Part shown: positions 1 to 64,000 of the stretch, piece by piece
How positions within the stretch are numbered: position 1 is the stretch's first letter
Layout of the letters: every line of letters begins with the position of its first letter
Source of the DNA: a virus
Taxonomy: Duplodnaviria > Caudoviricetes
Strand: one strand, 5' to 3'
Length of the DNA: 64,000 nucleotides
IMG/VR virus record: IMGVR_UViG_2721755846_000003
Span: 18,856 to 82,855 of that record
Made by a program: the position numbers and the translations under genes
Notes under the pieces: generated by a model
Databases searched by the model: none
Seen by the model: only the letters and a program-made list of their open reading frames with translations
Told to the model about the DNA's origin: nothing

Positions 1-31
1 CGCCGGCGCTTCAGGGCGTCCGGGTCGGGTC

Positions 32-556
32 CTATGGAACGGTGTACCCCAGCACCTCTCTGGCCGCCACCCTGAAAGCTTCCAGCGCATCCTTCTGATT
101 CGAGTAAGCGTTCAACCTGTCGTCCAAGCCTTCTTGCCTGTCCTCCTTCGGAGGCAGTGTTTTCAGCCATGTCTGGAAGCCCCCGGCTCGATGAAGTTCC
201 CGGGCCGGCGCCAGGATTGACGTAGGTCCACACAGCTCAATGAGGGACAGGGCTGCGTTTGACGCCTCTTCGGCCTCCTGCCACACCGTGAGCAGTTCCG
301 GAGGAACCTTGCCGTTCTCCGGGTTCGTCTTGCCGTCCACGGCTCTACCCGCTGCCTCCATCATCATGTCGGCGCGGATCAGCGCCTGATAGGCCGTCTG
401 CCGGTGCTCACGCTGCCACCGCTCGTCTTCCTTGCGGACCTGCACCGCCAGTGCCTCCTGGCTCACGCGGGCCGCCCTGTGCGCACCCCACATGGCTGCG
501 CCTGCACCAAGTGCCGCACCCACCAACCCAATCACGGCCGTCATCCATTCGCCCAT
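32..556 (-). CDS. Hypothetical protein with N-terminal membrane anchor
   Basis: 174 aa ORF, hydrophobic N-terminus (AVIGLVGAALGAGAAMWG) then charged helical region; divergent from the ParB operon. Confidence 0.7.
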   Translation of the reverse strand: MGEWMTAVIGLVGAALGAGAAMWGAHRAARVSQEALAVQVRKEDERWQREHRQTAYQALIRADMMMEAAGRAVDGKTNPENGKVPPELLTVWQEAEEASNAALSLIELCGPTSILAPARELHRAGGFQTWLKTLPPKEDRQEGLDDRLNAYSNQKDALEAFRVAAREVLGYTVP

Positions 557-612
557 GCGGACAGAGTCTGGCCGTCTCGCTCACCCCGCTGCCACCCGGA
601 GCGACAACCCCC

Positions 613-681
613 AGGCGGAACTTGCACCTCCGCTTATCCTTCTCCGTCGCCCAGGACACCGACCAGGGGGATAAGCCCATG
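613..681 (+). promoter_or_regulatory. RBS-sequestering hairpin with embedded -10-like box upstream of the DNA-modification operon
   Basis: GCTTATCCTTCT (632-643) pairs with AGGGGGATAAGC (665-676), covering the SD before ATG 679; TATCCT at 635-640. Confidence 0.55.
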
Positions 682-1428
682 TCGCAGGCGACGTACGTAC
701 GCACCGCCACGGTGCCGCTCACTGACCTGAGCCCTTACCCGGGCAACGCCCGCAAGGGCGACGTGCGCCTCATCCTGGACAGCCTGCGCACCAGCGGCCA
801 GTACCGATCACTGATCGCCCGTCAACTCCCGGACGGCCGCCTGGTCGTCCTCGCCGGCAACCACACCATGTTCGCCTTGGCGCTCCACGGCCGCGGCCCG
901 TGCCTCCGGACCATCCCCATGGCCGGCCACCCGGAGCAGCCCTGCGCCATCTGCAACGGTGCCCGTTGGGAGCCCTCCGCCCGGGTGGAGGTCGTGGAGT
1001 GCGACGACGAGACCGCGCTCCGCATCAACGTCGTGGACAACCGCGCCGCCGAGAAAGGCGCCTGGGACCTGGACGCCCTCGTCGACCTGCTCTCCTACCT
1101 GCCGGACTACGACGGCACCGGCTACAGCGACCAGGACGTGGAGCGCCTCCTCGCCCCGCCCCCGACGCTCGAGGAACTGGCCGACACCTACGCCCCGCCC
1201 GCGGACTACGGCGACGACCCGCCCGCCGCCGGCCGCCTCGGCATCCCGGCCGGGGACGGCAGCGGCCTGGGCGAGGGGAGTGGCCTGTGGCCCGTGCTGC
1301 GCCTGCGCGTACGCCCGCAGGTCCGTGACGACTTCTACGCAGCCACGGCCGGCTGCCCCACCCCAGGCGACGACGGCGCCCGCCTCGCCTGGCTGCTCGA
1401 ACACACCCGAGAGGACTCCCCCCGATGA
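679..1428 (+). CDS. ParB/sulfiredoxin-like N-terminal domain protein
   Basis: VPLTDLSPYPGNARKGDV...SLRTSGQYRSL...VLAGNHT...DNRAAE..WD, typical phage ParB-like; ATG 679 after SD. Confidence 0.8.
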   Translation: MSQATYVRTATVPLTDLSPYPGNARKGDVRLILDSLRTSGQYRSLIARQLPDGRLVVLAGNHTMFALALHGRGPCLRTIPMAGHPEQPCAICNGARWEPSARVEVVECDDETALRINVVDNRAAEKGAWDLDALVDLLSYLPDYDGTGYSDQDVERLLAPPPTLEELADTYAPPADYGDDPPAAGRLGIPAGDGSGLGEGSGLWPVLRLRVRPQVRDDFYAATAGCPTPGDDGARLAWLLEHTREDSPR

Positions 1429-2144
1429 CCACCGCCACCTACCTGCGCACCGACACCATCCCGGTGGACCAGCTCACCCCGTACCCGGGCAACGCCAAGC
1501 GCGGCGACGTCCCCGCCATCCTGCGGAGCCTGCGCAAGAACGGGCAGTACCGCGGCCTGGTGGTCCGTCAGCAGCCGGACGGCACCCTGGTGGTGCTCGC
1601 CGGCAACCACACCCGCCTGGCGCTCGCCGAGCACGGCCCCGGCGACTGCGGCGTCAAGGAGTGCGGCCTCTGCCGCAACAGCCCGGACTGGACCCCGGCA
1701 GCCCGCTGCGAGGTGGTCGAGTGCGACGACGCCACCGCGCTGCGGGTCAACCTGGCAGACAACCGCACGGCCGAGCTGGGCCACACCGACTACGCGGCCC
1801 TGGCCGACCTGCTCGGCACCCTGGACGACTTCGGCGGCACCGGCTACAACGACCAGGACGTCGCCGACATCACCCAGCTGATCGCGCTCCCACAGGACGA
1901 CGTCAAGGGCGACCCCCGCCCGCCGTCCGGATCCACGGCAGCCGGGGACGGCCCCGGCCCGGGCAGCCACGACGACGAGGCGAGCCCAGAGGCGTTCCTG
2001 CCCGTCATCACCCTGCGCGTCAGTCACGCCACATTCGACCGCTGGCGCGACGCCCTGGACGCCCACCCGGGAGAGGACGACGCCGCCAAGCTGCTCGGCC
2101 TGCTCGCTGAGCTGGAGGCCTACCGCGCCCGGGCGGCCGCATGA
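1425..2144 (+). CDS. ParB-like protein, tandem paralog of 679..1428
   Basis: IPVDQLTPYPGNAKRGDV...VLAGNHTR...LADNRTAELG; ATGA overlap. Confidence 0.8.
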   Translation: MTTATYLRTDTIPVDQLTPYPGNAKRGDVPAILRSLRKNGQYRGLVVRQQPDGTLVVLAGNHTRLALAEHGPGDCGVKECGLCRNSPDWTPAARCEVVECDDATALRVNLADNRTAELGHTDYAALADLLGTLDDFGGTGYNDQDVADITQLIALPQDDVKGDPRPPSGSTAAGDGPGPGSHDDEASPEAFLPVITLRVSHATFDRWRDALDAHPGEDDAAKLLGLLAELEAYRARAAA

Positions 2145-3073
2145 CCGCCACCGCGTCCAACCCCGGCCAGCCCTTCAAGGTGCTGTGCTCCTACGCCTAC
2201 TTCCGCGGCCACAACTTCGGGCCTCTGCTGGAGAGCGTCCACCAGGGCCCGACCATGGTCTTCGGGGACTCCGGCGCCCACTCCGCCCGCACCCTGGGCA
2301 TCTCCCTGACCCTGGACGGCTATGCGGCCTGGTGCCACCGCTGGGACCAGCACCTCACCCTGTACGCCAACCTGGACGTCATCGGCGCCCCAGAGGCCAC
2401 ATGGCGCAACCAGCGCGCACTGGAGGAGCAGCACGGCCTCACCCCGATCCCCGTGTTCCACACCGGTGAACCGTGGAGCTACCTGGAGCGGTACATCGAC
2501 GAGGGATACACGTACATCGCCCTCGGCAAGCTCCTCGGCAACCCGCTCGATGAGCTGCTGCCCTGGCTCGACAAGGCATTCAGCATCGCCGGCGACCGGG
2601 CCGTCTTCCACGGCTTCGGCATGACCGTGTGGGACGTGGTGCGCCGACTGCCCTTCTACAGCGTGGACTCCTCCACCTGGACCCAGCCGTACCGGTTCGG
2701 GATCGTCAAGCTCTTCGACCACCACCGCGGCCAGTGGGTCAACTTCCTCATGCGGGACAAGCAGAAGGTCCTCCAGCACCGGGACCTGCTGCGGGCCCAC
2801 CACACCGACCCGCTCATCTACGCCTCCCACGGAACCTACGACCGCACCGAGGCCACCGTCACCGCGGCCGTGGCCTGGCGCCGCGCGGAGGCATTCCTGC
2901 GCGCCCGGCACGGACCCATCGCCATGCCACCCAGCGACCGCAACCCGATCACCCGCCACGGCGGTACGGCCACGCCCGGCCTGCACCTGTACCTGGCGGA
3001 GTCCACCACCACCAACATCTACCGGGCCAGCAAGGGCGTACGGGCCCGGGCCCACCTGGAGGCCACCCGATGA
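2141..3073 (+). CDS. dpdA: DpdA-like DNA 7-deazaguanine transglycosylase (TGT fold)
   Basis: Motifs FGDSGAHS, NLDVIG, PVFH, FHGFG, SVDSSTW as in phage TGT-like proteins; adjacent to queD/queE/folE. Confidence 0.72.
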   Translation: MTATASNPGQPFKVLCSYAYFRGHNFGPLLESVHQGPTMVFGDSGAHSARTLGISLTLDGYAAWCHRWDQHLTLYANLDVIGAPEATWRNQRALEEQHGLTPIPVFHTGEPWSYLERYIDEGYTYIALGKLLGNPLDELLPWLDKAFSIAGDRAVFHGFGMTVWDVVRRLPFYSVDSSTWTQPYRFGIVKLFDHHRGQWVNFLMRDKQKVLQHRDLLRAHHTDPLIYASHGTYDRTEATVTAAVAWRRAEAFLRARHGPIAMPPSDRNPITRHGGTATPGLHLYLAESTTTNIYRASKGVRARAHLEATR

Positions 3074-3579
3074 GCGGCACCCCCACCCCGCAGCCCTGCG
3101 AGATCCCCCACGCGACCAGGCAAGAAGAGGAGGAATGCGAGCGGCGCCGCCTCGCCGCACCGGACACCACCACCCTCATCCGCACCGTCACGGTCGGCCC
3201 GATCGGCATCTTCTTCACCAACGTCAACAGGGCCATGGGCCTGCGCGCCCACTCCCACACCGGTGCCGTCACCGTCGTCTACGACACGATCGGCCGCCAC
3301 GGCTACCCCTCCTTCGCGGAGACGAACGCCGCCCTGGAGCGCCGCATCCACGAGCTGACCCGGGCCGTGTTCAAGGACGCCACCAACGAGGACATCGCCG
3401 ACCGCCTGTTCTCCCACCTCGACGGCTACACAGCGCCGGAGTGGGAGAGCTGGGGCGGCGCCTACAACCTGCGTGCCGTCCACCTTGACGTCATCGGCGT
3501 CCGGGACGCCATCGGCCACGACACCGGCACCACCCGCTACACCGTCGCCCGCACCCACCCCCAGGAGCACCAGTCATGA
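3070..3579 (+). CDS. T-fold QueD-like paralog, candidate CDG decarboxylase (DpdL-like)
   Basis: HSH motif and TNEDIA resembling QueD HxH and PTxExxA but lacking the catalytic Cys; lies between dpdA and queD. Confidence 0.5.
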   Translation: MSGTPTPQPCEIPHATRQEEEECERRRLAAPDTTTLIRTVTVGPIGIFFTNVNRAMGLRAHSHTGAVTVVYDTIGRHGYPSFAETNAALERRIHELTRAVFKDATNEDIADRLFSHLDGYTAPEWESWGGAYNLRAVHLDVIGVRDAIGHDTGTTRYTVARTHPQEHQS

Positions 3580-4028
3580 GCCACCACGTCACGGTCCGGC
3601 ACAACTTCGAGACCGCCCACCGCGTGCCGCACCTGCCCGGCAAGTGCACCAACCTGCACGGCCACTCCTGGTGGGCAGAGATCACCGTCACCGCACCAGA
3701 GCTGTCCCGCAGCGGCCTGGTCGTGGAGTTCGGCGCCTTCAAGAAGCTGCTGCGCCGGTGGATCGATGACTACCTGGACCACGGCGCCATGCTCGGCGCC
3801 CAGGACGCCCTCCTGCCCATCCTGCGCGCCCACGGCTCCAAGGTGTACGAGGTGACCGGCTGGCCCACCGTGGAGGCCACGGCCGAGCTGCTCGCCCACG
3901 TCGCCGGCGACATCCTCACGGACCTGGTGCGCGCGGAGGGCGCCTACGTCTCCCGAGTCCACGTCACCGAGACCCATGTCAACGGCGCCACCTGGACCGC
4001 GCCCGCCCCGGCCGGGACCGCCGCATGA
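3576..4028 (+). CDS. queD: 6-carboxy-5,6,7,8-tetrahydropterin synthase QueD
   Basis: FETAHR, GKCTNLHGHSW, LDH, PTVE, VTET motifs. Confidence 0.92.
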   Translation: MSHHVTVRHNFETAHRVPHLPGKCTNLHGHSWWAEITVTAPELSRSGLVVEFGAFKKLLRRWIDDYLDHGAMLGAQDALLPILRAHGSKVYEVTGWPTVEATAELLAHVAGDILTDLVRAEGAYVSRVHVTETHVNGATWTAPAPAGTAA

Positions 4029-4756
4029 CCCCCGACACCGTCACCGTCGACACCACCGACACCCTCGTCATCCGAGAAGTGTTCGGCTGCACCGTGCAAG
4101 GAGAGGGACCCTCCTGCGGGCGGCGCTGCTCGTTCATCCGCCTGGGCGGCTGCAATCTGACCTGTGGCTGGTGCGACACCCCGGAGACCTGGGACGCGGG
4201 CCGATTCGACCTGCGCCAGACCCTCACCCGCACCCCCGTCGCCGAGATCGTCACCCGCGCCCTGGAGGGCGACCCCGGCATGGTCGTCATCACCGGCGGG
4301 GAACCCCTGCTCCACCAGCGCAAGGACGGCTGGCGCTCCCTCCTCGGCGCGCTCATCCTCGCCGGCACGGAGATCGAGGTGGAGACCAACGGCACCCAGG
4401 AGCCCGAGGAGCACACCGCCCGCTGGGTGACCCGCTTCAACGTCTCGCCCAAGCTCGCCCACGCCGGCGACCCCGCGGACAAGCGCATCCGCCCCGGCGC
4501 CCTGTACGCCCTGCACGACACCCACAAAGCCGTCTTCAAGTTCGTCTGCCGCAACACCGCCGACGTCCACGAGGTACAGGCGTTCACCGCCGCCTACGGC
4601 ATCCCGCCCGGCCTGGTGTGGGTGATGCCCGAGGGCACCGACACCGCCACCATCTCCACCCGCCTGGGGGAGATCGCCGACCCGGCCATCGCCGCCGGAT
4701 TCAACCTGAGCACCCGCCTGCATGTACATGCCTGGGGCGACGAGAAAGGCCGATAG
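4025..4756 (+). CDS. queE: 7-carboxy-7-deazaguanine synthase QueE (radical SAM)
   Basis: TVQGEG, FIRLGGCNLTCGWCDT, ITGGEP, ETNGT, VSPK, RLH motifs. Confidence 0.93.
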   Translation: MTPDTVTVDTTDTLVIREVFGCTVQGEGPSCGRRCSFIRLGGCNLTCGWCDTPETWDAGRFDLRQTLTRTPVAEIVTRALEGDPGMVVITGGEPLLHQRKDGWRSLLGALILAGTEIEVETNGTQEPEEHTARWVTRFNVSPKLAHAGDPADKRIRPGALYALHDTHKAVFKFVCRNTADVHEVQAFTAAYGIPPGLVWVMPEGTDTATISTRLGEIADPAIAAGFNLSTRLHVHAWGDEKGR

Positions 4757-4760
4757 ACCC

Positions 4761-5432
4761 ATGACCACCACCGAGCCCAAGGGCCTGCGGATCGCCCCCG
4801 GCGCCCTCACCCCCAAGCCCTCCCGCTCCATCACCGTCCCGGCCCCCGCCTACCCGGGCGACCCGCTGCCCGGCGCCGTGGCGCTCCAGGCCGGCGTACG
4901 GGCCTGGCTGGAGGCCCGCGGCCTGGACGCGGACGCCCCGGACCTGGTGGACACCCCCGCCCGCGTGCTCCGGGCCCTCAACGAGATGACCGCCGGCTAC
5001 GACGAGGACCCCGCCCAGCACCTCGCCCGGACGTTCCCGGCCCAGCACGCCGGGACGCCGATCGTCGTCACCGGGGTGCCGTTCACGTCGCTCTGCGCCC
5101 ACCACCTGCTCCCGTTCACCGGGCACGCGGACATCGCCTACCAGCCCCGCTTGGGCGACCCCGTGGCCGGACTGTCCAAGCTGCCGCGCGTCCTGGACGT
5201 GTACGCCCGCCGCCTTCAGACGCAGGAAGACCTCACCCGCCAGGTGACCGCCGCCCTGGACGAGCACCTGGCCCCGCTCGGCGCCGCGTGCGTCATCCGC
5301 TCCGAACACGGTTGCCTCGCCCACCGAGGGGCGCGCAAGCCCGGCGCCGTCATGGTCACCGCGTCCTACACCGGGTGCTTCGACGCCGACGTGTACCGGC
5401 GGGAGGAGCTGCACCGCCTCATGTCCGGCTGA
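4761..5432 (+). CDS. folE: GTP cyclohydrolase I FolE
   Basis: DTPARV, SLCAHHLLPF, GLSKLPR, RRLQTQE, HGCLAHRG motifs. Confidence 0.93.
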   Translation: MTTTEPKGLRIAPGALTPKPSRSITVPAPAYPGDPLPGAVALQAGVRAWLEARGLDADAPDLVDTPARVLRALNEMTAGYDEDPAQHLARTFPAQHAGTPIVVTGVPFTSLCAHHLLPFTGHADIAYQPRLGDPVAGLSKLPRVLDVYARRLQTQEDLTRQVTAALDEHLAPLGAACVIRSEHGCLAHRGARKPGAVMVTASYTGCFDADVYRREELHRLMSG

Positions 5433-5479
5433 CCCCCCGATATGCGAACCAATAGGCACATGCGAACGGAGGGCACCCG

Positions 5480-5929
5480 ATGAGCGCCAGCAGGGCCAAG
5501 CGCGCCCAGGTCGCGGAGCGCCGCGCCAAGGCCATCGCCATGGTGCTGGCCGGAGTCGATTACGAGACGATCGCCGACCGGCTCGGCTACGCGAGCAGAG
5601 GCGCCGCGCACACCGACGTGGACCGCGCCCTGGCCGCGAACCTCACCGACCTGGAGACCTCGGCGGGCAGCCTGCGGGAGGTCCAGTTCATGCGCTACCA
5701 GCGGCTGCTGGCCGCCCTGTGGCCCAAGGCCCTCAAGGGCGACCTGAAAGCGGTGGAGGGAGCGGCGCGGCTGGTCGACCGCATCGTGAAGCTTTGGGGC
5801 CTGGCCGAGCCGGAGCGGCTGGACCTCAACGTGGACGCCCAGCGCCTGGGGGACGAGATCCTGGCGCTCCTGCGCGAGCAGACCAGCGACGGCGACGAGG
5901 GCGACGAGGATGCGTCTGACCTGCCGTAA
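5480..5929 (+). CDS. terS: Terminase small subunit (HTH)
   Basis: AERRAKAIAMVLAGVDYETIADRLGY HTH; upstream of terL. Confidence 0.7.
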   Translation: MSASRAKRAQVAERRAKAIAMVLAGVDYETIADRLGYASRGAAHTDVDRALAANLTDLETSAGSLREVQFMRYQRLLAALWPKALKGDLKAVEGAARLVDRIVKLWGLAEPERLDLNVDAQRLGDEILALLREQTSDGDEGDEDASDLP

Positions 5930-5936
5930 CGACCCT

Positions 5937-5975
5937 GTACCAGGGCACGAGGCGCGCGATCTTGTGCCCTGGTGC
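5937..5975 (+). terminator. Stem-loop after terS
   Basis: GTACCAGGGCACGAG / CTTGTGCCCTGGTGC inverted repeat. Confidence 0.5.
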
Positions 5976-5995
5976 GCACCTACCATTTCGGCCAT

Positions 5996-6071
5996 AAGCC
6001 CCGCGGCGGCAGCCACCACCACGGGGCGGTGCCAGACCTACCGACCCTGTGATGACGAGAGGTCCGACGTG
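5996..6071 (+). promoter_or_regulatory. HNH leader, copy 1 (most diverged)
   Basis: AAGCCCCGCGGCGG-CAGCCA-CCACCACGGGGC hairpin, then GACCT...AGGTC pairing over the SD; TACCAT at 5981-5986. Confidence 0.55.
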
Positions 6072-6848
6072 CCCGACCGTACCTGTGTGACGCCGCGCTG
6101 CGGCAAGTCCCCTGCCCCCCACCGTGCCCGCCTCGGCTCCGGGCACTGGTGCATGTCCTGCCTGGACCACTGGCGCAGGAAGGGCACCGACCCGGCCGAG
6201 CGCCAGGCCCTGCGCCCCGTCGCCGACTCCTGCCCCGTCCTGGAGGGCGGCGTACGGTGCGGGCGGCCCGTGGCCGTGAAGCGCACCGGCTGGTGCCAGA
6301 TGCACCGCAAGGTCGCCCAGAACAACGGCGGCGACCCCACCGCCCGCAAGCGCGCCCCGCGCGGCTCCCTGCTCGCCCTCGTGCGCGCTGCGGCAGTCGC
6401 CACGACCGAGGAGTGCATCATCCCGCCCGGGTGGGAGCAGCGGCCCATCCTGCGCCTTGACGGCGAGCAGATGACCGCAGCCCGGGCCGTGTGGAAGCTC
6501 GCCCACGGGGACCCCGGCGACCAGCAAGTGCTCCACACCTGCAACGAGGGCGACGGCTCACACGGCTGCATCAGCATCCGCCACCTGTACCTGGGCGACC
6601 ACGCCGACAACACCCAGGACCGGCTGGACGCCGAGCGGCAGGCGCGCGGCGAGGGGCACGCCAGGCACGTCCTGACGGAGGCCCAGGTGCTCGACGCCCG
6701 CCGCCGTCACGTGCCCGGCCGGGCCGGGAACACCCGGGCGCTCGCCGAGGAGTTCAGCGTGGCCGTCACCACCATGCGCAACGCCGTCGGTGGGCGATCA
6801 TGGCGACATCTGGAGGGGGTGCCGCGTGGCGACGCTGGAGGAGCTTGA
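6069..6848 (+). CDS. HNH homing endonuclease-like protein with Cys-rich N-terminus and C-terminal HTH
   Basis: VLHTCN...CISIRHLYLGDHADN; LTEAQV...LAEEFSV...W tail; GTG 6069. Confidence 0.82.
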   Translation: MPDRTCVTPRCGKSPAPHRARLGSGHWCMSCLDHWRRKGTDPAERQALRPVADSCPVLEGGVRCGRPVAVKRTGWCQMHRKVAQNNGGDPTARKRAPRGSLLALVRAAAVATTEECIIPPGWEQRPILRLDGEQMTAARAVWKLAHGDPGDQQVLHTCNEGDGSHGCISIRHLYLGDHADNTQDRLDAERQARGEGHARHVLTEAQVLDARRRHVPGRAGNTRALAEEFSVAVTTMRNAVGGRSWRHLEGVPRGDAGGA

Positions 6849-8457
6849 GGCGCAGGTCGTCGCTCTCGTGCGCGCGGGGGACACCAAGTCCCTCCGCGCG
6901 CTGCGGGACCGCGTCAAGGCGCAGCACACCAGTAAGCGCGCCCGCCGGGTCACGCGGTACATGTACGACCCGGTGGGGTGGGCCCGGCACTGCATCGCCT
7001 GGGATGAGGGGGAGGGCCTGGCCGCCTACCAGGAGGACGTCCTGGCCGCGCTCCCCGTCCACCGCCGCGTCGCCGTCCGTGGCCCCCACGGCCTGGGCAA
7101 GACCGCCCAGGCCGCCATCACCGTCCTGTGGTTCGCCACCACCCGGGAGGCCGCCGGTATCGACTGGAAGGTCATCATGACCGCCAGTGCCTGGCGCCAC
7201 TTGTCGGTGTACCTGGTGCCCGAGGTGAGGAAGTGGGCCAAGCGCATCCGGTGGGACGTGCTCGGCCGGCCGCCGTTCTCGGAGCGCACCGAGCTGCTGG
7301 CGCTCAACCTGAAGCTGGTCAACGGCGCGGCCACCCCCGTGGCCTCCAACAAGCCGGAGCTGATCGAGGGCGCGCACGCCGACTCCCTGCTTTACCTCAT
7401 CGACGAGGCCAAGATCGTCCCTGACGGCACGTGGGACGCCATCGAGGGCGCTTTCTCAGGCGGCCGCATGGACGGCCTTCCGGAGGCTTTCGCGTTCGCC
7501 ATCTCCACCCCGGGCCCGCCCGCCGGACGGTTCTACGACATCCACAAGCGCGCCCCCGGCCTGGAGGACTGGCACGTACGGCACGTGACGCTCGAGGAGG
7601 CCATCGCCGCCGGCCGCATCTCGCCTCAGTGGGCCGAGCAGCGCGCCAAGCAGTGGGGCCGGGACTCCGCCATGTTCGCCAACCGCGTCCTGGGGGAGTT
7701 CCACGCCTCCGACGAGGACAGCGTCATCCCCCTGTCGTGGGTGGACGCCGCGATCGAGCGGTGGCACGAGTGGGACCAGGCCAGCCGCCCCGCCCCGGAC
7801 GGCCGCCGCGTGCTCGGCGTCGACGTCGCCCGAGCCGGCGGGGACTCCACCGTGCTGGCGCACCGTCTGGGCCTGGTCGTCGCCGAGCTGGAGATCCATG
7901 ACCGGGAGGACACCATGCAGACCACCGCCCGCGTTCAGGCTGCCCTGGGTGAGGAGCCAGGCGGCGCCGTCGCCGTGGTCGACTCGGTCGGCGTGGGTGG
8001 TGGCGTCATCGACCGCTCCCGGGAGCTGCGCGTGCCCGTGCTGGCCTACACCGGCGCGGCCGGTACCAAGCTGCGCACCCGAGACGGGCAGTACGGGTTC
8101 ACCAACACCCGCAGCGCCGCGTACTGGAGGCTGCGGGAGCTGCTGGACCCCGCGTTCGGCGCCCTGCTCGCCCTCCCGCCGGATGACCTGCTGGTGTCCG
8201 ACCTGACGACGCCCACGTGGGACATCACCACCGGCGTGCCGCCCAAGATCAAAGTGGAGCCCAAGGACGACGTGGTCGCCCGCCTCGGCCGCTCCCCGGA
8301 CAGGGGCGATGCGGTCGCCATGGCCATGTACGCGGACCACCTGGCCGCGTCCAAGGTCCACGCCCCCGGCGGCCAGCGAGACGGCCGGCCCTCCCGCGCC
8401 GCCGCCCGCTACGGCCGCCCGACGACCCAGGGCCTGCCACCGTCCAAGTTCACCTAG
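6826..8457 (+). CDS. terL: Terminase large subunit
   Basis: Walker A GPHGLGKT, Walker B YLIDEAK, ISTP, nuclease GVDVARAGGDST, C-terminal RSPDRGDA. Confidence 0.93.
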   Translation: MATLEELEAQVVALVRAGDTKSLRALRDRVKAQHTSKRARRVTRYMYDPVGWARHCIAWDEGEGLAAYQEDVLAALPVHRRVAVRGPHGLGKTAQAAITVLWFATTREAAGIDWKVIMTASAWRHLSVYLVPEVRKWAKRIRWDVLGRPPFSERTELLALNLKLVNGAATPVASNKPELIEGAHADSLLYLIDEAKIVPDGTWDAIEGAFSGGRMDGLPEAFAFAISTPGPPAGRFYDIHKRAPGLEDWHVRHVTLEEAIAAGRISPQWAEQRAKQWGRDSAMFANRVLGEFHASDEDSVIPLSWVDAAIERWHEWDQASRPAPDGRRVLGVDVARAGGDSTVLAHRLGLVVAELEIHDREDTMQTTARVQAALGEEPGGAVAVVDSVGVGGGVIDRSRELRVPVLAYTGAAGTKLRTRDGQYGFTNTRSAAYWRLRELLDPAFGALLALPPDDLLVSDLTTPTWDITTGVPPKIKVEPKDDVVARLGRSPDRGDAVAMAMYADHLAASKVHAPGGQRDGRPSRAAARYGRPTTQGLPPSKFT

Positions 8458-8473
8458 ACCCGGGTCGGGTCCA

Positions 8474-8503
8474 CGTCACCAGTCGGTGCGGCGACCGGTG
8501 ACG
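8474..8503. terminator. Stem-loop between convergent terL and PIN gene
   Basis: CGTCACCAGTCG / CGACCGGTGACG inverted repeat. Confidence 0.5.
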
Positions 8504-8516
8504 GACGGCTGGAGGC

Positions 8517-9758
8517 CTACTCCTTCTTACGGCGGGAGACGGCCCACAGAGACATCGCTACAAGAGCGGATTCCAACAGAGTCGGGGACTCGTTCCGCCC
8601 CGCCTTCGCGAGCTGTCTCCACAGGCCCTCACTCGGATCGTCAGTGCCGGGCACGTAGGGAAGGGCAGCAGGGTCCGGAAGCCCTTGGAACTCCTTTGCG
8701 GCGAGGGGGCTCGGAGGGGTGCTGCGCAGGATGGTGAGCTGCGACTCAGCGTTGGTCGGGCTCAGCAGTACGCGGGTCTCCCAGGCGCATCCCACCCGGG
8801 CGATCCCCAATTGCCCATCGCGCGGCGACAGCCCCGTGAGCAGCCACTGCACTGTGGCGGTGCACCAGACGTGTTCGCCGATCCGGTATGCGCTCACGTC
8901 GCTGACGACGCCTAGCTGAGCGTGGGGCGTCCCGATCCAGCCCCTGGCAAACATGCGCTCAGCGGGGCGTTCACTGCCGTCCGCGTTGACAGCCGGCCAG
9001 ATCGAGCCTGCAAAGCGAGGAACGTTGAAGTGCCCCCAGTCGTCCGTGTCGAACGCCCACTTGGCCGCCGCCTCCTGCGCGATGGTCGACGCCGCATCGG
9101 GAGTCCCCAACCGATCCAGCACCGCGGCCTCGTCCACCTCGGTGGACTGGGTGAACTGGGCGACGACCGGGTCGAGGGAGGTGTAGTGCTTGAACCGATC
9201 CCCCAGCCCGTGGAGGTCTCTGACCATAGGCGGGTCGTACGCCGAGCCGTCGCCGAAGTCGTCGGTGTTCTTGCTGACGAAGTACACCGTCTCATCAGGG
9301 TGCTCGTGCGCGTACTCGACAGCGGTCAGCCATATCGCGGCATCCCGGGAACCGGTCTTCACCGGCTTGTTCACGCCCTTCACCTCCAGCCGCTTGCACG
9401 GCGCGAGGACGTTCGCCTCCCGGAAGGCAGCCTCTTGCAGTACCGCCGCGCTCGGTGGCAGCACCTCCACGATGGCAGCGAAGGCATCCCGCCAGTGCTG
9501 GCGCACCTCCTCCGACTTGGGGGCCGGCAACTGCGTGGTGATGGGCCAGGGCGTGTTGTCGCGCAATGCCTGGACGGCCGCCCGCGCGGCGTCGTACTTC
9601 TCCTTGTACTTAATCGCCCGTTGCGCGGCGAGTTCCTCCATCACCACCCACGGGACGGCGACGCCTTGAACACCCGTCGCACGGATGGTCTTGAGCAGGT
9701 CGACGCTCGCATTGTCGGGGGAGACACCCCACAGCATGTTCGTGTCCAAGATGATCAA
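8517..9758 (-). CDS. PIN-domain protein (moron)
   Basis: IILDTNML, VMEEL, RDAAIW, SKNTDDF acidic PIN motifs; probable TTG start after GGAG. Confidence 0.8.
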   Translation of the reverse strand: MIILDTNMLWGVSPDNASVDLLKTIRATGVQGVAVPWVVMEELAAQRAIKYKEKYDAARAAVQALRDNTPWPITTQLPAPKSEEVRQHWRDAFAAIVEVLPPSAAVLQEAAFREANVLAPCKRLEVKGVNKPVKTGSRDAAIWLTAVEYAHEHPDETVYFVSKNTDDFGDGSAYDPPMVRDLHGLGDRFKHYTSLDPVVAQFTQSTEVDEAAVLDRLGTPDAASTIAQEAAAKWAFDTDDWGHFNVPRFAGSIWPAVNADGSERPAERMFARGWIGTPHAQLGVVSDVSAYRIGEHVWCTATVQWLLTGLSPRDGQLGIARVGCAWETRVLLSPTNAESQLTILRSTPPSPLAAKEFQGLPDPAALPYVPGTDDPSEGLWRQLAKAGRNESPTLLESALVAMSLWAVSRRKKE

Positions 9759-9839
9759 AGCGGACGGCTCCAGCTCTCCAGGGCGGCAATGTGCGCACAG
9801 CATTCCAAACCGGAGAGCCTGCCCGAAAGCCGATTCAGC

Positions 9840-10037
9840 TCACCGAGCGGACACGGGCCGGTCCAGCAACGCGGCCGGGACGAACGACACGTCGACCAAC
9901 GTGCCCGCCTCGTCATAGATCAGCAGGTCCAGGCCGCCGCCCTCGGCGGGCACCTCCACCAGGGCCAGCGGCGGCCCCTCCAGGGCCTCCCAGCGCGCCG
10001 CCAGGACGTCCCGGTCTATCTCACCGTTACCGGACAT
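9840..10037 (-). CDS. Small hypothetical protein
   Basis: 65 aa ORF with plausible composition between moron genes. Confidence 0.35.
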   Translation of the reverse strand: MSGNGEIDRDVLAARWEALEGPPLALVEVPAEGGGLDLLIYDEAGTLVDVSFVPAALLDRPVSAR

Positions 10038-10140
10038 GCATTCACGGTAGAGGCGGGTACAGGGGCGCGGCAGAGGCCTGTGGGAGCACTCCCTGGGTGT
10101 GAGGGGTGCCGGTTAACGAAACGGTGCGTCTGCGCGCTCG

Positions 10141-10629
10141 TCAGATGACGGGGGGCGGCTGGGGTGGTTGGGCCTGCCCGCCGGCGTTCGTTGACGTCCG
10201 CGTTGCCCCTGCCACGGCCGTCATGTCGTCCGAGTCGCTGCGCCCGAGAATGAAGATCTTGGCGAGGGCGAGCAGGCTCGGGCCGCACAGGAGAGTGGAC
10301 AGCCACCAGGACTCCGGAGCCACGTATACGCCGCCCCCAAGCATCCCCAGCGCAACCACCGTTCCGCCGATGAGCTCTCCCATGTGCCTGATGTGGGCCC
10401 GCCGGTGCTGGCGCTCCTCATACTGGCGCTGCGCCAACTCGCGCTGCATCCCCAGTCGCATCAGTCGCTCACGGTGTTCTCGACGTAGTGAGGGCTCCAT
10501 GGCGGTCATCGCAGCCGCCAGGTGAGCTGCGTCGAGCTCTTTCCACTGCATGGCGACCTGCATGGCCGCGGACACAATAGGGTCCTCATCAGGCGTCCAC
10601 TCGGCGGGGAGTTGGTCTTCCCTGTTCAC
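10141..10629 (-). CDS. Two-TM membrane protein (moron)
   Basis: Charged helix then two hydrophobic segments; GTG overlaps upstream stop. Confidence 0.7.
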   Translation of the reverse strand: MNREDQLPAEWTPDEDPIVSAAMQVAMQWKELDAAHLAAAMTAMEPSLRREHRERLMRLGMQRELAQRQYEERQHRRAHIRHMGELIGGTVVALGMLGGGVYVAPESWWLSTLLCGPSLLALAKIFILGRSDSDDMTAVAGATRTSTNAGGQAQPPQPPPVI

Positions 10630-11303
10630 TGCTGGGCTCCTCCGCCGCCGCTTGTCACCGGACTGGCGTCTCCGCTAGCGCCCTCTGGGGGTGGGCCGAG
10701 GCGCAGGAATAGCAGCGCCAAGGTGTGGCTGATCGTGGAGGCCGTCTGCGCGGCCAGAAGCCGCCGCTCGTCGAGAGTCAAGTCCTCAATAGGCTCAAGC
10801 TCGGGCGCATCGGGATCTGCGTCCGGACCTCGTAGAGCAGCCTCCTGGGCAGCGAGGCTCCATTCTTCCCGTGTGACGTCCGGCAAGTGGGGCAGGTGGG
10901 GCAGCCTCCCGCGGTAGGACCGCCTCCACAGCGGCTGGAGGTCCTCCCGTGCGCCCCTCTTCGCGGCCTCTGCGCGGATTTGCCGCCGCCGGAGTTCCCA
11001 CACAGCGCTTTCGTCGGAGGATCCGGGCCAACCATCCTCGCGGGCCACCTCCGCGAGGACGTCGATGTCCTCTACGTCCCGCTCAGGGCGCCTAACTTCC
11101 TTACGGATGTCTTTCTCGTCTCCGTCTCCCCAAGCGGGCACGCTCTCGTCTGGTGACTTGGGGATCCGGACGTCGGTTTGGGCCCTGCCCTCCGGGCCGT
11201 CGATGTAGCGATACCGCTCGATCTTCACTTCTTTGCCACGGAGCTTTGCCCAACCACGCAGGACCAGCTCCCGACCCCTGTTCCGGAACGACACCGCGCT
11301 CAC
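10626..11303 (-). CDS. Hypothetical protein (moron)
   Basis: Charged ORF coupled to 10141..10629; start uncertain (GTG 11303 chosen). Confidence 0.5.
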   Translation of the reverse strand: MSAVSFRNRGRELVLRGWAKLRGKEVKIERYRYIDGPEGRAQTDVRIPKSPDESVPAWGDGDEKDIRKEVRRPERDVEDIDVLAEVAREDGWPGSSDESAVWELRRRQIRAEAAKRGAREDLQPLWRRSYRGRLPHLPHLPDVTREEWSLAAQEAALRGPDADPDAPELEPIEDLTLDERRLLAAQTASTISHTLALLFLRLGPPPEGASGDASPVTSGGGGAQQ

Positions 11304-11605
11304 CCCCCCGGGCCACGGCTCACGGCGGACCAACACCGTATCGGAGCATTCCCCGGAGGGCACGGGTTCAAGGGCGAAGGGCGCCGGCGGGCAGGGCGTG
11401 TACGCCTGCGCCGCCCGGGCACTGCATCGGCACTTCCGCCGGCGCCCACCTGTCCCCGCTCGGAACCTGGCCCACGCTACCAGCCCCCTGTGATCGAACT
11501 CCCCGGCCTGACCTGCGCGTTCGCCCCCACAGGGGCACTCCGCGGCGTGGCCTATCATGCTCCGCCGACCGAAACCGGAAGCACACGTTCCGCCAGGGGG
11601 CGACC

Positions 11606-11947
11606 TTGCTTGACCTCACCCACCTCGCCCTGCTCGGGCTGGCCGGCTACCGCGGCACACAGCTCGCCGTCCACGACACCATCCTCGATCCGGCCCGTGA
11701 CCGGATCTTCGCGTGGCACGAGCGCCGCCAGGACTCCACCACGCGCACCGCCGCCGTCACCCTCATCTCCTGCGTCTACTGCATGGGCTGGTGGGTGTCC
11801 GGGGCACTGCTCGCCACCTACCTCCTGGCCGCTGGCGCGTTCGACCAGGACCCCCTGGTCGTCCACGGCGTGGAGTGGCTGGCCGTCGCCGGCCTGGCCG
11901 TCCTGCTCAACGGCCTGGACGACATGCTGGGCCGGGTGCACGCATGA
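11606..11947 (+). CDS. DUF1360-like membrane protein with CxxC
   Basis: LAGYRGTQLAVHDTILDPAR...LISCVYCMGWW; TTG after AGGGGG; overlaps portal start. Confidence 0.75.
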   Translation: MLDLTHLALLGLAGYRGTQLAVHDTILDPARDRIFAWHERRQDSTTRTAAVTLISCVYCMGWWVSGALLATYLLAAGAFDQDPLVVHGVEWLAVAGLAVLLNGLDDMLGRVHA

Positions 11948-13728
11948 CCGCCCGTACCCGCCCGCGCGGTGAACTCACCGCCTCCGCCGCCCGCTACACC
12001 GCCCGCCGCCTGCGCACCAAGCCCGTCGACGGCTCATGGCAAGAGCGGGCGTGGCTGTTCTACGACGAGACGCCAGAGGTCCGGTTCGCCGCCCGCTGGT
12101 ACTCCAACGCCATGGGCCGGGCCCTGCTGTTCGCCGGCCGCCGGGACGAGAAGGGCAAGGTGGTGCCGCTCCCGGCCGGACACCGCGCCGCCGAACTGGT
12201 CGCCGAGATCGCCGGCGGCCCGGACGGCCAGGCGCAGCTCCTGGGAGGCTTCGGCCCCCACCTGACCATCGCGGGCGAGGGGTGGATCATCGTCCGCCCG
12301 AAGGAGGACAGCCGCGGCAACGCCCTGGGCGCGGACTGGCGTGTGCTGTCCACCCAGGAGGTCAAGCAGCAGGGCACCAAGCTGGTGGCCGAGATCGACG
12401 GGGAGGAGGTGGCCATCCCCGGGGCGGAGGACGAGAACGCCCCCCTGGACACCGAGGACCCGGTCGCCATCCGCGTGTGGGAGAGCCACCCCCGCCGCCA
12501 CCTGGAGGCCGACAGCGCCGTACGGTCCGCCCTCGGCCTGCTGGAGGAACTCAAGCTTCTCAACGCCGCCGTGGCCGCCATCGCCCGCTCCCGGCTCACC
12601 GGCCGCGGCATCGTGCTCGTGCCCCAGGGCACCAAGTTCCCCACCACCCCCAACCAGGGCGACGAGGAAGACGACCTGATCGATGTCCTGATGACGGTCG
12701 CCGAGACCGCCTACAAGGAACCCGACAGCGCCGCCGCGACGGTCCCGATCATCCTGGAAGTCCCCGCCGACCAGATCCCCAACATCAAGCGCCTGACGTT
12801 CGAGAGCGACTTCGACACCCTCGCCATCCAGTTGCGCGAGGAGGCCATCCGCCGCTTCGCCAACGGCCTGGAAGTCCCGGCGGAGATCCTCCTCGGCCAG
12901 GGCGACATCAACCACTGGGGACAGTGGGCGCTCAAGGACGAGGCCATCACCCTCGGGGTGGAACCCAAACTCGCCACCGTCACCCACGCCCTGACGACCC
13001 AGTACCTCCAGCCGCTCCTGGAGGCCGAGGACGTCGCGGACGCCCTGGACTGCCTGGTCTGGTACGACACGAGCCCCCTGCGCGTACGCACCAACCGCGC
13101 GGAAACCGCCCTCAAGGTCCACGAGGCAGGCGCCATCTCGGACGCCGCGCTGCGCCGGGAGACCGGGTTCACCGACACGGACGCCCCCACCGAGGAGGAG
13201 CGCCGCCGCCGACAGGGCGAGCAGGCACCGGACGGCCAGCAGCAGAACCAGCAGCTGCCGGTGGACGAGTCCAACGCCGAGCCCGAGCAGCCCACCACCG
13301 ACCCCGCCGAGCAGGGCCCAGGCGACCAGACCGCCGCCACCGTGCCGGTGGACGTCGCCGCCCTGCGGTACCAGACGGTCCTGGCCGCCATCGACGGCGT
13401 GATCCACAACGCCATGTGCATGGTCGGCGAGAAGATCCGCGTCAAGCCAGCCTGCCCCCGCAGCGAGCGGGGCCGGTCCCGGGAGATCGCACCCGGGGAG
13501 CTACACACCCACTTCCCCGTCTCGGACGAGCAGGTCGACCAGTGGCACCTACTCATCGGCGCCTGGGACCGCGTCCCGGAGATGGCCCAGCGGTACGGGT
13601 TCGAGGCGGAATGCCTCATCGACACCCTGGACAACTACGCCCGCGCCCTGATCGCCGCCCGCATGAAGCACACCTATGAGGAGACCGTGCGCCTGCTGCG
13701 GTCCTCCTGCCTGCGGCTGGCGGCATGA
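11944..13728 (+). CDS. Portal protein
   Basis: WQERAWLFYDETPEVRFAARW, GEGW, LREEAIRRFA, NHWGQW as in actinophage portals; follows terL. Confidence 0.82.
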   Translation: MTARTRPRGELTASAARYTARRLRTKPVDGSWQERAWLFYDETPEVRFAARWYSNAMGRALLFAGRRDEKGKVVPLPAGHRAAELVAEIAGGPDGQAQLLGGFGPHLTIAGEGWIIVRPKEDSRGNALGADWRVLSTQEVKQQGTKLVAEIDGEEVAIPGAEDENAPLDTEDPVAIRVWESHPRRHLEADSAVRSALGLLEELKLLNAAVAAIARSRLTGRGIVLVPQGTKFPTTPNQGDEEDDLIDVLMTVAETAYKEPDSAAATVPIILEVPADQIPNIKRLTFESDFDTLAIQLREEAIRRFANGLEVPAEILLGQGDINHWGQWALKDEAITLGVEPKLATVTHALTTQYLQPLLEAEDVADALDCLVWYDTSPLRVRTNRAETALKVHEAGAISDAALRRETGFTDTDAPTEEERRRRQGEQAPDGQQQNQQLPVDESNAEPEQPTTDPAEQGPGDQTAATVPVDVAALRYQTVLAAIDGVIHNAMCMVGEKIRVKPACPRSERGRSREIAPGELHTHFPVSDEQVDQWHLLIGAWDRVPEMAQRYGFEAECLIDTLDNYARALIAARMKHTYEETVRLLRSSCLRLAA

Positions 13729-13937
13729 CCACCCCGCCACGCCCGCCGACCGAGCCGCGCCCGGCCGAGGTCAGCGCCTCGGCGGCCAACGTCACCGCCG
13801 AATGGTGCAGCAGCTGCAAGGCGTACACGCTCCTGGCCGGGGAGATCGTCCTGCTCACCCAGGACGGCGTGGCCACGGTCGGCTACTGGGCGTGGTGCGA
13901 GACCTGCGACCCCCCGGAGGTATCCCGTGTCGGCTGA
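13725..13937 (+). CDS. Small CxxC-CxxC zinc-ribbon protein
   Basis: WCSSCK...WCETCD; ATGA overlap. Confidence 0.6.
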   Translation: MTTPPRPPTEPRPAEVSASAANVTAEWCSSCKAYTLLAGEIVLLTQDGVATVGYWAWCETCDPPEVSRVG

Positions 13938-14154
13938 CCACTGCCCGGACCACGTGGAGCGCCTGGACCTGTGCCCCCAGTGCCAGGGCCTGACCGTCAC
14001 CGGCATGACCCGCCTGACCGGCGTCACCGACGTCCGCATCGACGGCCCGGCCGGCTCCCTCAAGCTCAACGGCCCCGTGGTCATGTACCTGGGCCCCGTG
14101 GAGCCGTGCCCGAACAGGGCGGCCCTCGAGGAAGGAGCTGCCCGCGATGTGTAA
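13927..14154 (+). CDS. Small Cys-containing hypothetical protein
   Basis: GGAGG SD, GTG start, CPQC. Confidence 0.55.
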   Translation: MSADHCPDHVERLDLCPQCQGLTVTGMTRLTGVTDVRIDGPAGSLKLNGPVVMYLGPVEPCPNRAALEEGAARDV

Positions 14155-14530
14155 CCCGCCCGAGCCCGCCACCGAGCACACCCCGGAGCTGTGGGGGCAC
14201 TCCGCCTCCGCCCACCGCGTACACGGCTGGTGCGCGGACTGCCCAGGCCACGACCTGGCAGAAGAGACGGTGGCCTGGCGCGTACGGGAGAACCGCCGCC
14301 ACGACGCCGAGCAGGCCGCGCTGGCCGCCTCCGCCGCCAACCGCAACACCGTGGACCTGGCCGCCACCCATGACCACCTGTGCCCCGTGTGCGGCCAGGA
14401 GGCCCTGACCGTCGTCCGCGTCGCCCTGGTCGGCGACAGCGGAGAGCAGCGCCCGGCCGGCGGGTGGGCCCACTGCACCGCCTGCGACGCAACACCCCAC
14501 CCCACGCTGGAGGAGCCCGACCGTGGCTGA
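14147..14530 (+). CDS. Cys/His-rich zinc-binding protein
   Basis: HRVHGWCADC, CPVC...CTAC; AAGGAG SD. Confidence 0.6.
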   Translation: MCNPPEPATEHTPELWGHSASAHRVHGWCADCPGHDLAEETVAWRVRENRRHDAEQAALAASAANRNTVDLAATHDHLCPVCGQEALTVVRVALVGDSGEQRPAGGWAHCTACDATPHPTLEEPDRG

Positions 14531-14753
14531 CACCACCGAGACCACCCCCAACGGGAGGCCCCCGGAGCGCACCGCGCCGCCCGGACACAGCCTGATCGCC
14601 CACCAAGTGCACGGGTGGTGCAGCAAGTGCCCGGACGTGGAGCTGTGGGAGGAGCTGCTGGCCTGGCGCCAGCGCGAGCGCGCCCGCGTGGACGACGCGC
14701 CGTTCACGGACCGCGCCCCGGAGCCGTCCCCGGAGGTGACGCGCCATGGATGA
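14523..14753 (+). CDS. Small His/Cys protein, paralog of the 14147 N-terminus
   Basis: AHQVHGWCSKCP..LWEELLAWRQRE; GGAGGAG SD. Confidence 0.6.
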   Translation: MADTTETTPNGRPPERTAPPGHSLIAHQVHGWCSKCPDVELWEELLAWRQRERARVDDAPFTDRAPEPSPEVTRHG

Positions 14754-17700
14754 GCTGGAGGAGGCCCTGGCCGCGGCCGAGGAGGACGTAGCGGCCGAAG
14801 TACGAGCTGTACTGGAGGAGGTGGCGGAGGAGTTCGCCGCCGCCCTCGATGGCGCCACGGAGCTGGTGGCCGCCCGGTTCTCCGTCTCCCGTATCGGGGC
14901 GATGTTCCGCCAGCGGGTGCCGCGCCTCGTGCGCCGCCTCCTGGGCGTCACCGAGCAGGCCGCCGAGTCTGCGGCCGGCCAGGTGGACGCGGAGCTGCCG
15001 GACGGGTGGGACGACCTGCCCGGCCGCCAGGACCGCGGCGAGGAACTCCCCGACGGCATCGGCCAGTACGTCGACAGCACGGAACACCTGCTGCGCGCCG
15101 TGGGCGACCGCCTCGCCGAGGTGGCCGTGCGCGAGCTCGCCGCCGGCGTGGAGGCAGGGGAGGACCTGGAGGCCCTGCGCGCCCGCCTGCTCGCCGTGTT
15201 CGCCCGCGAGGGGGCGCAGCTCGGGGAGGGCCGGGAAGCGCTGATCTCGACCACCGAGGCGGCCCGCGCCTGGAACACCGCCACCCTGGCCGCCGCCCAG
15301 GCCCTCACCGGCCCGGACCGGCCGATCGTCAAGCAGTGGCAGACCCGCCGCGACACCAAGGTGCGAGACGCCCACCATGACGTGGACGGGTTCGTGCGCC
15401 TCCTCGACGACGCGTTCGAGGTGGCCGGCGTCGACATGCAGCACCCCGGCGACCCGAGCGCACCCCCGGCCCTGGTGTGCAACTGCCGGTGCATCCTGCG
15501 CCTCCAACACGCCCCGGACCGCAGCGCCTCCGCCCTTGTAATCCCAGTCGCCGGACCGAGTGACGCTTTCGAAACCACGGCGGCGGCCACCGAGCACACC
15601 GGTGCCATGATCGCCCTCGTCCCCAGCGCCGCCGACGTGGAGCGCCTGGCCCTCGACAACGGAGAGCCCGCGGAGGAGCTGCACTGCACCCTGTGGTTCC
15701 TCGGCACCGCCGCCGACTGGACCGAGGACCAGCGCAACGAGCTGATCGCAGGCGTCCGCGCCCGGGCCACCAGCCTGGCCGGTCCCGTGCGGGCGGTGTC
15801 GTTCGGCGTCAACCACTGGAACCCGTCCAGCCCAGACCCCGCCTGGGTGTGGGCCATCGGCGACGACGCCGACGCAGGCGACGAGGACCCGACCCTGCAC
15901 GAGGCGCGCGCCGTCGCCCAGGACGCCCTGGAGGACGGCCATAACAACCCGGACCTGCCCCGCCAGCACACCCCTTGGGTCGCCCACACAACCGCTGCCT
16001 ACACCACGGAGACCTGGCCCTTGGAGGCCATGGCCGACCGCCTGGGCCCGCTCACCTTCGACCGTATCCGCGTCGCGTTCGCCGGCGAGGTCACGGACAT
16101 CCCACTCGGCCCCGAGGAGGAGCCACCCATGGACAACCCCACCGACGAGGCCCTGACGGCCGCGCTGCCGGTCCGCACCTGGAGCACACCGGACGGCGCC
16201 GCCCTGGCCTACGAGAACACCGAGACCGGCGACGGCCGGATCTTCGCCCCCGGCGCCCTGTACTGGGAGAGCGGCCCCTGGCCCCTCCAGTACGCGGAGG
16301 AGATGGGCATGGGCCACGACGGCGCCGAACTCGCGGGCGCCATCGAGAAGTACGGCCGCGACGGGGACCGCATCACCGGCAACGGCGTCCTCTACCTCTC
16401 CCAGCGCGCCGGATACGACGCCGTGACCCTGCTGGAGCAGGAGGCCCCCCTCGGCGTCAGCGTGGACCTGGACAGCGTCGACGTGGAGTTCGTGGACAAG
16501 ACGCTCACGGAGGACGAGGACGGTTTCCTGGTGCTCGCGGCCTCCCTGCCGTACGCCAGCGTGCTGCGCCTGGCTGACGGCGGCTGGCTCATCAGCGCCG
16601 CCACCGCCGTGGAAGCCACCGCGGCCGGGACCGCCCTGACGCGCCGCCAGCACCTGGCCCAGATCATCACCGGCCCGGACGGACGGCTGCCCGCCAAGGC
16701 CCTGGCCGCATTCGACGGCACCAGCCTTCCCAAGCTCACCGCCGCCGCAGGCGACCCGGATGATGAGGACGGCGTGGTCCTCCACTCCGAGCAGGCCGGG
16801 GACTTCCTCATCCGCATCACCAAGGCCCGCGTGCGCGGCGCGACGCTGGTGTCCATGCCCGCCTACGACCAGGCGCGCATCATCCTGGACCCGCCCGAGA
16901 CCAGCGAGGACGCCATCGCCTCGCTGAACGCCGCCATCACGGCCGCCGCGTCCGCCCCGGGGGAGACCCGCCAGCGCGTCATCCGCTACGTGCGCACCTG
17001 CCCGGACCCCGTGGGCGCCGGCGAGGTCGCCAAGGCCTTGGGTATCACCGTGGAGACCGCCCGCAAGCACCTGCGCGCCGCCTTCAAGGACGGCCACCTG
17101 GTGCGCCTCGCCGCCGGCCTGTACGTCGGCGCCTCCACCATCCCGGAGGGCCCGCCGCCCACCACCACCGACGCCATGGCCGCCGCGGTGGTCGACGCCG
17201 AGGACGCGGCCCTGACGGAGCTGGTGGCCTCCGCCTGGACCGCCATGCGCGACCTGCCGCCCATGCCCGCCGCCTGGTTCGCGGAGCCCACCGACGAGGA
17301 ACTCCCTCCCGGCAGCGGCGGCGTGCACTACGCCGACGGCCGGATCTACGGATGGGTGGCCCAGAGCGGCGAGCCGCACGCAGGGTTCGCCAACCGGCGC
17401 GTGACGATCGAGTCCCTGGGGGAGATCGACACCAGCCACTTCCTGCGCGCCCGCTTCAAGTTGGACAACGGGCAGACCGTCAAGGCCGGCGCCTTCACGA
17501 TGAACGCCCCCCACAGCCGGGACGGCGCGGAGTGCAACGACGTGGCCTGCCAGTTCGACGACTCAAGGACGGTCGCCGGCATCGTCACCGTGGGCATGAA
17601 CGAGCGCGGCATGTGGTTCTCGGGCGCAGCCGCGCCGTGGCTGTCCGACTGGGACCGCACCGTGTTCATGGGGTGCCAGCCCAGCTATCACATGAAGAAG

Positions 17701-18108
17701 GGCCCGGGCGGCCGGTGGGAGCTGCGCGCGGTGCTGTCCGTCCCGGTGCCCGGCCACTCCTCGCCGCTGCTCGCCTCCGTCGTGGAGCGCGGCAACCTCG
17801 CCCTGGCCGCCAGCGCGGCCGCCGTCCTGGACACCTCAGCGGACACCGTGCTGGACATGTCCGCGGACACGTCCGGACACCTAGCCGTCCTGTCCGCGGG
17901 CACCCTGGCTGACCTGCCTGGACAGCGTCCGGACACGAGCGGCCGACACGTCCCGGACACCCCGGCCGCCCTGCTCACCGACCCGGCGTTCCTTGACGGC
18001 CTGTCCGCCGCGCTGGCCCGCCGGGACACCGAACGGCGCGCGGAGGTGGAGGCCATGGCGGCCGCCGTCCTCGCGCCCACCACCACCCACCCGAAGGGGG
18101 ACGCGTAA
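14746..18108 (+). CDS. MuF-like minor head / 2H phosphoesterase / capsid-maturation-protease-like fusion
   Basis: KQWQTRRDTKVRDAH...HPGDP...CNCRC (MuF); LHCTLWFLG and WVAHTTAAY (2H pair); ETGDGRIFAPGAL...GVSVDLD (protease-like). Confidence 0.75.
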   Translation: MDELEEALAAAEEDVAAEVRAVLEEVAEEFAAALDGATELVAARFSVSRIGAMFRQRVPRLVRRLLGVTEQAAESAAGQVDAELPDGWDDLPGRQDRGEELPDGIGQYVDSTEHLLRAVGDRLAEVAVRELAAGVEAGEDLEALRARLLAVFAREGAQLGEGREALISTTEAARAWNTATLAAAQALTGPDRPIVKQWQTRRDTKVRDAHHDVDGFVRLLDDAFEVAGVDMQHPGDPSAPPALVCNCRCILRLQHAPDRSASALVIPVAGPSDAFETTAAATEHTGAMIALVPSAADVERLALDNGEPAEELHCTLWFLGTAADWTEDQRNELIAGVRARATSLAGPVRAVSFGVNHWNPSSPDPAWVWAIGDDADAGDEDPTLHEARAVAQDALEDGHNNPDLPRQHTPWVAHTTAAYTTETWPLEAMADRLGPLTFDRIRVAFAGEVTDIPLGPEEEPPMDNPTDEALTAALPVRTWSTPDGAALAYENTETGDGRIFAPGALYWESGPWPLQYAEEMGMGHDGAELAGAIEKYGRDGDRITGNGVLYLSQRAGYDAVTLLEQEAPLGVSVDLDSVDVEFVDKTLTEDEDGFLVLAASLPYASVLRLADGGWLISAATAVEATAAGTALTRRQHLAQIITGPDGRLPAKALAAFDGTSLPKLTAAAGDPDDEDGVVLHSEQAGDFLIRITKARVRGATLVSMPAYDQARIILDPPETSEDAIASLNAAITAAASAPGETRQRVIRYVRTCPDPVGAGEVAKALGITVETARKHLRAAFKDGHLVRLAAGLYVGASTIPEGPPPTTTDAMAAAVVDAEDAALTELVASAWTAMRDLPPMPAAWFAEPTDEELPPGSGGVHYADGRIYGWVAQSGEPHAGFANRRVTIESLGEIDTSHFLRARFKLDNGQTVKAGAFTMNAPHSRDGAECNDVACQFDDSRTVAGIVTVGMNERGMWFSGAAAPWLSDWDRTVFMGCQPSYHMKKGPGGRWELRAVLSVPVPGHSSPLLASVVERGNLALAASAAAVLDTSADTVLDMSADTSGHLAVLSAGTLADLPGQRPDTSGRHVPDTPAALLTDPAFLDGLSAALARRDTERRAEVEAMAAAVLAPTTTHPKGDA
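17822..17960 (+). repeat. GGACA/TGTCC iteron cluster with CTGACCTGC core, copy A (inside CDS 3' end)
   Basis: About 8 GGACA(C) units; homologous to the reverse complement of 49071..49210. Confidence 0.7.
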
Positions 18109-18110
18109 CC

Positions 18111-18485
18111 ATGGGATGCGCCTGCAACCAGCGAGGCCGTACACAGTTCGAGGTGACCATGGAGGCCGGCCGCGGCCGCGTCGCCTTCACCAGCGGCAGC
18201 AAGCCGACCGCCACCACCGTGGCCGGCCGCTACCAGGGCAGCGCCGTACGCATCAAGGGCACCGACGAACTGGTGCACCACACCGAGGCGTACGAGGTGG
18301 CCAAGGACGGCGGCAAGGGCGCCGTGGTGTTCGCCCACTCAGACCAGGCCCAGGCCGTCGCCCACGCCCAGACCCTGGAGGGCTCGGTGGTCCGGGAGGC
18401 CGAGAGCGGCACGATCATCCACCCCGGCCCGGCCAACCTCACCAAGGCCGAACAGGCCGACGTCACCCCTGCGGGTACTGTCTGA
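18111..18485 (+). CDS. Hypothetical protein, N-terminal CxC
   Basis: MGCACN start after AAGGGGG; coding-like codon usage. Confidence 0.7.
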   Translation: MGCACNQRGRTQFEVTMEAGRGRVAFTSGSKPTATTVAGRYQGSAVRIKGTDELVHHTEAYEVAKDGGKGAVVFAHSDQAQAVAHAQTLEGSVVREAESGTIIHPGPANLTKAEQADVTPAGTV

Positions 18486-18518
18486 CCTGCGCGGGCGCCC
18501 GTACGTTCGACCACGAGT

Positions 18519-18577
18519 AAGCCCCCGCGACGGCAGCCACCGTCCGGGGGTGTGGACGACTACGAGGAGTCGACATG
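18519..18577 (+). promoter_or_regulatory. HNH leader, copy 2
   Basis: AAGCCCCCGCGACGG-CAGCCA-CCGTCCGGGGG...CGACT-ACGAGG-AGTCGAC-ATG; TACGTT at 18502-18507. Confidence 0.7.
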
Positions 18578-19168
18578 CAACAGCGTACGTGCGCCCTGGC
18601 GGCCACGGACGGCCCCTGCGGGAAGGTGTACCGCAAGGGCTGGTGCAGGAAGCACCACGCCCGGTGGGAGCGCACCGGGGACCCGCTCACCATCCGCAAG
18701 CGCGGCAAGGGCGCCCTGCTCGCCGAGCTGCACGCCGCCGCCAAGGCGACGACGGACCAGTGCATCATCCTGACCACGCCCAAGGGCCGCCGCCCAATGG
18801 GCCAGGTCGACGGCAAGCTGATGTACGCCTCCCGGTGCGTGTGGGTCATCGCCAACGGCGACCCCGGCGACCAGCACGTGCTCCACACCTGCCACCGCGG
18901 CGAGGAGGGGTGCATCAACATCCGCCACCTGTACCTGGGCGACAACGACCGCAACGTCGCGGACATGGTCGAGGCAGGGCGTAGCACCCGCGGAGAGCGC
19001 AGCGGCATGCACAAGCTGAAGGCGCATCAGGTGCACGACATCCGGCGGCGCATCGAGGCCCGCGAGCCGTACGCCAGCATCGCGGCCCGCTACGGCGTGA
19101 GCGCCTCCCTCGTCTCCCGGATCCGCAGCGGGAAGGTCTGGGGCTGGCTCCCAGACGACCAGCAGTAA
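18575..19168 (+). CDS. HNH homing endonuclease-like protein
   Basis: GWCRKH, VLHTCH...CINIRHLYLGDNDRN, C-terminal HTH IAARYGVS. Confidence 0.85.
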   Translation: MQQRTCALAATDGPCGKVYRKGWCRKHHARWERTGDPLTIRKRGKGALLAELHAAAKATTDQCIILTTPKGRRPMGQVDGKLMYASRCVWVIANGDPGDQHVLHTCHRGEEGCINIRHLYLGDNDRNVADMVEAGRSTRGERSGMHKLKAHQVHDIRRRIEAREPYASIAARYGVSASLVSRIRSGKVWGWLPDDQQ

Positions 19169-19197
19169 CAGCGCGTATGCTTACCTCGCCCCCTGGC

Positions 19198-19266
19198 TAT
19201 GCTGGGGGGCGAAGTCGCTGGTTTAGGGCCGGGCTATCTCCGAACATATGGAGAAGCCGACCCATG
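19198..19266 (+). promoter_or_regulatory. Late leader motif, locus 1 (capsid)
   Basis: TATGCT 19198-19203; GTCGCTGGTTTAGGGCCGGGC 19214-19234; GGCTATCTCC / GGAGAAGCC anti-SD stem. Confidence 0.8.
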
Positions 19267-20928
19267 GACTTCGAAATCCCCGAGGACGTCACCGCTCTCG
19301 ATGACGAGGCCCTGGCCCAGGCCCTGGATGGGGCCCGCGCCGCATTCGCCGCCCTGTCCGGGCAGGACGTCATCGACGGCGATGCCATGACCCGCATGCG
19401 CGCCCTGGCCGCCTGCGTCGAGGACATCCGCACCGAGCAGACCGCCCGTGTGGAGGCCGCCACCCAGGCCGCCGCCGAGATCGAGACCCTGGCCGCCCAG
19501 GTGCGCGGCGAGCAGGCCAACCCGCAGGTGCCCGCCGCCCCGGAGGGCCAGGAGCCCGCCGAGCCCGTCGCCGCCACGGAGCAGCCCCCCGCCGCCCCGG
19601 CCGCCCCCGTGCAGCCGGCCGGGCAGCCGGAGGCCGAGCGCACCGCGTCCGCCGTCGCCACCCGGCCCGCCCTCAACCTGCGCGCCGTCCGCCGCGCCCA
19701 GCCGCGCGTCCTGCCGGAGGCCCCGCCCCCGGGCACCACCCTCACCGCCGCCGTGGACGTCCCCGGCTACACCCCGGGCGCAGACCTCAACTTCGACGAC
19801 GTGGTCCGCGGCATCAACTCCCGCGCCACCGCCCTCAAGACGGCCGGCGGCGGCGTGGGCCAGGTCATCAGCTACCACCACCCCTACGGCAGCGACGTCA
19901 TCGTCACCGACTCCTCGTCGGCGCCCGAGGGCACCACGGTGGCCATGACCGCCTCCAGCCAGTCCCGGCTCCCCCAGCAGGACCTGGTGGCCAGCGGCGG
20001 CTGGTGCGCCCCGTCCGAGACGCTCTACGAACTCACGGACACCAGCTGCCCGGACATGCTGTGGGACGCCCCGGAAATCCAGCTCGCGCGCGGTGGCCTG
20101 CGCTACTACAAGCCGCTCAGCCTGGACGTGTCGGCGATGACCTGGGTGCACACCGAGGCGGACGACATCGCTGGCAACACCAAGCCGTGCTTCCGCATCC
20201 CCTGCCCGGACCCGGTGGAGGTGCGCTGTGACGCCGTCGGTGTCTGCCTGGAGGCGGGCATCCTGACCCAGCGTCATTTCCCGGAGCTCATCGCCTGGTA
20301 CCTGCGCAACGCCATGGTGGCGCACGAGATCCGGCTGCGTCAGGTTCTCTTCGCCAAGGCCCTGGCCACGGCCACGCCAGTGACCGTGCCTCAGTCCATG
20401 GGTGCCCTGTCCGCGGTCTTCGCCGCGGTCGCCCTGCAGAGCGCCGACATGATCGAGCGTCACAGCCTGTGCGACAGCACGGCCCTGGAGGTCGTGTTTC
20501 CGTGGTGGTCGCGGAACCTGTTCCTGGCGGACCTGGCGCGCCGTAACGGCTGCTGCCCGTCCGAGGTGTCCTCCCAGGACGTGCAGGACCTGTTCAGCCC
20601 GCTGGGCGTGCGCATCCAGTGGGCGCGCGGCCTGGCCCCGGCCGTCCCCACCGACATCGGCGCCGCCACCCCGGCCGTCGACTGGCCGGCCACGCTCAAC
20701 TTCCTGATCTACCCGGCCGGCTCTCTGGTCATCGGCCGCGGCGAGGACGTGAACCTGGGCGTGATTCACGACAGTACGAAGTTCTCCACGAACGACTACA
20801 CCGCGCTTTTCGCTGAAGAGTGCGTGGCGCTGGTGGACCGCTCCGTCGACACGCGAGTCGTGACCGTGCCCGTATGCCCCACGGGTGAGACCGGCGGCCA
20901 GACCGTCCTGGCCTGCCCGATCGCCTGA
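19264..20928 (+). CDS. Major capsid protein with N-terminal scaffold-like region
   Basis: Coiled and Pro-Ala-rich N-terminus, then LVASGGWCAPSETLY...ARGGLRY as in actinophage capsids. Confidence 0.85.
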   Translation: MDFEIPEDVTALDDEALAQALDGARAAFAALSGQDVIDGDAMTRMRALAACVEDIRTEQTARVEAATQAAAEIETLAAQVRGEQANPQVPAAPEGQEPAEPVAATEQPPAAPAAPVQPAGQPEAERTASAVATRPALNLRAVRRAQPRVLPEAPPPGTTLTAAVDVPGYTPGADLNFDDVVRGINSRATALKTAGGGVGQVISYHHPYGSDVIVTDSSSAPEGTTVAMTASSQSRLPQQDLVASGGWCAPSETLYELTDTSCPDMLWDAPEIQLARGGLRYYKPLSLDVSAMTWVHTEADDIAGNTKPCFRIPCPDPVEVRCDAVGVCLEAGILTQRHFPELIAWYLRNAMVAHEIRLRQVLFAKALATATPVTVPQSMGALSAVFAAVALQSADMIERHSLCDSTALEVVFPWWSRNLFLADLARRNGCCPSEVSSQDVQDLFSPLGVRIQWARGLAPAVPTDIGAATPAVDWPATLNFLIYPAGSLVIGRGEDVNLGVIHDSTKFSTNDYTALFAEECVALVDRSVDTRVVTVPVCPTGETGGQTVLACPIA

Positions 20929-20949
20929 CGCCCTCCGGCACCCACAGAC

Positions 20950-20994
20950 GCGCGTGCCGGGCCCGTGAACCCTGAGCACAGGCCCGGCACGCGC
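20950..20994 (+). terminator. Stem-loop after capsid gene
   Basis: GCGCGTGCCGGGCCCGTG / CACAGGCCCGGCACGCGC. Confidence 0.65.
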
Positions 20995-21020
20995 CCTCAC
21001 ACCATGACTGGAGGTGCGTG

Positions 21021-21862
21021 ATGCCTGCTGGACTGCGCCAGACCGTGCAGGGCATTTCGGGCACGCCGCTCCCGCACGGCATCCTCGGCGCCTCGTGCTC
21101 GACCGTCATCGACGTCACCGAGGACAGCATCCACGAACTCAACGGCGTGGAGTGGCTGGCCATGGGCTGCTGCCCGGCGAGGGACTGGCCGGACCCGTGC
21201 GAGGACCCCTACCCGGAGCGCCCACCGAAAAGGAGTTCTGCCGCCCCGAGACCGAGCACGCCACGCCCATCACCGTGTACGCCGGCGCGGAGTGCTCCGC
21301 CCCCGGGTTCTCCTATGAGGAGGCCCGCGCCCAGGCGCTCGCCTCCCTCGCCCTGGGGGAGCAGCACGCGGTGGAGGCCGGGTTCATGCGAACCAAGCTC
21401 ACCCAGGACGCCCTGGACATCACCCCGGCAGAGGGCCCGCTGTCCATGGCCCAGGGCGTGGCCGCGCTGGAGGGCTGCCTGGCCGAGAACTACGGCGGCG
21501 TGGGCACCCTGCACGTCCCCGCCGGCGCCGCGGCGCTGCTCGGCTGCTGCAACATCCTGCGGGAGGACCCCGCCACCGGCACCCTGCGCACCCTCGTGGG
21601 CAACTGCGCCGTCATCGGCGCCGGTTACTCCTACCTCAACCAGGGCCCGGGCAACATCCCCGCCGACCCCGGGACGGCATGGCTGTACATCACCGGGCCC
21701 CTGGTCATCCGTCGGGGCCCGATCGACGTGATCCCGGACCGCGGCCGCGCCTCCGCCTCCGTGAACATCCGCAACAACGACCGCCGCGTGCTGGCCGAGC
21801 GCACCTGGCTGGTGGGCACGACCTGCACCATTTGCGCGGTGAACGTGAGGGTCTGCGAGTGA
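21021..21862 (+). pseudogene. Putative minor capsid/structural gene split by a -1 frameshift near 21205-21230
   Basis: 5' part coding in the frame of ORF 21018 (GGAGG SD), 3' part in the frame of ORF 21014 ending in a GTGA overlap with the next gene. Confidence 0.65.
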
Positions 21863-22512
21863 GTCAGGACATGATCCGAGTCAAGCCCGAGCGGTCCCGG
21901 CTGGTGGCGTTCGCGCGGTGGGCGACCGCCCAGACGCCCAAGGTCGGCACCATCGGCCTGGGGGAGTTCGGCGTCCCTGCCGGCCTGTTCGTCCACACCC
22001 CCGAGGACGTGCTGATCGGCGCCCTGGTCGACGGGCACCGGTACGTGTCCCCGGCGGAGGACGCCGCCCGTGAGGGGCGGCTCCTCAGCTGTGGTCTCTG
22101 CTACGTGGAGAACGGCGAGGAGGTACACCCGCACCCCGAGTGCACAGCGCACCCCGCTGGGACACAGGAGCTGCTGGGCGTCGCCGACCCGGCCGCGCTC
22201 ACCCCGCCCGTACCGATGGGCAACCCGGAGGCGGACGCCGCGGCCATGGTCGCCGCCACCAGCCCCGAGACGATCCAGGCCGCCATGGACGCCGTCCTGA
22301 TCGCCACGGACCTGGCTGCCAGCAACGCCGCCGCCGCTGGAGGGGACGGCAGCGACCCGAGCGACCCGGGCCCGGACTACGCCCCGCTGGAGGACGCCCC
22401 AGCCGGCGACGAGGACGACGGCGACGGGTGGCCGTGCGACCGGTGCCCGCGGTCCTTCACCACCGAGCGCGGCCGGGACTCCCACCGCCGCCAGGTCCAC
22501 AGGGAGGACTGA
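21859..22512 (+). CDS. Hypothetical protein with C-terminal C2H2 zinc finger
   Basis: CDRCPRSFTTERGRDSHRRQVH; internal CGLC...HPHPEC. Confidence 0.7.
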   Translation: MSQDMIRVKPERSRLVAFARWATAQTPKVGTIGLGEFGVPAGLFVHTPEDVLIGALVDGHRYVSPAEDAAREGRLLSCGLCYVENGEEVHPHPECTAHPAGTQELLGVADPAALTPPVPMGNPEADAAAMVAATSPETIQAAMDAVLIATDLAASNAAAAGGDGSDPSDPGPDYAPLEDAPAGDEDDGDGWPCDRCPRSFTTERGRDSHRRQVHRED

Positions 22513-22521
22513 CGGATGCGC

Positions 22522-23148
22522 CTACTCCACCCAGGCCCGGCGCTTGCGGTTCACGATGCGACTGATGCGCGGCTGGCTGACTCCGAACTGGGCCGCGATG
22601 ACCTTTTGGGGCGTTCCCCCCGCTGCGAGCGTTCGGATCACGGGCACGTCGGCGTCCTCGATCTTCAGGTTGGGCTTACTGCGGCTGGCCACGGCTCTGG
22701 TCGGCTTGCGCCCCTTGGCCATGCTGTCGTGCAGGTTGGCCGCCGCGTCTCCCTCCCACAGGCAACCAGAGTTCACGCACGCCGGGTTGTCACACCGGTG
22801 GCACGCGAACATGTCGACGCCCAGCGGCCTGCCCAACTTGTCCTCCAGGACGAGGCGGGTAACGCGGGTCATCCTCCGTTGGATCTTCACGGTGGGGTAG
22901 CCGTCCGCGTCGGCCGCGAACCGGCCGTCGTTGATCCTGCACCCCTCGGCGTTAGGGGGGATGGCGAGCGCTGCGGCGAGCACCTCGGCCCGTGCCCGCT
23001 TGGGGACGGACCGGCGCCCGTTCGGGTCCAGTCCGCCGTGACGGTCCTGCCACGTCGCGCACGGGTGGCACCAGCCGCGTCGCGCAATGCGACGGCTGCA
23101 CTTCACACCGTCCGCGAATACCACAGGGCAGGTACTAGCGTCGGTCAC
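22522..23148 (-). CDS. HNH homing endonuclease-like protein, antisense insertion
   Basis: GYPTV, ACHRCDNPACVN..LWEG..AAN..D, HTH IAAQFGVSQPRISRI; usual second His appears replaced (SGCL). Confidence 0.82.
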   Translation of the reverse strand: MTDASTCPVVFADGVKCSRRIARRGWCHPCATWQDRHGGLDPNGRRSVPKRARAEVLAAALAIPPNAEGCRINDGRFAADADGYPTVKIQRRMTRVTRLVLEDKLGRPLGVDMFACHRCDNPACVNSGCLWEGDAAANLHDSMAKGRKPTRAVASRSKPNLKIEDADVPVIRTLAAGGTPQKVIAAQFGVSQPRISRIVNRKRRAWVE

Positions 23149-23205
23149 GTCGACTCCTCATCAGTCGGCCATGCCCCCGGGCGGTGCCAGCCGTCGCGGG
23201 GGTCT
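23146..23205 (-). promoter_or_regulatory. HNH leader, copy 3
   Basis: Minus strand AGACCCCCGCGACGG-CTGGCA-CCGCCCGGGGGCATGGCCGACT-GATGAGG-AGTCGAC-GTG; CATAAT upstream. Confidence 0.72.
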
Positions 23206-23252
23206 CTGTATGCCCATTATGAGTGCTTTTGCCGCCAAGGGGGGTGCCTGTA

Positions 23253-25841
23253 GTGGCAGTTCAGCCTTTGCCGTGTGACGACGGCGGGACCGGCACACCA
23301 GGCGCCTGCTCCTGCTCGCCGTCCATCGCCTCCGCCCCGCTGTGTCGGGCGGACGGCACCACCGTGCTCCTGGTCCTGCGCTCCGGCTGCGTGGCGTGCG
23401 GCCAGGCGGCCACGGATCCGGCCGTCGTCGGCTGGATCGACCCGCTCACCGGGGTGCTCACCCCGGGCGCGGCCCCGCCGGACGCCGGCCCCTGCTCCAT
23501 GGGCTGCTCCTGCTCGCCGTCCATCGCCACCACACCCCTGTGCCGGGCAGACGGCACCACCGTGCTCCTGGTGGTGCGCAACGACTGCGCGGACTGCGAC
23601 ACCCCCGCCCCCGACCCCACGGTGGTGGGCTGGCTGGACCCGCTCACCGGCGTGTTCACCCCGGGCGCTGCGCCGGCCGACGCCGGGCCGTGTGACCCGG
23701 GCTGTGTGGACACCGTCTGTCGGCAGCTCTGCGACGACACCGATGGCGACGGCCAAGCGGACGCCACCTATTCGGAGCTGTGGTGCATCAAGGCGGACGG
23801 CTCCGCCTCCCTCGTCCTCACCTACCAGGACGACCCCTCACAGCCGTACACGCCCGTGGCACCGGTCGACTGCACGTATGGCTGCCCCGAGACCGAGACC
23901 GTCACCCTGTGCGATGCCTCCGGTCCGTTCCTGCGCCGCTTCACCTGGCTCGCCGGGGTGGGCACGTACGAGGACGTCGCCCTGGACGGCCAGACACCGT
24001 ACGTCGTCAACGGCACCGTTGGGGTGTGCGCCGGCGACGGCGGCACCCCGGGCACGCCGTGCGCCGAGCAGACCACGCCGGCCGCCACGCTCGGCCTGTG
24101 CCTGGCGGACGGCACACCGATCGCGGTCATCCTCACCCGCGACTGCGACGGCACGGTCACCCAGGACGGATGGCTCAACCTCACCACCGGCACCTACAGC
24201 ACTGGCGCGCCCCCGGCCGGGGCCGCCGCGTGTGGGGACTCCCGCGCCTTCGAGCTGGCCGGGCTGCTGTGCGACGTCGACCCGGCAACCGGCGACGTCC
24301 TCGGCCTGGTCCTCGTCGAGTACGAGTACAACCCGGACGGCAGCCTCGCCCACGTGCGGCTCGTGGACCCCGGCACCGGCACCACGTACACCCTGCAAGG
24401 GGAGCTGCGCTACTGCCCGGCCGGGACCGCCGCGGCGGCCGCCGACCTGGACCTCACCGTGCTGTGCGACGTCCAGGCAGACGGCACCGCCGTGCCGTTC
24501 GTGCGGGACTACCGGCGCGACCCCACCACCGGCCAGATCAACGGGCACACGGACTACGGCCTGGACGGCACGCCGTACACCCCGACCGGCACCGCTGGCG
24601 TCTGCTCCCCGCAGGCGGAGCCGTGCCGCAACGCCAGCACGCTCCTGCTGTGCGACCTGCCCACCGACGGGACACCGGCCCCAACCGTCACGGACACCCC
24701 CGGCGGGCCGTACTACCCGTACACCACAGGGGTGGCCACCCCGGGGGCGCAAGCCCTATGGGACGGCGGCCCGCTGAACCTCCCGGCCGCGGCAGGCCCG
24801 CAGCCAGGCACGGGGGGCACCGTACGGACCGCTGCGGCGGTCATCCAGGCCCCGCGGCCCGCCTGTGACGCCGGTACCGCGCACGTCACGGTGCAGGTCG
24901 ACGTCACCCAGCTTGGCCCCGACGCCGGATGCCGAGCCACCGGGTTCCTCGGCCTATACAACGGCCCCGGCGACGCCAACCGGGTAGCTCTCGCACTCGC
25001 CCCACCCGACACCCCCGTCGGGTGGGCCGGAACGCTGACCGCCGAGGCCGACGTCCCGGCCGCCGACCTCGCCGCCGGGAACATCGTCGTCGTGGTCGCG
25101 TTCGACGCCTACGACGACAGCGGCGCCACCTGCCCACCCCCGCGCCACACGGCCTGGCAGCTGTCCCAGTTCGACGCCACGGTGGTCTACGACCAGACCG
25201 GATGCGCGCCGCAGTTCCTCCGCAGCATCACCACCGACTGCGAGACCGGCGCTGTCACCGCCGTCACCGACACCACGCTGGACGGGCAGCCGTACACGGT
25301 CACCGGGCAGCCCGGCCAGTGCACAGCAGCCGGGGGCGGTTCCTGCTGCCCCGAGCAGCCGTGCCCGGCGCAGACCGTCATCGAGGCATGCCGCTGCGAC
25401 GACACCGACGCGGACGGCCTGCCCGACGTCGGCTATGTGGAGCTGCTCGCCGTCGACTGCTCCGGGGCCGTCACCAGCCTGGGCACCTACACGGACGGGC
25501 TCACCGGCCCGTACACGCCCGTCTCGCCGGTGGACTGCAACGCCCTGGGCGACGAGGAGGGCGCAGAGCCAACTTTCGGCGCGCAGGCCCACCGGGTGGA
25601 GCTCGCCGGCGCTGCCTCCTGGAGCGCCGCGGCGTGGCCGACCCTCCAGTCAGTGACCGCCGTCGCCCACGGCGGCACCGGCACTATCACCACCGCTGAC
25701 GGCCCCTCAACCCTGCACCAGGGCGAGGCCGCCACCTGGAGCATCGCGCGGGACGAGGATGCCCGCCTCACCGGACCGCTCACCATCGCGGCGAGCACCG
25801 GCACCGTGACCGTCACCTTCACCACCGGAGTGCAACTGTGA
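23253..25841 (+). CDS. Large Cys-rich repeat protein, putative virion decoration
   Basis: Two tandem ~66 aa CSCSPSIA..LCRADGT repeats, LCDV modules, CDDTDGDG motifs. Confidence 0.78.
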   Translation: MAVQPLPCDDGGTGTPGACSCSPSIASAPLCRADGTTVLLVLRSGCVACGQAATDPAVVGWIDPLTGVLTPGAAPPDAGPCSMGCSCSPSIATTPLCRADGTTVLLVVRNDCADCDTPAPDPTVVGWLDPLTGVFTPGAAPADAGPCDPGCVDTVCRQLCDDTDGDGQADATYSELWCIKADGSASLVLTYQDDPSQPYTPVAPVDCTYGCPETETVTLCDASGPFLRRFTWLAGVGTYEDVALDGQTPYVVNGTVGVCAGDGGTPGTPCAEQTTPAATLGLCLADGTPIAVILTRDCDGTVTQDGWLNLTTGTYSTGAPPAGAAACGDSRAFELAGLLCDVDPATGDVLGLVLVEYEYNPDGSLAHVRLVDPGTGTTYTLQGELRYCPAGTAAAAADLDLTVLCDVQADGTAVPFVRDYRRDPTTGQINGHTDYGLDGTPYTPTGTAGVCSPQAEPCRNASTLLLCDLPTDGTPAPTVTDTPGGPYYPYTTGVATPGAQALWDGGPLNLPAAAGPQPGTGGTVRTAAAVIQAPRPACDAGTAHVTVQVDVTQLGPDAGCRATGFLGLYNGPGDANRVALALAPPDTPVGWAGTLTAEADVPAADLAAGNIVVVVAFDAYDDSGATCPPPRHTAWQLSQFDATVVYDQTGCAPQFLRSITTDCETGAVTAVTDTTLDGQPYTVTGQPGQCTAAGGGSCCPEQPCPAQTVIEACRCDDTDADGLPDVGYVELLAVDCSGAVTSLGTYTDGLTGPYTPVSPVDCNALGDEEGAEPTFGAQAHRVELAGAASWSAAAWPTLQSVTAVAHGGTGTITTADGPSTLHQGEAATWSIARDEDARLTGPLTIAASTGTVTVTFTTGVQL

Positions 25842-28800
25842 GTGGATGCTGCGGGCAGGGGCCCGTCATCGTCAGCCAGGCCGCGGCAGCGACCGCCCGC
25901 GTGGACGTGGAGCCGCTGCTCCTGTGTGACGTGCTCCCGGACGGCACGATCGCCGGCCTCGCACAGGTGGAGTCCGTCTACCACGCGAGCACCGGCGCCC
26001 GGCTGACCACGCGCATCGTCAACCCCACCACCGGGGCGACCTACACCCCCACCGGTACGCTCGGCCTGTGCTCGCCGCCGGCCAACGAGTGCGCCCGGCA
26101 GATCACCCAGGTGACCCGCTGCGACGACACCACCGGCGACGGCATCGGCGACACCGAGTATGTCGAGGTGTGGTCGCTGGACCCGTGCGACGGTGGCGCG
26201 CCCCAACTGGTGGGTACGTACCTCGCCGGGGACTTCACGAGCCCCTACACGCCGACCGCGCCCGCCGACTGCCCGACCCAGACGCCGGACACCCCGGTCG
26301 TCCTGGGCACCGTCTGCTACGACGACGGCGCTGGCGGCACCGGCACGGCGGCCGTCCTCAAGTGCGCCGCCTGCGGGGACCCGGCCGTCACGTACCTCGA
26401 TCTCGCCACCGGCGCCGTGCTGACCGCGCCGGCCATCGTGCCGTGCCCGGCCGCCGCGGACCGGACGACGCAACTCCTGTGCGACGTCCAGGCCGACGGC
26501 ACCTCCTCCCCGTTCCTGCGCGCGTTCACCACCGACGACACCGGCACCACCACGGCGGACACGCTCCTCGACGGCACCACGGCCTACACACCGACCGGCA
26601 CCGTCGGCGTCTGCCTGCCGGTCACCGACTGCGCCTCACCGACCACCCCGACCGCCACCATCGGCCTGTGCCTGCCGGACGGGACACCGATCGCCGTCAC
26701 CGTCGTCCGCGACTGCGACGGCGTGGTCACCTCCGAGGGATGGATCAACCTCCAGACCGGCGCCTACAGCGCGGGCGCGCCGCCGGTCGGCACTGTCGCC
26801 TGCGGCAGCTCCCAGAGCGTTCAGGTCTCGGGAACGTTCTGCGACGTCCTGGCGGACGGCACGGTCGCCGGTCTGGTGCTGATCGAGTACAGCTACGCCG
26901 CGGACGGCACGATCGACAGCGTCCGCCTGGTCGACGCCACCACCGGCGCCACCTACACCCCGACCGGCACCGTCACCACCTGCCCGGCCGGCGTCGAGCA
27001 GCCGGAACAGGACGTCGTCCAGCTCTGCGACACGGCCGCCGACGGCACCGTCACCCCGATGGTCCGCGACTACCGGCGGGACGAGACGGGCGCCATCGTC
27101 GGGCACTCCGACTACCTCCTGGACGGCTCCCCCCACACGCCGACCGGCACCGTGGGGGACTGCCAGCCCGACCCACAGCCGGAGCGAGACCTGGCCGTCC
27201 TATGCGACGTCCAGGCGAACGGCAGCGTGATCACGTTCCTGCGCGACTACGCCCGGGATGCGGCCGGAACCGTCACCGGCCACGCGGACTATGCCCTCAA
27301 CGGCTCTGCCCCGTACGCCCCGACCGGCACCGTGGGCGTCTGCCAGCCGTCGCCCTGCAAGGACTGCGAAACGCTGGTGCTGTGCGACGTGCCCACTGGC
27401 GCGCCGGTCACGATCACCGGGACCGCAACGTCCGGCACCCTGTCCAACGGCGTCGGCTGGACGGCGACGGACGCGGGCAACGGTACGGCGATGCCGGTCA
27501 ACCAGAGCAACGCTGACGGCTCCTGGTGGGGGCTGCACTCCTTCCCCCACGCCGTCACCGCGGCGACCCGGTGGACGTTCTCCCGGCCCTCCATCGTGGA
27601 GTTCTCGGTCTACGTCCACTACTACGCGGGGAGCCCAGGCATCAGTTGGGCGCAGCTCCCCACCGGGCTGGAAGTCGTTTACCTGCCGGACGGCTACTCC
27701 TACAACTCGGCAACCGGGGTCCTGACCCGCACCGCCGATGGCGTACCGCCCGACCCCTGCTCGTATGTGACCACTCCGCAGGTCGCGGGGAGCGCCCGGT
27801 TCCGTACCTCTGGCGCCGTCACCTCCGTCACCACCGCACCGGCACCGAACAGCCGCGCGGCGGTGTGCGGCACGTTCCTCACCTACTGGGCCGGTGCCGT
27901 GTCGGTGCTCCCGGCCGGCCCGTTCCTGCGGCACATCTGCCGCTCCTGCGACGGCACCCCCACCATCACGGACACCCTCCTCGACGGCACCACCCCCTAC
28001 ACCGTGGCCGGGACCGCCGGGGTGTGCGAGCCGCCCGAGCCGCCCGAGCCGGAGTCCTGCTGCCAGCCGGCCCAGGTCTGCATCCAGCAGGACCCCACCC
28101 AGGAAGTCGAGTTCATCTCCAACGAGGCCCACCTCAACGACAACTCGGTGGACCCCGTATGGAAGTGGACGCCGGACATCAACGCGGCCAACCCGCCCTG
28201 GTACGACATGTACGAGTTCCAGTACTCGGGCGCCTGGTCGGTCACCGACTCCGACAGCGCACGCCCGGCCTGGTGGGTCTCCCCGCATCCGAACGGCGCC
28301 TCCGCGCAGTCGAGCCCGGCACAGCCGAACGAGGGCCCGTCGCTCCTCAGCACCCACTGGTTCCCGCGCGCCTACTTCGACCTGCCGGCCAACGCCGACC
28401 CCGCCACCATCCAGCTCCAGGCCACAGTGTTCAACGCCGACCAGATCGGCCGCGCGTTCCGGCTGAACAACGGTGCCTGGCAGAGCCTCCCGCCCACGGC
28501 CACGCACAACGGGACGACGTACACCTTCGGCCCCGCCACCATCCCGGGCGCGCAGGCCGGCCGGAACTTCCTCTACCTCGACGTCGAGGAAACCGTCGGC
28601 GGCGGATCCGGCCTGATGGTGCACCTGAAGGTCACCTATGAGGTCATCCCCGAGACTCGCTCCTGGACGCGGATGGTCTGCTGCGACGACACGATCTACT
28701 ACCTGGACGAGGACGGGCAGCGCCAGGACGCCATCCCGGACGGCTGGCACCTGGCGCCCTGCGGCGGAGACGCAGGCAGCAGCACGCCCGCCTGCGCCAA

Positions 28801-29263
28801 GCAGGTGGTGGAGCGCTGCGGCTGCGACGACACCGACGGCGACGGCATCGGTGACGTCCAGTACACCGAGCTGTGGGCCGTCGACCCCTGCAACGGCGCC
28901 GCCCCGACCCTGCTGGGCGCCTTCCTCGACGGCGACCTCACCCAGCCGTACACGCCGACCGCGCCGGTCGACTGCACCGCGGCGGAGCTGCTCCCGGGGC
29001 CGCTGAGCACCGGCGTACGGGCCGTGACCGGAACCGCGGCGCAAAACATCGCGAGCAGCTTCCCCGGCGTCCAGAGCGTCAGCCTCACCGTGCTCGCCGG
29101 CGCGGTCAACGCCACCATGTCGGACGGCGCGGCGGTGCCGATCCCGGCCGGGGTCACGATGACGTGGTCCGTCGCCCAGGACAGCGACACCGCCCTCGCC
29201 GTGGCCTCCTTCGCCGGGGCGACCGCGGCAGCGAGCTACCTCCTGAACTGGACGTACCGCTGA
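25838..29263 (+). CDS. Large Cys-rich repeat protein (1141 aa), paralogous modules to 23253
   Basis: Repeated LCDVxADGT..RDY..LDG..YTPTGTVGVC; CDDTxGDGIGD; Trp-rich beta domain near the C-terminus. Confidence 0.82.
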   Translation: MSGCCGQGPVIVSQAAAATARVDVEPLLLCDVLPDGTIAGLAQVESVYHASTGARLTTRIVNPTTGATYTPTGTLGLCSPPANECARQITQVTRCDDTTGDGIGDTEYVEVWSLDPCDGGAPQLVGTYLAGDFTSPYTPTAPADCPTQTPDTPVVLGTVCYDDGAGGTGTAAVLKCAACGDPAVTYLDLATGAVLTAPAIVPCPAAADRTTQLLCDVQADGTSSPFLRAFTTDDTGTTTADTLLDGTTAYTPTGTVGVCLPVTDCASPTTPTATIGLCLPDGTPIAVTVVRDCDGVVTSEGWINLQTGAYSAGAPPVGTVACGSSQSVQVSGTFCDVLADGTVAGLVLIEYSYAADGTIDSVRLVDATTGATYTPTGTVTTCPAGVEQPEQDVVQLCDTAADGTVTPMVRDYRRDETGAIVGHSDYLLDGSPHTPTGTVGDCQPDPQPERDLAVLCDVQANGSVITFLRDYARDAAGTVTGHADYALNGSAPYAPTGTVGVCQPSPCKDCETLVLCDVPTGAPVTITGTATSGTLSNGVGWTATDAGNGTAMPVNQSNADGSWWGLHSFPHAVTAATRWTFSRPSIVEFSVYVHYYAGSPGISWAQLPTGLEVVYLPDGYSYNSATGVLTRTADGVPPDPCSYVTTPQVAGSARFRTSGAVTSVTTAPAPNSRAAVCGTFLTYWAGAVSVLPAGPFLRHICRSCDGTPTITDTLLDGTTPYTVAGTAGVCEPPEPPEPESCCQPAQVCIQQDPTQEVEFISNEAHLNDNSVDPVWKWTPDINAANPPWYDMYEFQYSGAWSVTDSDSARPAWWVSPHPNGASAQSSPAQPNEGPSLLSTHWFPRAYFDLPANADPATIQLQATVFNADQIGRAFRLNNGAWQSLPPTATHNGTTYTFGPATIPGAQAGRNFLYLDVEETVGGGSGLMVHLKVTYEVIPETRSWTRMVCCDDTIYYLDEDGQRQDAIPDGWHLAPCGGDAGSSTPACAKQVVERCGCDDTDGDGIGDVQYTELWAVDPCNGAAPTLLGAFLDGDLTQPYTPTAPVDCTAAELLPGPLSTGVRAVTGTAAQNIASSFPGVQSVSLTVLAGAVNATMSDGAAVPIPAGVTMTWSVAQDSDTALAVASFAGATAAASYLLNWTYR

Positions 29264-29304
29264 TGGCCGCCCCCTTTCCCCAGACCGCCGACCAGGAGGC
29301 GCTG

Positions 29305-29517
29305 ATGAGCGACGACACGACCGAGACCACGCCAGGCCCGGCGCCCGGCCCGCGCTACTTCACGACGGAGGGCGAGGGCGTACAGGTCGTCTACCACCTG
29401 ACGGACCCGGCGCCGTACTTCGAGCTGGGATACGAGGAGGTCGACGAGGCCGCCTATCTCGCGAGCCTGCCGGACCCCTCCGCCTCGCCGCTCCCCACAG
29501 CCCCGGACGGTGACTGA
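29305..29517 (+). CDS. Small acidic protein
   Basis: AGGAGG SD; RYF...YEEVDEAAY resembles 34596..34778. Confidence 0.55.
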   Translation: MSDDTTETTPGPAPGPRYFTTEGEGVQVVYHLTDPAPYFELGYEEVDEAAYLASLPDPSASPLPTAPDGD

Positions 29518-30167
29518 TGGCGGGTAGCTGCTGTGGGTCAACCCGCGTCATCCCGCGCCTGGACCCGGCGCCGTGCAACGCGCTCACACAGGCGGCGGCC
29601 GGGCTCCTCGTGCCACGTGCCGAGGTCGCCGGGATCGCCCCCGGCGGCGCGGTCTCGGCGACGCGCTCGGTCGACGTGGACGTGCAGGCACCGGCCGCCG
29701 GTGCTTGCCCGCAGACCTGGACGGTCGGGGCGCGCCTCACCCCGGTCAGCGGTGAAGTGCTCGGGGCAGACGCGAACCTGCAAGCCGTTGCCTCCGGAAC
29801 ATGGGTGGCGACCAGTGCCCAGGTCGTGCTTCCCGAGGCGGGGACGTACGTCCTGTCCGCCGACTTCTATTCGCACATCGCCGCGACCACGCCGTGGGCG
29901 GTGGCGATCAACGCCCGGCTGTTCAACGTCACCGCTGGGGCACCCGTGCCCGGCACCAACCGGCGCATCCAGTTCGGCAACATCAACGATCCCGGTGGAG
30001 GCACGGTGATGGCGCTGCAGAACGCCGGCAGCCTCAACGCCTTCCTCACCGTCACCGGGCCGACGACGATCCGCGTGGAAGGGCAGCGGCAGTACGTCGG
30101 CTTCAACGACTCCACACAGGCGCTCCTCGGAGGGCCACGCCTCGGTTTCCTGAAGGTGAGCGACTGA
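29517..30167 (+). CDS. Putative fibre/receptor-binding beta protein
   Basis: DPAPCNALT..GLLVP..GIAPGGAVSA..SVD; LPEAGTY; paralog of the next gene. Confidence 0.72.
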   Translation: MAGSCCGSTRVIPRLDPAPCNALTQAAAGLLVPRAEVAGIAPGGAVSATRSVDVDVQAPAAGACPQTWTVGARLTPVSGEVLGADANLQAVASGTWVATSAQVVLPEAGTYVLSADFYSHIAATTPWAVAINARLFNVTAGAPVPGTNRRIQFGNINDPGGGTVMALQNAGSLNAFLTVTGPTTIRVEGQRQYVGFNDSTQALLGGPRLGFLKVSD

Positions 30168-30811
30168 TGGCCGGTAGCTGCGGGCGTACGTACCGCGTTG
30201 ACGCGCCCGTGGACCCTGCGCCGTGCAACGCCCTCACCCGGACGGCGGGCGGGCTCCTCGTGCCGCACACCGCTCTCCAGGGCATCGCCCCCGGCGGCGC
30301 GGTGTCGGCGCAGCGCTCGGTCGACATCGACGTGACGCCGCCTGCCGCCGGGGCGTGCCCGGAGACGTGGCAGGTCGGGGCGCGGCTCACTCCGGTCAGT
30401 GGGCAGACGTCCGGCGCTGTCGGCATTCAAGGTTCCCCTTTCGACACGTGGATTCCCGTCACCGGGGCGCAGCTGGTGCTGCCGGAGGCGGGTGTCTACG
30501 AAGTGATCGCCGACGTTCAAGGCGGCGTGATCATGAACGGCAGCGTCTCCAACGCGATCATCCAAGCCCGGCTGTTCGACGTCACCGCGGGCGCCGTGGT
30601 GCCGTCCACCGTGCGGACCATCCTGCTCTTCGCCGCGACACCCTCCGCCAGCGTCCACACGCTTCAAGCCACGGCCTCGGCCTCGGCGCTGTACCAGGTG
30701 GCAGGGCCGAGAACGATTCGAGTCGAGGGCCTGAAGCACGTCGACAGCGGAACCACGAGCGGTGAAGCCGTCTGGGCACAGAACTTCCGCTTCAAGAAGG
30801 TGGCCGACTGA
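30167..30811 (+). CDS. Putative fibre/receptor-binding beta protein, paralog
   Basis: Near-identical N-terminus to 29517, divergent C-terminus; TGATG overlap. Confidence 0.72.
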   Translation: MAGSCGRTYRVDAPVDPAPCNALTRTAGGLLVPHTALQGIAPGGAVSAQRSVDIDVTPPAAGACPETWQVGARLTPVSGQTSGAVGIQGSPFDTWIPVTGAQLVLPEAGVYEVIADVQGGVIMNGSVSNAIIQARLFDVTAGAVVPSTVRTILLFAATPSASVHTLQATASASALYQVAGPRTIRVEGLKHVDSGTTSGEAVWAQNFRFKKVAD

Positions 30812-31302
30812 TGACGGGAACGGCCGCGAGCCTCAACCGGGTTGACGGGGCGTGGGCAGACTCGACCACGCTCAACTTCCTGCACACGCTCACCGGGGCA
30901 CTCCGGGCGTGGGAGGCCATCCCCGAGGTGCCGTTGCTGACCATCCCGCGCGCCGGTGTCTGGGAGGTCAACTTCCAGGTGCGCGGCGTCGCGCTGCTCC
31001 CGGCTCCGGGCGCAGCGAACACCGACACGGGTGTCGTCGCCGGCATGTACAAGAACGGGGCTCTCGTTGCCGGTACGGAAGCGATGGTGATCTACCACAG
31101 CGAACTCGCGGGCGACCAGGGCAAGCAGATCCAGGCGACGGGCTCGCGGCAGTTCATGCACCTGTTCGCCGCCGGGGACACGGTGGGGCTCGGCGCCTAT
31201 CGCCTCGGCACGTTCGGCAGCGCCGCGGTGGTCAGCAACGGCGACGGCCGCACGTACATCTCGGCCCACTGGGTCGCCCCGGAAGGAGACACCCCAGCAT
31301 GA
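30811..31302 (+). CDS. Putative beta-sandwich virion protein
   Basis: MTGTAASL start, LTIPRAGVWEV; TGATG overlap. Confidence 0.68.
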   Translation: MTGTAASLNRVDGAWADSTTLNFLHTLTGALRAWEAIPEVPLLTIPRAGVWEVNFQVRGVALLPAPGAANTDTGVVAGMYKNGALVAGTEAMVIYHSELAGDQGKQIQATGSRQFMHLFAAGDTVGLGAYRLGTFGSAAVVSNGDGRTYISAHWVAPEGDTPA

Positions 31303-31769
31303 CCGGAACCGCCGCCAGTCTCGACACCGGCGGTAGCGGCTTCGCTGCCCTACCGGCAGGCGTCGACCTCACGTCGGCCGCCTCCGGCGCATGGGTCAAC
31401 CTCGGGCTGTCCCTCGCGCTGCCTACGGCCGGCACCTACCACCTCGACGCGGTCGTCCGGGGAAACATCGGCCGAATGGGCACGGGCGAGAACGCGCTCA
31501 TCACCGCCCGGCTGTGGGACATCACCGCGGGCGCCATCGTCCCCGACAGTCAGGCCATCGTCGTACAGATCGCCGAGTTCGCCCCGGGTGCCGCGACCGC
31601 CTTGCAGTGGAACAGCTCCGCCGCGATCAGCGTCGAGTACAAGCCCACTTCGCCGAGGACGATCCGGCTGGAAGTCGCCCGAACCGACATCGCGGGGACG
31701 ACTGAGACGGCCGGGATCGGTTCCGACACTCTCCAGCGCACCACCCTGCGATACGCGCGCGTCGCGTAG
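31299..31769 (+). CDS. Putative beta-sandwich virion protein, paralog
   Basis: MTGTAASL start, LPTAGTYHL..ARLWDITAGAIVP shared with 29517/30167. Confidence 0.68.
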   Translation: MTGTAASLDTGGSGFAALPAGVDLTSAASGAWVNLGLSLALPTAGTYHLDAVVRGNIGRMGTGENALITARLWDITAGAIVPDSQAIVVQIAEFAPGAATALQWNSSAAISVEYKPTSPRTIRLEVARTDIAGTTETAGIGSDTLQRTTLRYARVA

Positions 31770-31796
31770 CCCCTCACCCCTCTTGGAGGTCCCCTC

Positions 31797-32279
31797 ATGT
31801 CCGGTACCAGCGGCAGCGTTTCGGCGGCAGCGGCAGCCGATGCCGAGTACGAGATCCTGTGCGACGTCCAGGCCGACGGCACCAGCACGCCGTTCCTGCG
31901 GCACTACACCACCAGCGGCACCGGCGCCCCGGCCGTGTCGGACACCGGGCTGGACGGCACCACGCCGTACGCGCCGACTGGCACCGTCGTACGGTGCGGC
32001 ACCAGCCCGTCCCCGCAGATCGACAGCACGGCGCAGCGGCAGACCGGCGTCGGGGCCGTCACCATCACGGCCGGCGCCCGCTCGGTGACGCTCCTGGTGT
32101 TCGCCGGCTCGCCCACGGTGGCGATCGGCGGAGGGGCGGCCGTGGCGTTCCCTGCGGGCAGCTCCGGCACCTGGTCCGTCGACCAGGGCGGGAAGAACGG
32201 CGAGAAGCTCCAGGACGCTTTCGTGTTCACCGGGGTGGCGGGCTCGGATTTCATCGTCCTGTCCACGCGCGAGCTGTAA
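31797..32279 (+). CDS. Protein with one LCDVQADGT module
   Basis: ILCDVQADGTSTPFLRHY...LDGTTPYAPTGTV; GGAGG SD. Confidence 0.72.
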   Translation: MSGTSGSVSAAAAADAEYEILCDVQADGTSTPFLRHYTTSGTGAPAVSDTGLDGTTPYAPTGTVVRCGTSPSPQIDSTAQRQTGVGAVTITAGARSVTLLVFAGSPTVAIGGGAAVAFPAGSSGTWSVDQGGKNGEKLQDAFVFTGVAGSDFIVLSTREL

Positions 32280-32288
32280 CCGCGGCTG

Positions 32289-32597
32289 ATGCCCACGAAC
32301 GGCACCTACACGCCGCCCTCACCGCGCATCGAGCGCGCGACCGGGGTGACGGACGGCAGCGGGAACGTGACCTTCACCTGGCCCGCCGGGGCGTTCTCCG
32401 CTCCGCCTGTGGTGACGCACTCCATTGAGGCGGCGGCGGTCGGGGTGCGCACCGCGCGGATCACCGCGAACAGTGCGACGGCTACCACCTTCCAGGTGCT
32501 CGTCACGACCGGCGTGACCGTCCTCGGGATCAGCGTCCTGGGCCCCGGTGTCGCCGCGTCCGGGGTCACGGTGCACGCCCACGCCGTCGCCCCATAA
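32289..32597 (+). CDS. Small beta-rich virion protein (H-lectin/gp53-like)
   Basis: TDGSGNVTFTWPAGAFSAPPVV...GVTVHAHA; similar to the C-terminal part of 47207. Confidence 0.6.
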   Translation: MPTNGTYTPPSPRIERATGVTDGSGNVTFTWPAGAFSAPPVVTHSIEAAAVGVRTARITANSATATTFQVLVTTGVTVLGISVLGPGVAASGVTVHAHAVAP

Positions 32598-32603
32598 CCC
32601 CCA

Positions 32604-32675
32604 TAGACTCACCTGGAACGCCGCTGGTTTAGGGCCGGGCGCCTCCTCCACCCCTTCACGAGGAGCACCCCCATG
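32604..32675 (+). promoter_or_regulatory. Late leader motif, locus 2
   Basis: TAGACT 32604-32609; GCCGCTGGTTTAGGGCCGGGC 32620-32640; CTCCTC / GAGGAG anti-SD. Confidence 0.8.
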
Positions 32676-34583
32676 GGCAAGTGCTGTGGCCTGAGCCCCT
32701 GCAACTGCCGCGTGACCGCCGGGTCCGGCGTCACGGTCAACGGCAACGGCTCGCCAGCCAACCCCTACGTCATCAGCGCCGACTCGGCCACGCCAACCGC
32801 CGTGCAGGCAGCAGATACCCCCACGGTCGACACCACCGTCAGCGGCACCGGCACGGCCGCGGACCCGTACGTCGTCAGCTCCGCCGTCATCCTGGACCCG
32901 GTCCCGCCTGGTGGCGGCAGCAACCTCGCCCACGCCGGGCCGGACGGCATCTATGTGGAGTGCGCGGACGTACGGCAGTGCATCTCCTCCGGGGACGGCG
33001 CAGCGTACGACCCGGCCACGGGCGTGGTGTCCGCGCGGGCCTCCACGGACGCGGGTAACACCGTGGTGTTCGGCTCGGACGGTGGCCTGTTCTCCGCTGG
33101 CGGAGGCGGCGGTGCCCCCACGGTCGTCCAGGCCGGGGACACCACCACGGCGGACAACACCGTGACGGGTACCGGCGCGGCCGGCGACCCGTACGTGGTC
33201 ACCACCGACGTCATCGTGGACCCGGCCCCGCCCGCCGGGGGAATCAACCTGCTCAACGCCGGGCCCGATGGCCTGTACGTGGAGTGCGCCGACGTGCGGC
33301 AGTGCTTCTCCGCCGGGGACGGGGCGGCCTACGACCCGGCCACCGGGGAGATCAGCGCCCGCGTCTCCGGGGACGCCGGCAACCAGACCACCTTTGGGGC
33401 GGACGGCGGGATCTACACCCCCGCCGCGGCGACGGCGCTCGTGGCCGCCGACACCCCCACGGTGGACGTGACCGTGACCGGTACCGGCACGGCCGCCGAC
33501 CCCTACCAGGTGGCCGCCGCGGTAATCCTCGACTCCACCCCGCCTGGCGGTGGCAGCAACCTCCTGGAGGAGGGCCCGGGCGGGCTCTACGTGGAGTGCG
33601 CCGACGTGCGGCAGTGCTTCTCCGCCGGGGACGGCGCCGCGTACGACCCGGCCACCGGGGAGTTCTCCGCGCGCCTGTCGACCGATGCCGGCAACACCGT
33701 GGCGTTCGGCGCGGACGGCGGCCTGTACTCGAACGGCGGCACGCCCACGGCGCTCCAGGCCGCGGACACCCCGACGCTCAACGCCACGGTGACCGGCACG
33801 GGGGCTGCGGGGGACCCGTACATCGTCTCTGGGGACGTCGTGGTCGCCCCGGAGCCCAACGGCGTGGAGGCGGCCGCAAACGGGCTCCTGGTGGCCCCCA
33901 GCGCGGACACCGGGAACCGGTTGGCGTTCGGCGCGGACGGCCGGCTGTTCGTGCCGCCGGTCCCCCCGCCGGAGGTCGGCTGCGGCCTCCAGGGCGACGG
34001 CACCGCCGCCTCTCCGCTGGCCGCGTTTCCCATCGCCGGCTCCCAGCCGTGGACGGACGACTGGAACTGTGACCCGGTCGCCAACAGCACGCTGAAGTGC
34101 GACCCGAGCAGCGGAGCCCTGTGGACGCCGCCCGAGCACACCAACGCCGCCGTCACCGTCCAGCAGAACCACCCGCTCGGCGTGCCGACCATCGCCGTAA
34201 CGGGCGGGTTCGTCCTCGTCGACTCCACCGCCTGGTCCGAAGGCGCCTACACCGCCGACAGCCTGAGCGCCTGCCGTGGCATCAGCTTCTCCACCCGGTT
34301 CACCGGCCACGTGGAACTCACCTGGCCGGCGAACGCTCAGTTCGACCTCGGGTATGCCGTGCAGATCAACGGCGGCGCCCTGGCCGTGCGGCAGACGCAC
34401 AGCGTCCTCGCCAACGGCCCGGCCCGCCACGAGCGGTACAGCTTCGGCATCTCGCAGGCGACCGTCCTGCCCCCGCACACCGGCTACGCGGTGCGCGTCT
34501 ACCCGGCGATCCGCGTGACGGCCGGCACCGTCACGATCAACCAGTGGATCACCGACACCGACCTCATCGCCATGACCCGGTAA
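32673..34583 (+). CDS. Tail-fibre-like protein with ~3.5 tandem ~105 aa repeats
   Basis: Repeats of TVTGTGTAADPY...GPDGLYVECADVRQCFSAGDGAAYDPATG..SARxSxDAGN..FGADGG. Confidence 0.8.
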   Translation: MGKCCGLSPCNCRVTAGSGVTVNGNGSPANPYVISADSATPTAVQAADTPTVDTTVSGTGTAADPYVVSSAVILDPVPPGGGSNLAHAGPDGIYVECADVRQCISSGDGAAYDPATGVVSARASTDAGNTVVFGSDGGLFSAGGGGGAPTVVQAGDTTTADNTVTGTGAAGDPYVVTTDVIVDPAPPAGGINLLNAGPDGLYVECADVRQCFSAGDGAAYDPATGEISARVSGDAGNQTTFGADGGIYTPAAATALVAADTPTVDVTVTGTGTAADPYQVAAAVILDSTPPGGGSNLLEEGPGGLYVECADVRQCFSAGDGAAYDPATGEFSARLSTDAGNTVAFGADGGLYSNGGTPTALQAADTPTLNATVTGTGAAGDPYIVSGDVVVAPEPNGVEAAANGLLVAPSADTGNRLAFGADGRLFVPPVPPPEVGCGLQGDGTAASPLAAFPIAGSQPWTDDWNCDPVANSTLKCDPSSGALWTPPEHTNAAVTVQQNHPLGVPTIAVTGGFVLVDSTAWSEGAYTADSLSACRGISFSTRFTGHVELTWPANAQFDLGYAVQINGGALAVRQTHSVLANGPARHERYSFGISQATVLPPHTGYAVRVYPAIRVTAGTVTINQWITDTDLIAMTR

Positions 34584-34595
34584 GGAGCCCTGACC

Positions 34596-34778
34596 GTGCG
34601 CTACTTCCTGCACAGCAACGGCGGCTGGCTGACCGTCAGCGGCGACGCCGACGTGTTCAACGTCGTGCCCGACGGCTACCGCGAGGTGACCGAGGCCGAG
34701 TACAACGAGGCGGCCGGCGTCATCATCGTGGAGCTGCCGACCGGCAACGACGGCGACGGCGACCAGTCGGCCGTCTGA
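34596..34778 (+). CDS. Small acidic protein (fibre chaperone-like)
   Basis: AAGGAG SD; RYF...PDGYREVTEAEY. Confidence 0.6.
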   Translation: MRYFLHSNGGWLTVSGDADVFNVVPDGYREVTEAEYNEAAGVIIVELPTGNDGDGDQSAV

Positions 34779-34820
34779 AAGCTGCCTGCTCGCAGCCGGG
34801 TTCCAGGGCCCGGCCGCAGC

Positions 34821-34905
34821 TAAACTGAACTCGCCGCTGGCTTCGGGCCGGGCAACATGTCGCTGGTTGAGGGCCGGGCTTCCTGCACGTAGGAGGCACG
34901 GCATG
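34821..34905 (+). promoter_or_regulatory. Late leader motif, locus 3 (two tandem copies; major tail)
   Basis: TAAACT 34821-34826; copies 34833-34853 and 34859-34879; GCCGGGCTTCCT / AGGAGGCACGGC anti-SD. Confidence 0.8.
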
Positions 34906-35580
34906 TCCTGCCCGCTCATCGCGAACGCGGACGTCATGCGCATCACCCGGGTTGACCAGTGTGGCAACCCGATCCCCGGCCCCGACAACGGCTATGTGTT
35001 CGACTGCTTTTCGAGCCTGGCCATGAACAACAACTCCGATGACGGCGATGACATCGAGTACAAGGCCGCCAACGGCCGGGTCTGCGGCTTCAAGAAGGGG
35101 TGCCCCACGTTCAGGGGGTTCGACCTGGAGCTGAACGTGTACTCCGTCTCTCCGGAGCTGATCGAGATCCTGACCGGCAACCCGGTGGTGCTCGGGTTCG
35201 ACGGCAAGCCGATCGGTTTCGACACCTGCTCCGTGAAGTGCGACACCGGTTTCGCGGTGGAACTCTGGGCGGACGTCCTGGGCGACGCGTGTGTCGCGGG
35301 TGCCACGGGCCAGTGGATCTACTTCCTCCTGCCGTGGGTGTCCAACGGCCTGCTCGGCGACCTGGAGATCGGATCCGAGGCGGTCACCCTCCAGATCACC
35401 GGCTCCACCAAGACCGGCGGGAACTGGGGCGTCGGCCCGTACGACGTCCAGCCGGCGGACGCCGCCAACACCCCCGGCCCGCTCCTCACGCCGCTAGGCG
35501 CCAACTGCCACCGGCGCACGTTCATCACCACCGTCGCGCCCCCGGCGCCCTCCTGTGACTACGTTCCGGTCCCGGTCTGA
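34903..35580 (+). CDS. Major tail protein
   Basis: MRITRVDQCGNP, KAANGRVC, FAVELW, YFLLPW, WGVGPYDV as in actinophage tail tubes. Confidence 0.82.
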   Translation: MSCPLIANADVMRITRVDQCGNPIPGPDNGYVFDCFSSLAMNNNSDDGDDIEYKAANGRVCGFKKGCPTFRGFDLELNVYSVSPELIEILTGNPVVLGFDGKPIGFDTCSVKCDTGFAVELWADVLGDACVAGATGQWIYFLLPWVSNGLLGDLEIGSEAVTLQITGSTKTGGNWGVGPYDVQPADAANTPGPLLTPLGANCHRRTFITTVAPPAPSCDYVPVPV

Positions 35581-35596
35581 CCCAGTGGCCACCAGT

Positions 35597-35627
35597 GCAG
35601 CCGCGCGGCGCCTCGTCGCGCGGCTGC
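35597..35627 (+). terminator. Stem-loop after major tail gene
   Basis: GCAGCCGCGCGGCG / CGTCGCGCGGCTGC. Confidence 0.6.
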
Positions 35628-35648
35628 CGCGTACTCAGGAGGTGAGTC

Positions 35649-36458
35649 ATGCCGCTCCAGACGACGGCGTGCAATCCGTGGCCGGTGGACCTGTGCTGCG
35701 ACGTGGCGGGCGTGGAGGCGGCCACCCTGGAGCGGTGGCAGCGCGTGGCCACCCAGATCCTGTGGCGCTTGTCCGGCCGACGCATCGGCGTGTGCGACGT
35801 GACCGTACGGCCTTGCAGGCGGGCGTGCCTGGACTCCGGGCCGATCTCGTTCCAGGCCGGGGTGGGCACCGGCCCGTGGGTGCCGTACATCGGCGTGGAT
35901 GGCGCCTGGCGCAACGCGTCGGTGTGCGGCTGCGCGCCGTCCGGCTGCTCCTGCTCGGAGCTGTGTGAGGTCAAGCTCGGCGGGCCCGTCCACTCCGTGG
36001 TGCGCGTCAACGTGGACGGGGTGGACCTGGTGCCGGGGGTGGAGTACCGGGTGGACGCGCCGAGCCTGCTCGTGCGCCTGGGCGGGGAGTGCTGGCCCAC
36101 CTGCCAGGAGATGGCCGAACCGGAGTTCACGGCCGGGACGTTCACCGTGGTCTACCGGTGGGGCATCGAGCCGGACGACTCCGCCATCGCCGCGGTGTCG
36201 GAGCTGACCTGCCACCTCCTCAAGGGATGCGGCGGCACCGGCTCCTGCGGCTGCAAGGCCAACCGCAACGTCACCCGGCTGCAACGCCAGGGCGTGGAGA
36301 TGGAGATGCCGGACCCCACCGTCTTCTACAGCTCCGGCCTGACCGGCCTCCCGCTGGCCGACCTGTTCCTCACCACGGTTAACCCGGGACGGCTCTCACG
36401 GCCGTCCCGGGTGTACTCCGTGGACTACCAGCGCCCACGAAAGGCGACGTGGCCATGA
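35649..36458 (+). CDS. Head-to-tail adaptor
   Basis: ILWRLSGRR.G.C..TVRPC, WPTCQ, RQGV, TGLP..D.F...NP. Confidence 0.75.
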   Translation: MPLQTTACNPWPVDLCCDVAGVEAATLERWQRVATQILWRLSGRRIGVCDVTVRPCRRACLDSGPISFQAGVGTGPWVPYIGVDGAWRNASVCGCAPSGCSCSELCEVKLGGPVHSVVRVNVDGVDLVPGVEYRVDAPSLLVRLGGECWPTCQEMAEPEFTAGTFTVVYRWGIEPDDSAIAAVSELTCHLLKGCGGTGSCGCKANRNVTRLQRQGVEMEMPDPTVFYSSGLTGLPLADLFLTTVNPGRLSRPSRVYSVDYQRPRKATWP

Positions 36459-36460
36459 CC

Positions 36461-37207
36461 TCAGTCAGCCAGCCAAGCCCACTTCTCGCGGCGGATGATG
36501 GCGCTCACGGTCGTCTGGTCGACGCCGTACTCGTCGGCCAGCCTTTGCTGGGTCACGACCCGCGGAACGTACCGGCGCCGGATCGCCCGCACGTCGTCCT
36601 CGGTCAGCTTGGCGTCGGGGCGGTCCTCGCCCCGGTTGCTCCGCTCCGCCTCCACCATGTCCCGGGAGTTCTGCGCGGGCGTGTCCGCGTACAGGTGACG
36701 GATGTTCACGCACCCGTTGGTACCCGAACCTCCGTTGCAGCGGTGCAGGACCGAGACGTCCGCGCCGGGGTCGCCGTGGCGGAGCATCCACACCACCCTG
36801 GCGGCCGTCCTGCGCTTTCCTGCGTAGCGAGCGAGGGCCCCGCGGCCCTCGGCGCCAGGCGGCACCAGGCAGTTGTCAGTGGCGGCGTGCGCGGCGTCTC
36901 GCAGGAAGGCCATGACCGCGCCCGGCGTCGTCCTGGTCTTCGCGGCCGGGTCGCCGTGCCTGCGGCGGCGAGTGTCGTGCTTCTTGCACAGGCCCCGCAG
37001 TCGGTTGGCCACGGCTCCCGAGCAGCGCACGCCGTCCTCGGTGACCGTGCAACTGGCGGGGACCGGGCGGAGGCCGGGCCGGGTGGCGGGGTCCACGCCG
37101 TGGCGGCGGGCGTAGCGGTAGCACGCTTCGCAGCGACCGCCCACGAGGCGCCCGGTGTTCGTGCAGGGTGGCGTGCCGCACAAGGGCGCGCCCGTACGCT
37201 GTGCCAT
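36461..37207 (-). CDS. HNH homing endonuclease-like protein, antisense insertion
   Basis: GLCKKH, VLHRCN...CVNIRHL..DT.AQN..D, AKLTEDDV...LADEYGV...W. Confidence 0.85.
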   Translation of the reverse strand: MAQRTGAPLCGTPPCTNTGRLVGGRCEACYRYARRHGVDPATRPGLRPVPASCTVTEDGVRCSGAVANRLRGLCKKHDTRRRRHGDPAAKTRTTPGAVMAFLRDAAHAATDNCLVPPGAEGRGALARYAGKRRTAARVVWMLRHGDPGADVSVLHRCNGGSGTNGCVNIRHLYADTPAQNSRDMVEAERSNRGEDRPDAKLTEDDVRAIRRRYVPRVVTQQRLADEYGVDQTTVSAIIRREKWAWLAD

Positions 37208-37268
37208 GTCGACTCCTACTCAGTCGGCGTTGCCCCCGGGATGGCGCCCACCGCCGTCCTGGGGGTCT
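37205..37268 (-). promoter_or_regulatory. HNH leader, copy 4
   Basis: Minus strand AGACCCCCAGGACGGCG-GTGGG-CGCCATCCCGGGGGCAACGCCGACT-GAGTAGG-AGTCGAC-ATG. Confidence 0.72.
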
Positions 37269-37304
37269 GCTATGTCGGGTTCGACCGTAACGGGAGGGTC
37301 TGAC

Positions 37305-37913
37305 ATGGCCCTGAACCTCACCGCCGTCCAGGACGTGGCGGAGGCCCTGCTGGGGTGCGCGTGCGCGGCTCTGCAGGGCGCGGCCAGCCAGGTGGAAGGC
37401 CAGCCGGGATGCCCCTGCCGTAGCTGCCTCGTGCCGGGCACACCGGCGTGGGACTCCTGCGATGACCCGTGCAACATGAGCCCGGACGGTGGGGCCGGTG
37501 GCCAACTCACCGTCAACGTCTCGCGGCTGTACTCCTCCACGGAATTCCCCACCGTCGACCGCACCCTGCCGCCCACCCAGGCGAGAGGCAGGACCATGTG
37601 CGCGGCGCCGCCGGCCACGGCCGTGGAGCTTGTGGTCACGCTGCTGCGCTGCGCCCCCTCGTTCGATGAGGGCGGCTGCCCGCCCTCGTGCGAGGCGCTG
37701 GGGGAGGCGGCCCGCATCCTGCACACGGACATGGTGGTCGTGCGCAACGCCCTGGAGTGCTGCCTGCCCGACAGCGGCGAGCAGCGGCGCGGCCGGGTGG
37801 TGTTCGTCGGGGAGTCCCGCGCAATCGGCCCGCAAGGCGGCTGCGTTGGGTTGGAACAGCGCGTCATCGTGGCCCTGCCTGGCTGTCTGTGCCCGCAGGA
37901 GGGGACGCCGTGA
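37305..37913 (+). CDS. Cys-rich neck/tail-terminator-like protein
   Basis: GGGAGG SD; LLRCAP, GPQGGCVG; position between adaptor and tail chaperones. Confidence 0.7.
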   Translation: MALNLTAVQDVAEALLGCACAALQGAASQVEGQPGCPCRSCLVPGTPAWDSCDDPCNMSPDGGAGGQLTVNVSRLYSSTEFPTVDRTLPPTQARGRTMCAAPPATAVELVVTLLRCAPSFDEGGCPPSCEALGEAARILHTDMVVVRNALECCLPDSGEQRRGRVVFVGESRAIGPQGGCVGLEQRVIVALPGCLCPQEGTP

Positions 37914-38287
37914 GCGTGGAGGTACGCATCAACCAGGGCGCCCTGGCACGGCTGCTGCGCGCCCGCAGCGGGCCCGCACGGCGCAAGCTGGAGCAGCGCA
38001 CGGAGCGGGTGGCCCGGATCGCCGTGGCGGATGCCCCCGGCAGCATGGGCCAGTACATCACTACCGACATTCAGGAGGGGCCGCGCGGCCTCCAGGGCGT
38101 CATCACCTGCCATCACCCCAAGGTGCGCCTGGTGCTGGATGGCACCCGGCCTCACATCATCCGCCCCCGTAACAAGCGCTACCTGCGCTTCGAGGTGGGC
38201 GGCGACGTGGCGTTCGCCAAGCTGGTGCGCCACCCCGGAACCCGGCCCAACAACTTCCTGGCCCGGGCGCTCCGCCTGGGCCGGTAG
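37910..38287 (+). CDS. HK97-gp10-like tail completion protein
   Basis: DGTRPHIIRP...LRF...VRHPGTRPNNFLARAL. Confidence 0.75.
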   Translation: MSVEVRINQGALARLLRARSGPARRKLEQRTERVARIAVADAPGSMGQYITTDIQEGPRGLQGVITCHHPKVRLVLDGTRPHIIRPRNKRYLRFEVGGDVAFAKLVRHPGTRPNNFLARALRLGR

Positions 38288-38519
38288 GTAGCGCGTCCTA
38301 TTTGCAGCGTGCCCCCTGCCGACTGGACAGGTCCGATGGACGTCCGTCGAATCCCGAATTAAAATGAAATAGCGCATTCAGGCGGGAGCGGAACTTACTG
38401 GTACCCACAAGGCCTCAGACCTCCCGGCGACGCGAACCATGGGGCATTTCAGTGGTGGACCATCGCCATGCGGCTGGGTCGGTCGGGTGGGCCCGTCTAC
38501 CATTCCCAAGGAGAATCCT

Positions 38520-38999
38520 ATGCCATGTGTTACAAGTCTTCAGCGTCTGGCGGCGCTTCCTGTCGCGATCGGTTTGGGAGCGGCGAGCGTGCTGCTGTCC
38601 ACCAGCGCCCAAGCCGCTCCTGCTACGGGGAACACCGCAGAGCATTTGACCGCACCTGTCGCCAACCCTCTCTCAAGCAAGAATGTCGTTACGACAGTCG
38701 CAGATTCCCCTCCTCAGTCGTACTGCCTCTATCGAAGTGAGCTAAACCAGCCTTGGACGCTGGGTCACTGTGAAGGTTATGAAGCGGGGCAGGTGGCTGG
38801 CGGCAAGGACGGTAGTCGTTGTTGGCCCAAATCAACGCCGAAATTCCCGCCATATGGTGAGGGCAATTATGGGATAGGCTACAAGGTCGGCTATAAGCTC
38901 GCCTACACCTACTACTACAACGAGGCTTGGGTGAAAGCCGGTTGCCAGCACACCGTTTTCAAGCCCTGGAGGAATCCCCAAGTAACCCGTAATCCCTGA
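38520..38999 (+). CDS. Secreted protein (lower-GC moron)
   Basis: AAGGAG SD, signal peptide ending AQA-A, Tyr/Gly/Cys-rich mature part, AT-rich upstream region. Confidence 0.65.
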   Translation: MPCVTSLQRLAALPVAIGLGAASVLLSTSAQAAPATGNTAEHLTAPVANPLSSKNVVTTVADSPPQSYCLYRSELNQPWTLGHCEGYEAGQVAGGKDGSRCWPKSTPKFPPYGEGNYGIGYKVGYKLAYTYYYNEAWVKAGCQHTVFKPWRNPQVTRNP

Positions 39000-39101
39000 G
39001 GTGCCACGCGCAAATGGAACCCGTAGGCGCGAAGCTCGCCGTCGACGCGAGTTCGGACCCTGCAAGTGTTCTCCCTCAACCCGGTTGCCATGCAGTCCGG
39101 C

Positions 39102-39168
39102 TACCCTGATCTGCACGCCGACTGGTTGAGGGCCGGGCGAGGCGCGGGAGACGAGGACACACCCCGTG
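39102..39168 (+). promoter_or_regulatory. Late leader motif, locus 4 (tail chaperone)
   Basis: TACCCT 39102-39107; GCCGACTGGTTGAGGGCCGGGC 39117-39138; no clear anti-SD stem here. Confidence 0.75.
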
Positions 39169-39696
39169 GCAACCAAGACTTTTTCCTTCAACACCGACCC
39201 CCACGTCGCCACCGTCAACGGCATGGACCTCCGCTTCCAAGCGGAGGTCATGGGCGATGAGTTCATGGACGCGTTCGGGGAGCTGCGCGACGCGCAGAAG
39301 GCGGCCCAGGGCATCGACCTGGAAGACCTGTCCACCCTGGACCCGGCTGCACTGCGCGGCGCGGCCCGGGGCCTGCGTGGCTTCCTGGCGCGGCTGATGC
39401 TCGCGGAGGACGCGGAGCGGTTCACGGCCCTGGACGTGGTCACCAAGGAGGGCCAGGTGCTCAGCACCCACCAGGACTGGGACGAGGCGCAGCAGGCCGC
39501 GGATCAGGTGGACGGGGCCCGGGCGAAGTGGGCGATGCCCATGCCGGACCGCATCCTGGTGGCCCTCATGGAGTGGGTGACCGAGCTGTACGGCGGTGGC
39601 GCAGACGCTCGCCCTACTGGGTCGTCTTCCGCCTCTGCGAGAGCATTGCCGCGGGGTGGGAAGGGTGGAGCGGCGCGCTCGCGCTCGAAGGCGTAG
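39166..39696 (+). CDS. Tail assembly chaperone (gpG-like)
   Basis: Upstream of tape measure; EWVTELYGG...RPT ending. Confidence 0.75.
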   Translation: MATKTFSFNTDPHVATVNGMDLRFQAEVMGDEFMDAFGELRDAQKAAQGIDLEDLSTLDPAALRGAARGLRGFLARLMLAEDAERFTALDVVTKEGQVLSTHQDWDEAQQAADQVDGARAKWAMPMPDRILVALMEWVTELYGGGADARPTGSSSASARALPRGGKGGAARSRSKA

Positions 39697-39944
39697 ACGT
39701 CCACGCGTGGCGGCTGCGCACCATGCTCGCCGCCGCCGAGGCGTCCATGGATGCAGCCGCGCAGGATGACGGGGAGCGCGCCCGCAACCGGGCCAAGTTG
39801 TACGCCCCGCCCACGAGCGCGCAGGGCCCTCGCCGTCCAGGAGCACGGCCCGCCGGCCGGGGGATGAGCCTGGACCAGGCGCAGGCGCTCATGGCCGCCG
39901 TAGCCACCGAAGACGCCCAGGTCACCGGTGGCCGTAACGGATAG
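39612..39944 (+). CDS. Tail assembly chaperone frameshift extension (gpT-like)
   Basis: Overlapping -1 frame PYWVVFRLCESIAAGW... entered at C-CCT-AC (39612-39617). Confidence 0.62.
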   Translation, partial: PYWVVFRLCESIAAGWEGWSGALALEGVDVHAWRLRTMLAAAEASMDAAAQDDGERARNRAKLYAPPTSAQGPRRPGARPAGRGMSLDQAQALMAAVATEDAQVTGGRNG

Positions 39945-40033
39945 TCTGGGACCAGGCCGGGCCGCGCGCCCTGGCCTCTCGCCGACTGGTTAAGGGCCGG
40001 GCAACCACTCACGAATCGTGGGGTTGCCCGGTG
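39942..40033 (+). promoter_or_regulatory. Late leader motif, locus 5 (tape measure)
   Basis: TAGTCT 39942-39947; GCCGACTGGTTAAGGGCCGGGC 39981-40002; CGGGCAACC / GGTTGCCCG stem ends at GTG 40031. Confidence 0.78.
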
Positions 40034-43000
40034 GCTGGCGAGGAAGACGACTACGGCTCAGCCCGTATCACCATCGACCTGGACGACACGGCGGCGGTCG
40101 CCGACGCCCAGACGCTCGGGCAGCGGATCCAGAACGCCCTGGACCGCGCGACCCGCAACATCGGGCAGCAGATCCGCCGCAACATCCAGCGCGGGCTCAC
40201 TACCGCGATCTCCGTTCGGGTGGAGCCGGACGTCTCCCGGTTCGAGGCGCAGGTCCAGCGGGCACTGCGCGGCCTGGCCGCCGCCGTCGACCTGACCCCG
40301 GACGCGGCCCGCCTCCAGGCACGGCTCCAGCGCACGTTGCGCGGCCTGTCCGCCTCCGTCGACATCTCCCCGGACCTGGGCCGGTTCCAGGCCCGGTTGA
40401 CGGCCGGCCTGCGCGGCCTGGGCAGCGTCTCGGTCCCGGTGGCCCCGGACGTTGCCCGCTTCCAGGCCCAGGTCCAGCGGGCGCTGCGCCGGCTGTCGGT
40501 GTCCGTGGCGCTGGAGCCGGACACGGCCCGGTTCCAGGCTCAGGTCAACCGCGCGCTGCGCGGGATGACCGCCCAGGTGCGGGTGGAGCCGGACGCGGGC
40601 CGGTTCGCTGCCCAACTCCGCCGGGACCTGCGGGCGCTCGGCGCGGTCACCGTGCAGGCCCAGGCGGACGCGGCCCGCTTCCGCGCCCAACTGGAGCGCG
40701 CGCTGCGCAGGCTGCCGCCCATCACCATCCGCGTCGACCCGGACCTGACCCGGCTCAACGCCGCGCTGCGCACCTACCACGCGCCGCCCGTACGCATCCC
40801 GATCGACGTCGACCGGGACCAGCTCACGCGCACCCTGTCCGGGCTGGCCGGGCTGGCCGGCCGGGTGGGCGGGGTGCTCGTCAAGGCCCTCAAGTTCGGG
40901 GCCGTCGCCATCGCCGCGGCGGGCGCGGCGGCCGGGGTCGCCAAGTTCGTGGCCGCGCTGGCCCCGGCGGCCGGCCTGCTCGCCGCCGTCCCGGCCGGGG
41001 TGCTCGGGTTCCAGGCAGCCCTGGGCGCCCTCAAGCTCGCGCTGTCCGGCGTCTCGGACGCCTTCAAGTCCGCACTTACGGACGACTCCAAGAAGTTCGA
41101 GAAGTCCCTGAAGGGCCTGTCACCCAAGGCGCAGGCGGCGGCGCGCGAGGTGCGCGCCCTGAAGCCTGCGTTCGAGGACCTGCGCAACAGCGTCCAGGAC
41201 GCCTTTTTCACCAAGATCGAGGGGCAGATCACCTCCACGGCCAAGGCCTTGGCCGGACCCCTCAAGACCGGGCTGACCGGCATCTCCACCGCCTGGGGAG
41301 CAGCCGCGCGCGGCGCCCTCGGGTACGTGCAGGGCTCCAAGGGCGTAGCCAACGTCAAGTCCATCCTGGGCGGCGCGCAGGCGGCCACGGAGGGCCTTTC
41401 CCAGACCACCAACCGGCTCACCGCCGGCCTGCTCCAGGTGGCGGCCGTCGTCTCGGACCGGTTCGGGGCGGAACTGTCCGGGGGCATCGCCAACCTGGGC
41501 CAGCGGATCGGGGACTTCCTCCAGCGGATCGCGTCCGGCGGGCAGGCCGTGGCCTGGGTGGACGGAGCCCTCAACACCCTGGCCCGTCTCGGCGACATCG
41601 CCGGCAACGTCAAGGACATCTTCAGCGGCCTGTTCCAGGCCAGCGACGGCGCCGGCGCGGGCGTCCTCAACAACCTCCAGACCGTCACCAAGGCCGTCTC
41701 TGACCTGGTCAACTCCGCCCAGGGGCAGACCGCCCTGGGCAACATCTTCACCCAGGTCGGCCAGGTCGCACAGCAGCTCGGCCCGATCATCTCGGCCGTC
41801 CTGTCCAACGTCGGCAAGATCGCGCCCGCCCTGGGGCCCATCCTCACCGGCCTGGGCCCGGTCATCGTTCAGCTGGTCAACCAGCTCGGCAGCGCCGTGC
41901 AGGGGGCGCTGCCCCAGCTCTCGGTGGTCTTCGCGGACCTCGGTGCCGCCGTCGTCTCGCTCGCCCCTGCCCTGCCGCCCCTGGCGGAGGCGGCGGCAGC
42001 ACTGGCCCGTTCCGCGGCTGACCTGCTCGTTCCGCTGGCCCCCATCGTCGCGCTGCTCGCCCAGCTGGTGGGCCCCGTCGTCAGTGTGGCCGCGCCGCTC
42101 ATCGTGGCCGGTACGGCCGCGTTCGTCCTGGTGAAGGCTTTCAAGGCGGCGGTGGAGGTCATCCGCCTGATCCAAGGCGCCTGGCTGGCCCTCAACGTTG
42201 CGTTTGCCGCCTCGCCCATCGGCGCCATCATCGTGGGCGTCATCGCGCTGGTGGCCGCGATCTACCTGCTCTACCAGCGGTTCGCGATCGTGCGCACGGT
42301 GGTCGATGCCGTGGGCCGCGCCCTGCGGGACGGCTTCCTGGCCGCCGTCTCGTTCGTCAAGTCCGCCGCGTCCGCCATCGCCGACTTCTTCGTCGGCGCG
42401 TTCGAGTCGGCCAAGTCGGCTGTCTCCACCGGGATTGACGCCGTGGTCGGGTTCTTCACCGGCCTGCCCGGCAAGATCGTTTCCGGGCTGTCGGCGCTGG
42501 GCTCCACCCTGGCCCAGTTCTTCGTTAGCGCGTTCGAGACCGTCAAGGCCGGGGTGCTCGCCGGTGTCCAGGCCGTGGTCGGCTTCTTCGTCGCCCTGCC
42601 CGGGCGGATCGTGGCCGGTCTGCAAGCACTGCCCGGGCTGCTGCTGGGCGCCTTCACCAGCGCCGTCGCGTATTTGATCATCGGTCTGCTGACCGTGGTC
42701 GCCGGCATCGTGTTCCTGTTCACGGAGCTGCCGGTGCGGATCTACAACGCGCTGGTGTCCCTGGGCCAGTTCCTGCTCACGGCCTTTGTCACCGGGTTCA
42801 CCGTGGCCACGGCCACGGTGTCCGGCTGGATCGACGCCACGGCCGCGTTCTTCCAGGCGCTGCCAGGGCGGATCTACTCCGCGCTAGCGGCGCTGGGCTC
42901 CTTCCTGCTCAACGCCTTCGTGTCCGGGTTCAACTCGGTGACCTCCACCGTCTCGGGGTGGATCTCCTCGACGGTGTCGTTCTTCCAGGCCCTGCCAGGG

Positions 43001-44848
43001 CGGGTGGGCTCCGCTCTGGCGTCGCTCGGCTCCTCCCTGCTGCGGAACTTCACCAGCGCGTTCAACTCCGCGCGGTCCGGGATCACCGGGTTCATCTCCT
43101 CGGCGGCGTCGTTCTTCCGCGGCCTGCCCGGCAAGATCGCCTCTGCGCTGTCCTCCCTGCCGGGCAAGATCGCAGGTGCGTTCACCAGCGCGGCCGGTAA
43201 GGCCCGGTCGGCTGTCTCGTCGCTGATCTCCGGTGTGGTCTCGCTGTTCTCGGGGCTGCCCGGCAAGATCCTCAGCGCCATCGGCAACATCGGCGGCCAG
43301 ATCATGGCCAAGGTCAAGTCCGGTATCCCGTCCAGCGTCCGCAAGTACCTGCCCTTCGCCAAGGGCGGCGTGGTCTACGGCCCGACGCACGCCCTGATCG
43401 GTGAGGCCGGGCCCGAGGTCGTCATCCCCCTGACCGACCCCCGGCGGGCCGCTCAACTCGCCCATCAGTCAGGCCTGCTCGGCATCCTGGCCAGCCAGAC
43501 TCGCGGCCTGGCCGCAGCGGCGGCCGCGACGACGAGCAGCAGCGGCGCCCAAGTGGGCGGAGCCGTGTCCACGCTGCGCTCCCTGCTCGCGGGCATCGGC
43601 AGCCTGCTGGACAACGTGGGCGCCAACGTCGTGCAGGGCATGGTCGACGGCATCCGCAACAACGCCGGCCTGGTCGCCGGCGCCGCCGCCGAGATGGCCG
43701 ACACCGCGGCGGTCGCGGCCCGGAACACCCTGGAGATCCACAGCCCCAGCAAGGTGTTCGCCAAGATCGGCCGGGACGTGGGCCGCGGTTTCGTGGCCGG
43801 CCTGACCGGCACCGCCTCCCAGATCAAGAGCACAACGGAGAAGCTGGTCCGTGACATCCAGAACGCTTTCTCCGGGAAGAAGACCCGGCTGGATGACCGC
43901 CTGGTGGCGATGCTCGACGCCGGGAACAAGCGCCTCACCACGCTGGCCGCCCAGCGCGATGCCCTGGCCAAGCGGATCGCGGACGCGCAGAAGTTCGCCG
44001 CGGACACCACCAGCCAGGCGTTGCAGGCGTTCTCCCTCCAGAACCTGTCCCAGGGCCTGGCGGACGGCCAGGCGCTCACGGCCAAGACCCTGACGGCCAA
44101 CCTCCAGGGCGCTGTGGACCAGGTGAAGCGGTTCTCTTCCCAGCTCAACAACCTGGCCCGCCGGGGGCTGCGTAAGGACCTGCTCCAGCAGCTCGTGGGC
44201 CTGGGCCCCCAGCAGGGCGCGGAGCTCGCCACCGCCCTGGCCTCCGCCACCAAGGACCAGTTGAAGCGGCTCAACAGTGTCCAGGCGGAGCTGACCAAGG
44301 CATCCGGCACCCTCGGCAACACCTCCGCCGACGTCCTGTTCGACGCCGGGAAGCAGGCCGGTAAGGGGTTCCTCACCGGGTTGCAGGGCCAGCGCAAGAG
44401 CATCGAAAAGTTGATGCTCGACATCGCCAAGGGGATGCAGAGCGCCATCCGTACGGCGCTCAAGATCCACAGTCCCTCGCTTGTGATGCGGCGCCTCGGC
44501 GAGTACACGGGCGCCGGCCTGGAGCTCGGTCTGGTGCAGCGCATGGCCGGGATCATGCGCGCGTCCACGGCGGCGGCCCGCTCCATGGTGGACGCGGTCG
44601 CCGGACAGTTCGGCCTGCTGCCCGGGCGGGTCTCCTCCTCGCTCGGCGCGGTGGGCGACCTGGGCGCGGGCGTGGTGCCACTGACCCGGGCGCAGCGCGC
44701 CCGCCAGGCCGGGGCGTCCGGAGGCGGCCAGACCGCGGCCGGGACCGTGATCAATAACCACTTCGAGATTCGAGAGGTGGGCGACGGGCACGTGACCGCG
44801 CAGCGCGTCGTCAACCGGCTGGTGTACGCGGCGGGAGTGAGCGGCTGA
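40031..44848 (+). CDS. Tape measure protein
   Basis: 1605 aa Ala/Gly/Leu-rich; FFxGLPGKI repeats; FAKGG...IGEAGPEVVIPL; IHSPS twice; N-terminal ~24 aa PDxxRFQAQ repeats. Confidence 0.93.
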   Translation: MAGEEDDYGSARITIDLDDTAAVADAQTLGQRIQNALDRATRNIGQQIRRNIQRGLTTAISVRVEPDVSRFEAQVQRALRGLAAAVDLTPDAARLQARLQRTLRGLSASVDISPDLGRFQARLTAGLRGLGSVSVPVAPDVARFQAQVQRALRRLSVSVALEPDTARFQAQVNRALRGMTAQVRVEPDAGRFAAQLRRDLRALGAVTVQAQADAARFRAQLERALRRLPPITIRVDPDLTRLNAALRTYHAPPVRIPIDVDRDQLTRTLSGLAGLAGRVGGVLVKALKFGAVAIAAAGAAAGVAKFVAALAPAAGLLAAVPAGVLGFQAALGALKLALSGVSDAFKSALTDDSKKFEKSLKGLSPKAQAAAREVRALKPAFEDLRNSVQDAFFTKIEGQITSTAKALAGPLKTGLTGISTAWGAAARGALGYVQGSKGVANVKSILGGAQAATEGLSQTTNRLTAGLLQVAAVVSDRFGAELSGGIANLGQRIGDFLQRIASGGQAVAWVDGALNTLARLGDIAGNVKDIFSGLFQASDGAGAGVLNNLQTVTKAVSDLVNSAQGQTALGNIFTQVGQVAQQLGPIISAVLSNVGKIAPALGPILTGLGPVIVQLVNQLGSAVQGALPQLSVVFADLGAAVVSLAPALPPLAEAAAALARSAADLLVPLAPIVALLAQLVGPVVSVAAPLIVAGTAAFVLVKAFKAAVEVIRLIQGAWLALNVAFAASPIGAIIVGVIALVAAIYLLYQRFAIVRTVVDAVGRALRDGFLAAVSFVKSAASAIADFFVGAFESAKSAVSTGIDAVVGFFTGLPGKIVSGLSALGSTLAQFFVSAFETVKAGVLAGVQAVVGFFVALPGRIVAGLQALPGLLLGAFTSAVAYLIIGLLTVVAGIVFLFTELPVRIYNALVSLGQFLLTAFVTGFTVATATVSGWIDATAAFFQALPGRIYSALAALGSFLLNAFVSGFNSVTSTVSGWISSTVSFFQALPGRVGSALASLGSSLLRNFTSAFNSARSGITGFISSAASFFRGLPGKIASALSSLPGKIAGAFTSAAGKARSAVSSLISGVVSLFSGLPGKILSAIGNIGGQIMAKVKSGIPSSVRKYLPFAKGGVVYGPTHALIGEAGPEVVIPLTDPRRAAQLAHQSGLLGILASQTRGLAAAAAATTSSSGAQVGGAVSTLRSLLAGIGSLLDNVGANVVQGMVDGIRNNAGLVAGAAAEMADTAAVAARNTLEIHSPSKVFAKIGRDVGRGFVAGLTGTASQIKSTTEKLVRDIQNAFSGKKTRLDDRLVAMLDAGNKRLTTLAAQRDALAKRIADAQKFAADTTSQALQAFSLQNLSQGLADGQALTAKTLTANLQGAVDQVKRFSSQLNNLARRGLRKDLLQQLVGLGPQQGAELATALASATKDQLKRLNSVQAELTKASGTLGNTSADVLFDAGKQAGKGFLTGLQGQRKSIEKLMLDIAKGMQSAIRTALKIHSPSLVMRRLGEYTGAGLELGLVQRMAGIMRASTAAARSMVDAVAGQFGLLPGRVSSSLGAVGDLGAGVVPLTRAQRARQAGASGGGQTAAGTVINNHFEIREVGDGHVTAQRVVNRLVYAAGVSG

Positions 44849-46167
44849 TGGCGGCTGAGTGGTACATGGAGTACGGCGGCGTGGAGGTGGTGAACCACTC
44901 ACGCCTTGACCAGTATCTGCGCACGGTGGGCTCGCCGCTGGACTCCCACGGGGCATGTGGCTGCCCGACATTCACGGCGGAGGTGCTGGACGAGCTGCCC
45001 TACACGACCCCGGACGACGCGGCCAACCCGGCGCCCTGGTACGACCCGGACGTCCCGGAGTCCGTGGAGTTCGCCGGCGTGATGGTGCTCGACGTCGCCG
45101 GCCTGGACGACTTCCCGGTCCAGCGCACCGTCACCGGCGGGATCGCGGGCGGCGGCGCAATCGGCCCGGCCCGGGCGCTGCCGCGCACTATCACCGTGAC
45201 CGCCATCCTGCTCGGGTCCACCTGCTGCGGCGTGCAGTACGGGCTGCAATGGCTGGGCCAGGCGCTCCAAGGCTGTAGTGGCGGAGGGTGTGACGGGGAC
45301 TGCCTGGTCGTGTACGACTGCTGTCCGGGGGAGGGCCTGACGCCGGCGGAGTTCAACCAGCGGCACCGGCGGACGCTGCGCCGGGTGGCTCTCGTGGAGG
45401 GACCTCGAGTAACGGCCCGGGCCGGGACCGGCTGCACCACCGGCAGTTGCCAGTCCGGGGCGGACATCCTCACCGTGGAGTGGGTGATGACCGCCGCCGT
45501 GCCGTGGCTGTGGACGGACCTCATGCCCGTGCTGGAGGTCACGCCGCCCATGGACCTGGACGGCCACTGCGTGGACTGGTGCCTGCACCCGGCCGGGGAC
45601 GCCGGTTGCCCGGGCGGCTGCAAGCACGCCGCGTGTGTGGACCCCACGGCCGCGTGTGCGGACCCGCGCTGCTCGCCGGTGGCGCCGCCCCTGCCCGGCG
45701 CCCCGCTGGCCACCTGCTTCTGTGTGCCGCTGGCCACGGAGCGTGCCTGCTACGACATGGACCTCACCGACCGGCCGAACTGGTCGACCGACCTGCCGGT
45801 GGTCACCGTACGGTCCGGGTCCTCGGAGCTGCGCAACCTGACCATTGCCATCTACGAGAGCGGCGAGGCGGGCATGACGTGCGGCCAGGTGGCGGACTTC
45901 AAGCGGTGTACGCCCGTCAACTACTGGCACGTTTCGTATGTGCCTCCGGGCGGGGCGGTGACGCTGGACGGCCAGACGGGCCGGGCCACGGTGGAGTGCG
46001 GCGGGACGTGTGAGTCCAGCCCGGACGTGTACGGGATGGACGGGATGCCGCCCACCTACAACCCGCTGGAGTGCGCAACCTTCTGTGTTTGCTTGGAAAC
46101 GGACATCGAGGCGCCGCCAGCCCTGGACGCCCTGGTGACGTTGAACTTGTCCGGGCGGGGGCGGTAA
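44848..46167 (+). CDS. Minor tail protein (distal-tail-like), Cys-rich
   Basis: Directly after tape measure; YGGVEVVNHSR, APWYDPDVPES.EFAG. Confidence 0.78.
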   Translation: MAAEWYMEYGGVEVVNHSRLDQYLRTVGSPLDSHGACGCPTFTAEVLDELPYTTPDDAANPAPWYDPDVPESVEFAGVMVLDVAGLDDFPVQRTVTGGIAGGGAIGPARALPRTITVTAILLGSTCCGVQYGLQWLGQALQGCSGGGCDGDCLVVYDCCPGEGLTPAEFNQRHRRTLRRVALVEGPRVTARAGTGCTTGSCQSGADILTVEWVMTAAVPWLWTDLMPVLEVTPPMDLDGHCVDWCLHPAGDAGCPGGCKHAACVDPTAACADPRCSPVAPPLPGAPLATCFCVPLATERACYDMDLTDRPNWSTDLPVVTVRSGSSELRNLTIAIYESGEAGMTCGQVADFKRCTPVNYWHVSYVPPGGAVTLDGQTGRATVECGGTCESSPDVYGMDGMPPTYNPLECATFCVCLETDIEAPPALDALVTLNLSGRGR

Positions 46168-47207
46168 TGGCGGTCGCTGGCTGCGGCACTCATCAGGCCA
46201 TGGTGCTGGACAGGAGCGGCGCCACCGTGGCCGTCGCCAACGTCCTGACGGAGATCGAATGGAACAGGACCTTGGACGCGGTCAGTTCGGCCCGGGCGGT
46301 CATCAATCCGGACGGGGACTGCTGCAACAGGCTCGGCCGCTTGAGCACTTGGGCCCACCGCCTCGTCATCTTCCGTGACCAGCGGTACGTGTGGGACGGC
46401 CCTATCACCGGCATCTCCTGGTCGCTGGGCCAGGTGGAGCTGTCCGCCCAGGACGTCCTGGCCTGGCTGGACCACCGCGTCATCCACGCCGACAAGACGT
46501 TCACCAACGCGGACCTGGCGGACGTCGCTCAGTGGCTGATCGAGGACGGCTACGCCCCGGACGACCCCGGCCACACGGTCCAGGTGGTGGGCAAGGCAGG
46601 CATCACCGGCTCCCGTGCCTACTCCCAGAACATCGGCCAGACCGGCGACCATCTGGCCCAGTTGGCGGAGGCCGGGATCGACTACACGGCGATCGGTTCC
46701 AAGATCCTGCTGCTCCCGGAGGACCACCTGGCCAGCGTGGGCCGGCTGTCGGATGCGGACCTGCCGGAGGGACTGGACGTCGCCGAGGACGGCGCCGCGC
46801 TGGTGTCCCGGTGGGTCGTGGCCGGCAGCGAGGAGAGCGGCGCGATCGGGGAGTACGGCGGGATTGATCCGTACTACGGCCTGCACGAGCGGTATGTGGA
46901 GATGAGCGAGATCACCGACAGCACTTCAGCGACGGAGGCCGCCCGGGCGCGGCGCCGGGCGAGCCTGCCAGTGCCGGTGGTCGTCGACACCCAGCAGGTC
47001 ACCATCAGCCCGCTGGCCGCGATCGACGTCCCCAGCCTGGTGCCTGGCTGGTGCCTGGACGTCACCAGCGCGGGCACCTGCCGGACCGTACGGCAGCGAC
47101 TGAAGATCACCGGGGTGAAGGTGACCGAGACGGGCGGGAGCGGCGACAACCCGGGGTCGGAGAGCGTCCAGGTGCAGGTGGCGGCGACCGGAGCGGAGAC
47201 ACCCTGA
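46167..47207 (+). CDS. Minor tail protein (hub-like)
   Basis: WNRTLDAVSSA, HRLVIFRD..VWDGP, GIDYT, LVPG. Confidence 0.78.
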   Translation: MAVAGCGTHQAMVLDRSGATVAVANVLTEIEWNRTLDAVSSARAVINPDGDCCNRLGRLSTWAHRLVIFRDQRYVWDGPITGISWSLGQVELSAQDVLAWLDHRVIHADKTFTNADLADVAQWLIEDGYAPDDPGHTVQVVGKAGITGSRAYSQNIGQTGDHLAQLAEAGIDYTAIGSKILLLPEDHLASVGRLSDADLPEGLDVAEDGAALVSRWVVAGSEESGAIGEYGGIDPYYGLHERYVEMSEITDSTSATEAARARRRASLPVPVVVDTQQVTISPLAAIDVPSLVPGWCLDVTSAGTCRTVRQRLKITGVKVTETGGSGDNPGSESVQVQVAATGAETP

Positions 47208-47656
47208 TGGCGATGCGAGGATCACCAGCCCGCCGGATCGTGGGCAACCCCCTCGGCTCGGTGCTGGCCAACCTGGACCAGCGCACCCGGGTGGCCGCCC
47301 GCCGCCGCACCACCGGCAGCGCCCCGAGTGAGCAGGACCCGCCGCCCGCCGAGGCGCCCGTGCGCGTGGCTGCGTGGCCCGCTGCCGCCGTGCTCGTGAC
47401 CGGTGAGGACGGGCGGGCCCAGTGGGCGTTTCCTGCCCCGTACGCGGCTGCTCCGGCCGTCTCGGCGATCGCCGTTGACCCCGCCCCGGAGGAGGACGAC
47501 CGCACGGTGCTCGTCGCCCTCGAGGAGGTCACCACCTGGTGCGTGGCCGTCCGCGTGTGGCGCACAAGGGGACGGCGCGGCACCGGGGTGGCGGAGCCGG
47601 CCGGGGCCGGGGTACGCGTGCACGTGACCGCCCTGGGCGTCGGGCCGGTGTACTAG
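47207..47656 (+). CDS. Minor tail-associated protein
   Basis: TGATG overlap; TGEDGRAQWAFPAPYAAAPAV...VRVHVTA. Confidence 0.62.
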   Translation: MAMRGSPARRIVGNPLGSVLANLDQRTRVAARRRTTGSAPSEQDPPPAEAPVRVAAWPAAAVLVTGEDGRAQWAFPAPYAAAPAVSAIAVDPAPEEDDRTVLVALEEVTTWCVAVRVWRTRGRRGTGVAEPAGAGVRVHVTALGVGPVY

Positions 47657-47783
47657 GAGCGTGTCTCAGACACCAGCTGCCGGGGTGACCGTCTACATGC
47701 ACGCGGTGGCTCCCTGACGTGCATCCCACGGGGCTACAGTGCCGCATGCACTGGGGAGTGCAGCACAATAGTGGGGGTGGCGC

Positions 47784-48212
47784 GTGAAGACGCGAATGGT
47801 GATCACAGCGGTCGTTCTCAGCATGGCCTTGGCCGGATGTTCAAGCGCCGGGGATGATGCTTTGGCCGAAGTCCGGAAGGCATGTGCCGACATGGGCTTC
47901 AAGCACGGCAAGGCCCCGGACAGCGCCAGCACAGACGGCAGCACCTTGACCGCCGACGACTGGGCGAAGAAGGCGGACGCCTACAACGGCATTGCCAACC
48001 GTCTTGCACATGCAGCAGGTCAAGACCGTCGTTGGGACCGATTGTCGAACGCCGTCACCGATTATCAAGCTGCCTCAGTCCAGGCAGCCATAGCTGCGGA
48101 CGGAGGAAAATCCTTCCAGGAGCGGACAGCGGCAGCACAGGAGGTCGCCAGCTACGACGTTCCTTCGATTATTCGCACGACCGCCCAGGAATGCCGTAAG
48201 GCTCAGGCGTGA
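47784..48212 (+). CDS. Lipoprotein (moron)
   Basis: Lipobox LAGC after a hydrophobic signal; lower GC3. Confidence 0.78.
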   Translation: MKTRMVITAVVLSMALAGCSSAGDDALAEVRKACADMGFKHGKAPDSASTDGSTLTADDWAKKADAYNGIANRLAHAAGQDRRWDRLSNAVTDYQAASVQAAIAADGGKSFQERTAAAQEVASYDVPSIIRTTAQECRKAQA

Positions 48213-48279
48213 CGTGATCGTCGGGCTGTGGCGCCGCTGGACCTTCTCCCAGCTACGAGGACCTCGCGGCGCTACTAGG

Positions 48280-48346
48280 TACCCTGCCGATCAGTCGCTG
48301 GTTTAGGGCCGGACACGCACCGCACGGCAGGGGTGAGTTCGGCATG
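48280..48346 (+). promoter_or_regulatory. Late leader motif, locus 6
   Basis: TACCCT 48280-48285; GTCGCTGGTTTAGGGCCGGAC 48294-48314; GCCGGAC..CACC / GGTG.GTTCGGC anti-SD. Confidence 0.8.
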
Positions 48347-49066
48347 GCGTCAGTTTGCGTGGATGACCAGTACTTCGAGGTGGGCGACGACGGGCGGCTG
48401 ACGCTCATCCCCGGGCAGCAAGGCCTGCGAAACATCCTGTACTTCAAGACCCCCGGGGCCGACACCTTCAAGAAGGCTGACTATCCATGGCTCGCGCGGG
48501 TGTTCGTCATGGTGCAGGCCGGTGGGGGAGGCGCGGCTGGCGCTCGCGCGAACGCCAACCAGTTGGTGGCGCAGCCGGGGGGCTCGGGTGGCGGGTACGC
48601 GGAGCGGCTGATCGCGGCGTCCGCGCTCGGCGCCACGGAGGCCATCGTCGTCGGCGACGCCGGCATCGCGGGCACGCCGACCGTGGACGGCGGCCCGGGC
48701 GGTAACTCCTCCTTCGGTGGCCTGTGCACCGCGCTGGGCGGCAACCCGGGCCAGGCCGTCATGCCGTCCGGGGCGACGCCCATGTGCCTGTCGGGTACCT
48801 CCGGGCCCCTCGCCGGGGTGGGTGATATGGCGCAGGGCGGGGGCCCCGGCGGCGGAGCCCTGCGGATCAGCGGCGGTGAGGGTCAGAGCGGGGAGGGCGG
48901 GGAGTCCCGGCTGGGCCACGGCGGATGGCAGCGCTCCTCCTCGGGCGGCGGTGGCGCGGGCCGCGGCTACGGCGGCGGCGCGGCCGGCGCCCTGGCCAGG
49001 GACGGCGACAGCGTGAACGGCACCCCTGGCGGCGCGGGCATCGTCATCGTGTACCTGTACGGCTGA
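48344..49066 (+). CDS. Glycine-rich tail protein
   Basis: VQAGGGG, GGSGGGYAE, GGNSSFG, GYGGG, GGAGIVIV. Confidence 0.8.
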   Translation: MASVCVDDQYFEVGDDGRLTLIPGQQGLRNILYFKTPGADTFKKADYPWLARVFVMVQAGGGGAAGARANANQLVAQPGGSGGGYAERLIAASALGATEAIVVGDAGIAGTPTVDGGPGGNSSFGGLCTALGGNPGQAVMPSGATPMCLSGTSGPLAGVGDMAQGGGPGGGALRISGGEGQSGEGGESRLGHGGWQRSSSGGGGAGRGYGGGAAGALARDGDSVNGTPGGAGIVIVYLYG

Positions 49067-49070
49067 CCCC

Positions 49071-49210
49071 GTGTCCTGGACGCGTCCGGACACCCGTGTC
49101 CGGGCAGTGTCCGTGCAGGTCAGCCGTGTCCGGTGCTCATGTCCCGGATGGTGTCTGCGCGTTGTCCGGACATCGGCCCGGACATGTCCGCGATGGTGTC
49201 CGGGCAGGCC
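49071..49210 (-). repeat. GGACA/TGTCC iteron cluster with CTGACCTGC core, copy B (intergenic)
   Basis: About 10 (T)GTCC/GGACA units; reverse complement matches 17822..17960. Confidence 0.72.
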
Positions 49211-49215
49211 GCCGA

Positions 49216-49284
49216 TAGACTCGACGGTGCGCCGCTGGTTTAGGTCCGGGCCACGATCAACCCCCAAGGACGGTGGGATCAGTG
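49216..49284 (+). promoter_or_regulatory. Late leader motif, locus 7
   Basis: TAGACT 49216-49221; GCCGCTGGTTTAGGTCCGGGC 49231-49251; GCCACGATC / GATCAGTGGC stem covers GTG 49282. Confidence 0.78.
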
Positions 49285-50118
49285 GCGAGGTGCGGATGCG
49301 CCGGAGGCGCGTGCAACTGCGCGGTGGAGTCCGGGACCAACGTCAGCGTCAGCGGCTCCGGATCGGCGGCCAACCCGTACGTCATCAGCGCGGCGACTCC
49401 ATGCGCGGACGTGAGGGCGTGTCTGTCCGCCGGGCCCGGCATCAACCTGGACCAGGCCACCGGCGCAATTTCCGCGGACCTGTCCGGGCAGGCAGGCAAC
49501 AACGTGACGATCGGGCCGGACGGCGGCCTGTACGTGCCCACAGCCGGCGGCGCGGTGCTCACGGGCTGCGGCCTGGTCGGCAACGGCACCGCGAGCGCCC
49601 CCGTCAAGGCAAAGACCGGGACGTGGCCGTACCCGTGCAGCCTCGACACGTTCGGCGGAGTGGTGGCGTGCGACAGCAACGGCGTCCTGCGGGGCGAGCC
49701 GCGCGGCAGGCTCTCGTTCGCGTCCTACTTCGACAACCGGGACTATCCCGACGTGCCGGTCCCGGCCGCCCAGAACACGGTGCTGGACAACTTCACGGTC
49801 AACGTGACCAACCCCGACACGTGCCGCACCGCCATGGTGCTGACGGAGCGGGAGGTGGACGTGTATGTCGTGCTGCCGGCCGGGGCCGCCGCGGGCACCG
49901 GGCACAGCAATGACGAGATGTACTACATGCGCAACAGCGGCACGAGCACCATCGTTGGCACGCACGTCCAGACCACCAAGTTCCTGGCGGAGCCGGCCCT
50001 GCTCGCCCCCGGCGCGACGATGCCGGTGACGCTGACCGCGACCGGTGGCCGCGGCGCGGGCGGCGCCTACTACTACGGCATCAACTTTGTCCTCCGGACC
50101 ATGATCATCAGCCTGTGA
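49282..50118 (+). CDS. Short tail-fibre-like protein, paralog of 32673
   Basis: CNC..V.GSGSAANPYVISA, CADVRAC, GCGL.GNGT shared with 32673; different C-terminus. Confidence 0.75.
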   Translation: MARCGCAGGACNCAVESGTNVSVSGSGSAANPYVISAATPCADVRACLSAGPGINLDQATGAISADLSGQAGNNVTIGPDGGLYVPTAGGAVLTGCGLVGNGTASAPVKAKTGTWPYPCSLDTFGGVVACDSNGVLRGEPRGRLSFASYFDNRDYPDVPVPAAQNTVLDNFTVNVTNPDTCRTAMVLTEREVDVYVVLPAGAAAGTGHSNDEMYYMRNSGTSTIVGTHVQTTKFLAEPALLAPGATMPVTLTATGGRGAGGAYYYGINFVLRTMIISL

Positions 50119-50129
50119 GGAGTGCGACT

Positions 50130-50519
50130 ATGTCCCTGGGACTTCCCGGTCTGCCCGGCTGGCCGTGGCCGTGGCCTGACGGCGACGACCCGACGACGCC
50201 GCCCGAGCCGACGACGCATTACGTCCTGTACCCGGACGGCCACATCGGCCAGATCACCGCCACCGGCGCGGATCCCGTACTCACCGAGGGCGCCAAGCTG
50301 CTGACGCAAGAGCAGTACGAGGAGACGCGCGCCCAGATGCTGGAGGCGCATGAGGCGCGCCTGACGGAGCTCCAGGCCGGGGAGGAAGCGGCACGCCTCC
50401 AGCAGTACAAGGACCTGCGGGCGGTGGGCCTGCCGGAGGCGACCGCGCGGTCCTTGTCCGGCTACACCGGCCAGGCCGCGGCCGGCGACGCCCAGGGCGC
50501 CGCGCAGACGGCCGGTTAG
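50130..50519 (+). CDS. Fibre chaperone-like hypothetical protein
   Basis: GAGGAG SD; follows fibre gene; LLTQEQY...GLPEATARSLSGY. Confidence 0.68.
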   Translation: MSLGLPGLPGWPWPWPDGDDPTTPPEPTTHYVLYPDGHIGQITATGADPVLTEGAKLLTQEQYEETRAQMLEAHEARLTELQAGEEAARLQQYKDLRAVGLPEATARSLSGYTGQAAAGDAQGAAQTAG

Positions 50520-50633
50520 ACTCCTAAGCAGTCGCTGGTTCAGGGCCGGACGAGGCGCCCCGCTACGGGAGTGATCCGCCTTGTCCCACGACCACCGCAC
50601 CAGCAACGTGCCCGGCCGGGACGGCTGCTGATG
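50517..50633 (+). promoter_or_regulatory. Late leader motif, locus 8 (endolysin), with candidate uORF
   Basis: TAGACT 50517-50522; GTCGCTGGTTCAGGGCCGGAC 50531-50551; GGACGAGGCG / CGCCTTGTCC stem. Confidence 0.8.
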
Positions 50634-51740
50634 TCCGCCCCGATGACGCCCGCCGACTGGCGGGCCGCCCTCAAGGCGGAGGGCGTCCCCTTCACCGAGC
50701 TGGAGGGATGGACCACCCGCGGCCGAGACGCCGCCACCGGCAAGGTGTTCGGGCCGGTCCACGGCGTCCTCAACCACCACACCGCCGGCCGGGACTCCCT
50801 CCAGTCCATCGCCTACCGGGGCCAGAGCGCGGCCGTCCCGGCCCCGCTCGCCCACGCCCTGCTGCCCAGGACCGGCCGCCTGGTGCTCGTCGCCGACGGC
50901 CGCGCCAACCATGCCGGCCTGGCCGCGAAGAACTCCTTCGACGCGATCGTGGCCGAGAAGCCGATCCCCAAGCCGTCCAAGGCGAGCGGCACGGTGGACG
51001 GCAACGATGCCCTGTACGGCCTGGAGGTCGAGAACCTCGGGGACGGCAAGGACACGTACACCCGCGCCCAGTACGACAGCTGGGTGCGGTTCAACGCCGC
51101 CATCTGCCGCCACCACGACTGGGGCGCCGGGAGCTGCGCCGGCCACCTGGAGACCAGTGTGGAGGGCAAGGTGGACCCGCTCGGCCCGGTGGAGGGCTAC
51201 GGCAAGCGCGGGCGATTTCAGTTCACCATGACCCAGCTGCGGGCCGACGTCGCGGAGCGCCTGGCGCACCCGGCGAGCTGGAGCCCCGAGCAGGCGAGCA
51301 CCCCCCAGGAGGTCACCGTGGAAGGGCCCGCGTACGTCAACCTCGGCTTGGAGCACAGCTACCAGCTTGCGCCCGGCCTGTGGGACGAGATCGGTTTCAC
51401 CGAGGAGTGGAGCGATGACCTCGGCCAGCACGCCGCCGACAGCGAGGTGTTCATCACCGGCCCGGCCCGCTTCACCGGCTCCCTCTCGCTCCGGCTGGAG
51501 GGCCTGCCCGTGGGCGACGTCGTCCAGGTCCGCATGAGCGAGTGGGAGGGCAGCACCCTCAAGGCCCTGCACCCGATCCACGAGGTGATCGGCACCCCGG
51601 GCGGCGCCTACAGCGTGGTGCCCCTGGTCAAGCGGCTCGGCTCGGGCCGCTCCATGCGCGTCCGGCTGCTCGCCCAGAGCGCCGGCGGGATCGAGGTAGC
51701 CAGCGCCGTCCTGACGGCCCTGGTGTGGAAGGAGTCCTGA
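50631..51740 (+). CDS. Endolysin, N-acetylmuramoyl-L-alanine amidase
   Basis: GVLNHHTAG, GRANHAG, YGLEVEN, GHLE...KVDP Amidase_2 motifs. Confidence 0.9.
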   Translation: MSAPMTPADWRAALKAEGVPFTELEGWTTRGRDAATGKVFGPVHGVLNHHTAGRDSLQSIAYRGQSAAVPAPLAHALLPRTGRLVLVADGRANHAGLAAKNSFDAIVAEKPIPKPSKASGTVDGNDALYGLEVENLGDGKDTYTRAQYDSWVRFNAAICRHHDWGAGSCAGHLETSVEGKVDPLGPVEGYGKRGRFQFTMTQLRADVAERLAHPASWSPEQASTPQEVTVEGPAYVNLGLEHSYQLAPGLWDEIGFTEEWSDDLGQHAADSEVFITGPARFTGSLSLRLEGLPVGDVVQVRMSEWEGSTLKALHPIHEVIGTPGGAYSVVPLVKRLGSGRSMRVRLLAQSAGGIEVASAVLTALVWKES

Positions 51741-51744
51741 CCTC

Positions 51745-52008
51745 ATGAGCCTCAACGGTTTCCAGCTCCCGGACGGCGGAGCGGTCCTGCGTACGGCCGA
51801 GACGTACGCGCGCGACCTGTTCGAGCGGGTCCTCAACACCGCGGCGGCCGGGTTCCTCGCCGCGTTCATCCCGGCCCAGGCCGCCGACGCTTCCATGTGG
51901 TACGCCGCTGGCGGCGCCGCAGTCGGCGCGGTGTACTCCCTCATCAAGGGCATGGTGGCCCGGGCAATCGGCGACCCCAACAGCGCCAGCCTGTCCCGAA
52001 AGGTGTAG
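51745..52008 (+). CDS. Holin (r1t-like)
   Basis: DLFERVLNT, two TM segments, IGDPNSASL tail; follows endolysin. Confidence 0.78.
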   Translation: MSLNGFQLPDGGAVLRTAETYARDLFERVLNTAAAGFLAAFIPAQAADASMWYAAGGAAVGAVYSLIKGMVARAIGDPNSASLSRKV

Positions 52009-52011
52009 CGG

Positions 52012-52296
52012 ATGAGCACGCCGGAGGGGGCGGTGGCGGTCGAACTGGAGCGTCTGCGCGGCGCCGTGGCAACTGGGTTCGCGGAGGTCAAAGGCTCGTT
52101 GTCTGTCCTGATGGAGCGGTCCACGCGCACTGAGCAGGACCTGGCGCGGCTGCGTGAGGACACGGACAAGGAGATCGACGCCCTCAAGTCGGAGGTGGAG
52201 CAGCTCAAGGCCAGACGCTGGCCGCTGGGAGTGCTCGGAGCCGTGGCTGGCGTTGCTGGCGCTGCGACAGGAGCGATCTCTCTGTTCGTGCGCTGA
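52012..52296 (+). CDS. Coiled-coil protein with C-terminal TM (lysis accessory)
   Basis: VAVELERLRG..GFAEV.G.L...RRWP then TM. Confidence 0.72.
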   Translation: MSTPEGAVAVELERLRGAVATGFAEVKGSLSVLMERSTRTEQDLARLREDTDKEIDALKSEVEQLKARRWPLGVLGAVAGVAGAATGAISLFVR

Positions 52297-52317
52297 CCGC
52301 CCCCGGCGGCCCAAGAC

Positions 52318-52355
52318 GGACGCCCGCCCCTCTGTGTCCGGGGGGTGGGCGTTCC
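52318..52355 (+). terminator. Terminator ending the late region
   Basis: GGACGCCCGCCCC / GGGGTGGGCGTTCC followed by TTGT. Confidence 0.65.
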
Positions 52356-52450
52356 TTGTGCCATTATGTCCGGCCCGATGAGACGGAGGCGATGGTGACG
52401 ACCCTTCACCTGGAGCGCGCGGAGTACGCCCGGCTGGGGGGCGGTGCCCG

Positions 52451-52891
52451 GTGAGCGAGCAGGAGACGGTGGACCGGATCAACGCCATGCTGGCGGAGAT
52501 GCCGCCGCTGGCCGCCGCGGCCCTGGTCCAGCAGTGGCACAAGGATGCCGCGCGGATGGGCGCCCAGGCGCTGGAGCCGCCGCCCCTGATGCGCGCCCCG
52601 GAGTTCCCATGGGGGCTGCACGGCCTCAACGCCACGGTGGCCCGGTACGAGTGCCGTCAGCCCGGGTGCTCCACGGTGTACCTGGAGCAGGCGGACGAGC
52701 TGCCCGGGCCGCTGACGCTGCCGGCGAACTTCACCGCCGATGACGTATCGGCAGCCATCACCGCCCAGGCGGACGAGCGCAGCCAGCTGCGGCTGGACCG
52801 CGTACAGCAGGCGTTCACCGAGCACTACCGCACCGAGCACCCCGAGGCACTGGAGGAGATCCATGGGACACCGTCCCCGGCCGCGCGCTGA
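52451..52891 (+). CDS. Hypothetical protein
   Basis: 146 aa ORF, CxxxxC...HxxxxH. Confidence 0.6.
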   Translation: MSEQETVDRINAMLAEMPPLAAAALVQQWHKDAARMGAQALEPPPLMRAPEFPWGLHGLNATVARYECRQPGCSTVYLEQADELPGPLTLPANFTADDVSAAITAQADERSQLRLDRVQQAFTEHYRTEHPEALEEIHGTPSPAAR

Positions 52892-53177
52892 CCGCGCCCG
52901 CCACCAGATCGAGCGGGCCGCCCACCTGCCCGCCTGCCCGTGGTGCAAGCACCCGATCCAGGCCCACGACGTGCAGGCCGGACAGCGGGTGTGCACCCGC
53001 GGCCATGAGGAGCCGTCCTGCCGGGACTGCCGGGAGATTCGCAACAACCTGACCGGCGCGGGTCTGCAACTGTGGACATTCGCCCGGATCATGTCGAGCC
53101 CGCCCAGCGCGCGGCCGGCGCCGCTGGCGTTCGGGCGGCCGGTGGCCTCAGCCGCAGCCCGGTCCGTGCAACGGTGA
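52863..53177 (+). CDS. Small zinc-finger-like protein
   Basis: GGAGGAG SD; CPWCKH...H...C...CRDC. Confidence 0.6.
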   Translation: MGHRPRPRADRARHQIERAAHLPACPWCKHPIQAHDVQAGQRVCTRGHEEPSCRDCREIRNNLTGAGLQLWTFARIMSSPPSARPAPLAFGRPVASAAARSVQR

Positions 53178-53181
53178 CCGC

Positions 53182-53388
53182 ATGGGAGCGCTGAGCGAAG
53201 AGCAGGCCCGTGAGCGCCTGGTGCTCCACGCCGAGCAGCTCCGGGAGGCCCTAGTGGCGACGGAGCCGGAGGGCGGCGAGGGCGCCCTGGAGGAGGGCAG
53301 TCCGCAGGACGTGCTGCGGTCGGCTGCGTTCCGGCTGCTGACCACCATCGACCTCATGACCGCCGCCGAGGAGCAGCCGCCTGGGTAA
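53182..53388 (+). CDS. Small hypothetical protein
   Basis: 68 aa helical ORF, high GC3. Confidence 0.55.
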   Translation: MGALSEEQARERLVLHAEQLREALVATEPEGGEGALEEGSPQDVLRSAAFRLLTTIDLMTAAEEQPPG

Positions 53389-53476
53389 CGGCGCCCCTGG
53401 CCCGGGCTGGTGTCAGACCTCCGTCATAGCGTGGGAGTCGTCCAGAGAGCTGTGTGCTACTTCTGGCGCATGTGAA

Positions 53477-53512
53477 GCGCCCCGCCCCGGCGTGGAAACC
53501 GGAGCGGGGCGC
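53477..53512 (-). terminator. Stem-loop
   Basis: GCGCCCCGCCCCGG / CCGGAGCGGGGCGC. Confidence 0.55.
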
Positions 53513-53520
53513 ACCCATGA

Positions 53521-53694
53521 TCAGGCAGCCGTGATCACGTCGTCGCGGGAGAGCTGTGACCACAGCGACAGCAGGTGCCGGTACTTCTCGGCGCGCGTGA
53601 TGCTGGCCGGCTCGTCCATCAGGCGGCGAATGAGGTCGTTGACCTCGTCGAGGGCGCGCGGCGCCTGGCCGTCAGGCCCGGAAGAGTTGGACAT
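53521..53694 (-). CDS. Small hypothetical protein (57 aa, not in ORF track)
   Basis: MSNSSGPDGQAPRALDEVNDLIRRLM...YRHLLSLW...TAA; GAGG upstream; followed by a stem-loop. Confidence 0.55.
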   Translation of the reverse strand: MSNSSGPDGQAPRALDEVNDLIRRLMDEPASITRAEKYRHLLSLWSQLSRDDVITAA

Positions 53695-53788
53695 GGCCTC
53701 ACCGTACGGGGAGGGTCTGACAATCGCGACTGTGTTCTATTCTTCGTTTGAGGTGACAGTTGCTCGTCGCCCAGAACAGGACACCGAC

Positions 53789-53989
53789 ATGACAACCCCA
53801 GTGCCCCCGATCACGGAGCCCGACCCCAGCACCATGATCTGCCCTGGCAGCCACATCGGGCTGTGCGCGGGATGCCAGCGGCAGACCTGGCGGTACGGCC
53901 CTGGCGGGCTCCCGCTGTGCACCTGGTGTTTTGCCGCGCAGCGGGAGAAGTGGGGCAGCGGGGTGCGGTTCACCAGCACCCGCGGGTAG
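53789..53989 (+). CDS. Small CxxC-CxxC protein
   Basis: CAGCQRQTWRYGPGGLPLCTWC; AGGA SD. Confidence 0.6.
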   Translation: MTTPVPPITEPDPSTMICPGSHIGLCAGCQRQTWRYGPGGLPLCTWCFAAQREKWGSGVRFTSTRG

Positions 53990-54027
53990 CCCGGCCTTGC
54001 CCGAGATCGGCAAGGCCGGACCGCGTG

Positions 54028-54612
54028 TCAGCCCTGCTTCTCGCTGAGCGCCGAGCGCAGCCAGTCCAGTGAGCCGGTTTCCAGGACCGCGTCCGCCAGG
54101 GCGTTCCCCGCCTTGGTGACGATGCGGCCGCGGCTGTTGTCGATCCAGCGCTGTGCGTTCTCGTAGCCCTGGGCCTTGTACTCGATGCCCTGGATCATGC
54201 ACTCCAATTTGTCTGCGTCGCGGGCGCAGATCGCCTCCGGGGAGTCCTTGGCCTCGTACTCGGCGACGAGCTCGGTGAGAGCCTCGGCCAGGATGCCCGG
54301 CATGCCGGCGACCTGGTCGGCCGTGATGTCGCGAGGGTCGGCCTCTCCGGCCGTGTACTTCTTGCCGAGGTGGTTCACGTCACCGGTGCGCGTCTCTCCG
54401 GTGTCGTGCCACACGGCGAGGAACGCCGCACGCGCCGGGTCCGCGCCTTCGAGCTTGGCAATGATCGTCGCGATCAGCGCAGTGCGCCAGGAGTGCTCTG
54501 CCACTGTCTCGGGCTGGCGTACACCCGCCATCCACCACCCGGTGCGAGCGGTGTGCTTGAGCGTCCCCGCCTCGTACAGGAAGTTCGCCACCGCTGACAG
54601 GTCCTCTGTCAC
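54028..54612 (-). CDS. HD-domain hydrolase (YfbR/HDDC2-like 5'-deoxynucleotidase family)
   Basis: LKHTARTGW, ETVAEHSWR, WHDTGETRTGD, DADKLE. Confidence 0.88.
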   Translation of the reverse strand: MTEDLSAVANFLYEAGTLKHTARTGWWMAGVRQPETVAEHSWRTALIATIIAKLEGADPARAAFLAVWHDTGETRTGDVNHLGKKYTAGEADPRDITADQVAGMPGILAEALTELVAEYEAKDSPEAICARDADKLECMIQGIEYKAQGYENAQRWIDNSRGRIVTKAGNALADAVLETGSLDWLRSALSEKQG

Positions 54613-54624
54613 CTCGGACTCCTC

Positions 54625-55740
54625 TCACGCCTCGGCGAGGCGGATTGCGTACTGGATGCTCTCCAGCTCCCGGCGAGCGCGCGCCGACAGCTCCCGGCTA
54701 TCCAACATCACCGTGAGGCGTTCGCGTAGAGCGCGGCCTGCTGCACCGGATCGCAGCAGGTTGGGGCGGATCTGGAGAAGGGACCACACGCTGTGGACGT
54801 TCAGGTCCACGTACCCGTGATGCGAGGCGAGGCCAGCAGAGAGGTGCGTGAGGAGCCGTTCGCCAGGCCATGGGCCGGGCGTGCGGCGTGCGATGAAGTC
54901 GTCGGACAACTCCAGGTGCGGGGTCTCCCCGAGCCAGTACGCCCAGTAGTTGAGGTTCGCGGCCTCGCCTGCCTCGTCACCTGTGAGGTCGTTGTCGATG
55001 AAGTAGTTCATGCGGTCGCGGTCGCCTTGCCGGGCGGCGACTGCCGCGACGGAGCGGCTGTTGAGCCAGCGGGTGAGCCAGTCTTGGGGCCGCTCGATGC
55101 TCTGCTGGTAGGCGAGCCATTCCGGAGTGTCGGCCTGGTTGTCGTATCCGGAGAGGTAGAGGGCCTGGCGGCGGAGGAGGAACTGCTGCTGGCCGCGGGC
55201 CTGCTCGGCCGTACGGCGCATCTGCCGGAAGAACGTGGCCCGGTCGCCCGACGGCAGCTCGGGCCCGGCGGGCGTGGGGCCTCGGCGCGTCCGGGGAGGC
55301 GAGGGGAGCTCACGTACGGGCTGAGGCGGTACGCCGTTGAGGGGCCAGGCCAGCAGCTCGACCAGGTCGCGTTGCATCACCCAGGCCCCGAGCGGGCTCT
55401 CCTCGACTGGGGCCTCGTCGTCTAACGCGCTCGCGAGGAGCACGTCTGCTTCCAGGGCGCGCTCAAGGGCTTGGAGGAGAGCGGGCGCGGTGCCCATCTG
55501 CATGAGCCGGTGGCGGTGCATGAGCATCTGCCCGGTAGGTACAGCGGTAAGGGGGCGGCGTCCGGTTTCCCAGCCGGCGATCGTGTCCGCGCTGACTTTT
55601 AGGAGTTCGGCCGCCTCTTCCTGAGTGCGCCCCTGTTGCTCTCGTATCACGCGAAATACGTAGCCCGAGATGACGCCCGCGCGGGGGCGACTGGATGAAC
55701 CCTGACTGCCGGTCAGGGTGGGTGGCGAACTCGGACGCAT
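54625..55740 (-). CDS. XRE-family HTH regulator with large C-terminal domain
   Basis: [31 protein letters not shown]; start uncertain; one in-frame TTA. Confidence 0.82.
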
Positions 55741-55861
55741 GACTGCCCCAATCCCGGTGACTGACGGCAACCTACCTGTACTCCCGGTCACTTCAGCAGC
55801 TGAGCGAGGGTTTCTACCGTCGTAGTCATCACCAGACGAGCCTAGTAGGGAGGCTCTCCGC

Positions 55862-56416
55862 ATGTGCTCCGATGCTGAAGCCCGCGCCCCGATGGAGGCG
55901 GCCCCCGGGGTGGTGGTCCACCCCGGGCAAGACCGTGACCTGGCGGTGGAGCACTGGTTGTGCTGTGCCTCGCCGGAGCCGCAGGAGGCGCGTCAGGCCT
56001 GGCGGGATGAGGAAGTGCCGCTGCTGCGATGCGGCATCCTGTTCACCGCCGTCAGCCTTCCCGGCTACCTCATCCACAGTGTGGCCGGGAGCACGGAACC
56101 CGCCGAGGTGGATGCCTTCCTGGCTCAAGCCTTGGAAGGGGGTCCGGTCATCGCGTCGGGCGGCCTCAGGCGGTACTGGGCGCTGGTGCCTCCCAGTGCC
56201 GTCGACGGGTGGACGGACCCCGCCAGTGAGTGCCTCGCACCCGGGACCTTCCTAGGGGTTCCGCCTATCCATCGGAGAACGCACCAGCCGGGTCTGTCGT
56301 ACTGGTCGGTGGCCATGGACAGCCCAGCCGTCCTCTGCTCTACGGGTCTCGTCAGCCGGCTGTCCCGGATGGGGCAGACCCGCCACCGCGCCCAACTCGA
56401 GCGTGAGGGCGCCTGA
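55862..56416 (+). CDS. Hypothetical protein (degenerate primase-polymerase-like, Streptomyces type)
   Basis: VEHWL..A, LLRCG..F.AV.LP, GGPVI, YWALVP, LGVP motifs. Confidence 0.6.
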
Positions 56417-56820
56417 TGAGCAGAGCCCGCCTCGCCGGCGCACCGGTAGTGAGTGAGGTGCTGCCGCGCGAGCTGGAGTCCGTTCCCGTCGCGCGTCACG
56501 TCGTCCGCGACATCCTCGACCACTGGGATCTGCCCGAGCTGGCGCAGGACGCGGAAACCGTGATCTCCGAGCTCGCCACCAACGCCATCCTCCACGCTCG
56601 AATGGCCGCAATCCGCATAACCGTCACCCGCGTCGACGAGCGCACCGTGCGCCTGGCCGTCATCGACAGAAGCCGCGTCCTGCCAGTGCTCCGGTCACCG
56701 GACGCACATGACGTGCACGGGCGCGGCATGGGAATCGTGGATGCCCTCACCAGGTGTTGGGGCACGGACCGGCTTCCGTGGGGGAAGCGCGTGTGGGCCG
56801 AGCTGCGTGATCAGCGGTGA
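56416..56820 (+). CDS. HATPase anti-sigma-like ATP-binding protein
   Basis: SELATNAILHA, V.D, GRGMGIVDAL, WG, GKRVWAEL. Confidence 0.88.
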   Translation: MSRARLAGAPVVSEVLPRELESVPVARHVVRDILDHWDLPELAQDAETVISELATNAILHARMAAIRITVTRVDERTVRLAVIDRSRVLPVLRSPDAHDVHGRGMGIVDALTRCWGTDRLPWGKRVWAELRDQR

Positions 56821-56994
56821 GGGGCGGCTGCGGACGCCGATGGCGTAGGGGGGGCGCAGATGCCCGCCCCAGCTTCCCCGGCCGGCCAGGTCCTGTACAC
56901 GCTTTCCGTCGCCGCGCTCCTTGCCGCACTCATCTACGGCATCGCCACGAGGTAGCAGCCACCCCGCCCGCCACTCCCCACGACGAGGACCCTC

Positions 56995-57210
56995 ATGAAA
57001 TCTCACCCTTCCGGCGGCAACCGCACCCCCGTACAAGTTGTGGCGATCAGCATCGTCGCCTCCTGCATCCGGGCCCGCGCCGACGGACGTACGGGGCGCG
57101 AGGCGTGGCGGATTATCCGGCAGCGGCACCCCAGGGCGGTGTGGGCCGTCGCGGCGTACGCCGCCGTCTTGGTGCTCGTGGCTTTCCTCGGCGTCACGTC
57201 CCTGTTCTGA
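56995..57210 (+). CDS. Small membrane protein
   Basis: GAGGA SD; C-terminal TM. Confidence 0.5.
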   Translation: MKSHPSGGNRTPVQVVAISIVASCIRARADGRTGREAWRIIRQRHPRAVWAVAAYAAVLVLVAFLGVTSLF

Positions 57211-57450
57211 CCTTCCTGTTTTTGACTCCCGCCCATGGCCGGCGTGGCACAGGTCCCCAGCCCGGACCCGCAGCCTCCCTGTAGGTCCCCGGCCAGGGGT
57301 GGGACCCGGGTCCCGGCTGGCCCTCCGTGGGGGAGTGACGGCAGTCCGGGACAACGGGCCCCGGCCGTCACCGAGACCGGCGGTCGGGGCCCGGGCCCCT
57401 CACTTTCCGCCCCGGCCGAACGGAGCGGACCACCCCCGACGGGAGACCTC

Positions 57451-58569
57451 ATGCACTCACTGATCGCGAGCCCGTTCCTGGAACAGCACATGCTCGTACG
57501 GCCGGGAAGCCGCGGCGGAGCCCTCCTGCCCGCGCCCCGCTATGAGGAGCTGCGCGCTCTCGACCGCGCCGAGCCGGCCCCGGACTGGCTCGCGGACACC
57601 GTCCGCGACCAGTGGGACGACCTGGACGTGGCGGGCCGCCCTGCGGGTGAGTACCTGCTCGTCCGGCAGCCGTCCGTCTGGGGCTACTCAAAGGCGAGCT
57701 GGGAGGTGAACCTCGGCTGCAACTACGCCTGCAAGCACTGCTACCTCGGGCTCAAGGTGAACTCGGGCATGCCGCTTGAAGAGAAGCTCGAGTGCCTGGA
57801 GGTCATGGCCGAGGCCGGGGTGCTGTGGCTCCAGATCACCGGCGGTGAGCCGACCATCGACAAGGACTTCATGCGGTCGTACCGCCGGGCGTTCGAGCTG
57901 GGCATGATGATCACGGTCTCCACCAACGGATCGCTCCTGTGGCGCGAGAACCTGCTCCACCTCTTCGATGAGTGCCCGCCCTACCGCGTCACGGTCTCCA
58001 TGTACGGGGCGACGAAGGCCAGTTACGACGAGCTGACGCAGCGGGACGGCGCCTGGGACCTGTTCGTCCAAGGAATGAACGCCGCCCGCCGGGCTCGGCT
58101 GCCGCTGCGCATGAGCATCATCGTCACCGAGGACAACGCGCCGGAAGAACAGGCGATGATCGACCTCTGTGAGCGGTGGGGCGTGGAGTACAACGTCTTC
58201 ACCAACATGACCCCCACCATCTACGGGGGCGGTGAGGTCCTCACCGCGCAGTCCAAGGACCACTTGCGGATGCGGAAGCCGTTCACCGGCTGTAACGCCG
58301 GCCACACCTTCTTCCACACCGACCCGCACGGGCAGGTGTCCATCTGCAAGATCGGCCGCGACGACCCGATCAGCCTCCCCCGCGAGGGGATCCAGGGCCT
58401 CGCCCGGCTGGGTGCGATCGCGGACCGCCTCATGCTTCGCACCGGAGGCTGCTCAGGTTGCCAGCTCTCCGGTTCCTGCACCGTGTGCAGGCCCCTGGCC
58501 AAGCACTACCAGGAGGCGAAGGCACCACTCGCAAGTTACTGCCAGCACGGACAGAAGAAAGCAGGCTGA
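57451..58569 (+). CDS. Radical SAM/SPASM peptide maturase
   Basis: CNYACKHC, ITGGEP, STNG; C-terminal CNAG...C...CSGC....CTVC...C; ATG 57451 after GGGAG. Confidence 0.88.
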   Translation: MHSLIASPFLEQHMLVRPGSRGGALLPAPRYEELRALDRAEPAPDWLADTVRDQWDDLDVAGRPAGEYLLVRQPSVWGYSKASWEVNLGCNYACKHCYLGLKVNSGMPLEEKLECLEVMAEAGVLWLQITGGEPTIDKDFMRSYRRAFELGMMITVSTNGSLLWRENLLHLFDECPPYRVTVSMYGATKASYDELTQRDGAWDLFVQGMNAARRARLPLRMSIIVTEDNAPEEQAMIDLCERWGVEYNVFTNMTPTIYGGGEVLTAQSKDHLRMRKPFTGCNAGHTFFHTDPHGQVSICKIGRDDPISLPREGIQGLARLGAIADRLMLRTGGCSGCQLSGSCTVCRPLAKHYQEAKAPLASYCQHGQKKAG

Positions 58570-58570
58570 A

Positions 58571-58774
58571 ATGACCGCTGTAGCAGTCGAGATCTCCCCG
58601 AGGCGCCCGCTGCCCGACGACGGGCCCACCCAGAGCGGAGGCCTGCCGTACTTCACGCGGCCCGTCCTCGCCGCAGCCCCGCCGGTCACCGAGATCACCG
58701 TCATCACCGACATGGACGAGGTCATGGACAGCGTGAAGTGCTCGTGCAACGCGGGCGACGACAACCCCCACTGA
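58571..58774 (+). CDS. Putative RiPP precursor (67 aa)
   Basis: Starts 1 nt after the rSAM stop; ends ITDMDEVMDSVKCSCNAGDDNPH. Confidence 0.7.
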   Translation: MTAVAVEISPRRPLPDDGPTQSGGLPYFTRPVLAAAPPVTEITVITDMDEVMDSVKCSCNAGDDNPH

Positions 58775-58873
58775 CCTGATCCGAGATGCGTCTGACCCGG
58801 TCCTGAATGCGCAGGCCCCGGCGTGTTGGCGCCGGGGCCTGCGGCAGGTGCGCGGCATGGGTAGCGTGCGACC

Positions 58874-59746
58874 ATGCGCTTTCACAGGGGTTGGATCGAG
58901 CCCGTGATGCCCGTGCCGTACGTGCCGACTCTCGGCCCTGTCCGTCGAGAGGACCCGCTCCCCGGCCTGTTCGAGGCAGTCGTGGAGGTCGCCGGAACCG
59001 GCCGTTTCCTTCCGTACGACAAAGACCGCCGCTGGTCCGACACCAAGGCCGAGCACGTCCTGGTCGACGCCATCGAGCATGACCACCGCCAGACCCTCGT
59101 GCCCACGCTGGTCGAGCGCGGCGCAGGCGTCGTGAAAGTCCACGTGTACGGGGCTGCCCCGGACGGCCTGTCCGCCGGCGCCGACCTGGCTCGGAAACTC
59201 GCTTCTGTCCACGGTGCCGCCAAGGCCCGGGTCGTCTGGTTCCTCGGCCCCGACCAGCCCGAGGCGTACGCCCAGGGTGTCGGAACCCGCGTTCAGCTCA
59301 AGGACTTCAATGACGGACCTGGACAGGCTCCGGGCGTGCCGGTCCACGAGGACAAGCAGATTCCCGAGGAGGCCGGTTTCGGTGCCTTCGCCGAGCAGAT
59401 GGCGGCTGACGGGTTCGCGTTCCTGCACGAGCAGATGCGCGCCGGGACCGTCGGTCCTGTCCTCACGGTCCTGCACGACGGCCGCGTGGCCGGCGCCATC
59501 GGCCCGATGGAAACCATGGCCGACGCCAGCGGAGCCGCTCGCCTGCTGCCCCAGTACTTCGGCGTGCTGTCGCAGTTCCGCGGCTGCGGCTACGGGCGGG
59601 CCCTGTGGCGCGCGGCGATGCGCTGGGGGCACCAGCACAGCGCCGCTTACCAGCTGCTCCAGACCGAGGTAGGAGGCGCCTCTGACCGCCTGTGCGCGGC
59701 CGAGGGGCTGACGTCGCTGGGGTTCGTCAACCAGAGGGATGCGTGA
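58874..59746 (+). CDS. GNAT-family acyltransferase
   Basis: FGVLSQFRGCGYGRALW acetyl-CoA motif A in the C-terminal half. Confidence 0.8.
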   Translation: MRFHRGWIEPVMPVPYVPTLGPVRREDPLPGLFEAVVEVAGTGRFLPYDKDRRWSDTKAEHVLVDAIEHDHRQTLVPTLVERGAGVVKVHVYGAAPDGLSAGADLARKLASVHGAAKARVVWFLGPDQPEAYAQGVGTRVQLKDFNDGPGQAPGVPVHEDKQIPEEAGFGAFAEQMAADGFAFLHEQMRAGTVGPVLTVLHDGRVAGAIGPMETMADASGAARLLPQYFGVLSQFRGCGYGRALWRAAMRWGHQHSAAYQLLQTEVGGASDRLCAAEGLTSLGFVNQRDA

Positions 59747-59797
59747 CGCCAGCTGACTGGGGTCGCGTGAAGACCATTACTCAAGGAAGAGAAGCAG

Positions 59798-60808
59798 ATG
59801 AACCGGGTTGCGGTGCTCTCGGCAGGCTCATGGGGCACGACGTTCGCGCAGGTGCTCGCGGACGCCAGCAACGACGTCGTCCTCCACGCTCGCAGGCGCG
59901 AGATCGTCGACGCGATCAACACCCGCCACGAGAACCCCGCCTACCTGCCGGGCATCGTTCTGCCGGCCTCCTTGTGGGCCACTGACGACGTCTCCGAGGC
60001 TCTGGAAGGCGCCGACTATGTGGTGGTGTCGATCCCGGCGCAGACCCTGCGGGCCAACCTCACCGCCTGGGCGCCGCTGATCGGGGGGCGCACGGTCGTC
60101 GTAAGCCTGATGAAGGGCATCGAGACCCACAGCGGGCTGCGGATGACCGAGGTCATCACCGAGGTGACGGGCGTGCCCAGCGAGCGGGTCGCGGTGGTTT
60201 CCGGCCCGAACCTCGCCCGGGAGATCGCTGCCCGTCAGCCCGCCGCGTCAGTGATTGCCTGCCGCGACGAGACCACGGCCAAGGCGCTACAAGAGGCGTG
60301 CCTGACCCCGTACTTCCGCCCGTACACCAACACGGACGTGGTCGGCTGCGAACTCGGCGGCGCGTTGAAGAACGTCATCGCGCTCGCCGTCGGGCTCGCC
60401 GCCGGCATGGGCCTGGGCGACAACGCCCGCGCCCTGTTGATCACCCGTGGCCTGGCGGAGACCGCCCGTCTCGGCACGGTTCTGGGCGCCGACCCGCTCA
60501 GCTTCTCGGGCCTGGCCGGTGTGGGCGACCTCATCGCCACGTGTATGTCGCCGCTGTCCCGCAACCGCACTTTCGGTGAGCACCTCGGCCGGGGCATGAC
60601 CGTGGACGAGGCAGCCGCGGCCACCAGCCAGACCGCCGAGGGCGTCAAGTCGTCCCAGTCCATCTTGGAACTCGCTCGACGGCACGGGGTGGACATGCCC
60701 ATCATTGAAGTCGTCGTGGACGTCATCCGGGGCGCGGCCACCGTTGCCGAGGCGGCCAGCATGCTCATGAACAGGTCCCCCAAGTCCGAGCTCTACGGGA
60801 TGTGCTGA
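59798..60808 (+). CDS. gpsA: NAD(P)H-dependent glycerol-3-phosphate dehydrogenase
   Basis: AGSWGT, SLMKGIE, SGPNLA, ELGGALKNV, GLAGVGDL, SRNR, AEGV; first Gly of GxGxxG is Ser. Confidence 0.9.
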   Translation: MNRVAVLSAGSWGTTFAQVLADASNDVVLHARRREIVDAINTRHENPAYLPGIVLPASLWATDDVSEALEGADYVVVSIPAQTLRANLTAWAPLIGGRTVVVSLMKGIETHSGLRMTEVITEVTGVPSERVAVVSGPNLAREIAARQPAASVIACRDETTAKALQEACLTPYFRPYTNTDVVGCELGGALKNVIALAVGLAAGMGLGDNARALLITRGLAETARLGTVLGADPLSFSGLAGVGDLIATCMSPLSRNRTFGEHLGRGMTVDEAAAATSQTAEGVKSSQSILELARRHGVDMPIIEVVVDVIRGAATVAEAASMLMNRSPKSELYGMC

Positions 60809-61181
60809 GGGGCGCTCCATACTCAACTGCGCCTGAAAGGTGCAGACTTATGGTGACTTGTTCGTCCGGCCGGACGGATCATCTAGTCCGCGTGCACTAG
60901 TTCATCACGGTGATGTACAACCCTGTCTATATGTACAGACGATCGTCGTAGATTGGAACATTCCGCTTGGGGTGGAGCGGAGTGGTCGAGGCACAATGAA
61001 CATGCCGAAATCGGCCATGGTCGTTTTGTGTCGGTGCTCCCCCTCGTGCGATTCGCGGGAGGGGTGGGGCGGTTCCTGTCCTTACTCCGCAAAGTCGGGC
61101 GTGGAGCCGCAGGTGGGCCCGGCAGACCCACTGCCGGGCCCATCGTCTACCCGGAGACGTTGCCCGGCTGGATTGAATCAA

Positions 61182-61214
61182 GCTCCACCAGGGCTCCACC
61201 AGGGCTCCACCACG
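61182..61214 (+). repeat. 11-bp tandem repeat x3
   Basis: GCTCCACCAGG GCTCCACCAGG GCTCCACCACG abutting the terL fragment. Confidence 0.7.
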
Positions 61215-62048
61215 GCGCCGCCTCGGCGGTCGCCTCCAATGAGGCCGAGCTGATCGAGGGCGCGCAGGCGGACTCCCTCATGTACCTCATTGATGAGGCC
61301 AAGATCGTGCCCGATGGCACGTGGGACGCCATTGAAGGCGCGTTCTCGGGCGGCCGGGACGAGGGCCTGCCCGAGTCGTTCGCCCTGGCCATCTCGACGC
61401 CGGGCCCGCCCGCTGGCCGGTTCTACGAGGTCCACAAGCGCGCCCCGGGCCTCGAAGACTGGTACGTCCGGCACGTGACGCTGGAGGAGGCCATTGCCGC
61501 CGGCCGCTGCTCGTCCCAGTGGGCCGAGCAGCGCGCCAAGCAGTGGGGCCGCGACTGGGCGATGTACGCCAACCGCGTCCTGGGCGAGTTCCACGCCAGC
61601 GACGAGGACAGCGCCATCCCGCTCGCCTGGGTGGATGTCGCGATCGAGCGGTGGCAGGAGTGGGACCAGGCCGGCCGCCGCGTCCTTGGCGCCGACGTCG
61701 CCCGCGCGGGCGGCGACTCCACCGTGCTGGCGCACCGTCTGGGCCTGGTCATCGCCGAGCTGGAGATCCACGACCGGGAGGACACCATGCAGACCACCGC
61801 CCGTGTCCAGGCCGCCCTGGGCGAGGCGCCAGGCGGCGCCGTCGCCGTGGTTGACTCGGTCGGCGTTGGCGCTGGCGTCATCGACCGCTCCCGGGAGCTA
61901 CGCGTGCCCGTGCTCGCCTACACCGGCGCGGCCGGCACCAAGCTGCGCACCCGCGACGGGCAGTACGGGTTCACCAACACCCGCAGCGCCGCGTACTGGA
62001 GGTTGCGGGAGCTGCTCGACCCCGCGTTCGGCGCCCGGCTCGCCCTCC
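61211..62048 (+). pseudogene. terL: Internal fragment of a second terminase large subunit
   Basis: Colinear with 7321..8177; has Walker B and the first nuclease Asp, lacks Walker A and the C-terminus; 18-bp in-frame deletion. Confidence 0.85.
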
Positions 62049-62127
62049 ATGGGCCACACCTTGCGGCCCGAGGGAACCAGATTCAGGGGCGTCAGTTCGG
62101 TCCTGCCTCAGTATGCGGCCCGGTCGG

Positions 62128-62457
62128 CTACGGCAACTTGGGCTTCTGGTCCGGGCAGTACACCACCGCGGCGGCCGCCACGAGAGCCTCCGACTGTTTC
62201 GTGGAGAAGCCAAGCTTGGCGTACGCGACAGCGTCCTCGTACTGGCCCTCTTTGAGCTGCTCGCACAGTTGGGCGCCCTCGTCTCCAAGGGCGCTGGCGA
62301 GCCCGTCGGTGGACATGTCGCCGTAGTCGTCCGGGTCGGCGATGGAGACGGCGTCCGCATACTCCTTCTCCTTGGCACTTGGGCCGCTGCTGGAACAGCC
62401 GGCCAGGAAGAGCGCCGCGAGGACGGTGGCGGTCGCGGTGGTGAGGGTTCGTTTCAT
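62128..62457 (-). CDS. Lipoprotein (DUF732-like)
   Basis: MKR signal, LAGC lipobox, G.QLC...AAVVYCP. Confidence 0.78.
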   Translation of the reverse strand: MKRTLTTATATVLAALFLAGCSSSGPSAKEKEYADAVSIADPDDYGDMSTDGLASALGDEGAQLCEQLKEGQYEDAVAYAKLGFSTKQSEALVAAAAVVYCPDQKPKLP

Positions 62458-62599
62458 GCGGGCGATGGTGGTGTCCCGCACGCACCTATGCGGGAGTTGT
62501 GGCGGAGTTGTGATGAAACGTTCGAGGAAGCTGAGCCAGCACCGCCGGTAGCATCCGCAGCACGGCGCAGGCTGGGGAGCGTGTGCCCTGGGGGGTGTC

Positions 62600-62833
62600 A
62601 TGGGGGTTCGCTTGTCGAGCGGGATCGGCCCGCTCAGAGTGTCCGTGCCCATTGGTGGCTCGGCCACCGGCTTCTTCGCCTTGAGCATCAAGGCGATCGT
62701 CGGCATGTTCGCGTTGATGTACTGGATGCTGTTCGCCGGCTACTGGATCCTGCGGGCGGTGTACTGGGAGCTGCCCAGAGCGGGCTATCGGTCGTGGCAG
62801 CGACGGCAGGCGGCTTCGCCGACTGGGCCCTGA
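62600..62833 (+). CDS. Small membrane protein
   Basis: MGVRLSSGIGPLRVSVP then hydrophobic helix; GGGGGG SD. Confidence 0.6.
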   Translation: MGVRLSSGIGPLRVSVPIGGSATGFFALSIKAIVGMFALMYWMLFAGYWILRAVYWELPRAGYRSWQRRQAASPTGP

Positions 62834-62901
62834 CCGCATGCCAGAGGCCCACCCTGGGCGTCGGGGCGGGCCTTGCATGTGCCGTCACCACGCCCCGCGT
62901 C

Positions 62902-63426
62902 TCAGCCGAGGTTGGCCGCCGCCGCCTTGTACTCGCCGGCCTGCTTCGGCGTCAGGTAGTGGGACACCCGCACAAGCGTCGCGCCCTGCACGTAGTCGTA
63001 TTCCGACAGCGCTGGCATCGACTTGGTGACCGTCTGGATGTATTCGGCGCGGGCTTTGGCGTCCGAAGGGGTGGCGAAGAATTCGATGGCGCCGCCGCGG
63101 TCGACGTCTCCCTTGTCGGTGCCGCTCACGTCGTCGGCGGAGATCCGGCTGTCGGAGAAGGTGACTTTCGACGTGTACTGGCTGGGGCGGCCGAGAAGGT
63201 GGTTGGGGTCATTTTCGGCGGTGACGGTGCCGCTGAGCTTCGCCGAGGCGACGCTAGCGGAGATCTTGTCGAATGCGGTGCGCGCGGTCAGCGGCTTGCT
63301 CGCGGTGTCCTGCTTCGCAGCGGCCAGGCTCGCAGGCGTTCCGCTGGTGTCCGCCTTGGTGCTACTGCAGGCCGCAAGGGTGGTTATGAGGAGGGCAGCG
63401 GCCGCAATGGTGAGGTTTCGCTTCAT
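62902..63426 (-). CDS. Lipoprotein
   Basis: LAAC lipobox; TAENDPNHLLGRPSQYTSK. Confidence 0.8.
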   Translation of the reverse strand: MKRNLTIAAAALLITTLAACSSTKADTSGTPASLAAAKQDTASKPLTARTAFDKISASVASAKLSGTVTAENDPNHLLGRPSQYTSKVTFSDSRISADDVSGTDKGDVDRGGAIEFFATPSDAKARAEYIQTVTKSMPALSEYDYVQGATLVRVSHYLTPKQAGEYKAAAANLG

Positions 63427-63850
63427 TGCGCGATCATGGCGTCTGTGTGTTCATTATGGAACTTCTGTGTCCGAGTTGTGATGGAGCGTTCAGGGCGCTG
63501 ACCTGGCGTTTGTGAGCCGACCGGACCGCGACACAGCAGAGGCCCACCCCGGGCTGAAGGCGGGCTCTACACAGTGCGAGTCACGCGCGTCTGCTATCCG
63601 GCGGGGGTGGGTCAGAAGTTCCCGTGGGCAGCTGTCAGCGGCGCGGTGTGCGCGGCCAGATCATGTAAGCGGCGAACGCGAGTGCGGCAGCCGTCCAGCC
63701 TGCGTTCGTGCCATCGAGGGCGTCGCCTCCGGTCGGGTCCATGGGCTCGACGGCCATGAGTAGGAACGGCGAGGCGAGGCTGGCAAGTATGCAGGCGGCG
63801 ACTCGGCGGAAGGTGTGCATGGGTGCGGTTCGTCCTGTCGTATCGGGCGG

Positions 63851-64000
63851 TCAGGCGGTGGCGTTGCGGGCGGCGTTGGCCATGTCGGCGGCGGTCTGTG
63901 GGGTGCCTCCGCCGTTGACGAGGAGGTAGAAAGCCGCCTCGTCCGCCTCTGTGGCGCAGTCTTTCGTCTCGGCGACGAGCAGCGAACAGTACCGCTCCAT
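63851..64000 (-). CDS. C-terminal part of a gene truncated by the window edge, DUF262-like ending
   Basis: ...EAAFYLLVNGGGTPQTAADM... resembles the F..lN.gG.p.t motif of DUF262. Confidence 0.45.
   Translation of the reverse strand: MERYCSLLVAETKDCATEADEAAFYLLVNGGGTPQTAADMANAARNATA

Follow-up and report, generated by a model that had tools for sequence, protein, structure and literature searches.

In a Streptomyces prophage, as in many phages related to it, a 21-base box (family consensus GCCGCTGGTTNNGGGCCGGGC) is repeated ahead of virion and lysis genes. The window, that is, the whole stretch of 64,000 nt analysed here, has nine matches to the 19-mer of the box with up to 3 mismatches, every one on the + strand; 0.06 matches were expected, and none of 100 shuffles gave nine. 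The 82.9-kb provirus contains 9 forward and 0 reverse matches, a reversed-pattern control gave 0, and a covariance model of the box returned eight hits (27.8–38.3 bits; next best, 17.7 bits). In both searches of the provirus the boxes of the window sit before late genes only, and 0 copies were found outside the late region of either the provirus or the Streptomyces phage TurkishDelight. The nine copies make up eight leaders, the major tail leader having a tandem pair. Among the loci fetched, 159 boxes were found across 55 viral contigs, and of the 184 unique copies that related viral contigs supplied, 151 have the start codon 20–39 nt downstream.

Rfam release 15 gave 0 matches in the window at gathering thresholds and nothing at E up to 5 for the leaders in 32500–40100, and no Rfam family or paper describing the box leader was found. 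A function as an rRNA-complementary translational enhancer is not supported, as the complementarity of the box to Streptomyces 16S rRNA (−31.5 kcal/mol, shuffled boxes −29.7 ± 2.2, p 0.175) and to its 3' 50 nt (p 0.295) is not beyond chance.

The eight leaders of the window

All features given here are on the + strand, and each leader was compared with 300 dinucleotide shuffles. In the capsid leader, box 1 (GTCGCTGGTTTAGGGCCGGGC, 19214–19234, 32.2 bits) precedes the ATG at 19264 and follows a −10-like hexamer, TATGCT (19198–19203), of a motif family recovered by Gibbs sampling; the capsid hexamer sits in the loop of a hairpin. The stem hiding the ribosome-binding site (RBS) has its 3' strand at 19250–19258, uses 3 box nt and has an ensemble probability of 0.91; the minimum free energy (MFE) is −25.1 vs −16.3 in shuffles (p 0.010), and accessibility from the Shine–Dalgarno (SD) sequence to the start is low (p 0.010). 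Box 2 (32620–32640, 38.3 bits; hexamer TAGACT, 32604–32609) belongs to a Cys-rich gene with start ATG 32673, where a local SD hairpin, CTCCTC/GAGGAG (3' strand 32660–32665, 0 box nt), has a probability of 0.91; accessibility is 0.15 vs 0.41 in shuffles (p 0.007), and the MFE is not significant. The major tail gene (ATG 34903) has the hexamer TAAACT (34821–34826), an adjoining degenerate upstream tandem copy, box 3a (GCCGCTGGCTTCGGGCCGGGC, 34833–34853, found as a 19-mer match), and box 3b (34859–34879, 31.1 bits), with a stem (3' strand 34891–34902) that uses 6 box nt at a probability of 0.99 (MFE p 0.25).

The tail assembly chaperone gene (start GTG 39166) has the hexamer TACCCT (39102–39107) and box 4 (39117–39138, 27.8 bits), which is 22 nt long, one base longer, with the prefix GCCGA. 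The RBS-hiding stem is absent from this leader, and its accessibility is 0.57 in the free and box-enforced states alike. Box 5, also of 22 nt (39981–40002, 28.2 bits), leads the tape measure gene (GTG 40031); its hexamer, TAGTCT (39942–39947), separated from the 22-nt box by a G+C-rich hairpin, lies 33 nt ahead of that box and 37 nt ahead of the match to the 19-mer. The tape-measure stem (3' strand 40022–40030) uses 5 box nt at a probability of 0.99, with an MFE of −33.8 vs −23.4 in shuffles (p 0.000) and an accessibility of 0.02 (p 0.000).

Box 6 (48294–48314, 32.9 bits; hexamer TACCCT, 48280–48285) is a GTCG...GGAC variant, with a U-A double change in the box hairpin, ahead of a gene with a glycine-rich domain (ATG 48344); all 7 bp of its stem (3' strand 48337–48343, probability 0.99) use box nt, and the MFE p is 0.147. 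Box 7, a GGTCC variant (49231–49251, 34.2 bits; hexamer TAGACT, 49216–49221), precedes another Cys-rich gene (GTG 49282). Its proposed stem (3' strand 49277–49286, 2 box nt) has a probability of only 0.17, and in the minimum-energy fold the 5' half of the box pairs with the start region. The lysis leader contains box 8 (50531–50551, 32.2 bits), again a GTCG...GGAC variant, and the hexamer TAGACT (50517–50522), the TAG of which is the stop codon of the upstream ORF 50115–50519. Here the proposed stem (3' strand 50577–50586, 4 box nt) reaches a probability of 0.02 and other folds win, with an accessibility of 0.16 vs 0.36 in shuffles (p 0.023). The start originally described as buried at the endolysin is the TTG at 50581 of a 16-codon upstream ORF (50581–50631), 29 nt from the box, the usual distance of the family, and not the amidase start; the Amidase_2 frame itself begins with ATG 50631, which overlaps the TGA of this ORF.

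The original prediction held that gene-specific stems use the 3' end of the box to bury the SD or start at seven of eight loci, the exception being the chaperone leader, as is found here. All seven segment pairs are in place and complementary (duplexes of −8.2 to −17.9 kcal/mol), and five have ensemble probabilities of 0.91–0.99, but those at 49282 (0.17) and lysis (0.02) do not; the box contributes 3, 0, 6, 5, 7, 2 and 4 nt in gene order, leaving the 32673 stem outside the motif. Taken singly, only two of the eight leaders (capsid and tape measure) have an MFE significantly below shuffles, and four have low SD-to-start accessibility (capsid, p 0.010; 32673, p 0.007; tape measure, p 0.000; lysis, p 0.023).

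A −10-like hexamer upstream of the box

Unbiased Gibbs sampling upstream of the boxes recovered the motif g-G-c-T-A-n-n-C-T, with T(.86)A(.87)nnC(.87)T(.90), which was missed in the original prediction and is new here. In 118 of 157 cases GnTAnnCT ends 6–10 nt ahead of the box, and 87–93% of the hexamers have C at position 5. As a candidate sigma-70-type promoter it lacks the −35 element 16–18 nt upstream: no conserved column was found upstream of the hexamer, and a consensus scan gave 0 sites at any box. With a −10-like hexamer just upstream, each locus is likely its own transcription unit.

The box hairpin and its compensatory changes

Alone, the box folds as a small irregular hairpin, with an outer helix of G-C, Y-R and Y-R, a two-base bulge, an inner helix of U.G, G-C, G-C, U.G and U.G, and the loop N-N-G. 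The loop and wobble positions are invariant across the 55 contigs, except for loop position 7, which varies freely, and position 8, treated below. Over the 159 boxes, pair −3/16 is C-G in 141, U-A in 12, U.G in 5 and C.A in 0, and pair −2/15 is C-G in 103, U.G in 30, U-A in 6 and C.A in 0; the 35 occurrences of U.G, against none of C.A, point towards the box acting as + strand RNA. Double-change cells number 17 vs 2.4 ± 1.4 in shuffles (0 of 500 shuffles had as many), and 96.8% of cells are paired, compared with 23–63% in slid controls. The forms GCCG...GGGC and GUCG...GGAC coexist within one genome, and the one-base insertion in the 5' strand (GCCGA/GCCGT) leaves the GCC arm intact. The compensation earlier noticed for GGAC copies is real, although it occurs chiefly inside the box, with 12 of 12 GGAC boxes beginning GUCG or GUUG, and 7 of the 12 minimum-energy folds have U as the downstream partner. 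In isolation the hairpin is weak (−3.2 to −5.3 kcal/mol), and enforcing it costs 1.9–17.1 kcal/mol in the leaders of the window.

A competing fold and access to the RBS

The folding of 133 non-redundant leaders of the family was compared with shuffles (natural-versus-shuffle Wilcoxon p all < 1e-5). Free natural leaders have an energy of −25.46 vs −22.47 kcal/mol in shuffled ones, and with the box hairpin enforced the values are −15.78 and −15.92 kcal/mol, so that the excess stability is gone (ddG 9.7 vs 6.5). Since this excess is lost on enforcing the hairpin, two exclusive folds share the 3' arm. Together with the covariation in homologues (17 double changes vs 2.4), this upholds the mutually exclusive folds originally proposed, and the view of the box leader as two such folds competing for the 3' arm of the box is supported. 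The accessibility of the RBS is 0.29 vs 0.39 in shuffles when free and 0.45 vs 0.50 when the box hairpin is enforced; in the latter state natural sites are slightly less open because local SD hairpins remain.

The box-to-start gap is 22–33 nt in the leaders of the window, which have 71% G+C, and the arm pairs with the RBS region over 5.95 expected bp in natural leaders vs 4.17 in shuffled ones. As shuffled leaders also form this pairing, stems at single loci are weak evidence, and the excess is clear at family scale only, not locus by locus. Pairing of cognate 5' and 3' strands is modestly above non-cognate pairing (−19.45 vs −16.78; in the top 5% in 27 of 133). Across 24 orthologous tape-measure leaders the helix is conserved, with 97.5% of cells paired and an A-U to C-G swap in 5. 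The 18 non-redundant tail-chaperone leaders keep the box without occlusion (free energy −21.2 vs −22.4 shuffled), so RBS occlusion is not the only function of the box.

Related phages and loop position 8

TurkishDelight contains nine copies of the same box, at capsid, major tail, chaperone, tape measure, minor tail and fibre genes, and its major tail gene is also preceded by a tandem pair. In this phage RBS accessibility is 0.29 in 7 box genes vs 0.47 in 104 other + strand genes (p 0.005). Phage TP1604, which has only structural and lysis genes in common with the provirus, has a variant box at the capsid and major tail genes only, a pattern that suits an expression booster no less than a lock. 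Within a genome, boxes agree at loop position 8 (0.962 identical pairs vs 0.652 permuted; maximum of 2000 permutations, 0.770), a genome specificity that is new here and would suit a single reader in each genome. Neither an RNA-binding family nor a Com-like zinc-finger family came up in Pfam scans of 40 provirus proteins; a Lar-type zinc-ribbon (window 14147–14530) appeared only as a sub-threshold hit (E 0.0017).

Proposed mechanism

On the observed box, its position, its two pairings and their statistics, a proposal can be built that we hold with about even confidence: each locus would be a four-part late-gene expression cassette with a two-state RNA leader, ON when the box hairpin is held. 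Its parts would be a putative −10-type promoter hexamer GnTAnnCT without −35; the box, 6–10 nt downstream, probably at or beside the 5' end of the transcript; a gene-specific spacer of 22–33 nt bearing the SD; and the start codon. Alternatively, the CCGGGC arm at the 3' side of the box would pair with the spacer or start region, and this second fold, predicted to be about 10 kcal/mol more stable, would make the SD and start less accessible. As the weaker fold that compensatory changes nevertheless preserve, the box hairpin must form at some stage, perhaps on nascent RNA or held by a trans-acting factor, probably phage-encoded, that reads the loop. The RBS would be more open while the hairpin stands, giving the ON direction. 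More tentatively, the box may be the operator of a phage-wide RNA regulon, in which one reader of loop position 8 flips at least eight late leaders from RBS-hidden to RBS-open, a reading we regard as possible and on the doubtful side. If true, the reader would co-evolve with loop position 8, virion and lysis proteins would be switched on together, and the box would define a new cis-regulatory RNA class, represented by one cultured phage and at least 55 Streptomyces viral contigs, and in diverged form by Woodruffvirus. The original prediction is thus partly confirmed as an observation and partly supported in its interpretation: element-wide hiding of RBSs does not extend to the unoccluded chaperone leaders, natural RBSs in the enforced state are no more open than shuffles (0.45 vs 0.50), TP1604 has the box at two genes only, and the greater stability over shuffles stands for the family rather than for most single leaders.

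The box hairpin could instead serve transcription or mRNA life, shielding late mRNAs from 5'-end-dependent decay or equipping RNA polymerase with an antitermination or processing factor; the arm–RBS pairing would then be a side effect of a G+C-rich arm 22–33 nt from the start. This is rather unlikely, although the box 6–10 nt after the hexamer (118/157), the chaperone leaders with a box and no occlusion, the restriction of the TP1604 box to the two most abundant virion proteins and the pairing of the arm with shuffled spacers (4.17 expected bp) all agree with it. Against it, spacing to the start codon is kept more constant than spacing to the hexamer: the tape-measure hexamer is 33–37 nt off while the box is still 28 nt from the start, and in tandem copies the downstream one holds the start distance. 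The excess leader stability also depends on the arm, and RBS access is below that of the 104 other genes of TurkishDelight. For nut- or put-like antitermination, the promoter-proximal position fits, but the tie to the start codon (151/184 at 20–39 nt) is unexpected. Quite unlikely is a factor-free switch, in which the nascent box hairpin gives ribosomes a brief window before the leader refolds into the RBS-hiding state, the mRNA being translated only while young or when coupled to transcription. The box hairpin is indeed transcribed first and is the weaker of the two folds, and no conserved regulator gene was found among the 40 proteins scanned or in the TP1604 gene comparison; folding, however, needs neither a genome-specific loop position 8 nor invariant loop and wobble positions across 55 contigs, and capping capsid and tail translation would seem contrary to the quantity needed.

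The hexamer might also be a processing site rather than a promoter, with an endoribonuclease cutting a long late transcript at A+U-rich islands that carry a conserved C and leaving the box as the processed mRNA's 5' end. The C at position 5 (87–93%), which is not in the −10 consensus, the absent −35 and the capsid hexamer in a hairpin loop speak for this, and the agreement with an extended −10 consensus, given by T at positions 1 and 6, A at position 2 and a G two bases further upstream, speaks against it; we judge it very unlikely, and it concerns the origin of the 5' end only and is compatible with the two-state leader. That the box is a DNA site, as a repressor or activator operator or a phage-specific promoter core to which RNA folds are irrelevant, appears highly improbable. 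The box is repeated, oriented and asymmetric, lies just 3' of a −10-like element and has a uniform position 8 per genome, and can be likened to the oriented operator sets known in other actinobacteriophages. However, its coupled changes keep Watson-Crick pairing, and U.G allowed with C.A never allowed would be meaningless in duplex DNA; 3 of 5 inner pairs are G.U, GCCG...GGGC and GUCG...GGAC occur in one genome, a one-base insertion is tolerated in the 5' strand, and the start-codon distance is fixed.

Comparison with known systems

The proposed two-state leader with a held box hairpin resembles the mom gene of phage Mu, a late function and the single target of the zinc-finger activator Com, in which an upstream protein-binding hairpin competes with a start-hiding stem and holding the first opens the second. 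Over the 133 leaders, except those of the chaperone, the start region lies in an inhibitory stem, and the upstream hairpin is exclusive with it, as indicated by covariation and by the excess that vanishes on enforcement. Unlike mom, the box has no single target, with 8 leaders (9 copies) in the window and nine copies in TurkishDelight; a Com-like family is absent from the 40 proteins, and the sequence is unlike, so the comparison is offered as an analogy of mechanism only.

Similarly to the box, the start-associated sequences of cluster K mycobacteriophages are short, oriented, conserved repeats just upstream of the starts of a subset of genes; these lie directly against the start codon and include the SD, whereas the box ends 20–39 nt before the start, lacks the SD, has covarying RNA pairing and is found at late genes only. 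The stoperators of cluster A mycobacteriophages, which are duplex-DNA repressor sites over early and late regions, share with the box an asymmetric, transcription-oriented sequence, many copies per genome and short intergenic gaps; a stoperator-like operator set was rejected, given 0 copies outside the late genes of the provirus or TurkishDelight and variation that obeys RNA pairing rules. RNA-phage coat-protein operators and T4 RegA-type operators bind repressors at the RBS itself, RegA controlling many mRNAs. They have in common with the box a small, irregular hairpin, its bulged and loop bases, and a phage protein as reader, a candidate in the case of the box; in contrast to them, the RBS is not part of the box hairpin and should become open when that hairpin forms.

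Occurrence of the Box in the Provirus

The 19-mer taken from the first copy, with up to three mismatches allowed, had nine matches in the window, all on the + strand, compared with an expectation of 0.06; none of 100 shuffles gave as many. Across the whole provirus, nine forward and no reverse matches were found, and the reversed-pattern control gave none. These copies of the box, a 21-nt motif upstream of late genes, form eight loci (capsid, 32673, major tail, tail chaperone, tape measure, 48344, 49282 and lysis), with a tandem pair at the major tail locus. Scored with a covariance model trained on 149 boxes, eight window copies reached 27.8–38.3 bits and the next best site anywhere in the provirus 17.7 bits; given this gap, the box is confined to the capsid-to-lysis genes. 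No box precedes the terminase, portal or MuF genes or lies in the non-structural part of the provirus. At the tape measure locus, the upstream hexamer is separated from the box by a G+C-rich hairpin (window 39948–39980) containing the arm sequence GGCCGGGC, the arm being the 3' end of the box; this hairpin may be a decayed tandem box, as TurkishDelight has a full second box there.

The provirus record has 82.9 kb, of which the window covers bases 18856–82855, and a G+C content of 71%. Its virion genes are closest to those of Streptomyces phage TurkishDelight (73.6% nucleotide identity in the capsid region), with Woodruffvirus phages, e.g., TP1604, as the second-nearest relatives. Based on Pfam and the TurkishDelight annotation, the gene order is terminase, portal, MuF-protease fusion, capsid, major tail, tail chaperone, tape measure, minor tail and fibre, and amidase. 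Two terminase-like ORFs (window 60953–62326 and 6790–8457) gave tblastn matches to the TurkishDelight terminase at 72.9% and 76.9% identity, so that a second phage remnant, or prophages in tandem, may be present in the record. Window 23223–32279 encodes a block of Cys-rich proteins, large ones of 872 and 1141 aa plus smaller ones, with modular repeats D4, D6, D10 and D12–D14 and no TurkishDelight match by tblastn; Cys-rich N-termini (MARCGCGG, MANCCG) also open several box-bearing genes outside this block. The tape measure gene contains seven tandem 72–75-nt repeats (window 40206–40714), 63–75% identical to the reference copy. Neighbouring genes (window 3576–5432 and 16496–18130 of L265, the provirus upstream of the window) encode a QueD-like 6-pyruvoyl-tetrahydropterin synthase, a radical-SAM enzyme and GTP cyclohydrolase I, accompanied by a GP88-domain protein (E 7e-52); this set points to synthesis of a 7-deazaguanine derivative by the phage, perhaps for DNA modification.

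The Box Family in Other Phages

TurkishDelight carries nine forward and no reverse boxes, located upstream of the capsid, major tail (two copies), chaperone, tape measure (two copies), minor tail, gp32 and tailspike genes. Scanning IMG/VR for the exact pattern gave at least 120 stretches, and when one mismatch was allowed, the listed IMG/VR loci together with TurkishDelight and the window contained at least 226 hits; the genome-contig scan is excluded from these counts. Among the matches listed, 193 of 226 hits have a downstream G+C3-rich ORF start (184 unique), with the start codon 20–39 nt past the box in 151 of the 184 unique copies. The 33 listed hits lacking such an ORF lie mostly in unrelated, often low-G+C contexts and were taken for chance. 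The matches listed include 159 copies, drawn from 55 contigs, with a start at 15–60 nt, and the genes downstream of them include those for tape measure (26), chaperone (22), major tail (18) and capsid (9), as well as several Cys-rich or glycine-rich tail-fibre-like genes. The TurkishDelight capsid leader clustered separately from the other nine capsid leaders. On alignment, four further bases join the motif, which is then 21 nt long and reads G (86%), C (89%), C/T and G (87%), followed by CTGGTTNNGGGCCGGGC.

Among the matches listed from 50,697 GenBank phage records, the canonical box was found only in TurkishDelight. In the scan of genome contigs, most of the matches listed were isolated chance hits in unrelated taxa, and every multi-copy contig was from Streptomyces. 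A diverged box (GCTGCTGGCGKTAGGCCGRG) is present in TP1604 (13701–13721 and 16899–16919 of L267), where it precedes only the major capsid and major tail genes, and in Mischief19 (about 970–990 of L252). This form has a different loop, is preceded by TATCAT or TACACT, and has C-G in place of the canonical U5·G11.

Hairpin of the Box

In the 159 unique boxes among the matches listed, positions -3/16 are C-G in 141, U-A in 12, U·G in 5 and G·G in 1, while positions -2/15 are C-G in 103, U·G in 30, U-A in 6 and G·G in 20, with no C·A at either pair. A one-base insertion (GCCGA or GCCGT), which simply displaces the GCC arm, accounts for the 20 G·G cases at -2/15 and for 19 C·C cases at -4/17. All 12 boxes ending in GGAC start with GUCG or GUUG, and all six ending in GAGC have U at -2; both variants occur at different genes and on different contigs, alongside canonical boxes in one genome. 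The hairpin proposed by RNAalifold from the major-tail group was tested on 149 aligned boxes, in which 96.8% of cells were paired (23–63% in slid controls) and 17 cells had double changes, compared with 2.4 ± 1.4 in shuffles (0 of 500 reaching 17). Since U·G is allowed, C·A is absent and G·U makes up three of the five inner pairs, the pairing is that of the + strand RNA, not of duplex DNA or the other strand. The isolated box hairpin is weak (-3.2 to -5.3 kcal/mol).

Upstream Hexamer

Of the 159 copies among the matches listed, 141 have a TAnnnT hexamer in the 45 nt preceding them, and in 108 of the 159 it ends 10–14 nt ahead of CTGG. Gibbs sampling with no prior pattern recovered g-G-c-T(.86)-A(.87)-n-n-C(.87)-T(.90); in 118 of 157 of the matches listed, 6–10 nt separate its end from the box. 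This motif has the shape of an actinobacterial extended -10, and a transcription start 6–8 nt past the hexamer would make the box the extreme 5' end of the transcript. No -35 signal was found upstream of the hexamer, and a generic promoter/terminator scan detected nothing at the boxes. Position 5 of the hexamer is a conserved C, which is not known to belong to the extended -10 consensus and leaves room for the hexamer to be a processing site rather than a promoter. The one RNA run, with 0.05 of the sampled words, consisted of contigs only, which cannot reveal transcript ends. At the capsid locus, the -10-like hexamer sits in the loop of a GCCCCC/GGGGGC hairpin (window 19183–19205).

Competing Fold of the Arm with the Ribosome-Binding Site

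Each of 133 non-redundant leaders was compared with 25 versions in which the spacer and start had been dinucleotide-shuffled. In the free fold, the minimum free energy was -25.46 kcal/mol for natural and -22.47 kcal/mol for shuffled leaders, whereas with the box hairpin enforced the values were -15.78 and -15.92 kcal/mol; because the excess is gone when the hairpin is imposed, all of it sits in arm-dependent structure. The mean unpaired probability from the Shine-Dalgarno sequence (SD) to the start was 0.29 against 0.39 in shuffles for the free fold and 0.45 against 0.50 for the enforced one, and the switching cost was 9.7 against 6.5 kcal/mol (Wilcoxon p < 1e-5 for all contrasts given here, the energies included). 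A prior run with 100 shuffles had given a mean z of -1.2, with p <= 0.05 in 30% of 139 leaders. The effect was strong in the tape measure (free energy -32.3 versus -23.7 kcal/mol), capsid, major tail and two fibre groups, and weak in two other gene groups. In 24 tape-measure leaders, the helix CCGGGCAACC/GGUUGCCCGG, which extends to the first base of GUG, is kept, with 97.5% of cells paired (17–57% in slid controls) and an A-U to C-G swap in five leaders that 0 of 500 shuffles match. At the curated TurkishDelight starts, which serve as a natural control, accessibility was 0.29 for seven box genes and 0.47 for 104 other + strand genes (Mann–Whitney p 0.005).

Pairing specificity is real but modest, as most spacers share a pyrimidine-rich stretch opposite a generic SD: the arm paired with its own ribosome-binding site (RBS) window at -10.64 kcal/mol versus -9.58 for the reversed arm, a gain of only 1 kcal/mol, and in 27 of 133 leaders the cognate 5'/3' strands ranked among the best 5% of partners. 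The minimum-energy fold shows arm–RBS pairing in 128 of 144 leaders, but with so short a spacer such pairing can hardly be avoided, and it was not used as a test.

The original observation is partly confirmed. All seven RBS-hiding stems of the original prediction are present in the window, and five of them dominate the ensemble (probability 0.91 at capsid, 0.91 at 32673, and 0.99 at major tail, tape measure and 48344), but taken singly most do not exceed chance; the excess over shuffles becomes clear across the 133 leaders. The stem at 32673, said to use the 3' end of the motif, is a local SD hairpin that touches no base of it. At the other two loci, the proposed stem is out-competed as the main fold: at 49282 (0.17), the minimum-energy fold pairs the 5' half of the box with the start region instead, and at the lysis locus (0.02) another fold is preferred. 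The chaperone locus had been named as the exception, and this exception is conserved family-wide, with no stability excess in its group (-21.2 versus -22.4 kcal/mol in shuffles). Enforcing the box hairpin at loci 1–8 costs 12.6, 2.9, 10.1, 1.9, 17.1, 9.2, 12.2 and 12.0 kcal/mol, respectively, and raises accessibility at seven of the eight loci, leaving the chaperone unchanged.

At the lysis locus, an ORF of 16 codons (window 50581–50633, + strand) starts at TTG 50581, at the usual box-to-start distance of the family, and its TGA stop overlaps ATG 50631 of the amidase frame (TGATG). From this distance and overlap, the likely target of the leader is this small ORF, with the lysis gene coupled to it. 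The mechanical ORF call puts the amidase start at GTG 50571, abutting the SD.

The original interpretation is partly supported: two mutually exclusive folds that share the arm are backed by the covariation of the box and by the arm-dependent stability excess over the 133 leaders, and the binding factor, the ON direction and silence before induction are predicted parts of the scheme. The box also has a further role independent of RBS hiding, since the chaperone leaders have it, a promoter-like hexamer adjoins it, and in TP1604 it is found only upstream of the two most abundant virion genes.

Putative Reader of the Loop

Copies within one genome differ freely at loop position 7. Most genomes carry U at position 8, and the window and five other contigs among the matches listed carry A; within-contig pairs are identical at 0.962, compared with 0.652 when permuted (maximum of 2000 permutations 0.770), so all copies per genome share one state. 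This fits one putative trans-acting reader of the loop per genome; the uniformity may also stem from common ancestry of the A-type phages or from conversion between copies. The Woodruffviruses have a different box loop in the same host genus, which argues for the putative reader being phage-encoded rather than a host factor. Pfam scans of 40 provirus proteins found no RNA-binding family, and tblastn of 68 provirus ORFs against TP1604 revealed only structural and lysis genes in common, with no shared regulator candidate. A 127-aa protein in the portal–MuF interval (window 14147–14530), with a sub-threshold zinc-ribbon match, a homologue in TurkishDelight and no match in TP1604, is no more than a lead.

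Two other identities for the box were rejected. As an rRNA-pairing enhancer, its complementarity to Streptomyces 16S rRNA was not above that of shuffled boxes. The last 25 nt of this rRNA (L266) contain GCGGCUGGAU directly ahead of the anti-SD, same-sense and identical to the first ten box bases at 8 of 10 positions, a likeness at about chance level for 1.5 kb and only a curiosity. Mimicry of a tRNA anticodon arm was prompted by the loop pattern, with its first position free and the second and third fixed. In a 10.6-Mb Streptomyces genome, the box core has five exact matches, none of these five sites lying in a tRNA gene, and its 95 forward and 93 reverse matches with one mismatch are at control level (98 and 100).

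Significance and Relation to Known Systems

To our knowledge, late-gene control in Streptomyces phages is nearly unexplored. Here, one short recognisable element marks the capsid, tail, fibre and lysis leaders in dozens of (pro)phages, and if the switch is real, it would be a rare example of a single post-transcriptional signal coordinating an entire virion module. The 21-nt hairpin offers a direct bait for its putative factor by pull-down, and the box could become a compact, portable control part in Streptomyces genetics. For annotation, it fixes late-gene start codons and reveals the small ORF ahead of the lysis gene.

No Rfam family matches the box, and neither the motif nor TurkishDelight was found in the openly available literature searched. 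Neither "motif" nor "promoter" appears in PMC11302927, and PMC10732093 has UUA bypassing in terminase genes as its subject. Judged by its predicted folds, the box leader is rated as belonging to a known kind, the RBS-sequestering leader with a competing, putative operator hairpin. Its repetition throughout the virion module and its conservation in many Streptomyces (pro)phages are the unusual features.

Follow-up and report, generated by a model that had tools for sequence, protein, structure and literature searches.

A temperate, TurkishDelight-like Streptomyces phage carries before its virion and lysis genes a recurrent signal that is a sense-strand RNA hairpin (hereafter H1), because its stem covaries and G·U-type combinations outnumber A·C-type ones (approximately 52 versus 1 in 274 related copies, the set used for the conservation counts and taken from among the matches listed). 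The RNA signal proposed earlier, as opposed to a DNA palindrome, is thus supported. Our preferred, though tentative, reading is that −10-only late promoters give rise to leaders with a translational switch, formed by H1 and a second hairpin (H2) and read by a putative factor.

Twelve matches to CTGGTTNAGGGCCGG with at most two mismatches were found in the window (the whole stretch of DNA analysed, 64,000 nucleotides), versus 1.18 expected; the shuffled window gave a standard deviation of 1.15 and a maximum of 5, and twelve matches were reached in 0/100 shuffles. Nine of them are intergenic copies of the element on the + strand, with the C of CTGG at 19218, 32624, 34837, 34863, 39122, 39986, 48298, 49235 and 50535, and the consensus of this 21-base signal is GYCG(A)CTGGTTNAGGGCCGGRC; the nine copies ahead of virion and lysis genes reported in an earlier note, made from the letters alone, are therefore confirmed. 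The three other matches (4971, − strand; 19666, − strand; 40393, + strand, within the tape-measure gene) have two mismatches each and look like chance. The two on the − strand, both inside coding DNA, are the only reverse-strand matches, a chance-level result that lends no support to the antisense RNA also suggested in that note. No additional copy is present in the first 18.8 kb of the 82,855-base record. For the downstream genes, PHROGs gives matches to a major head, a major tail, a tape measure, a tail-fibre-like protein and an endolysin, and phrog_12617 for the gene at the tail-chaperone position, the genes at 32673 and 49282 having no match in PHROGs.

Table 1. Leader features of the window (positions count from its first letter)
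Feature	Position	Strand	Remarks
-10-like box, capsid leader	19198..19203	+	TATGCT; TAnnnT at -24..-16 in 219/274 related copies
H1 copy 1, major capsid gene 19264-20928	19214..19234	+	R1, E 3e-05
H2, capsid	19232..19258	+	GGCU(A)UCUCC x GGAGAAGCC; buries capsid gene SD
-10-like box	32604..32609	+	TAGACT
H1 copy 2, 636-aa gene 32673-34583	32620..32640	+	E 1.3e-06; gene without family match
H2 at copy 2	32641..32666	+	CCUCCUC x GAGGAG (= SD)
-10-like box, ahead of tandem H1 pair	34821..34826	+	TAAACT
H1 copy 3, upstream member of tandem pair	34833..34853	+	E 3.1e-05; T4 -> C makes a C-G pair; loop UCG
H1 copy 4, major tail gene 34903-35580	34859..34879	+	R2, E 8e-05
H2, major tail	34873..34902	+	GCUUCCU x AGGAGGC (= SD)
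-10-like box	39102..39107	+	TACCCT
H1 copy 5, gene 39166-39696 (tail-chaperone position)	39117..39138	+	E 0.006; one additional bulge base (GCCGACTGG)
Box, 34 nt upstream of tape-measure motif (H1 copy 6)	39942..39947	+	TAGTCT; GC-rich inverted repeat between box and H1; layout shared with TurkishDelight
H1 copy 6, tape-measure gene 40031-44848	39981..40002	+	E 0.0007; one additional bulge base
H2, tape measure	39996..40032	+	CCGGGCAACC x GGUUGCCCGG; extends to GUG start
-10-like box	48280..48285	+	TACCCT
H1 copy 7, tail-fibre-like gene, start 48344	48294..48314	+	E 6.7e-06
H2, tail-fibre-like gene	48308..48343	+	
-10-like box	49216..49221	+	TAGACT
H1 copy 8, gene start ~49282	49231..49251	+	E 1.6e-05; G10 -> U; gene without family match
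H2 at copy 8	49250..49286	+	extends to GUG start
-10-like box	50517..50522	+	TAGACT; TAG = stop codon of upstream gene 50130-50519
H1 copy 9, endolysin	50531..50551	+	E 0.0001; start codon uncertain (50571 or 50631)

With base numbering starting from the C of CTGG (position 0), H1 comprises an outer stem of 3 bp (-4:16, -3:15 and -2:14), a C0:G13 pair flanked by the bulged bases G-1 and U1, a G·U-rich inner stem (G2:C12, G3:C11, U4·G10 and U5·G9) and a loop of 3 nt (N-W-G). The hairpin drawn earlier holds for its inner pairs but is not supported at its outermost one, C0-G14, since G14 covaries with position -2 and C0 pairs with G13. H1 is recovered by RNAalifold from 36 capsid leaders. In 65 distinct sequences, pairing reaches 94.8% of cells versus 89.6% when shuffled, and the covariation score is 0.300 versus 0.186 (0/500 shuffles equal in both cases), the shuffle controls not being probabilities because the sequences share kinship, and alignment A5 being fitted to the structure and biased in its favour; slid controls gave 21-58% pairing. 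The combinations observed in these 65 sequences are GC 32, AU 16 and GU 11 at -4:16; CG 53 and UA 6 at -3:15; CG 40, UG 15 and UA 6 at -2:14; and CG 63 and AU 2 at 0:13. Among the 274 copies, A15 co-occurs with U-3 in 12/12 cases and A14 with U-2 in 11/11.

The motif could alternatively be a DNA site, namely a stoperator-type operator as in mycobacteriophage L5 and Streptomyces phage R4, where a repressor bound at numerous oriented intergenic sites halts polymerase, a late-activator site or a contiguous phage-polymerase promoter. Its multiple copies are oriented, asymmetric and intergenic, adjoin promoter-like boxes and belong to a temperate phage, almost every base is invariant in the related copies, and stoperators are reported, in the available parts of the respective papers, in relatives of Streptomyces phage R4 (PMC10276819) and in cluster A mycobacteriophages (PMC9283540). 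We nevertheless hold a DNA site to be quite improbable: pairing persists via G·U intermediates on just one of the two strands, for which double-stranded DNA offers no reason, bulge length is variable, the element is limited in the window phage to virion and lysis genes instead of being spread across early and late operons, and scans for a phage RNA polymerase or sigma family gave nothing except one marginal Sigma70_r4 match (E 0.0085). In addition, a hairpin of 21 nt is longer than a transcription bubble's non-template strand allows.

Alternatively, the 3' strand of H1 (G13-C16), together with the 8-10 bases that follow, can pair with the Shine-Dalgarno sequence (SD) and the bases after it, forming the longer hairpin H2, in which the ribosome-binding site is buried. 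H1 and H2 are mutually exclusive, and covariation is present in both. In 121 distinct leaders (model R2), H2 pairing amounts to 73.5% versus 66.6% of cells and covariation to 0.245 versus 0.163 (0/500 for each, again not a probability given the kinship of the sequences), the fixed-register model leaving 26.5% of cells unpaired; positions 13-16 pair downstream, with double changes that include AU 8 and UA 11. The region folds at -18.9 kcal/mol, versus -16.5 kcal/mol with a shuffled 3' part (lower in 72%, Wilcoxon p 4e-18) and -16.4 kcal/mol with 3' parts exchanged among leaders (p 5e-13), and 173/249 leaders have an SD-like tetramer base-paired in their MFE fold. H1 alone is worth about -5 kcal/mol and enforcing it costs a median of 11.3 kcal/mol, a gap inflated by predicted pairing with coding sequence. 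With H1 closed, an anti-SD:SD hairpin of 5-6 bp is still possible, and release of the SD is thus only partial. H2 is weak or absent at two of the eight window loci (39122 and 50535).

The placement of the signal in the late-gene leader, downstream of a -10-like box and upstream of the ribosome-binding site, is borne out. As had been claimed, a TAnnnT box lies 6-10 nt upstream of the 21-22-nt motif at seven of the eight loci, the tape-measure locus being the eighth, and a common -35 is lacking, since none of the positions upstream of the box shows conservation among the 274 related copies. A canonical two-hexamer promoter was not found at the sites. A TAnnCT box is located 6-14 nt upstream of H1 in 80% of copies, with a 9-nt range of box-to-H1 spacing in the related copies. 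The start codon follows the end of H1 by about 28 nt, at a nearly fixed distance: in the H1 numbering it falls at +38 to +51 (median +44, interquartile range 42-46) in 184 of the 193 copies that could be scored.

Processive antitermination, in which H1 would be a polymerase-modifying signal allowing polymerase from the late promoters to resist late-region terminators, would suit a promoter-proximal sense-strand hairpin whose sequence is conserved and whose loop differs between lineages, present in numerous copies, each directly after a -10-like box, and relatives have terminator-like hairpins behind some late genes. Comparable leader elements are known: boxB of lambda nut is read by an N-like protein, the put RNA of HK022 is factor-free and LoaP uses a leader hairpin. 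However, antitermination does not predict that the H1-to-start distance should be much tighter than the box-to-H1 distance, nor that H1 should overlap an SD-sequestering helix; H2 has no U-tract and the start codon comes directly after it; no conserved boxA-like block is present beside H1; a promoter ahead of nearly every gene group would leave little read-through to be required; and no N-like or NusG-like family appeared in scans, which small basic proteins would escape. Because H1 overlaps a second hairpin sequestering the SD, the evidence points to translation control more than to antitermination, which we judge unlikely.

The boxes could also be cut sites for a host endonuclease of the RNase E type in long late transcripts, H1 then being a 5'-terminal protective hairpin. 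Cutting would take place in UAnnCU, the only A/U-containing single-stranded patch, and would leave mRNAs beginning with H1 at 0-8 nt from the new 5' end; the sites have no canonical two-hexamer promoter, and several boxes lie inside or just behind the upstream coding sequence with no intervening terminator (50517; 32604, which begins 7 nt after the upstream stop codon). Emory, Bouvet and Belasco reportedly described in 1992 a geometry in which hairpins close to the 5' end protect mRNAs. This explanation is likewise improbable: protection requires structure alone, yet the sequence, bulges and loop of H1 are nearly invariant; the fixed start-codon distance and the competition between H1 and H2 are left unexplained; TAnnnT without a -35 is the usual actinobacterial promoter signature; and in Woodruffvirus a similar box also lies about 30 nt ahead of further late genes, which lack the hairpin.

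Scans for the exact 19-mer pattern gave at least 119 viral stretches and at least 120 genome stretches, and TurkishDelight has 10 copies of the element, at matching genes. Among the matches listed, at least 97 locus-strands of related prophage or phage stretches carry two or more copies, and in 213 of 257 related copies the next gene is homologous to one of the window's tail, fibre, tape-measure or lysin genes; the capsid leader bears the element or a variant at 52 distinct related loci. Tandem H1 copies precede major tail, tape-measure and some capsid genes, and tape-measure copies retain the H1 stem despite one additional bulge base. The loop varies by phage lineage, related copies mostly having T instead of A at loop position 7, and the loop base N6 varies freely inside one genome, with constant neighbouring bases. 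A diverged form is present ahead of the capsid, major-tail and tape-measure genes of Woodruffvirus phages, which the available part of PMC11536984 describes as virulent, and this also tells against a DNA site. Woodruffvirus genomes arrange the cassettes headed by a box and H1 (tape measure; major tail plus adaptor; capsid) in different orders, as could result from recombination at repeats that have no regulatory role, being linkers kept by cassette recombination or merely inherited. That the repeats lack a role is nonetheless very improbable, since the free N6 between fixed neighbours speaks against homogenisation by conversion, two helices are maintained by compensatory changes, and the element keeps a constant distance from the SD and start codon. 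In comparisons proposed earlier, the frequency of the element elsewhere in Streptomyces chromosomes is about the control level, ordinary Streptomyces DNA not carrying the motif at the frequency seen here, and no Rfam family reaches threshold. No description of it was found in the literature searched.

Several known systems share part of this architecture. In Mu mom, a small activator hairpin lies directly 5' of a translation-inhibiting stem, with which it interacts and which sequesters the ribosome-binding site, and binding of Com is thought to open that stem; the leaders described here also have a small hairpin adjoining a stem in which a late gene's ribosome-binding site is buried. Mu mom differs in having a single site, on a single gene, and a known zinc-finger protein, whereas the present element has 9-10 sites per genome, at virion and lysis genes, scans gave no Com-like family, and binding is putative. 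RAT is a conserved but imperfect, weak leader hairpin, read by BglG/SacY/LicT, which overlaps a stronger downstream terminator hairpin; similarly, H1 overlaps the base of the 5' arm of H2 by a few bases in a mutually exclusive manner, but H2 holds the SD and lacks a U-tract, and is therefore a sequestrator and not a terminator, the two elements are unrelated in sequence, and scans gave no CAT/PRD protein. As in lambda nut (boxB) and HK022 put, the signal is a promoter-proximal RNA hairpin in a phage leader with a lineage-dependent loop; unlike lambda nut, it has no boxA-like block, many sites instead of two, a coupling to the start codon and no identified N-like protein. The SAS/ESAS of cluster K mycobacteriophages are, like the element, conserved oriented repeats ahead of a gene subset in actinophages, and their function is, to our knowledge, still without explanation; the 13-base SAS block takes in the ribosome-binding site and lies 3-8 bases from the start codon, whereas H1 is a hairpin that ends about 28 nt upstream and excludes the SD. 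The stoperators of L5 and R4 are also many oriented, asymmetric, intergenic copies in actinophages (available parts of PMC9283540 and PMC10276819), but they are genome-wide double-stranded DNA sites of immunity repressors, unlike an element with RNA-type covariation that is restricted to late genes and occurs in virulent phages too.

In the preferred reading, that of −10-only late promoters with H1/H2 switch leaders, the TAnnCT box without a -35 would act as the promoter, transcripts would start 0-8 nt upstream of H1, and each copy would encode the 21-nt H1 at the 5' end of a late mRNA or very close to it. H1 would be the first to fold on the nascent RNA, and equilibrium would favour H2 by roughly 11 kcal/mol (the inflated gap given above), holding translation low. 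As the element is confined to phages, the factor may be encoded by the phage itself. Pfam and PHROGs scans of about 95 of the approximately 100 predicted proteins of the record gave no RNA-binding family (KH, S1, cold-shock, Com, CAT/PRD), and no regulator gene common to the window phage and Woodruffvirus was found; a common phage-coded reader is not evident because only virion and lysis genes are shared. The putative factor would recognise the invariant H1 bases and keep H1 closed, which would shorten H2 by 4-6 bp and turn on translation of the virion and lysis mRNAs together, and it would probably also protect the mRNA 5' ends. The element thus looks like an undescribed switch of late gene expression.

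Twelve matches to CTGGTTNAGGGCCGG (at most two mismatches) are found in the window, whereas dinucleotide-preserving shuffles (n = 100) give 1.18 on average (sd 1.15, maximum 5), none reaching twelve. Nine of them are the plus-strand copies listed by the earlier note, which are borne out against this chance expectation; the other three, with two mismatches each and lying inside coding DNA, look like chance matches. All nine stand between genes called by third-position GC content, as had been claimed, and the TAnnnT box described 6-10 nt ahead of the 21-22-nt motif is indeed present at seven of the eight loci, the tape-measure locus having a TAGTCT box 34 nt upstream of the motif. The copies of this 21-nt hairpin (H1; positions are numbered from the C, 0, of CTGG) are confined to window 19214-50551, before virion and lysis genes; the other ~51 kb of the record contain none, nor was an extra copy found in the first 18.8 kb of the 82,855-base record, of which the window is the last 64 kb. 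The PHROGs-assigned genes that follow them encode the major head protein, the major tail protein, phrog_12617 (in the tail-chaperone position), the tape measure, a tail-fibre-like protein and the endolysin, while two downstream genes, one of 636 residues, have no assignment. The most abundant virion proteins have tandem copies ahead of their genes. With a covariance model of H1 (R1), eight of the window copies are retrieved (E <= 0.006) and no additional one; the ninth, which overlaps its tandem neighbour by one base, is missed.

Folding of 36 capsid leaders with RNAalifold yielded the H1 hairpin with a previously unexpected outer stem. Pairs were counted in 65 distinct sequences, namely the capsid leaders, all copies of the window and of the related phage TurkishDelight, and five Woodruffvirus copies. 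Paired cells amount to 94.8% against 89.6% in column shuffles and the covariation score to 0.300 against 0.186 (0/500 shuffles reaching the observed value in each case; these controls ignore sequence relatedness, and the counts are not probabilities), and slid partners pair in 21-58%. By position, (i) pair -4:16 is GC in 32 sequences, AU in 16 and GU in 11, (ii) pair -3:15 is CG in 53, UA in 6 and AU in 2, (iii) pair -2:14 is CG in 40, UG in 15 and UA in 6, (iv) pair 0:13 is CG in 63 and AU in 2, both AU cases being in unrelated contigs, and (v) pairs 4:10 and 5:9 are U·G, with C-G in some lineages. The C0-G14 register drawn earlier is not supported by this covariation; C0:G13 fits, and slightly better than U1·G13. 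The tape-measure copies retain the outer stem with one additional bulge base. Since pair -3:15 shows both states among the window's own paralogous copies, the changes are not one inherited event. A purely recombinational role of the repeats, which is contradicted by the compensatory changes and by the free base N6, is highly improbable.

In a wider set of 274 distinct copies (at most one core mismatch), A15 is accompanied by U-3 in 12/12 cases and A14 by U-2 in 11/11, and G·U-type combinations outnumber A·C-type ones 52 to 1; selection therefore acts on the sense strand, that is, on RNA, and the earlier view of an RNA element rather than a DNA palindrome is upheld by this ratio and by the covariation. 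An operator of the stoperator kind, as known in L5 (extract of PMC9283540) and reported for R4 relatives (extract of PMC10276819), would suit the oriented multi-copy layout. However, a stoperator is a double-stranded site that needs no strand-specific pairing, whereas H1 covaries with sense-strand G·U; the bulge is variable; the L5/R4 sites serve early and late operons, whereas H1 precedes virion and lysis genes only; and the element is carried by Woodruffvirus phages, which are virulent and have no lysogeny genes according to an extract of PMC11536984. The R4 sites are set apart from H1 by layout and covariation rather than by direct comparison of the sequences, and a DNA operator appears distinctly improbable.

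The last four bases of H1 and those following it can pair with the Shine-Dalgarno (SD) region and the bases beyond it, giving a second hairpin (H2) whose arms differ by phage (GGATCTCC/GGAGATCC, GTCTCC/GGAGAC, CCGGGCACTC/GAGTGCCCGG). Over 274 leaders the region folds at -18.9 kcal/mol; dinucleotide shuffling of its 3' part gives -16.5 (72% of leaders are lower than the shuffle; Wilcoxon p 4e-18) and an exchange of 3' parts among leaders -16.4 (p 5e-13). An SD-like tetramer is paired in 173/249 minimum free energy folds. In a fixed 8-bp register, 73.5% of the H2 cells pair against 66.6% in shuffles and covariation is 0.245 against 0.163 (0/500 each; slid controls 39-59%), in an alignment (model R2) of 124 leaders, 121 of them distinct, which is biased in favour of the structure to which it was fitted. 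The downstream partners of H1 positions 13 to 16 are, in order, GC 78; GC 76; GC 58, GU 14 and AU 8; CG 61 and UA 11. As these bases covary with two partners, H1 and the base of H2 are mutually exclusive. H1 alone has a computed energy of about -5 kcal/mol, and 70-nt leaders lose a median of 11.3 kcal/mol in stability when it is enforced (more than 5 kcal/mol in 88% of leaders); with H1 closed, a short anti-SD:SD hairpin is predicted to form still, which is a weak point of the switch reading. Of the eight window loci, six have a clear H2 and two (39122 and 50535) a weak one. In 184/193 scorable copies the start codon is at +38 to +51 (median +44, interquartile range 42-46). Two alternative helices are thus under selection at a fixed distance from the start codon.

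Actinobacterial promoters are typically marked by a -10 hexamer lacking a -35. In 219/274 copies a TAnnnT hexamer (TAnnCT in almost all cases) begins 16-24 nt upstream of the CTGG C, with modes at -19 and -16 and almost none at other positions. Nothing is conserved beyond this box in the 274 copies, in agreement with the earlier remark that a shared -35 is missing, and a two-hexamer promoter scan returned no match at H1 sites. From the position of the box, transcription would start 6-7 nt past it, which would place the motif 0-8 nt from the 5' end; a 5'-terminal stabiliser is a hairpin within ~4 nt of the mRNA 5' end. The spacing of H1 to the start codon is much tighter than that of the box to H1. 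An inverted repeat flanking the box was rejected as a general feature (mean best stem 4.66 bp versus 4.30 bp in shuffles, 219 copies), although it is striking in some copies (window 19218; capsid and major tail of TP1604). Alternatively, H1 could be a 5' protector that remains after long transcripts are processed at the box; this seems improbable and would not account for the invariance of the sequence.

The nearest GenBank phage is the temperate Streptomyces phage TurkishDelight; its capsid is 78% identical to that of the window in amino acids, and parts of the virion region align at ~75% nucleotide identity. Each of its ten H1 copies, at matching genes, is preceded by a GGCTAnnCT-like box and has T at loop position 7, where the window has A. 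The exact 19-base pattern occurs in at least 119 IMG/VR contig stretches and at least 120 genome contig stretches, the genomes listed including many Streptomyces together with Nonomuraea, Embleya, Kitasatospora and Micromonospora; single matches in unrelated phyla look like chance. Among the matches listed, 97 locus-strands carry at least two copies. The logo of the 274 copies is GCCGCTGGTTNTGGGCCGGGC, invariant save N6 and position 7 (T 87%, A 9%, C 3%), variation at -2, -1, 15 and 16 being underestimated because the set was partly retrieved by a pattern that fixes them. Where enough downstream sequence was available, the gene following 213/257 related-locus copies is homologous to a tail, fibre, tape-measure, minor-tail or lysin gene of the window. 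The loop allele was rejected as proof of a phage-specific reader, since it is not strictly genome-specific: one lone A copy is present in many T-type stretches, and two contigs (L267 and L274) have A in the capsid copy and T in the rest. Mimicry of an anticodon arm as TGT substrate (UGU in a 7-nt loop), considered because the phage has a DpdA-like gene, was likewise discarded, N6 being G in only 46% of copies and position 7 being A in the window.

The capsids of Woodruffvirus phages (virulent, cluster BG-like) are 55-58% identical to that of the window. The exact motif was not found in these phages; a diverged element keeps the CTGG-N5-GGCCGGG spacing with CGNTA replacing TTNWG, and stands only before the capsid, major tail and, as a further variant, tape-measure genes, the other late genes having a plain TAAGCTGG or TAGACTGG box ~30 nt ahead of the start codon. 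Further loop variants (TGCTA, CCGCG, CCAGG) occur among 71 capsid-anchored loci. Some Woodruffvirus copies (GGCGGTAG) resemble the RfaH ops element; as this concerns some variants only and a hairpin of this length would not fit into a transcription bubble, the likeness was treated as coincidence. Complementarity to the 16S 530 region was set aside because it suits only GCUGCUGG variants and not the majority GCCGCUGG. Two loci with capsids of ~30% identity (L315 and L317) carry another kind of tandem repeat ahead of the capsid gene, GACGGGCTGG(A/G)GCCG, in which the conserved H1 halves GCTGG and GGCCG are joined directly, the 5-nt loop segment being absent. The order of virion cassettes varies between the Woodruffvirus phages TP1604, Mischief19, phiSAJS1 and Xkcd426, the neighbour of the terminase being the tape measure in three of the four genomes and the major tail with an adaptor in phiSAJS1, and each relocated cassette starts with a box and an H1-like element. 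Recombination could take place at the repeats, or they could merely give the cassettes autonomy, and the presence of H1 at the start of each virion cassette may explain the permuted order.

In five whole Streptomyces genomes, clusters of one-strand matches within ~14-25 kb are present in two, and matches outside clusters number 0-3 per 7-11 Mb, similar to a reversed-pattern control. Of 150 further randomly sampled species genomes, three have clusters (7, 4 and 8 copies) and 34 have one or two single matches, against ~36 matches in 32 genomes for the control; the sample includes one unpublished genome (G135), which adds one single match only. With isolated matches at the control rate, the motif is not ordinary Streptomyces DNA. 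Use of the element by the host was rejected, three strong isolated R1 matches in one genome (G152) being remnants of tape-measure, major-tail and fibre-like leaders. The element is restricted to late genes of one phage lineage.

The earlier note had not recognised the motif as a described element. No Rfam 15 family has a match anywhere in the window at gathering thresholds; permissive Rfam scans of two leaders gave miRNA/snoRNA noise only (E 0.4-9), and literature searches by phage name, motif fragments and descriptive terms returned no description of the element and no mention of TurkishDelight. We rate the element as a cis-regulatory leader RNA switch, unusual in that one genome can have it on as many as ten late mRNAs and in being present in temperate and virulent actinophages. 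The nearest systems in logic are the Com/mom switch of Mu and the RAT/terminator switches; the element belongs to neither and is unrelated to both in sequence. As in Com/mom, H1 lies directly 5' of an SD-sequestering H2; the two share bases 13-16 and both covary, but Pfam scans detected no Com-like zinc-finger family; an unrelated activator would still be compatible. Unlike RAT/BglG elements, H2 has no T run and is followed by a start codon within a few bases, a terminator scan finds none at the sites, and no CAT/PRD antiterminator family is present among the Pfam-scanned proteins. An antitermination signal of the nut or put type, for which a promoter-proximal hairpin would be suitable, leaves the start-codon coupling and the overlap with the SD-sequestering helix unexplained and does not agree with an H2 without U-tract; in contrast to lambda nut, there is no boxA-like block, and nothing is conserved outside -5 to +16 except the TAnnCT box at variable distance and the SD. 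This reading is unlikely. T7-type promoters differ in that no RNA polymerase family is found by PHROGs or Pfam, the two large genes being members of phrog_18824, a family with no assigned function. The start-associated sequence of cluster K phages is a block 3-8 bases ahead of the start codon that includes the SD, whereas H1 ends a median of 28 nt before the start codon, with the SD outside.

Returning to the RNA switch, the most likely mechanism, though at somewhat less than even odds, is that the box would be a late promoter with a -10 only, and in the nascent RNA H1 would fold first, at the 5' end. H2 would then replace it and keep the ribosome-binding site buried, unless a factor reading the invariant bulges, G·U pairs and loop held H1 closed; H2 would in that case be shorter by 4-6 bp and translation would rise, and the same factor could perhaps also be a 5'-end protector. 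Our tentative reading, possible rather than probable, is that H1 is the operator of a genome-wide post-transcriptional late regulon, in which one protein, phage-coded or a virion protein as its own sensor, would bind this weak hairpin on up to ten mRNAs and free their ribosome-binding sites by out-competing H2, so that late timing and stoichiometry would be set at translation and not at transcription. Pfam and PHROGs scans of ~95 of the ~100 predicted proteins revealed no RNA-binding family, small basic proteins having no usable model. The window phage and Woodruffvirus have only virion and lysis genes in common. The product of window 5480-5929 (phrog_645, 'Rnase E'; 'HTH' gp1 in TurkishDelight) was dismissed as regulator, its position and sequence resembling a small terminase subunit.

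The record has several other features (table below). A gene set for 7-deazaguanine synthesis and insertion (window 2141-5432) suggests that the phage may modify its own DNA. Upstream of the window, at bases ~8300-13900 of the phage's own record (L246), a second repeated cassette precedes at least four early-region genes and consists of a TTGACA -35, then TTGCAATG..GAGTTGCAA and finally the conserved block GTCAGGACGGGCG.GGGGCCCGG; very different from the late boxes, it has the appearance of a canonical early promoter combined with an operator. Several early genes are followed by nearly the same terminator-like hairpin (GGGCCGGGCGCACCCGATAKGCGCCCGGCCC; ~10980-14450 of the same record). The phrog_18824 pair is also present in Mischief19 and Xkcd426.

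Features of the window other than the H1 copies
Feature	Window position	Remark
DpdA/queuine tRNA-ribosyltransferase-like gene	2141-3073	
QueD/PTPS gene	3576-4028	
Radical-SAM QueE-like gene	4025-4756	
GTP cyclohydrolase I gene	4761-5432	
HNH endonuclease-like gene	6087-6848	Ahead of terminase
Phage's own terminase gene	6790-8457	
HNH endonuclease-like gene	18575-19168	Immediately ahead of capsid leader
phrog_18824 paralogue	23364-25841	825 aa; between capsid and tail genes
phrog_18824 paralogue	25838-29263	1141 aa; adjacent to the preceding
Lower-G+C stretch (0.66)	38287-39166	878 nt; between head-tail genes and chaperone leader
Sigma-70-like promoter match	38337-38365	In lower-G+C stretch
ORF	38439-38999	In lower-G+C stretch; no PHROGs match
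Right end	~58900-64000	Resembles host DNA or a second element; Pfam matches include NAD-dependent glycerol-3-phosphate dehydrogenase, HD domain, radical SAM, HATPase_c_2 kinase-like, GNAT
ORF	61160-62326	73% identical to part of TurkishDelight terminase

To our knowledge, very little has been learned about how phages of Streptomyces and other actinobacteria control their late genes, and the element offers a short, defined and testable handle on this. Capsid, tail and lysis leaders bear it in 97 or more related stretches of phage or prophage DNA, and it can serve as a tag by which this prophage family and its remnants are recognised. Two exclusive helices, each with covariation, are the signature of an RNA switch; identification of its trigger would uncover a new regulator and would also provide a compact expression part for high-GC actinomycetes, the main antibiotic producers. 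If the regulon reading is true, the element would represent a new class of riboregulator, with Com-like logic but multiple targets, common to the TurkishDelight-like temperate and the Woodruffvirus virulent phages.
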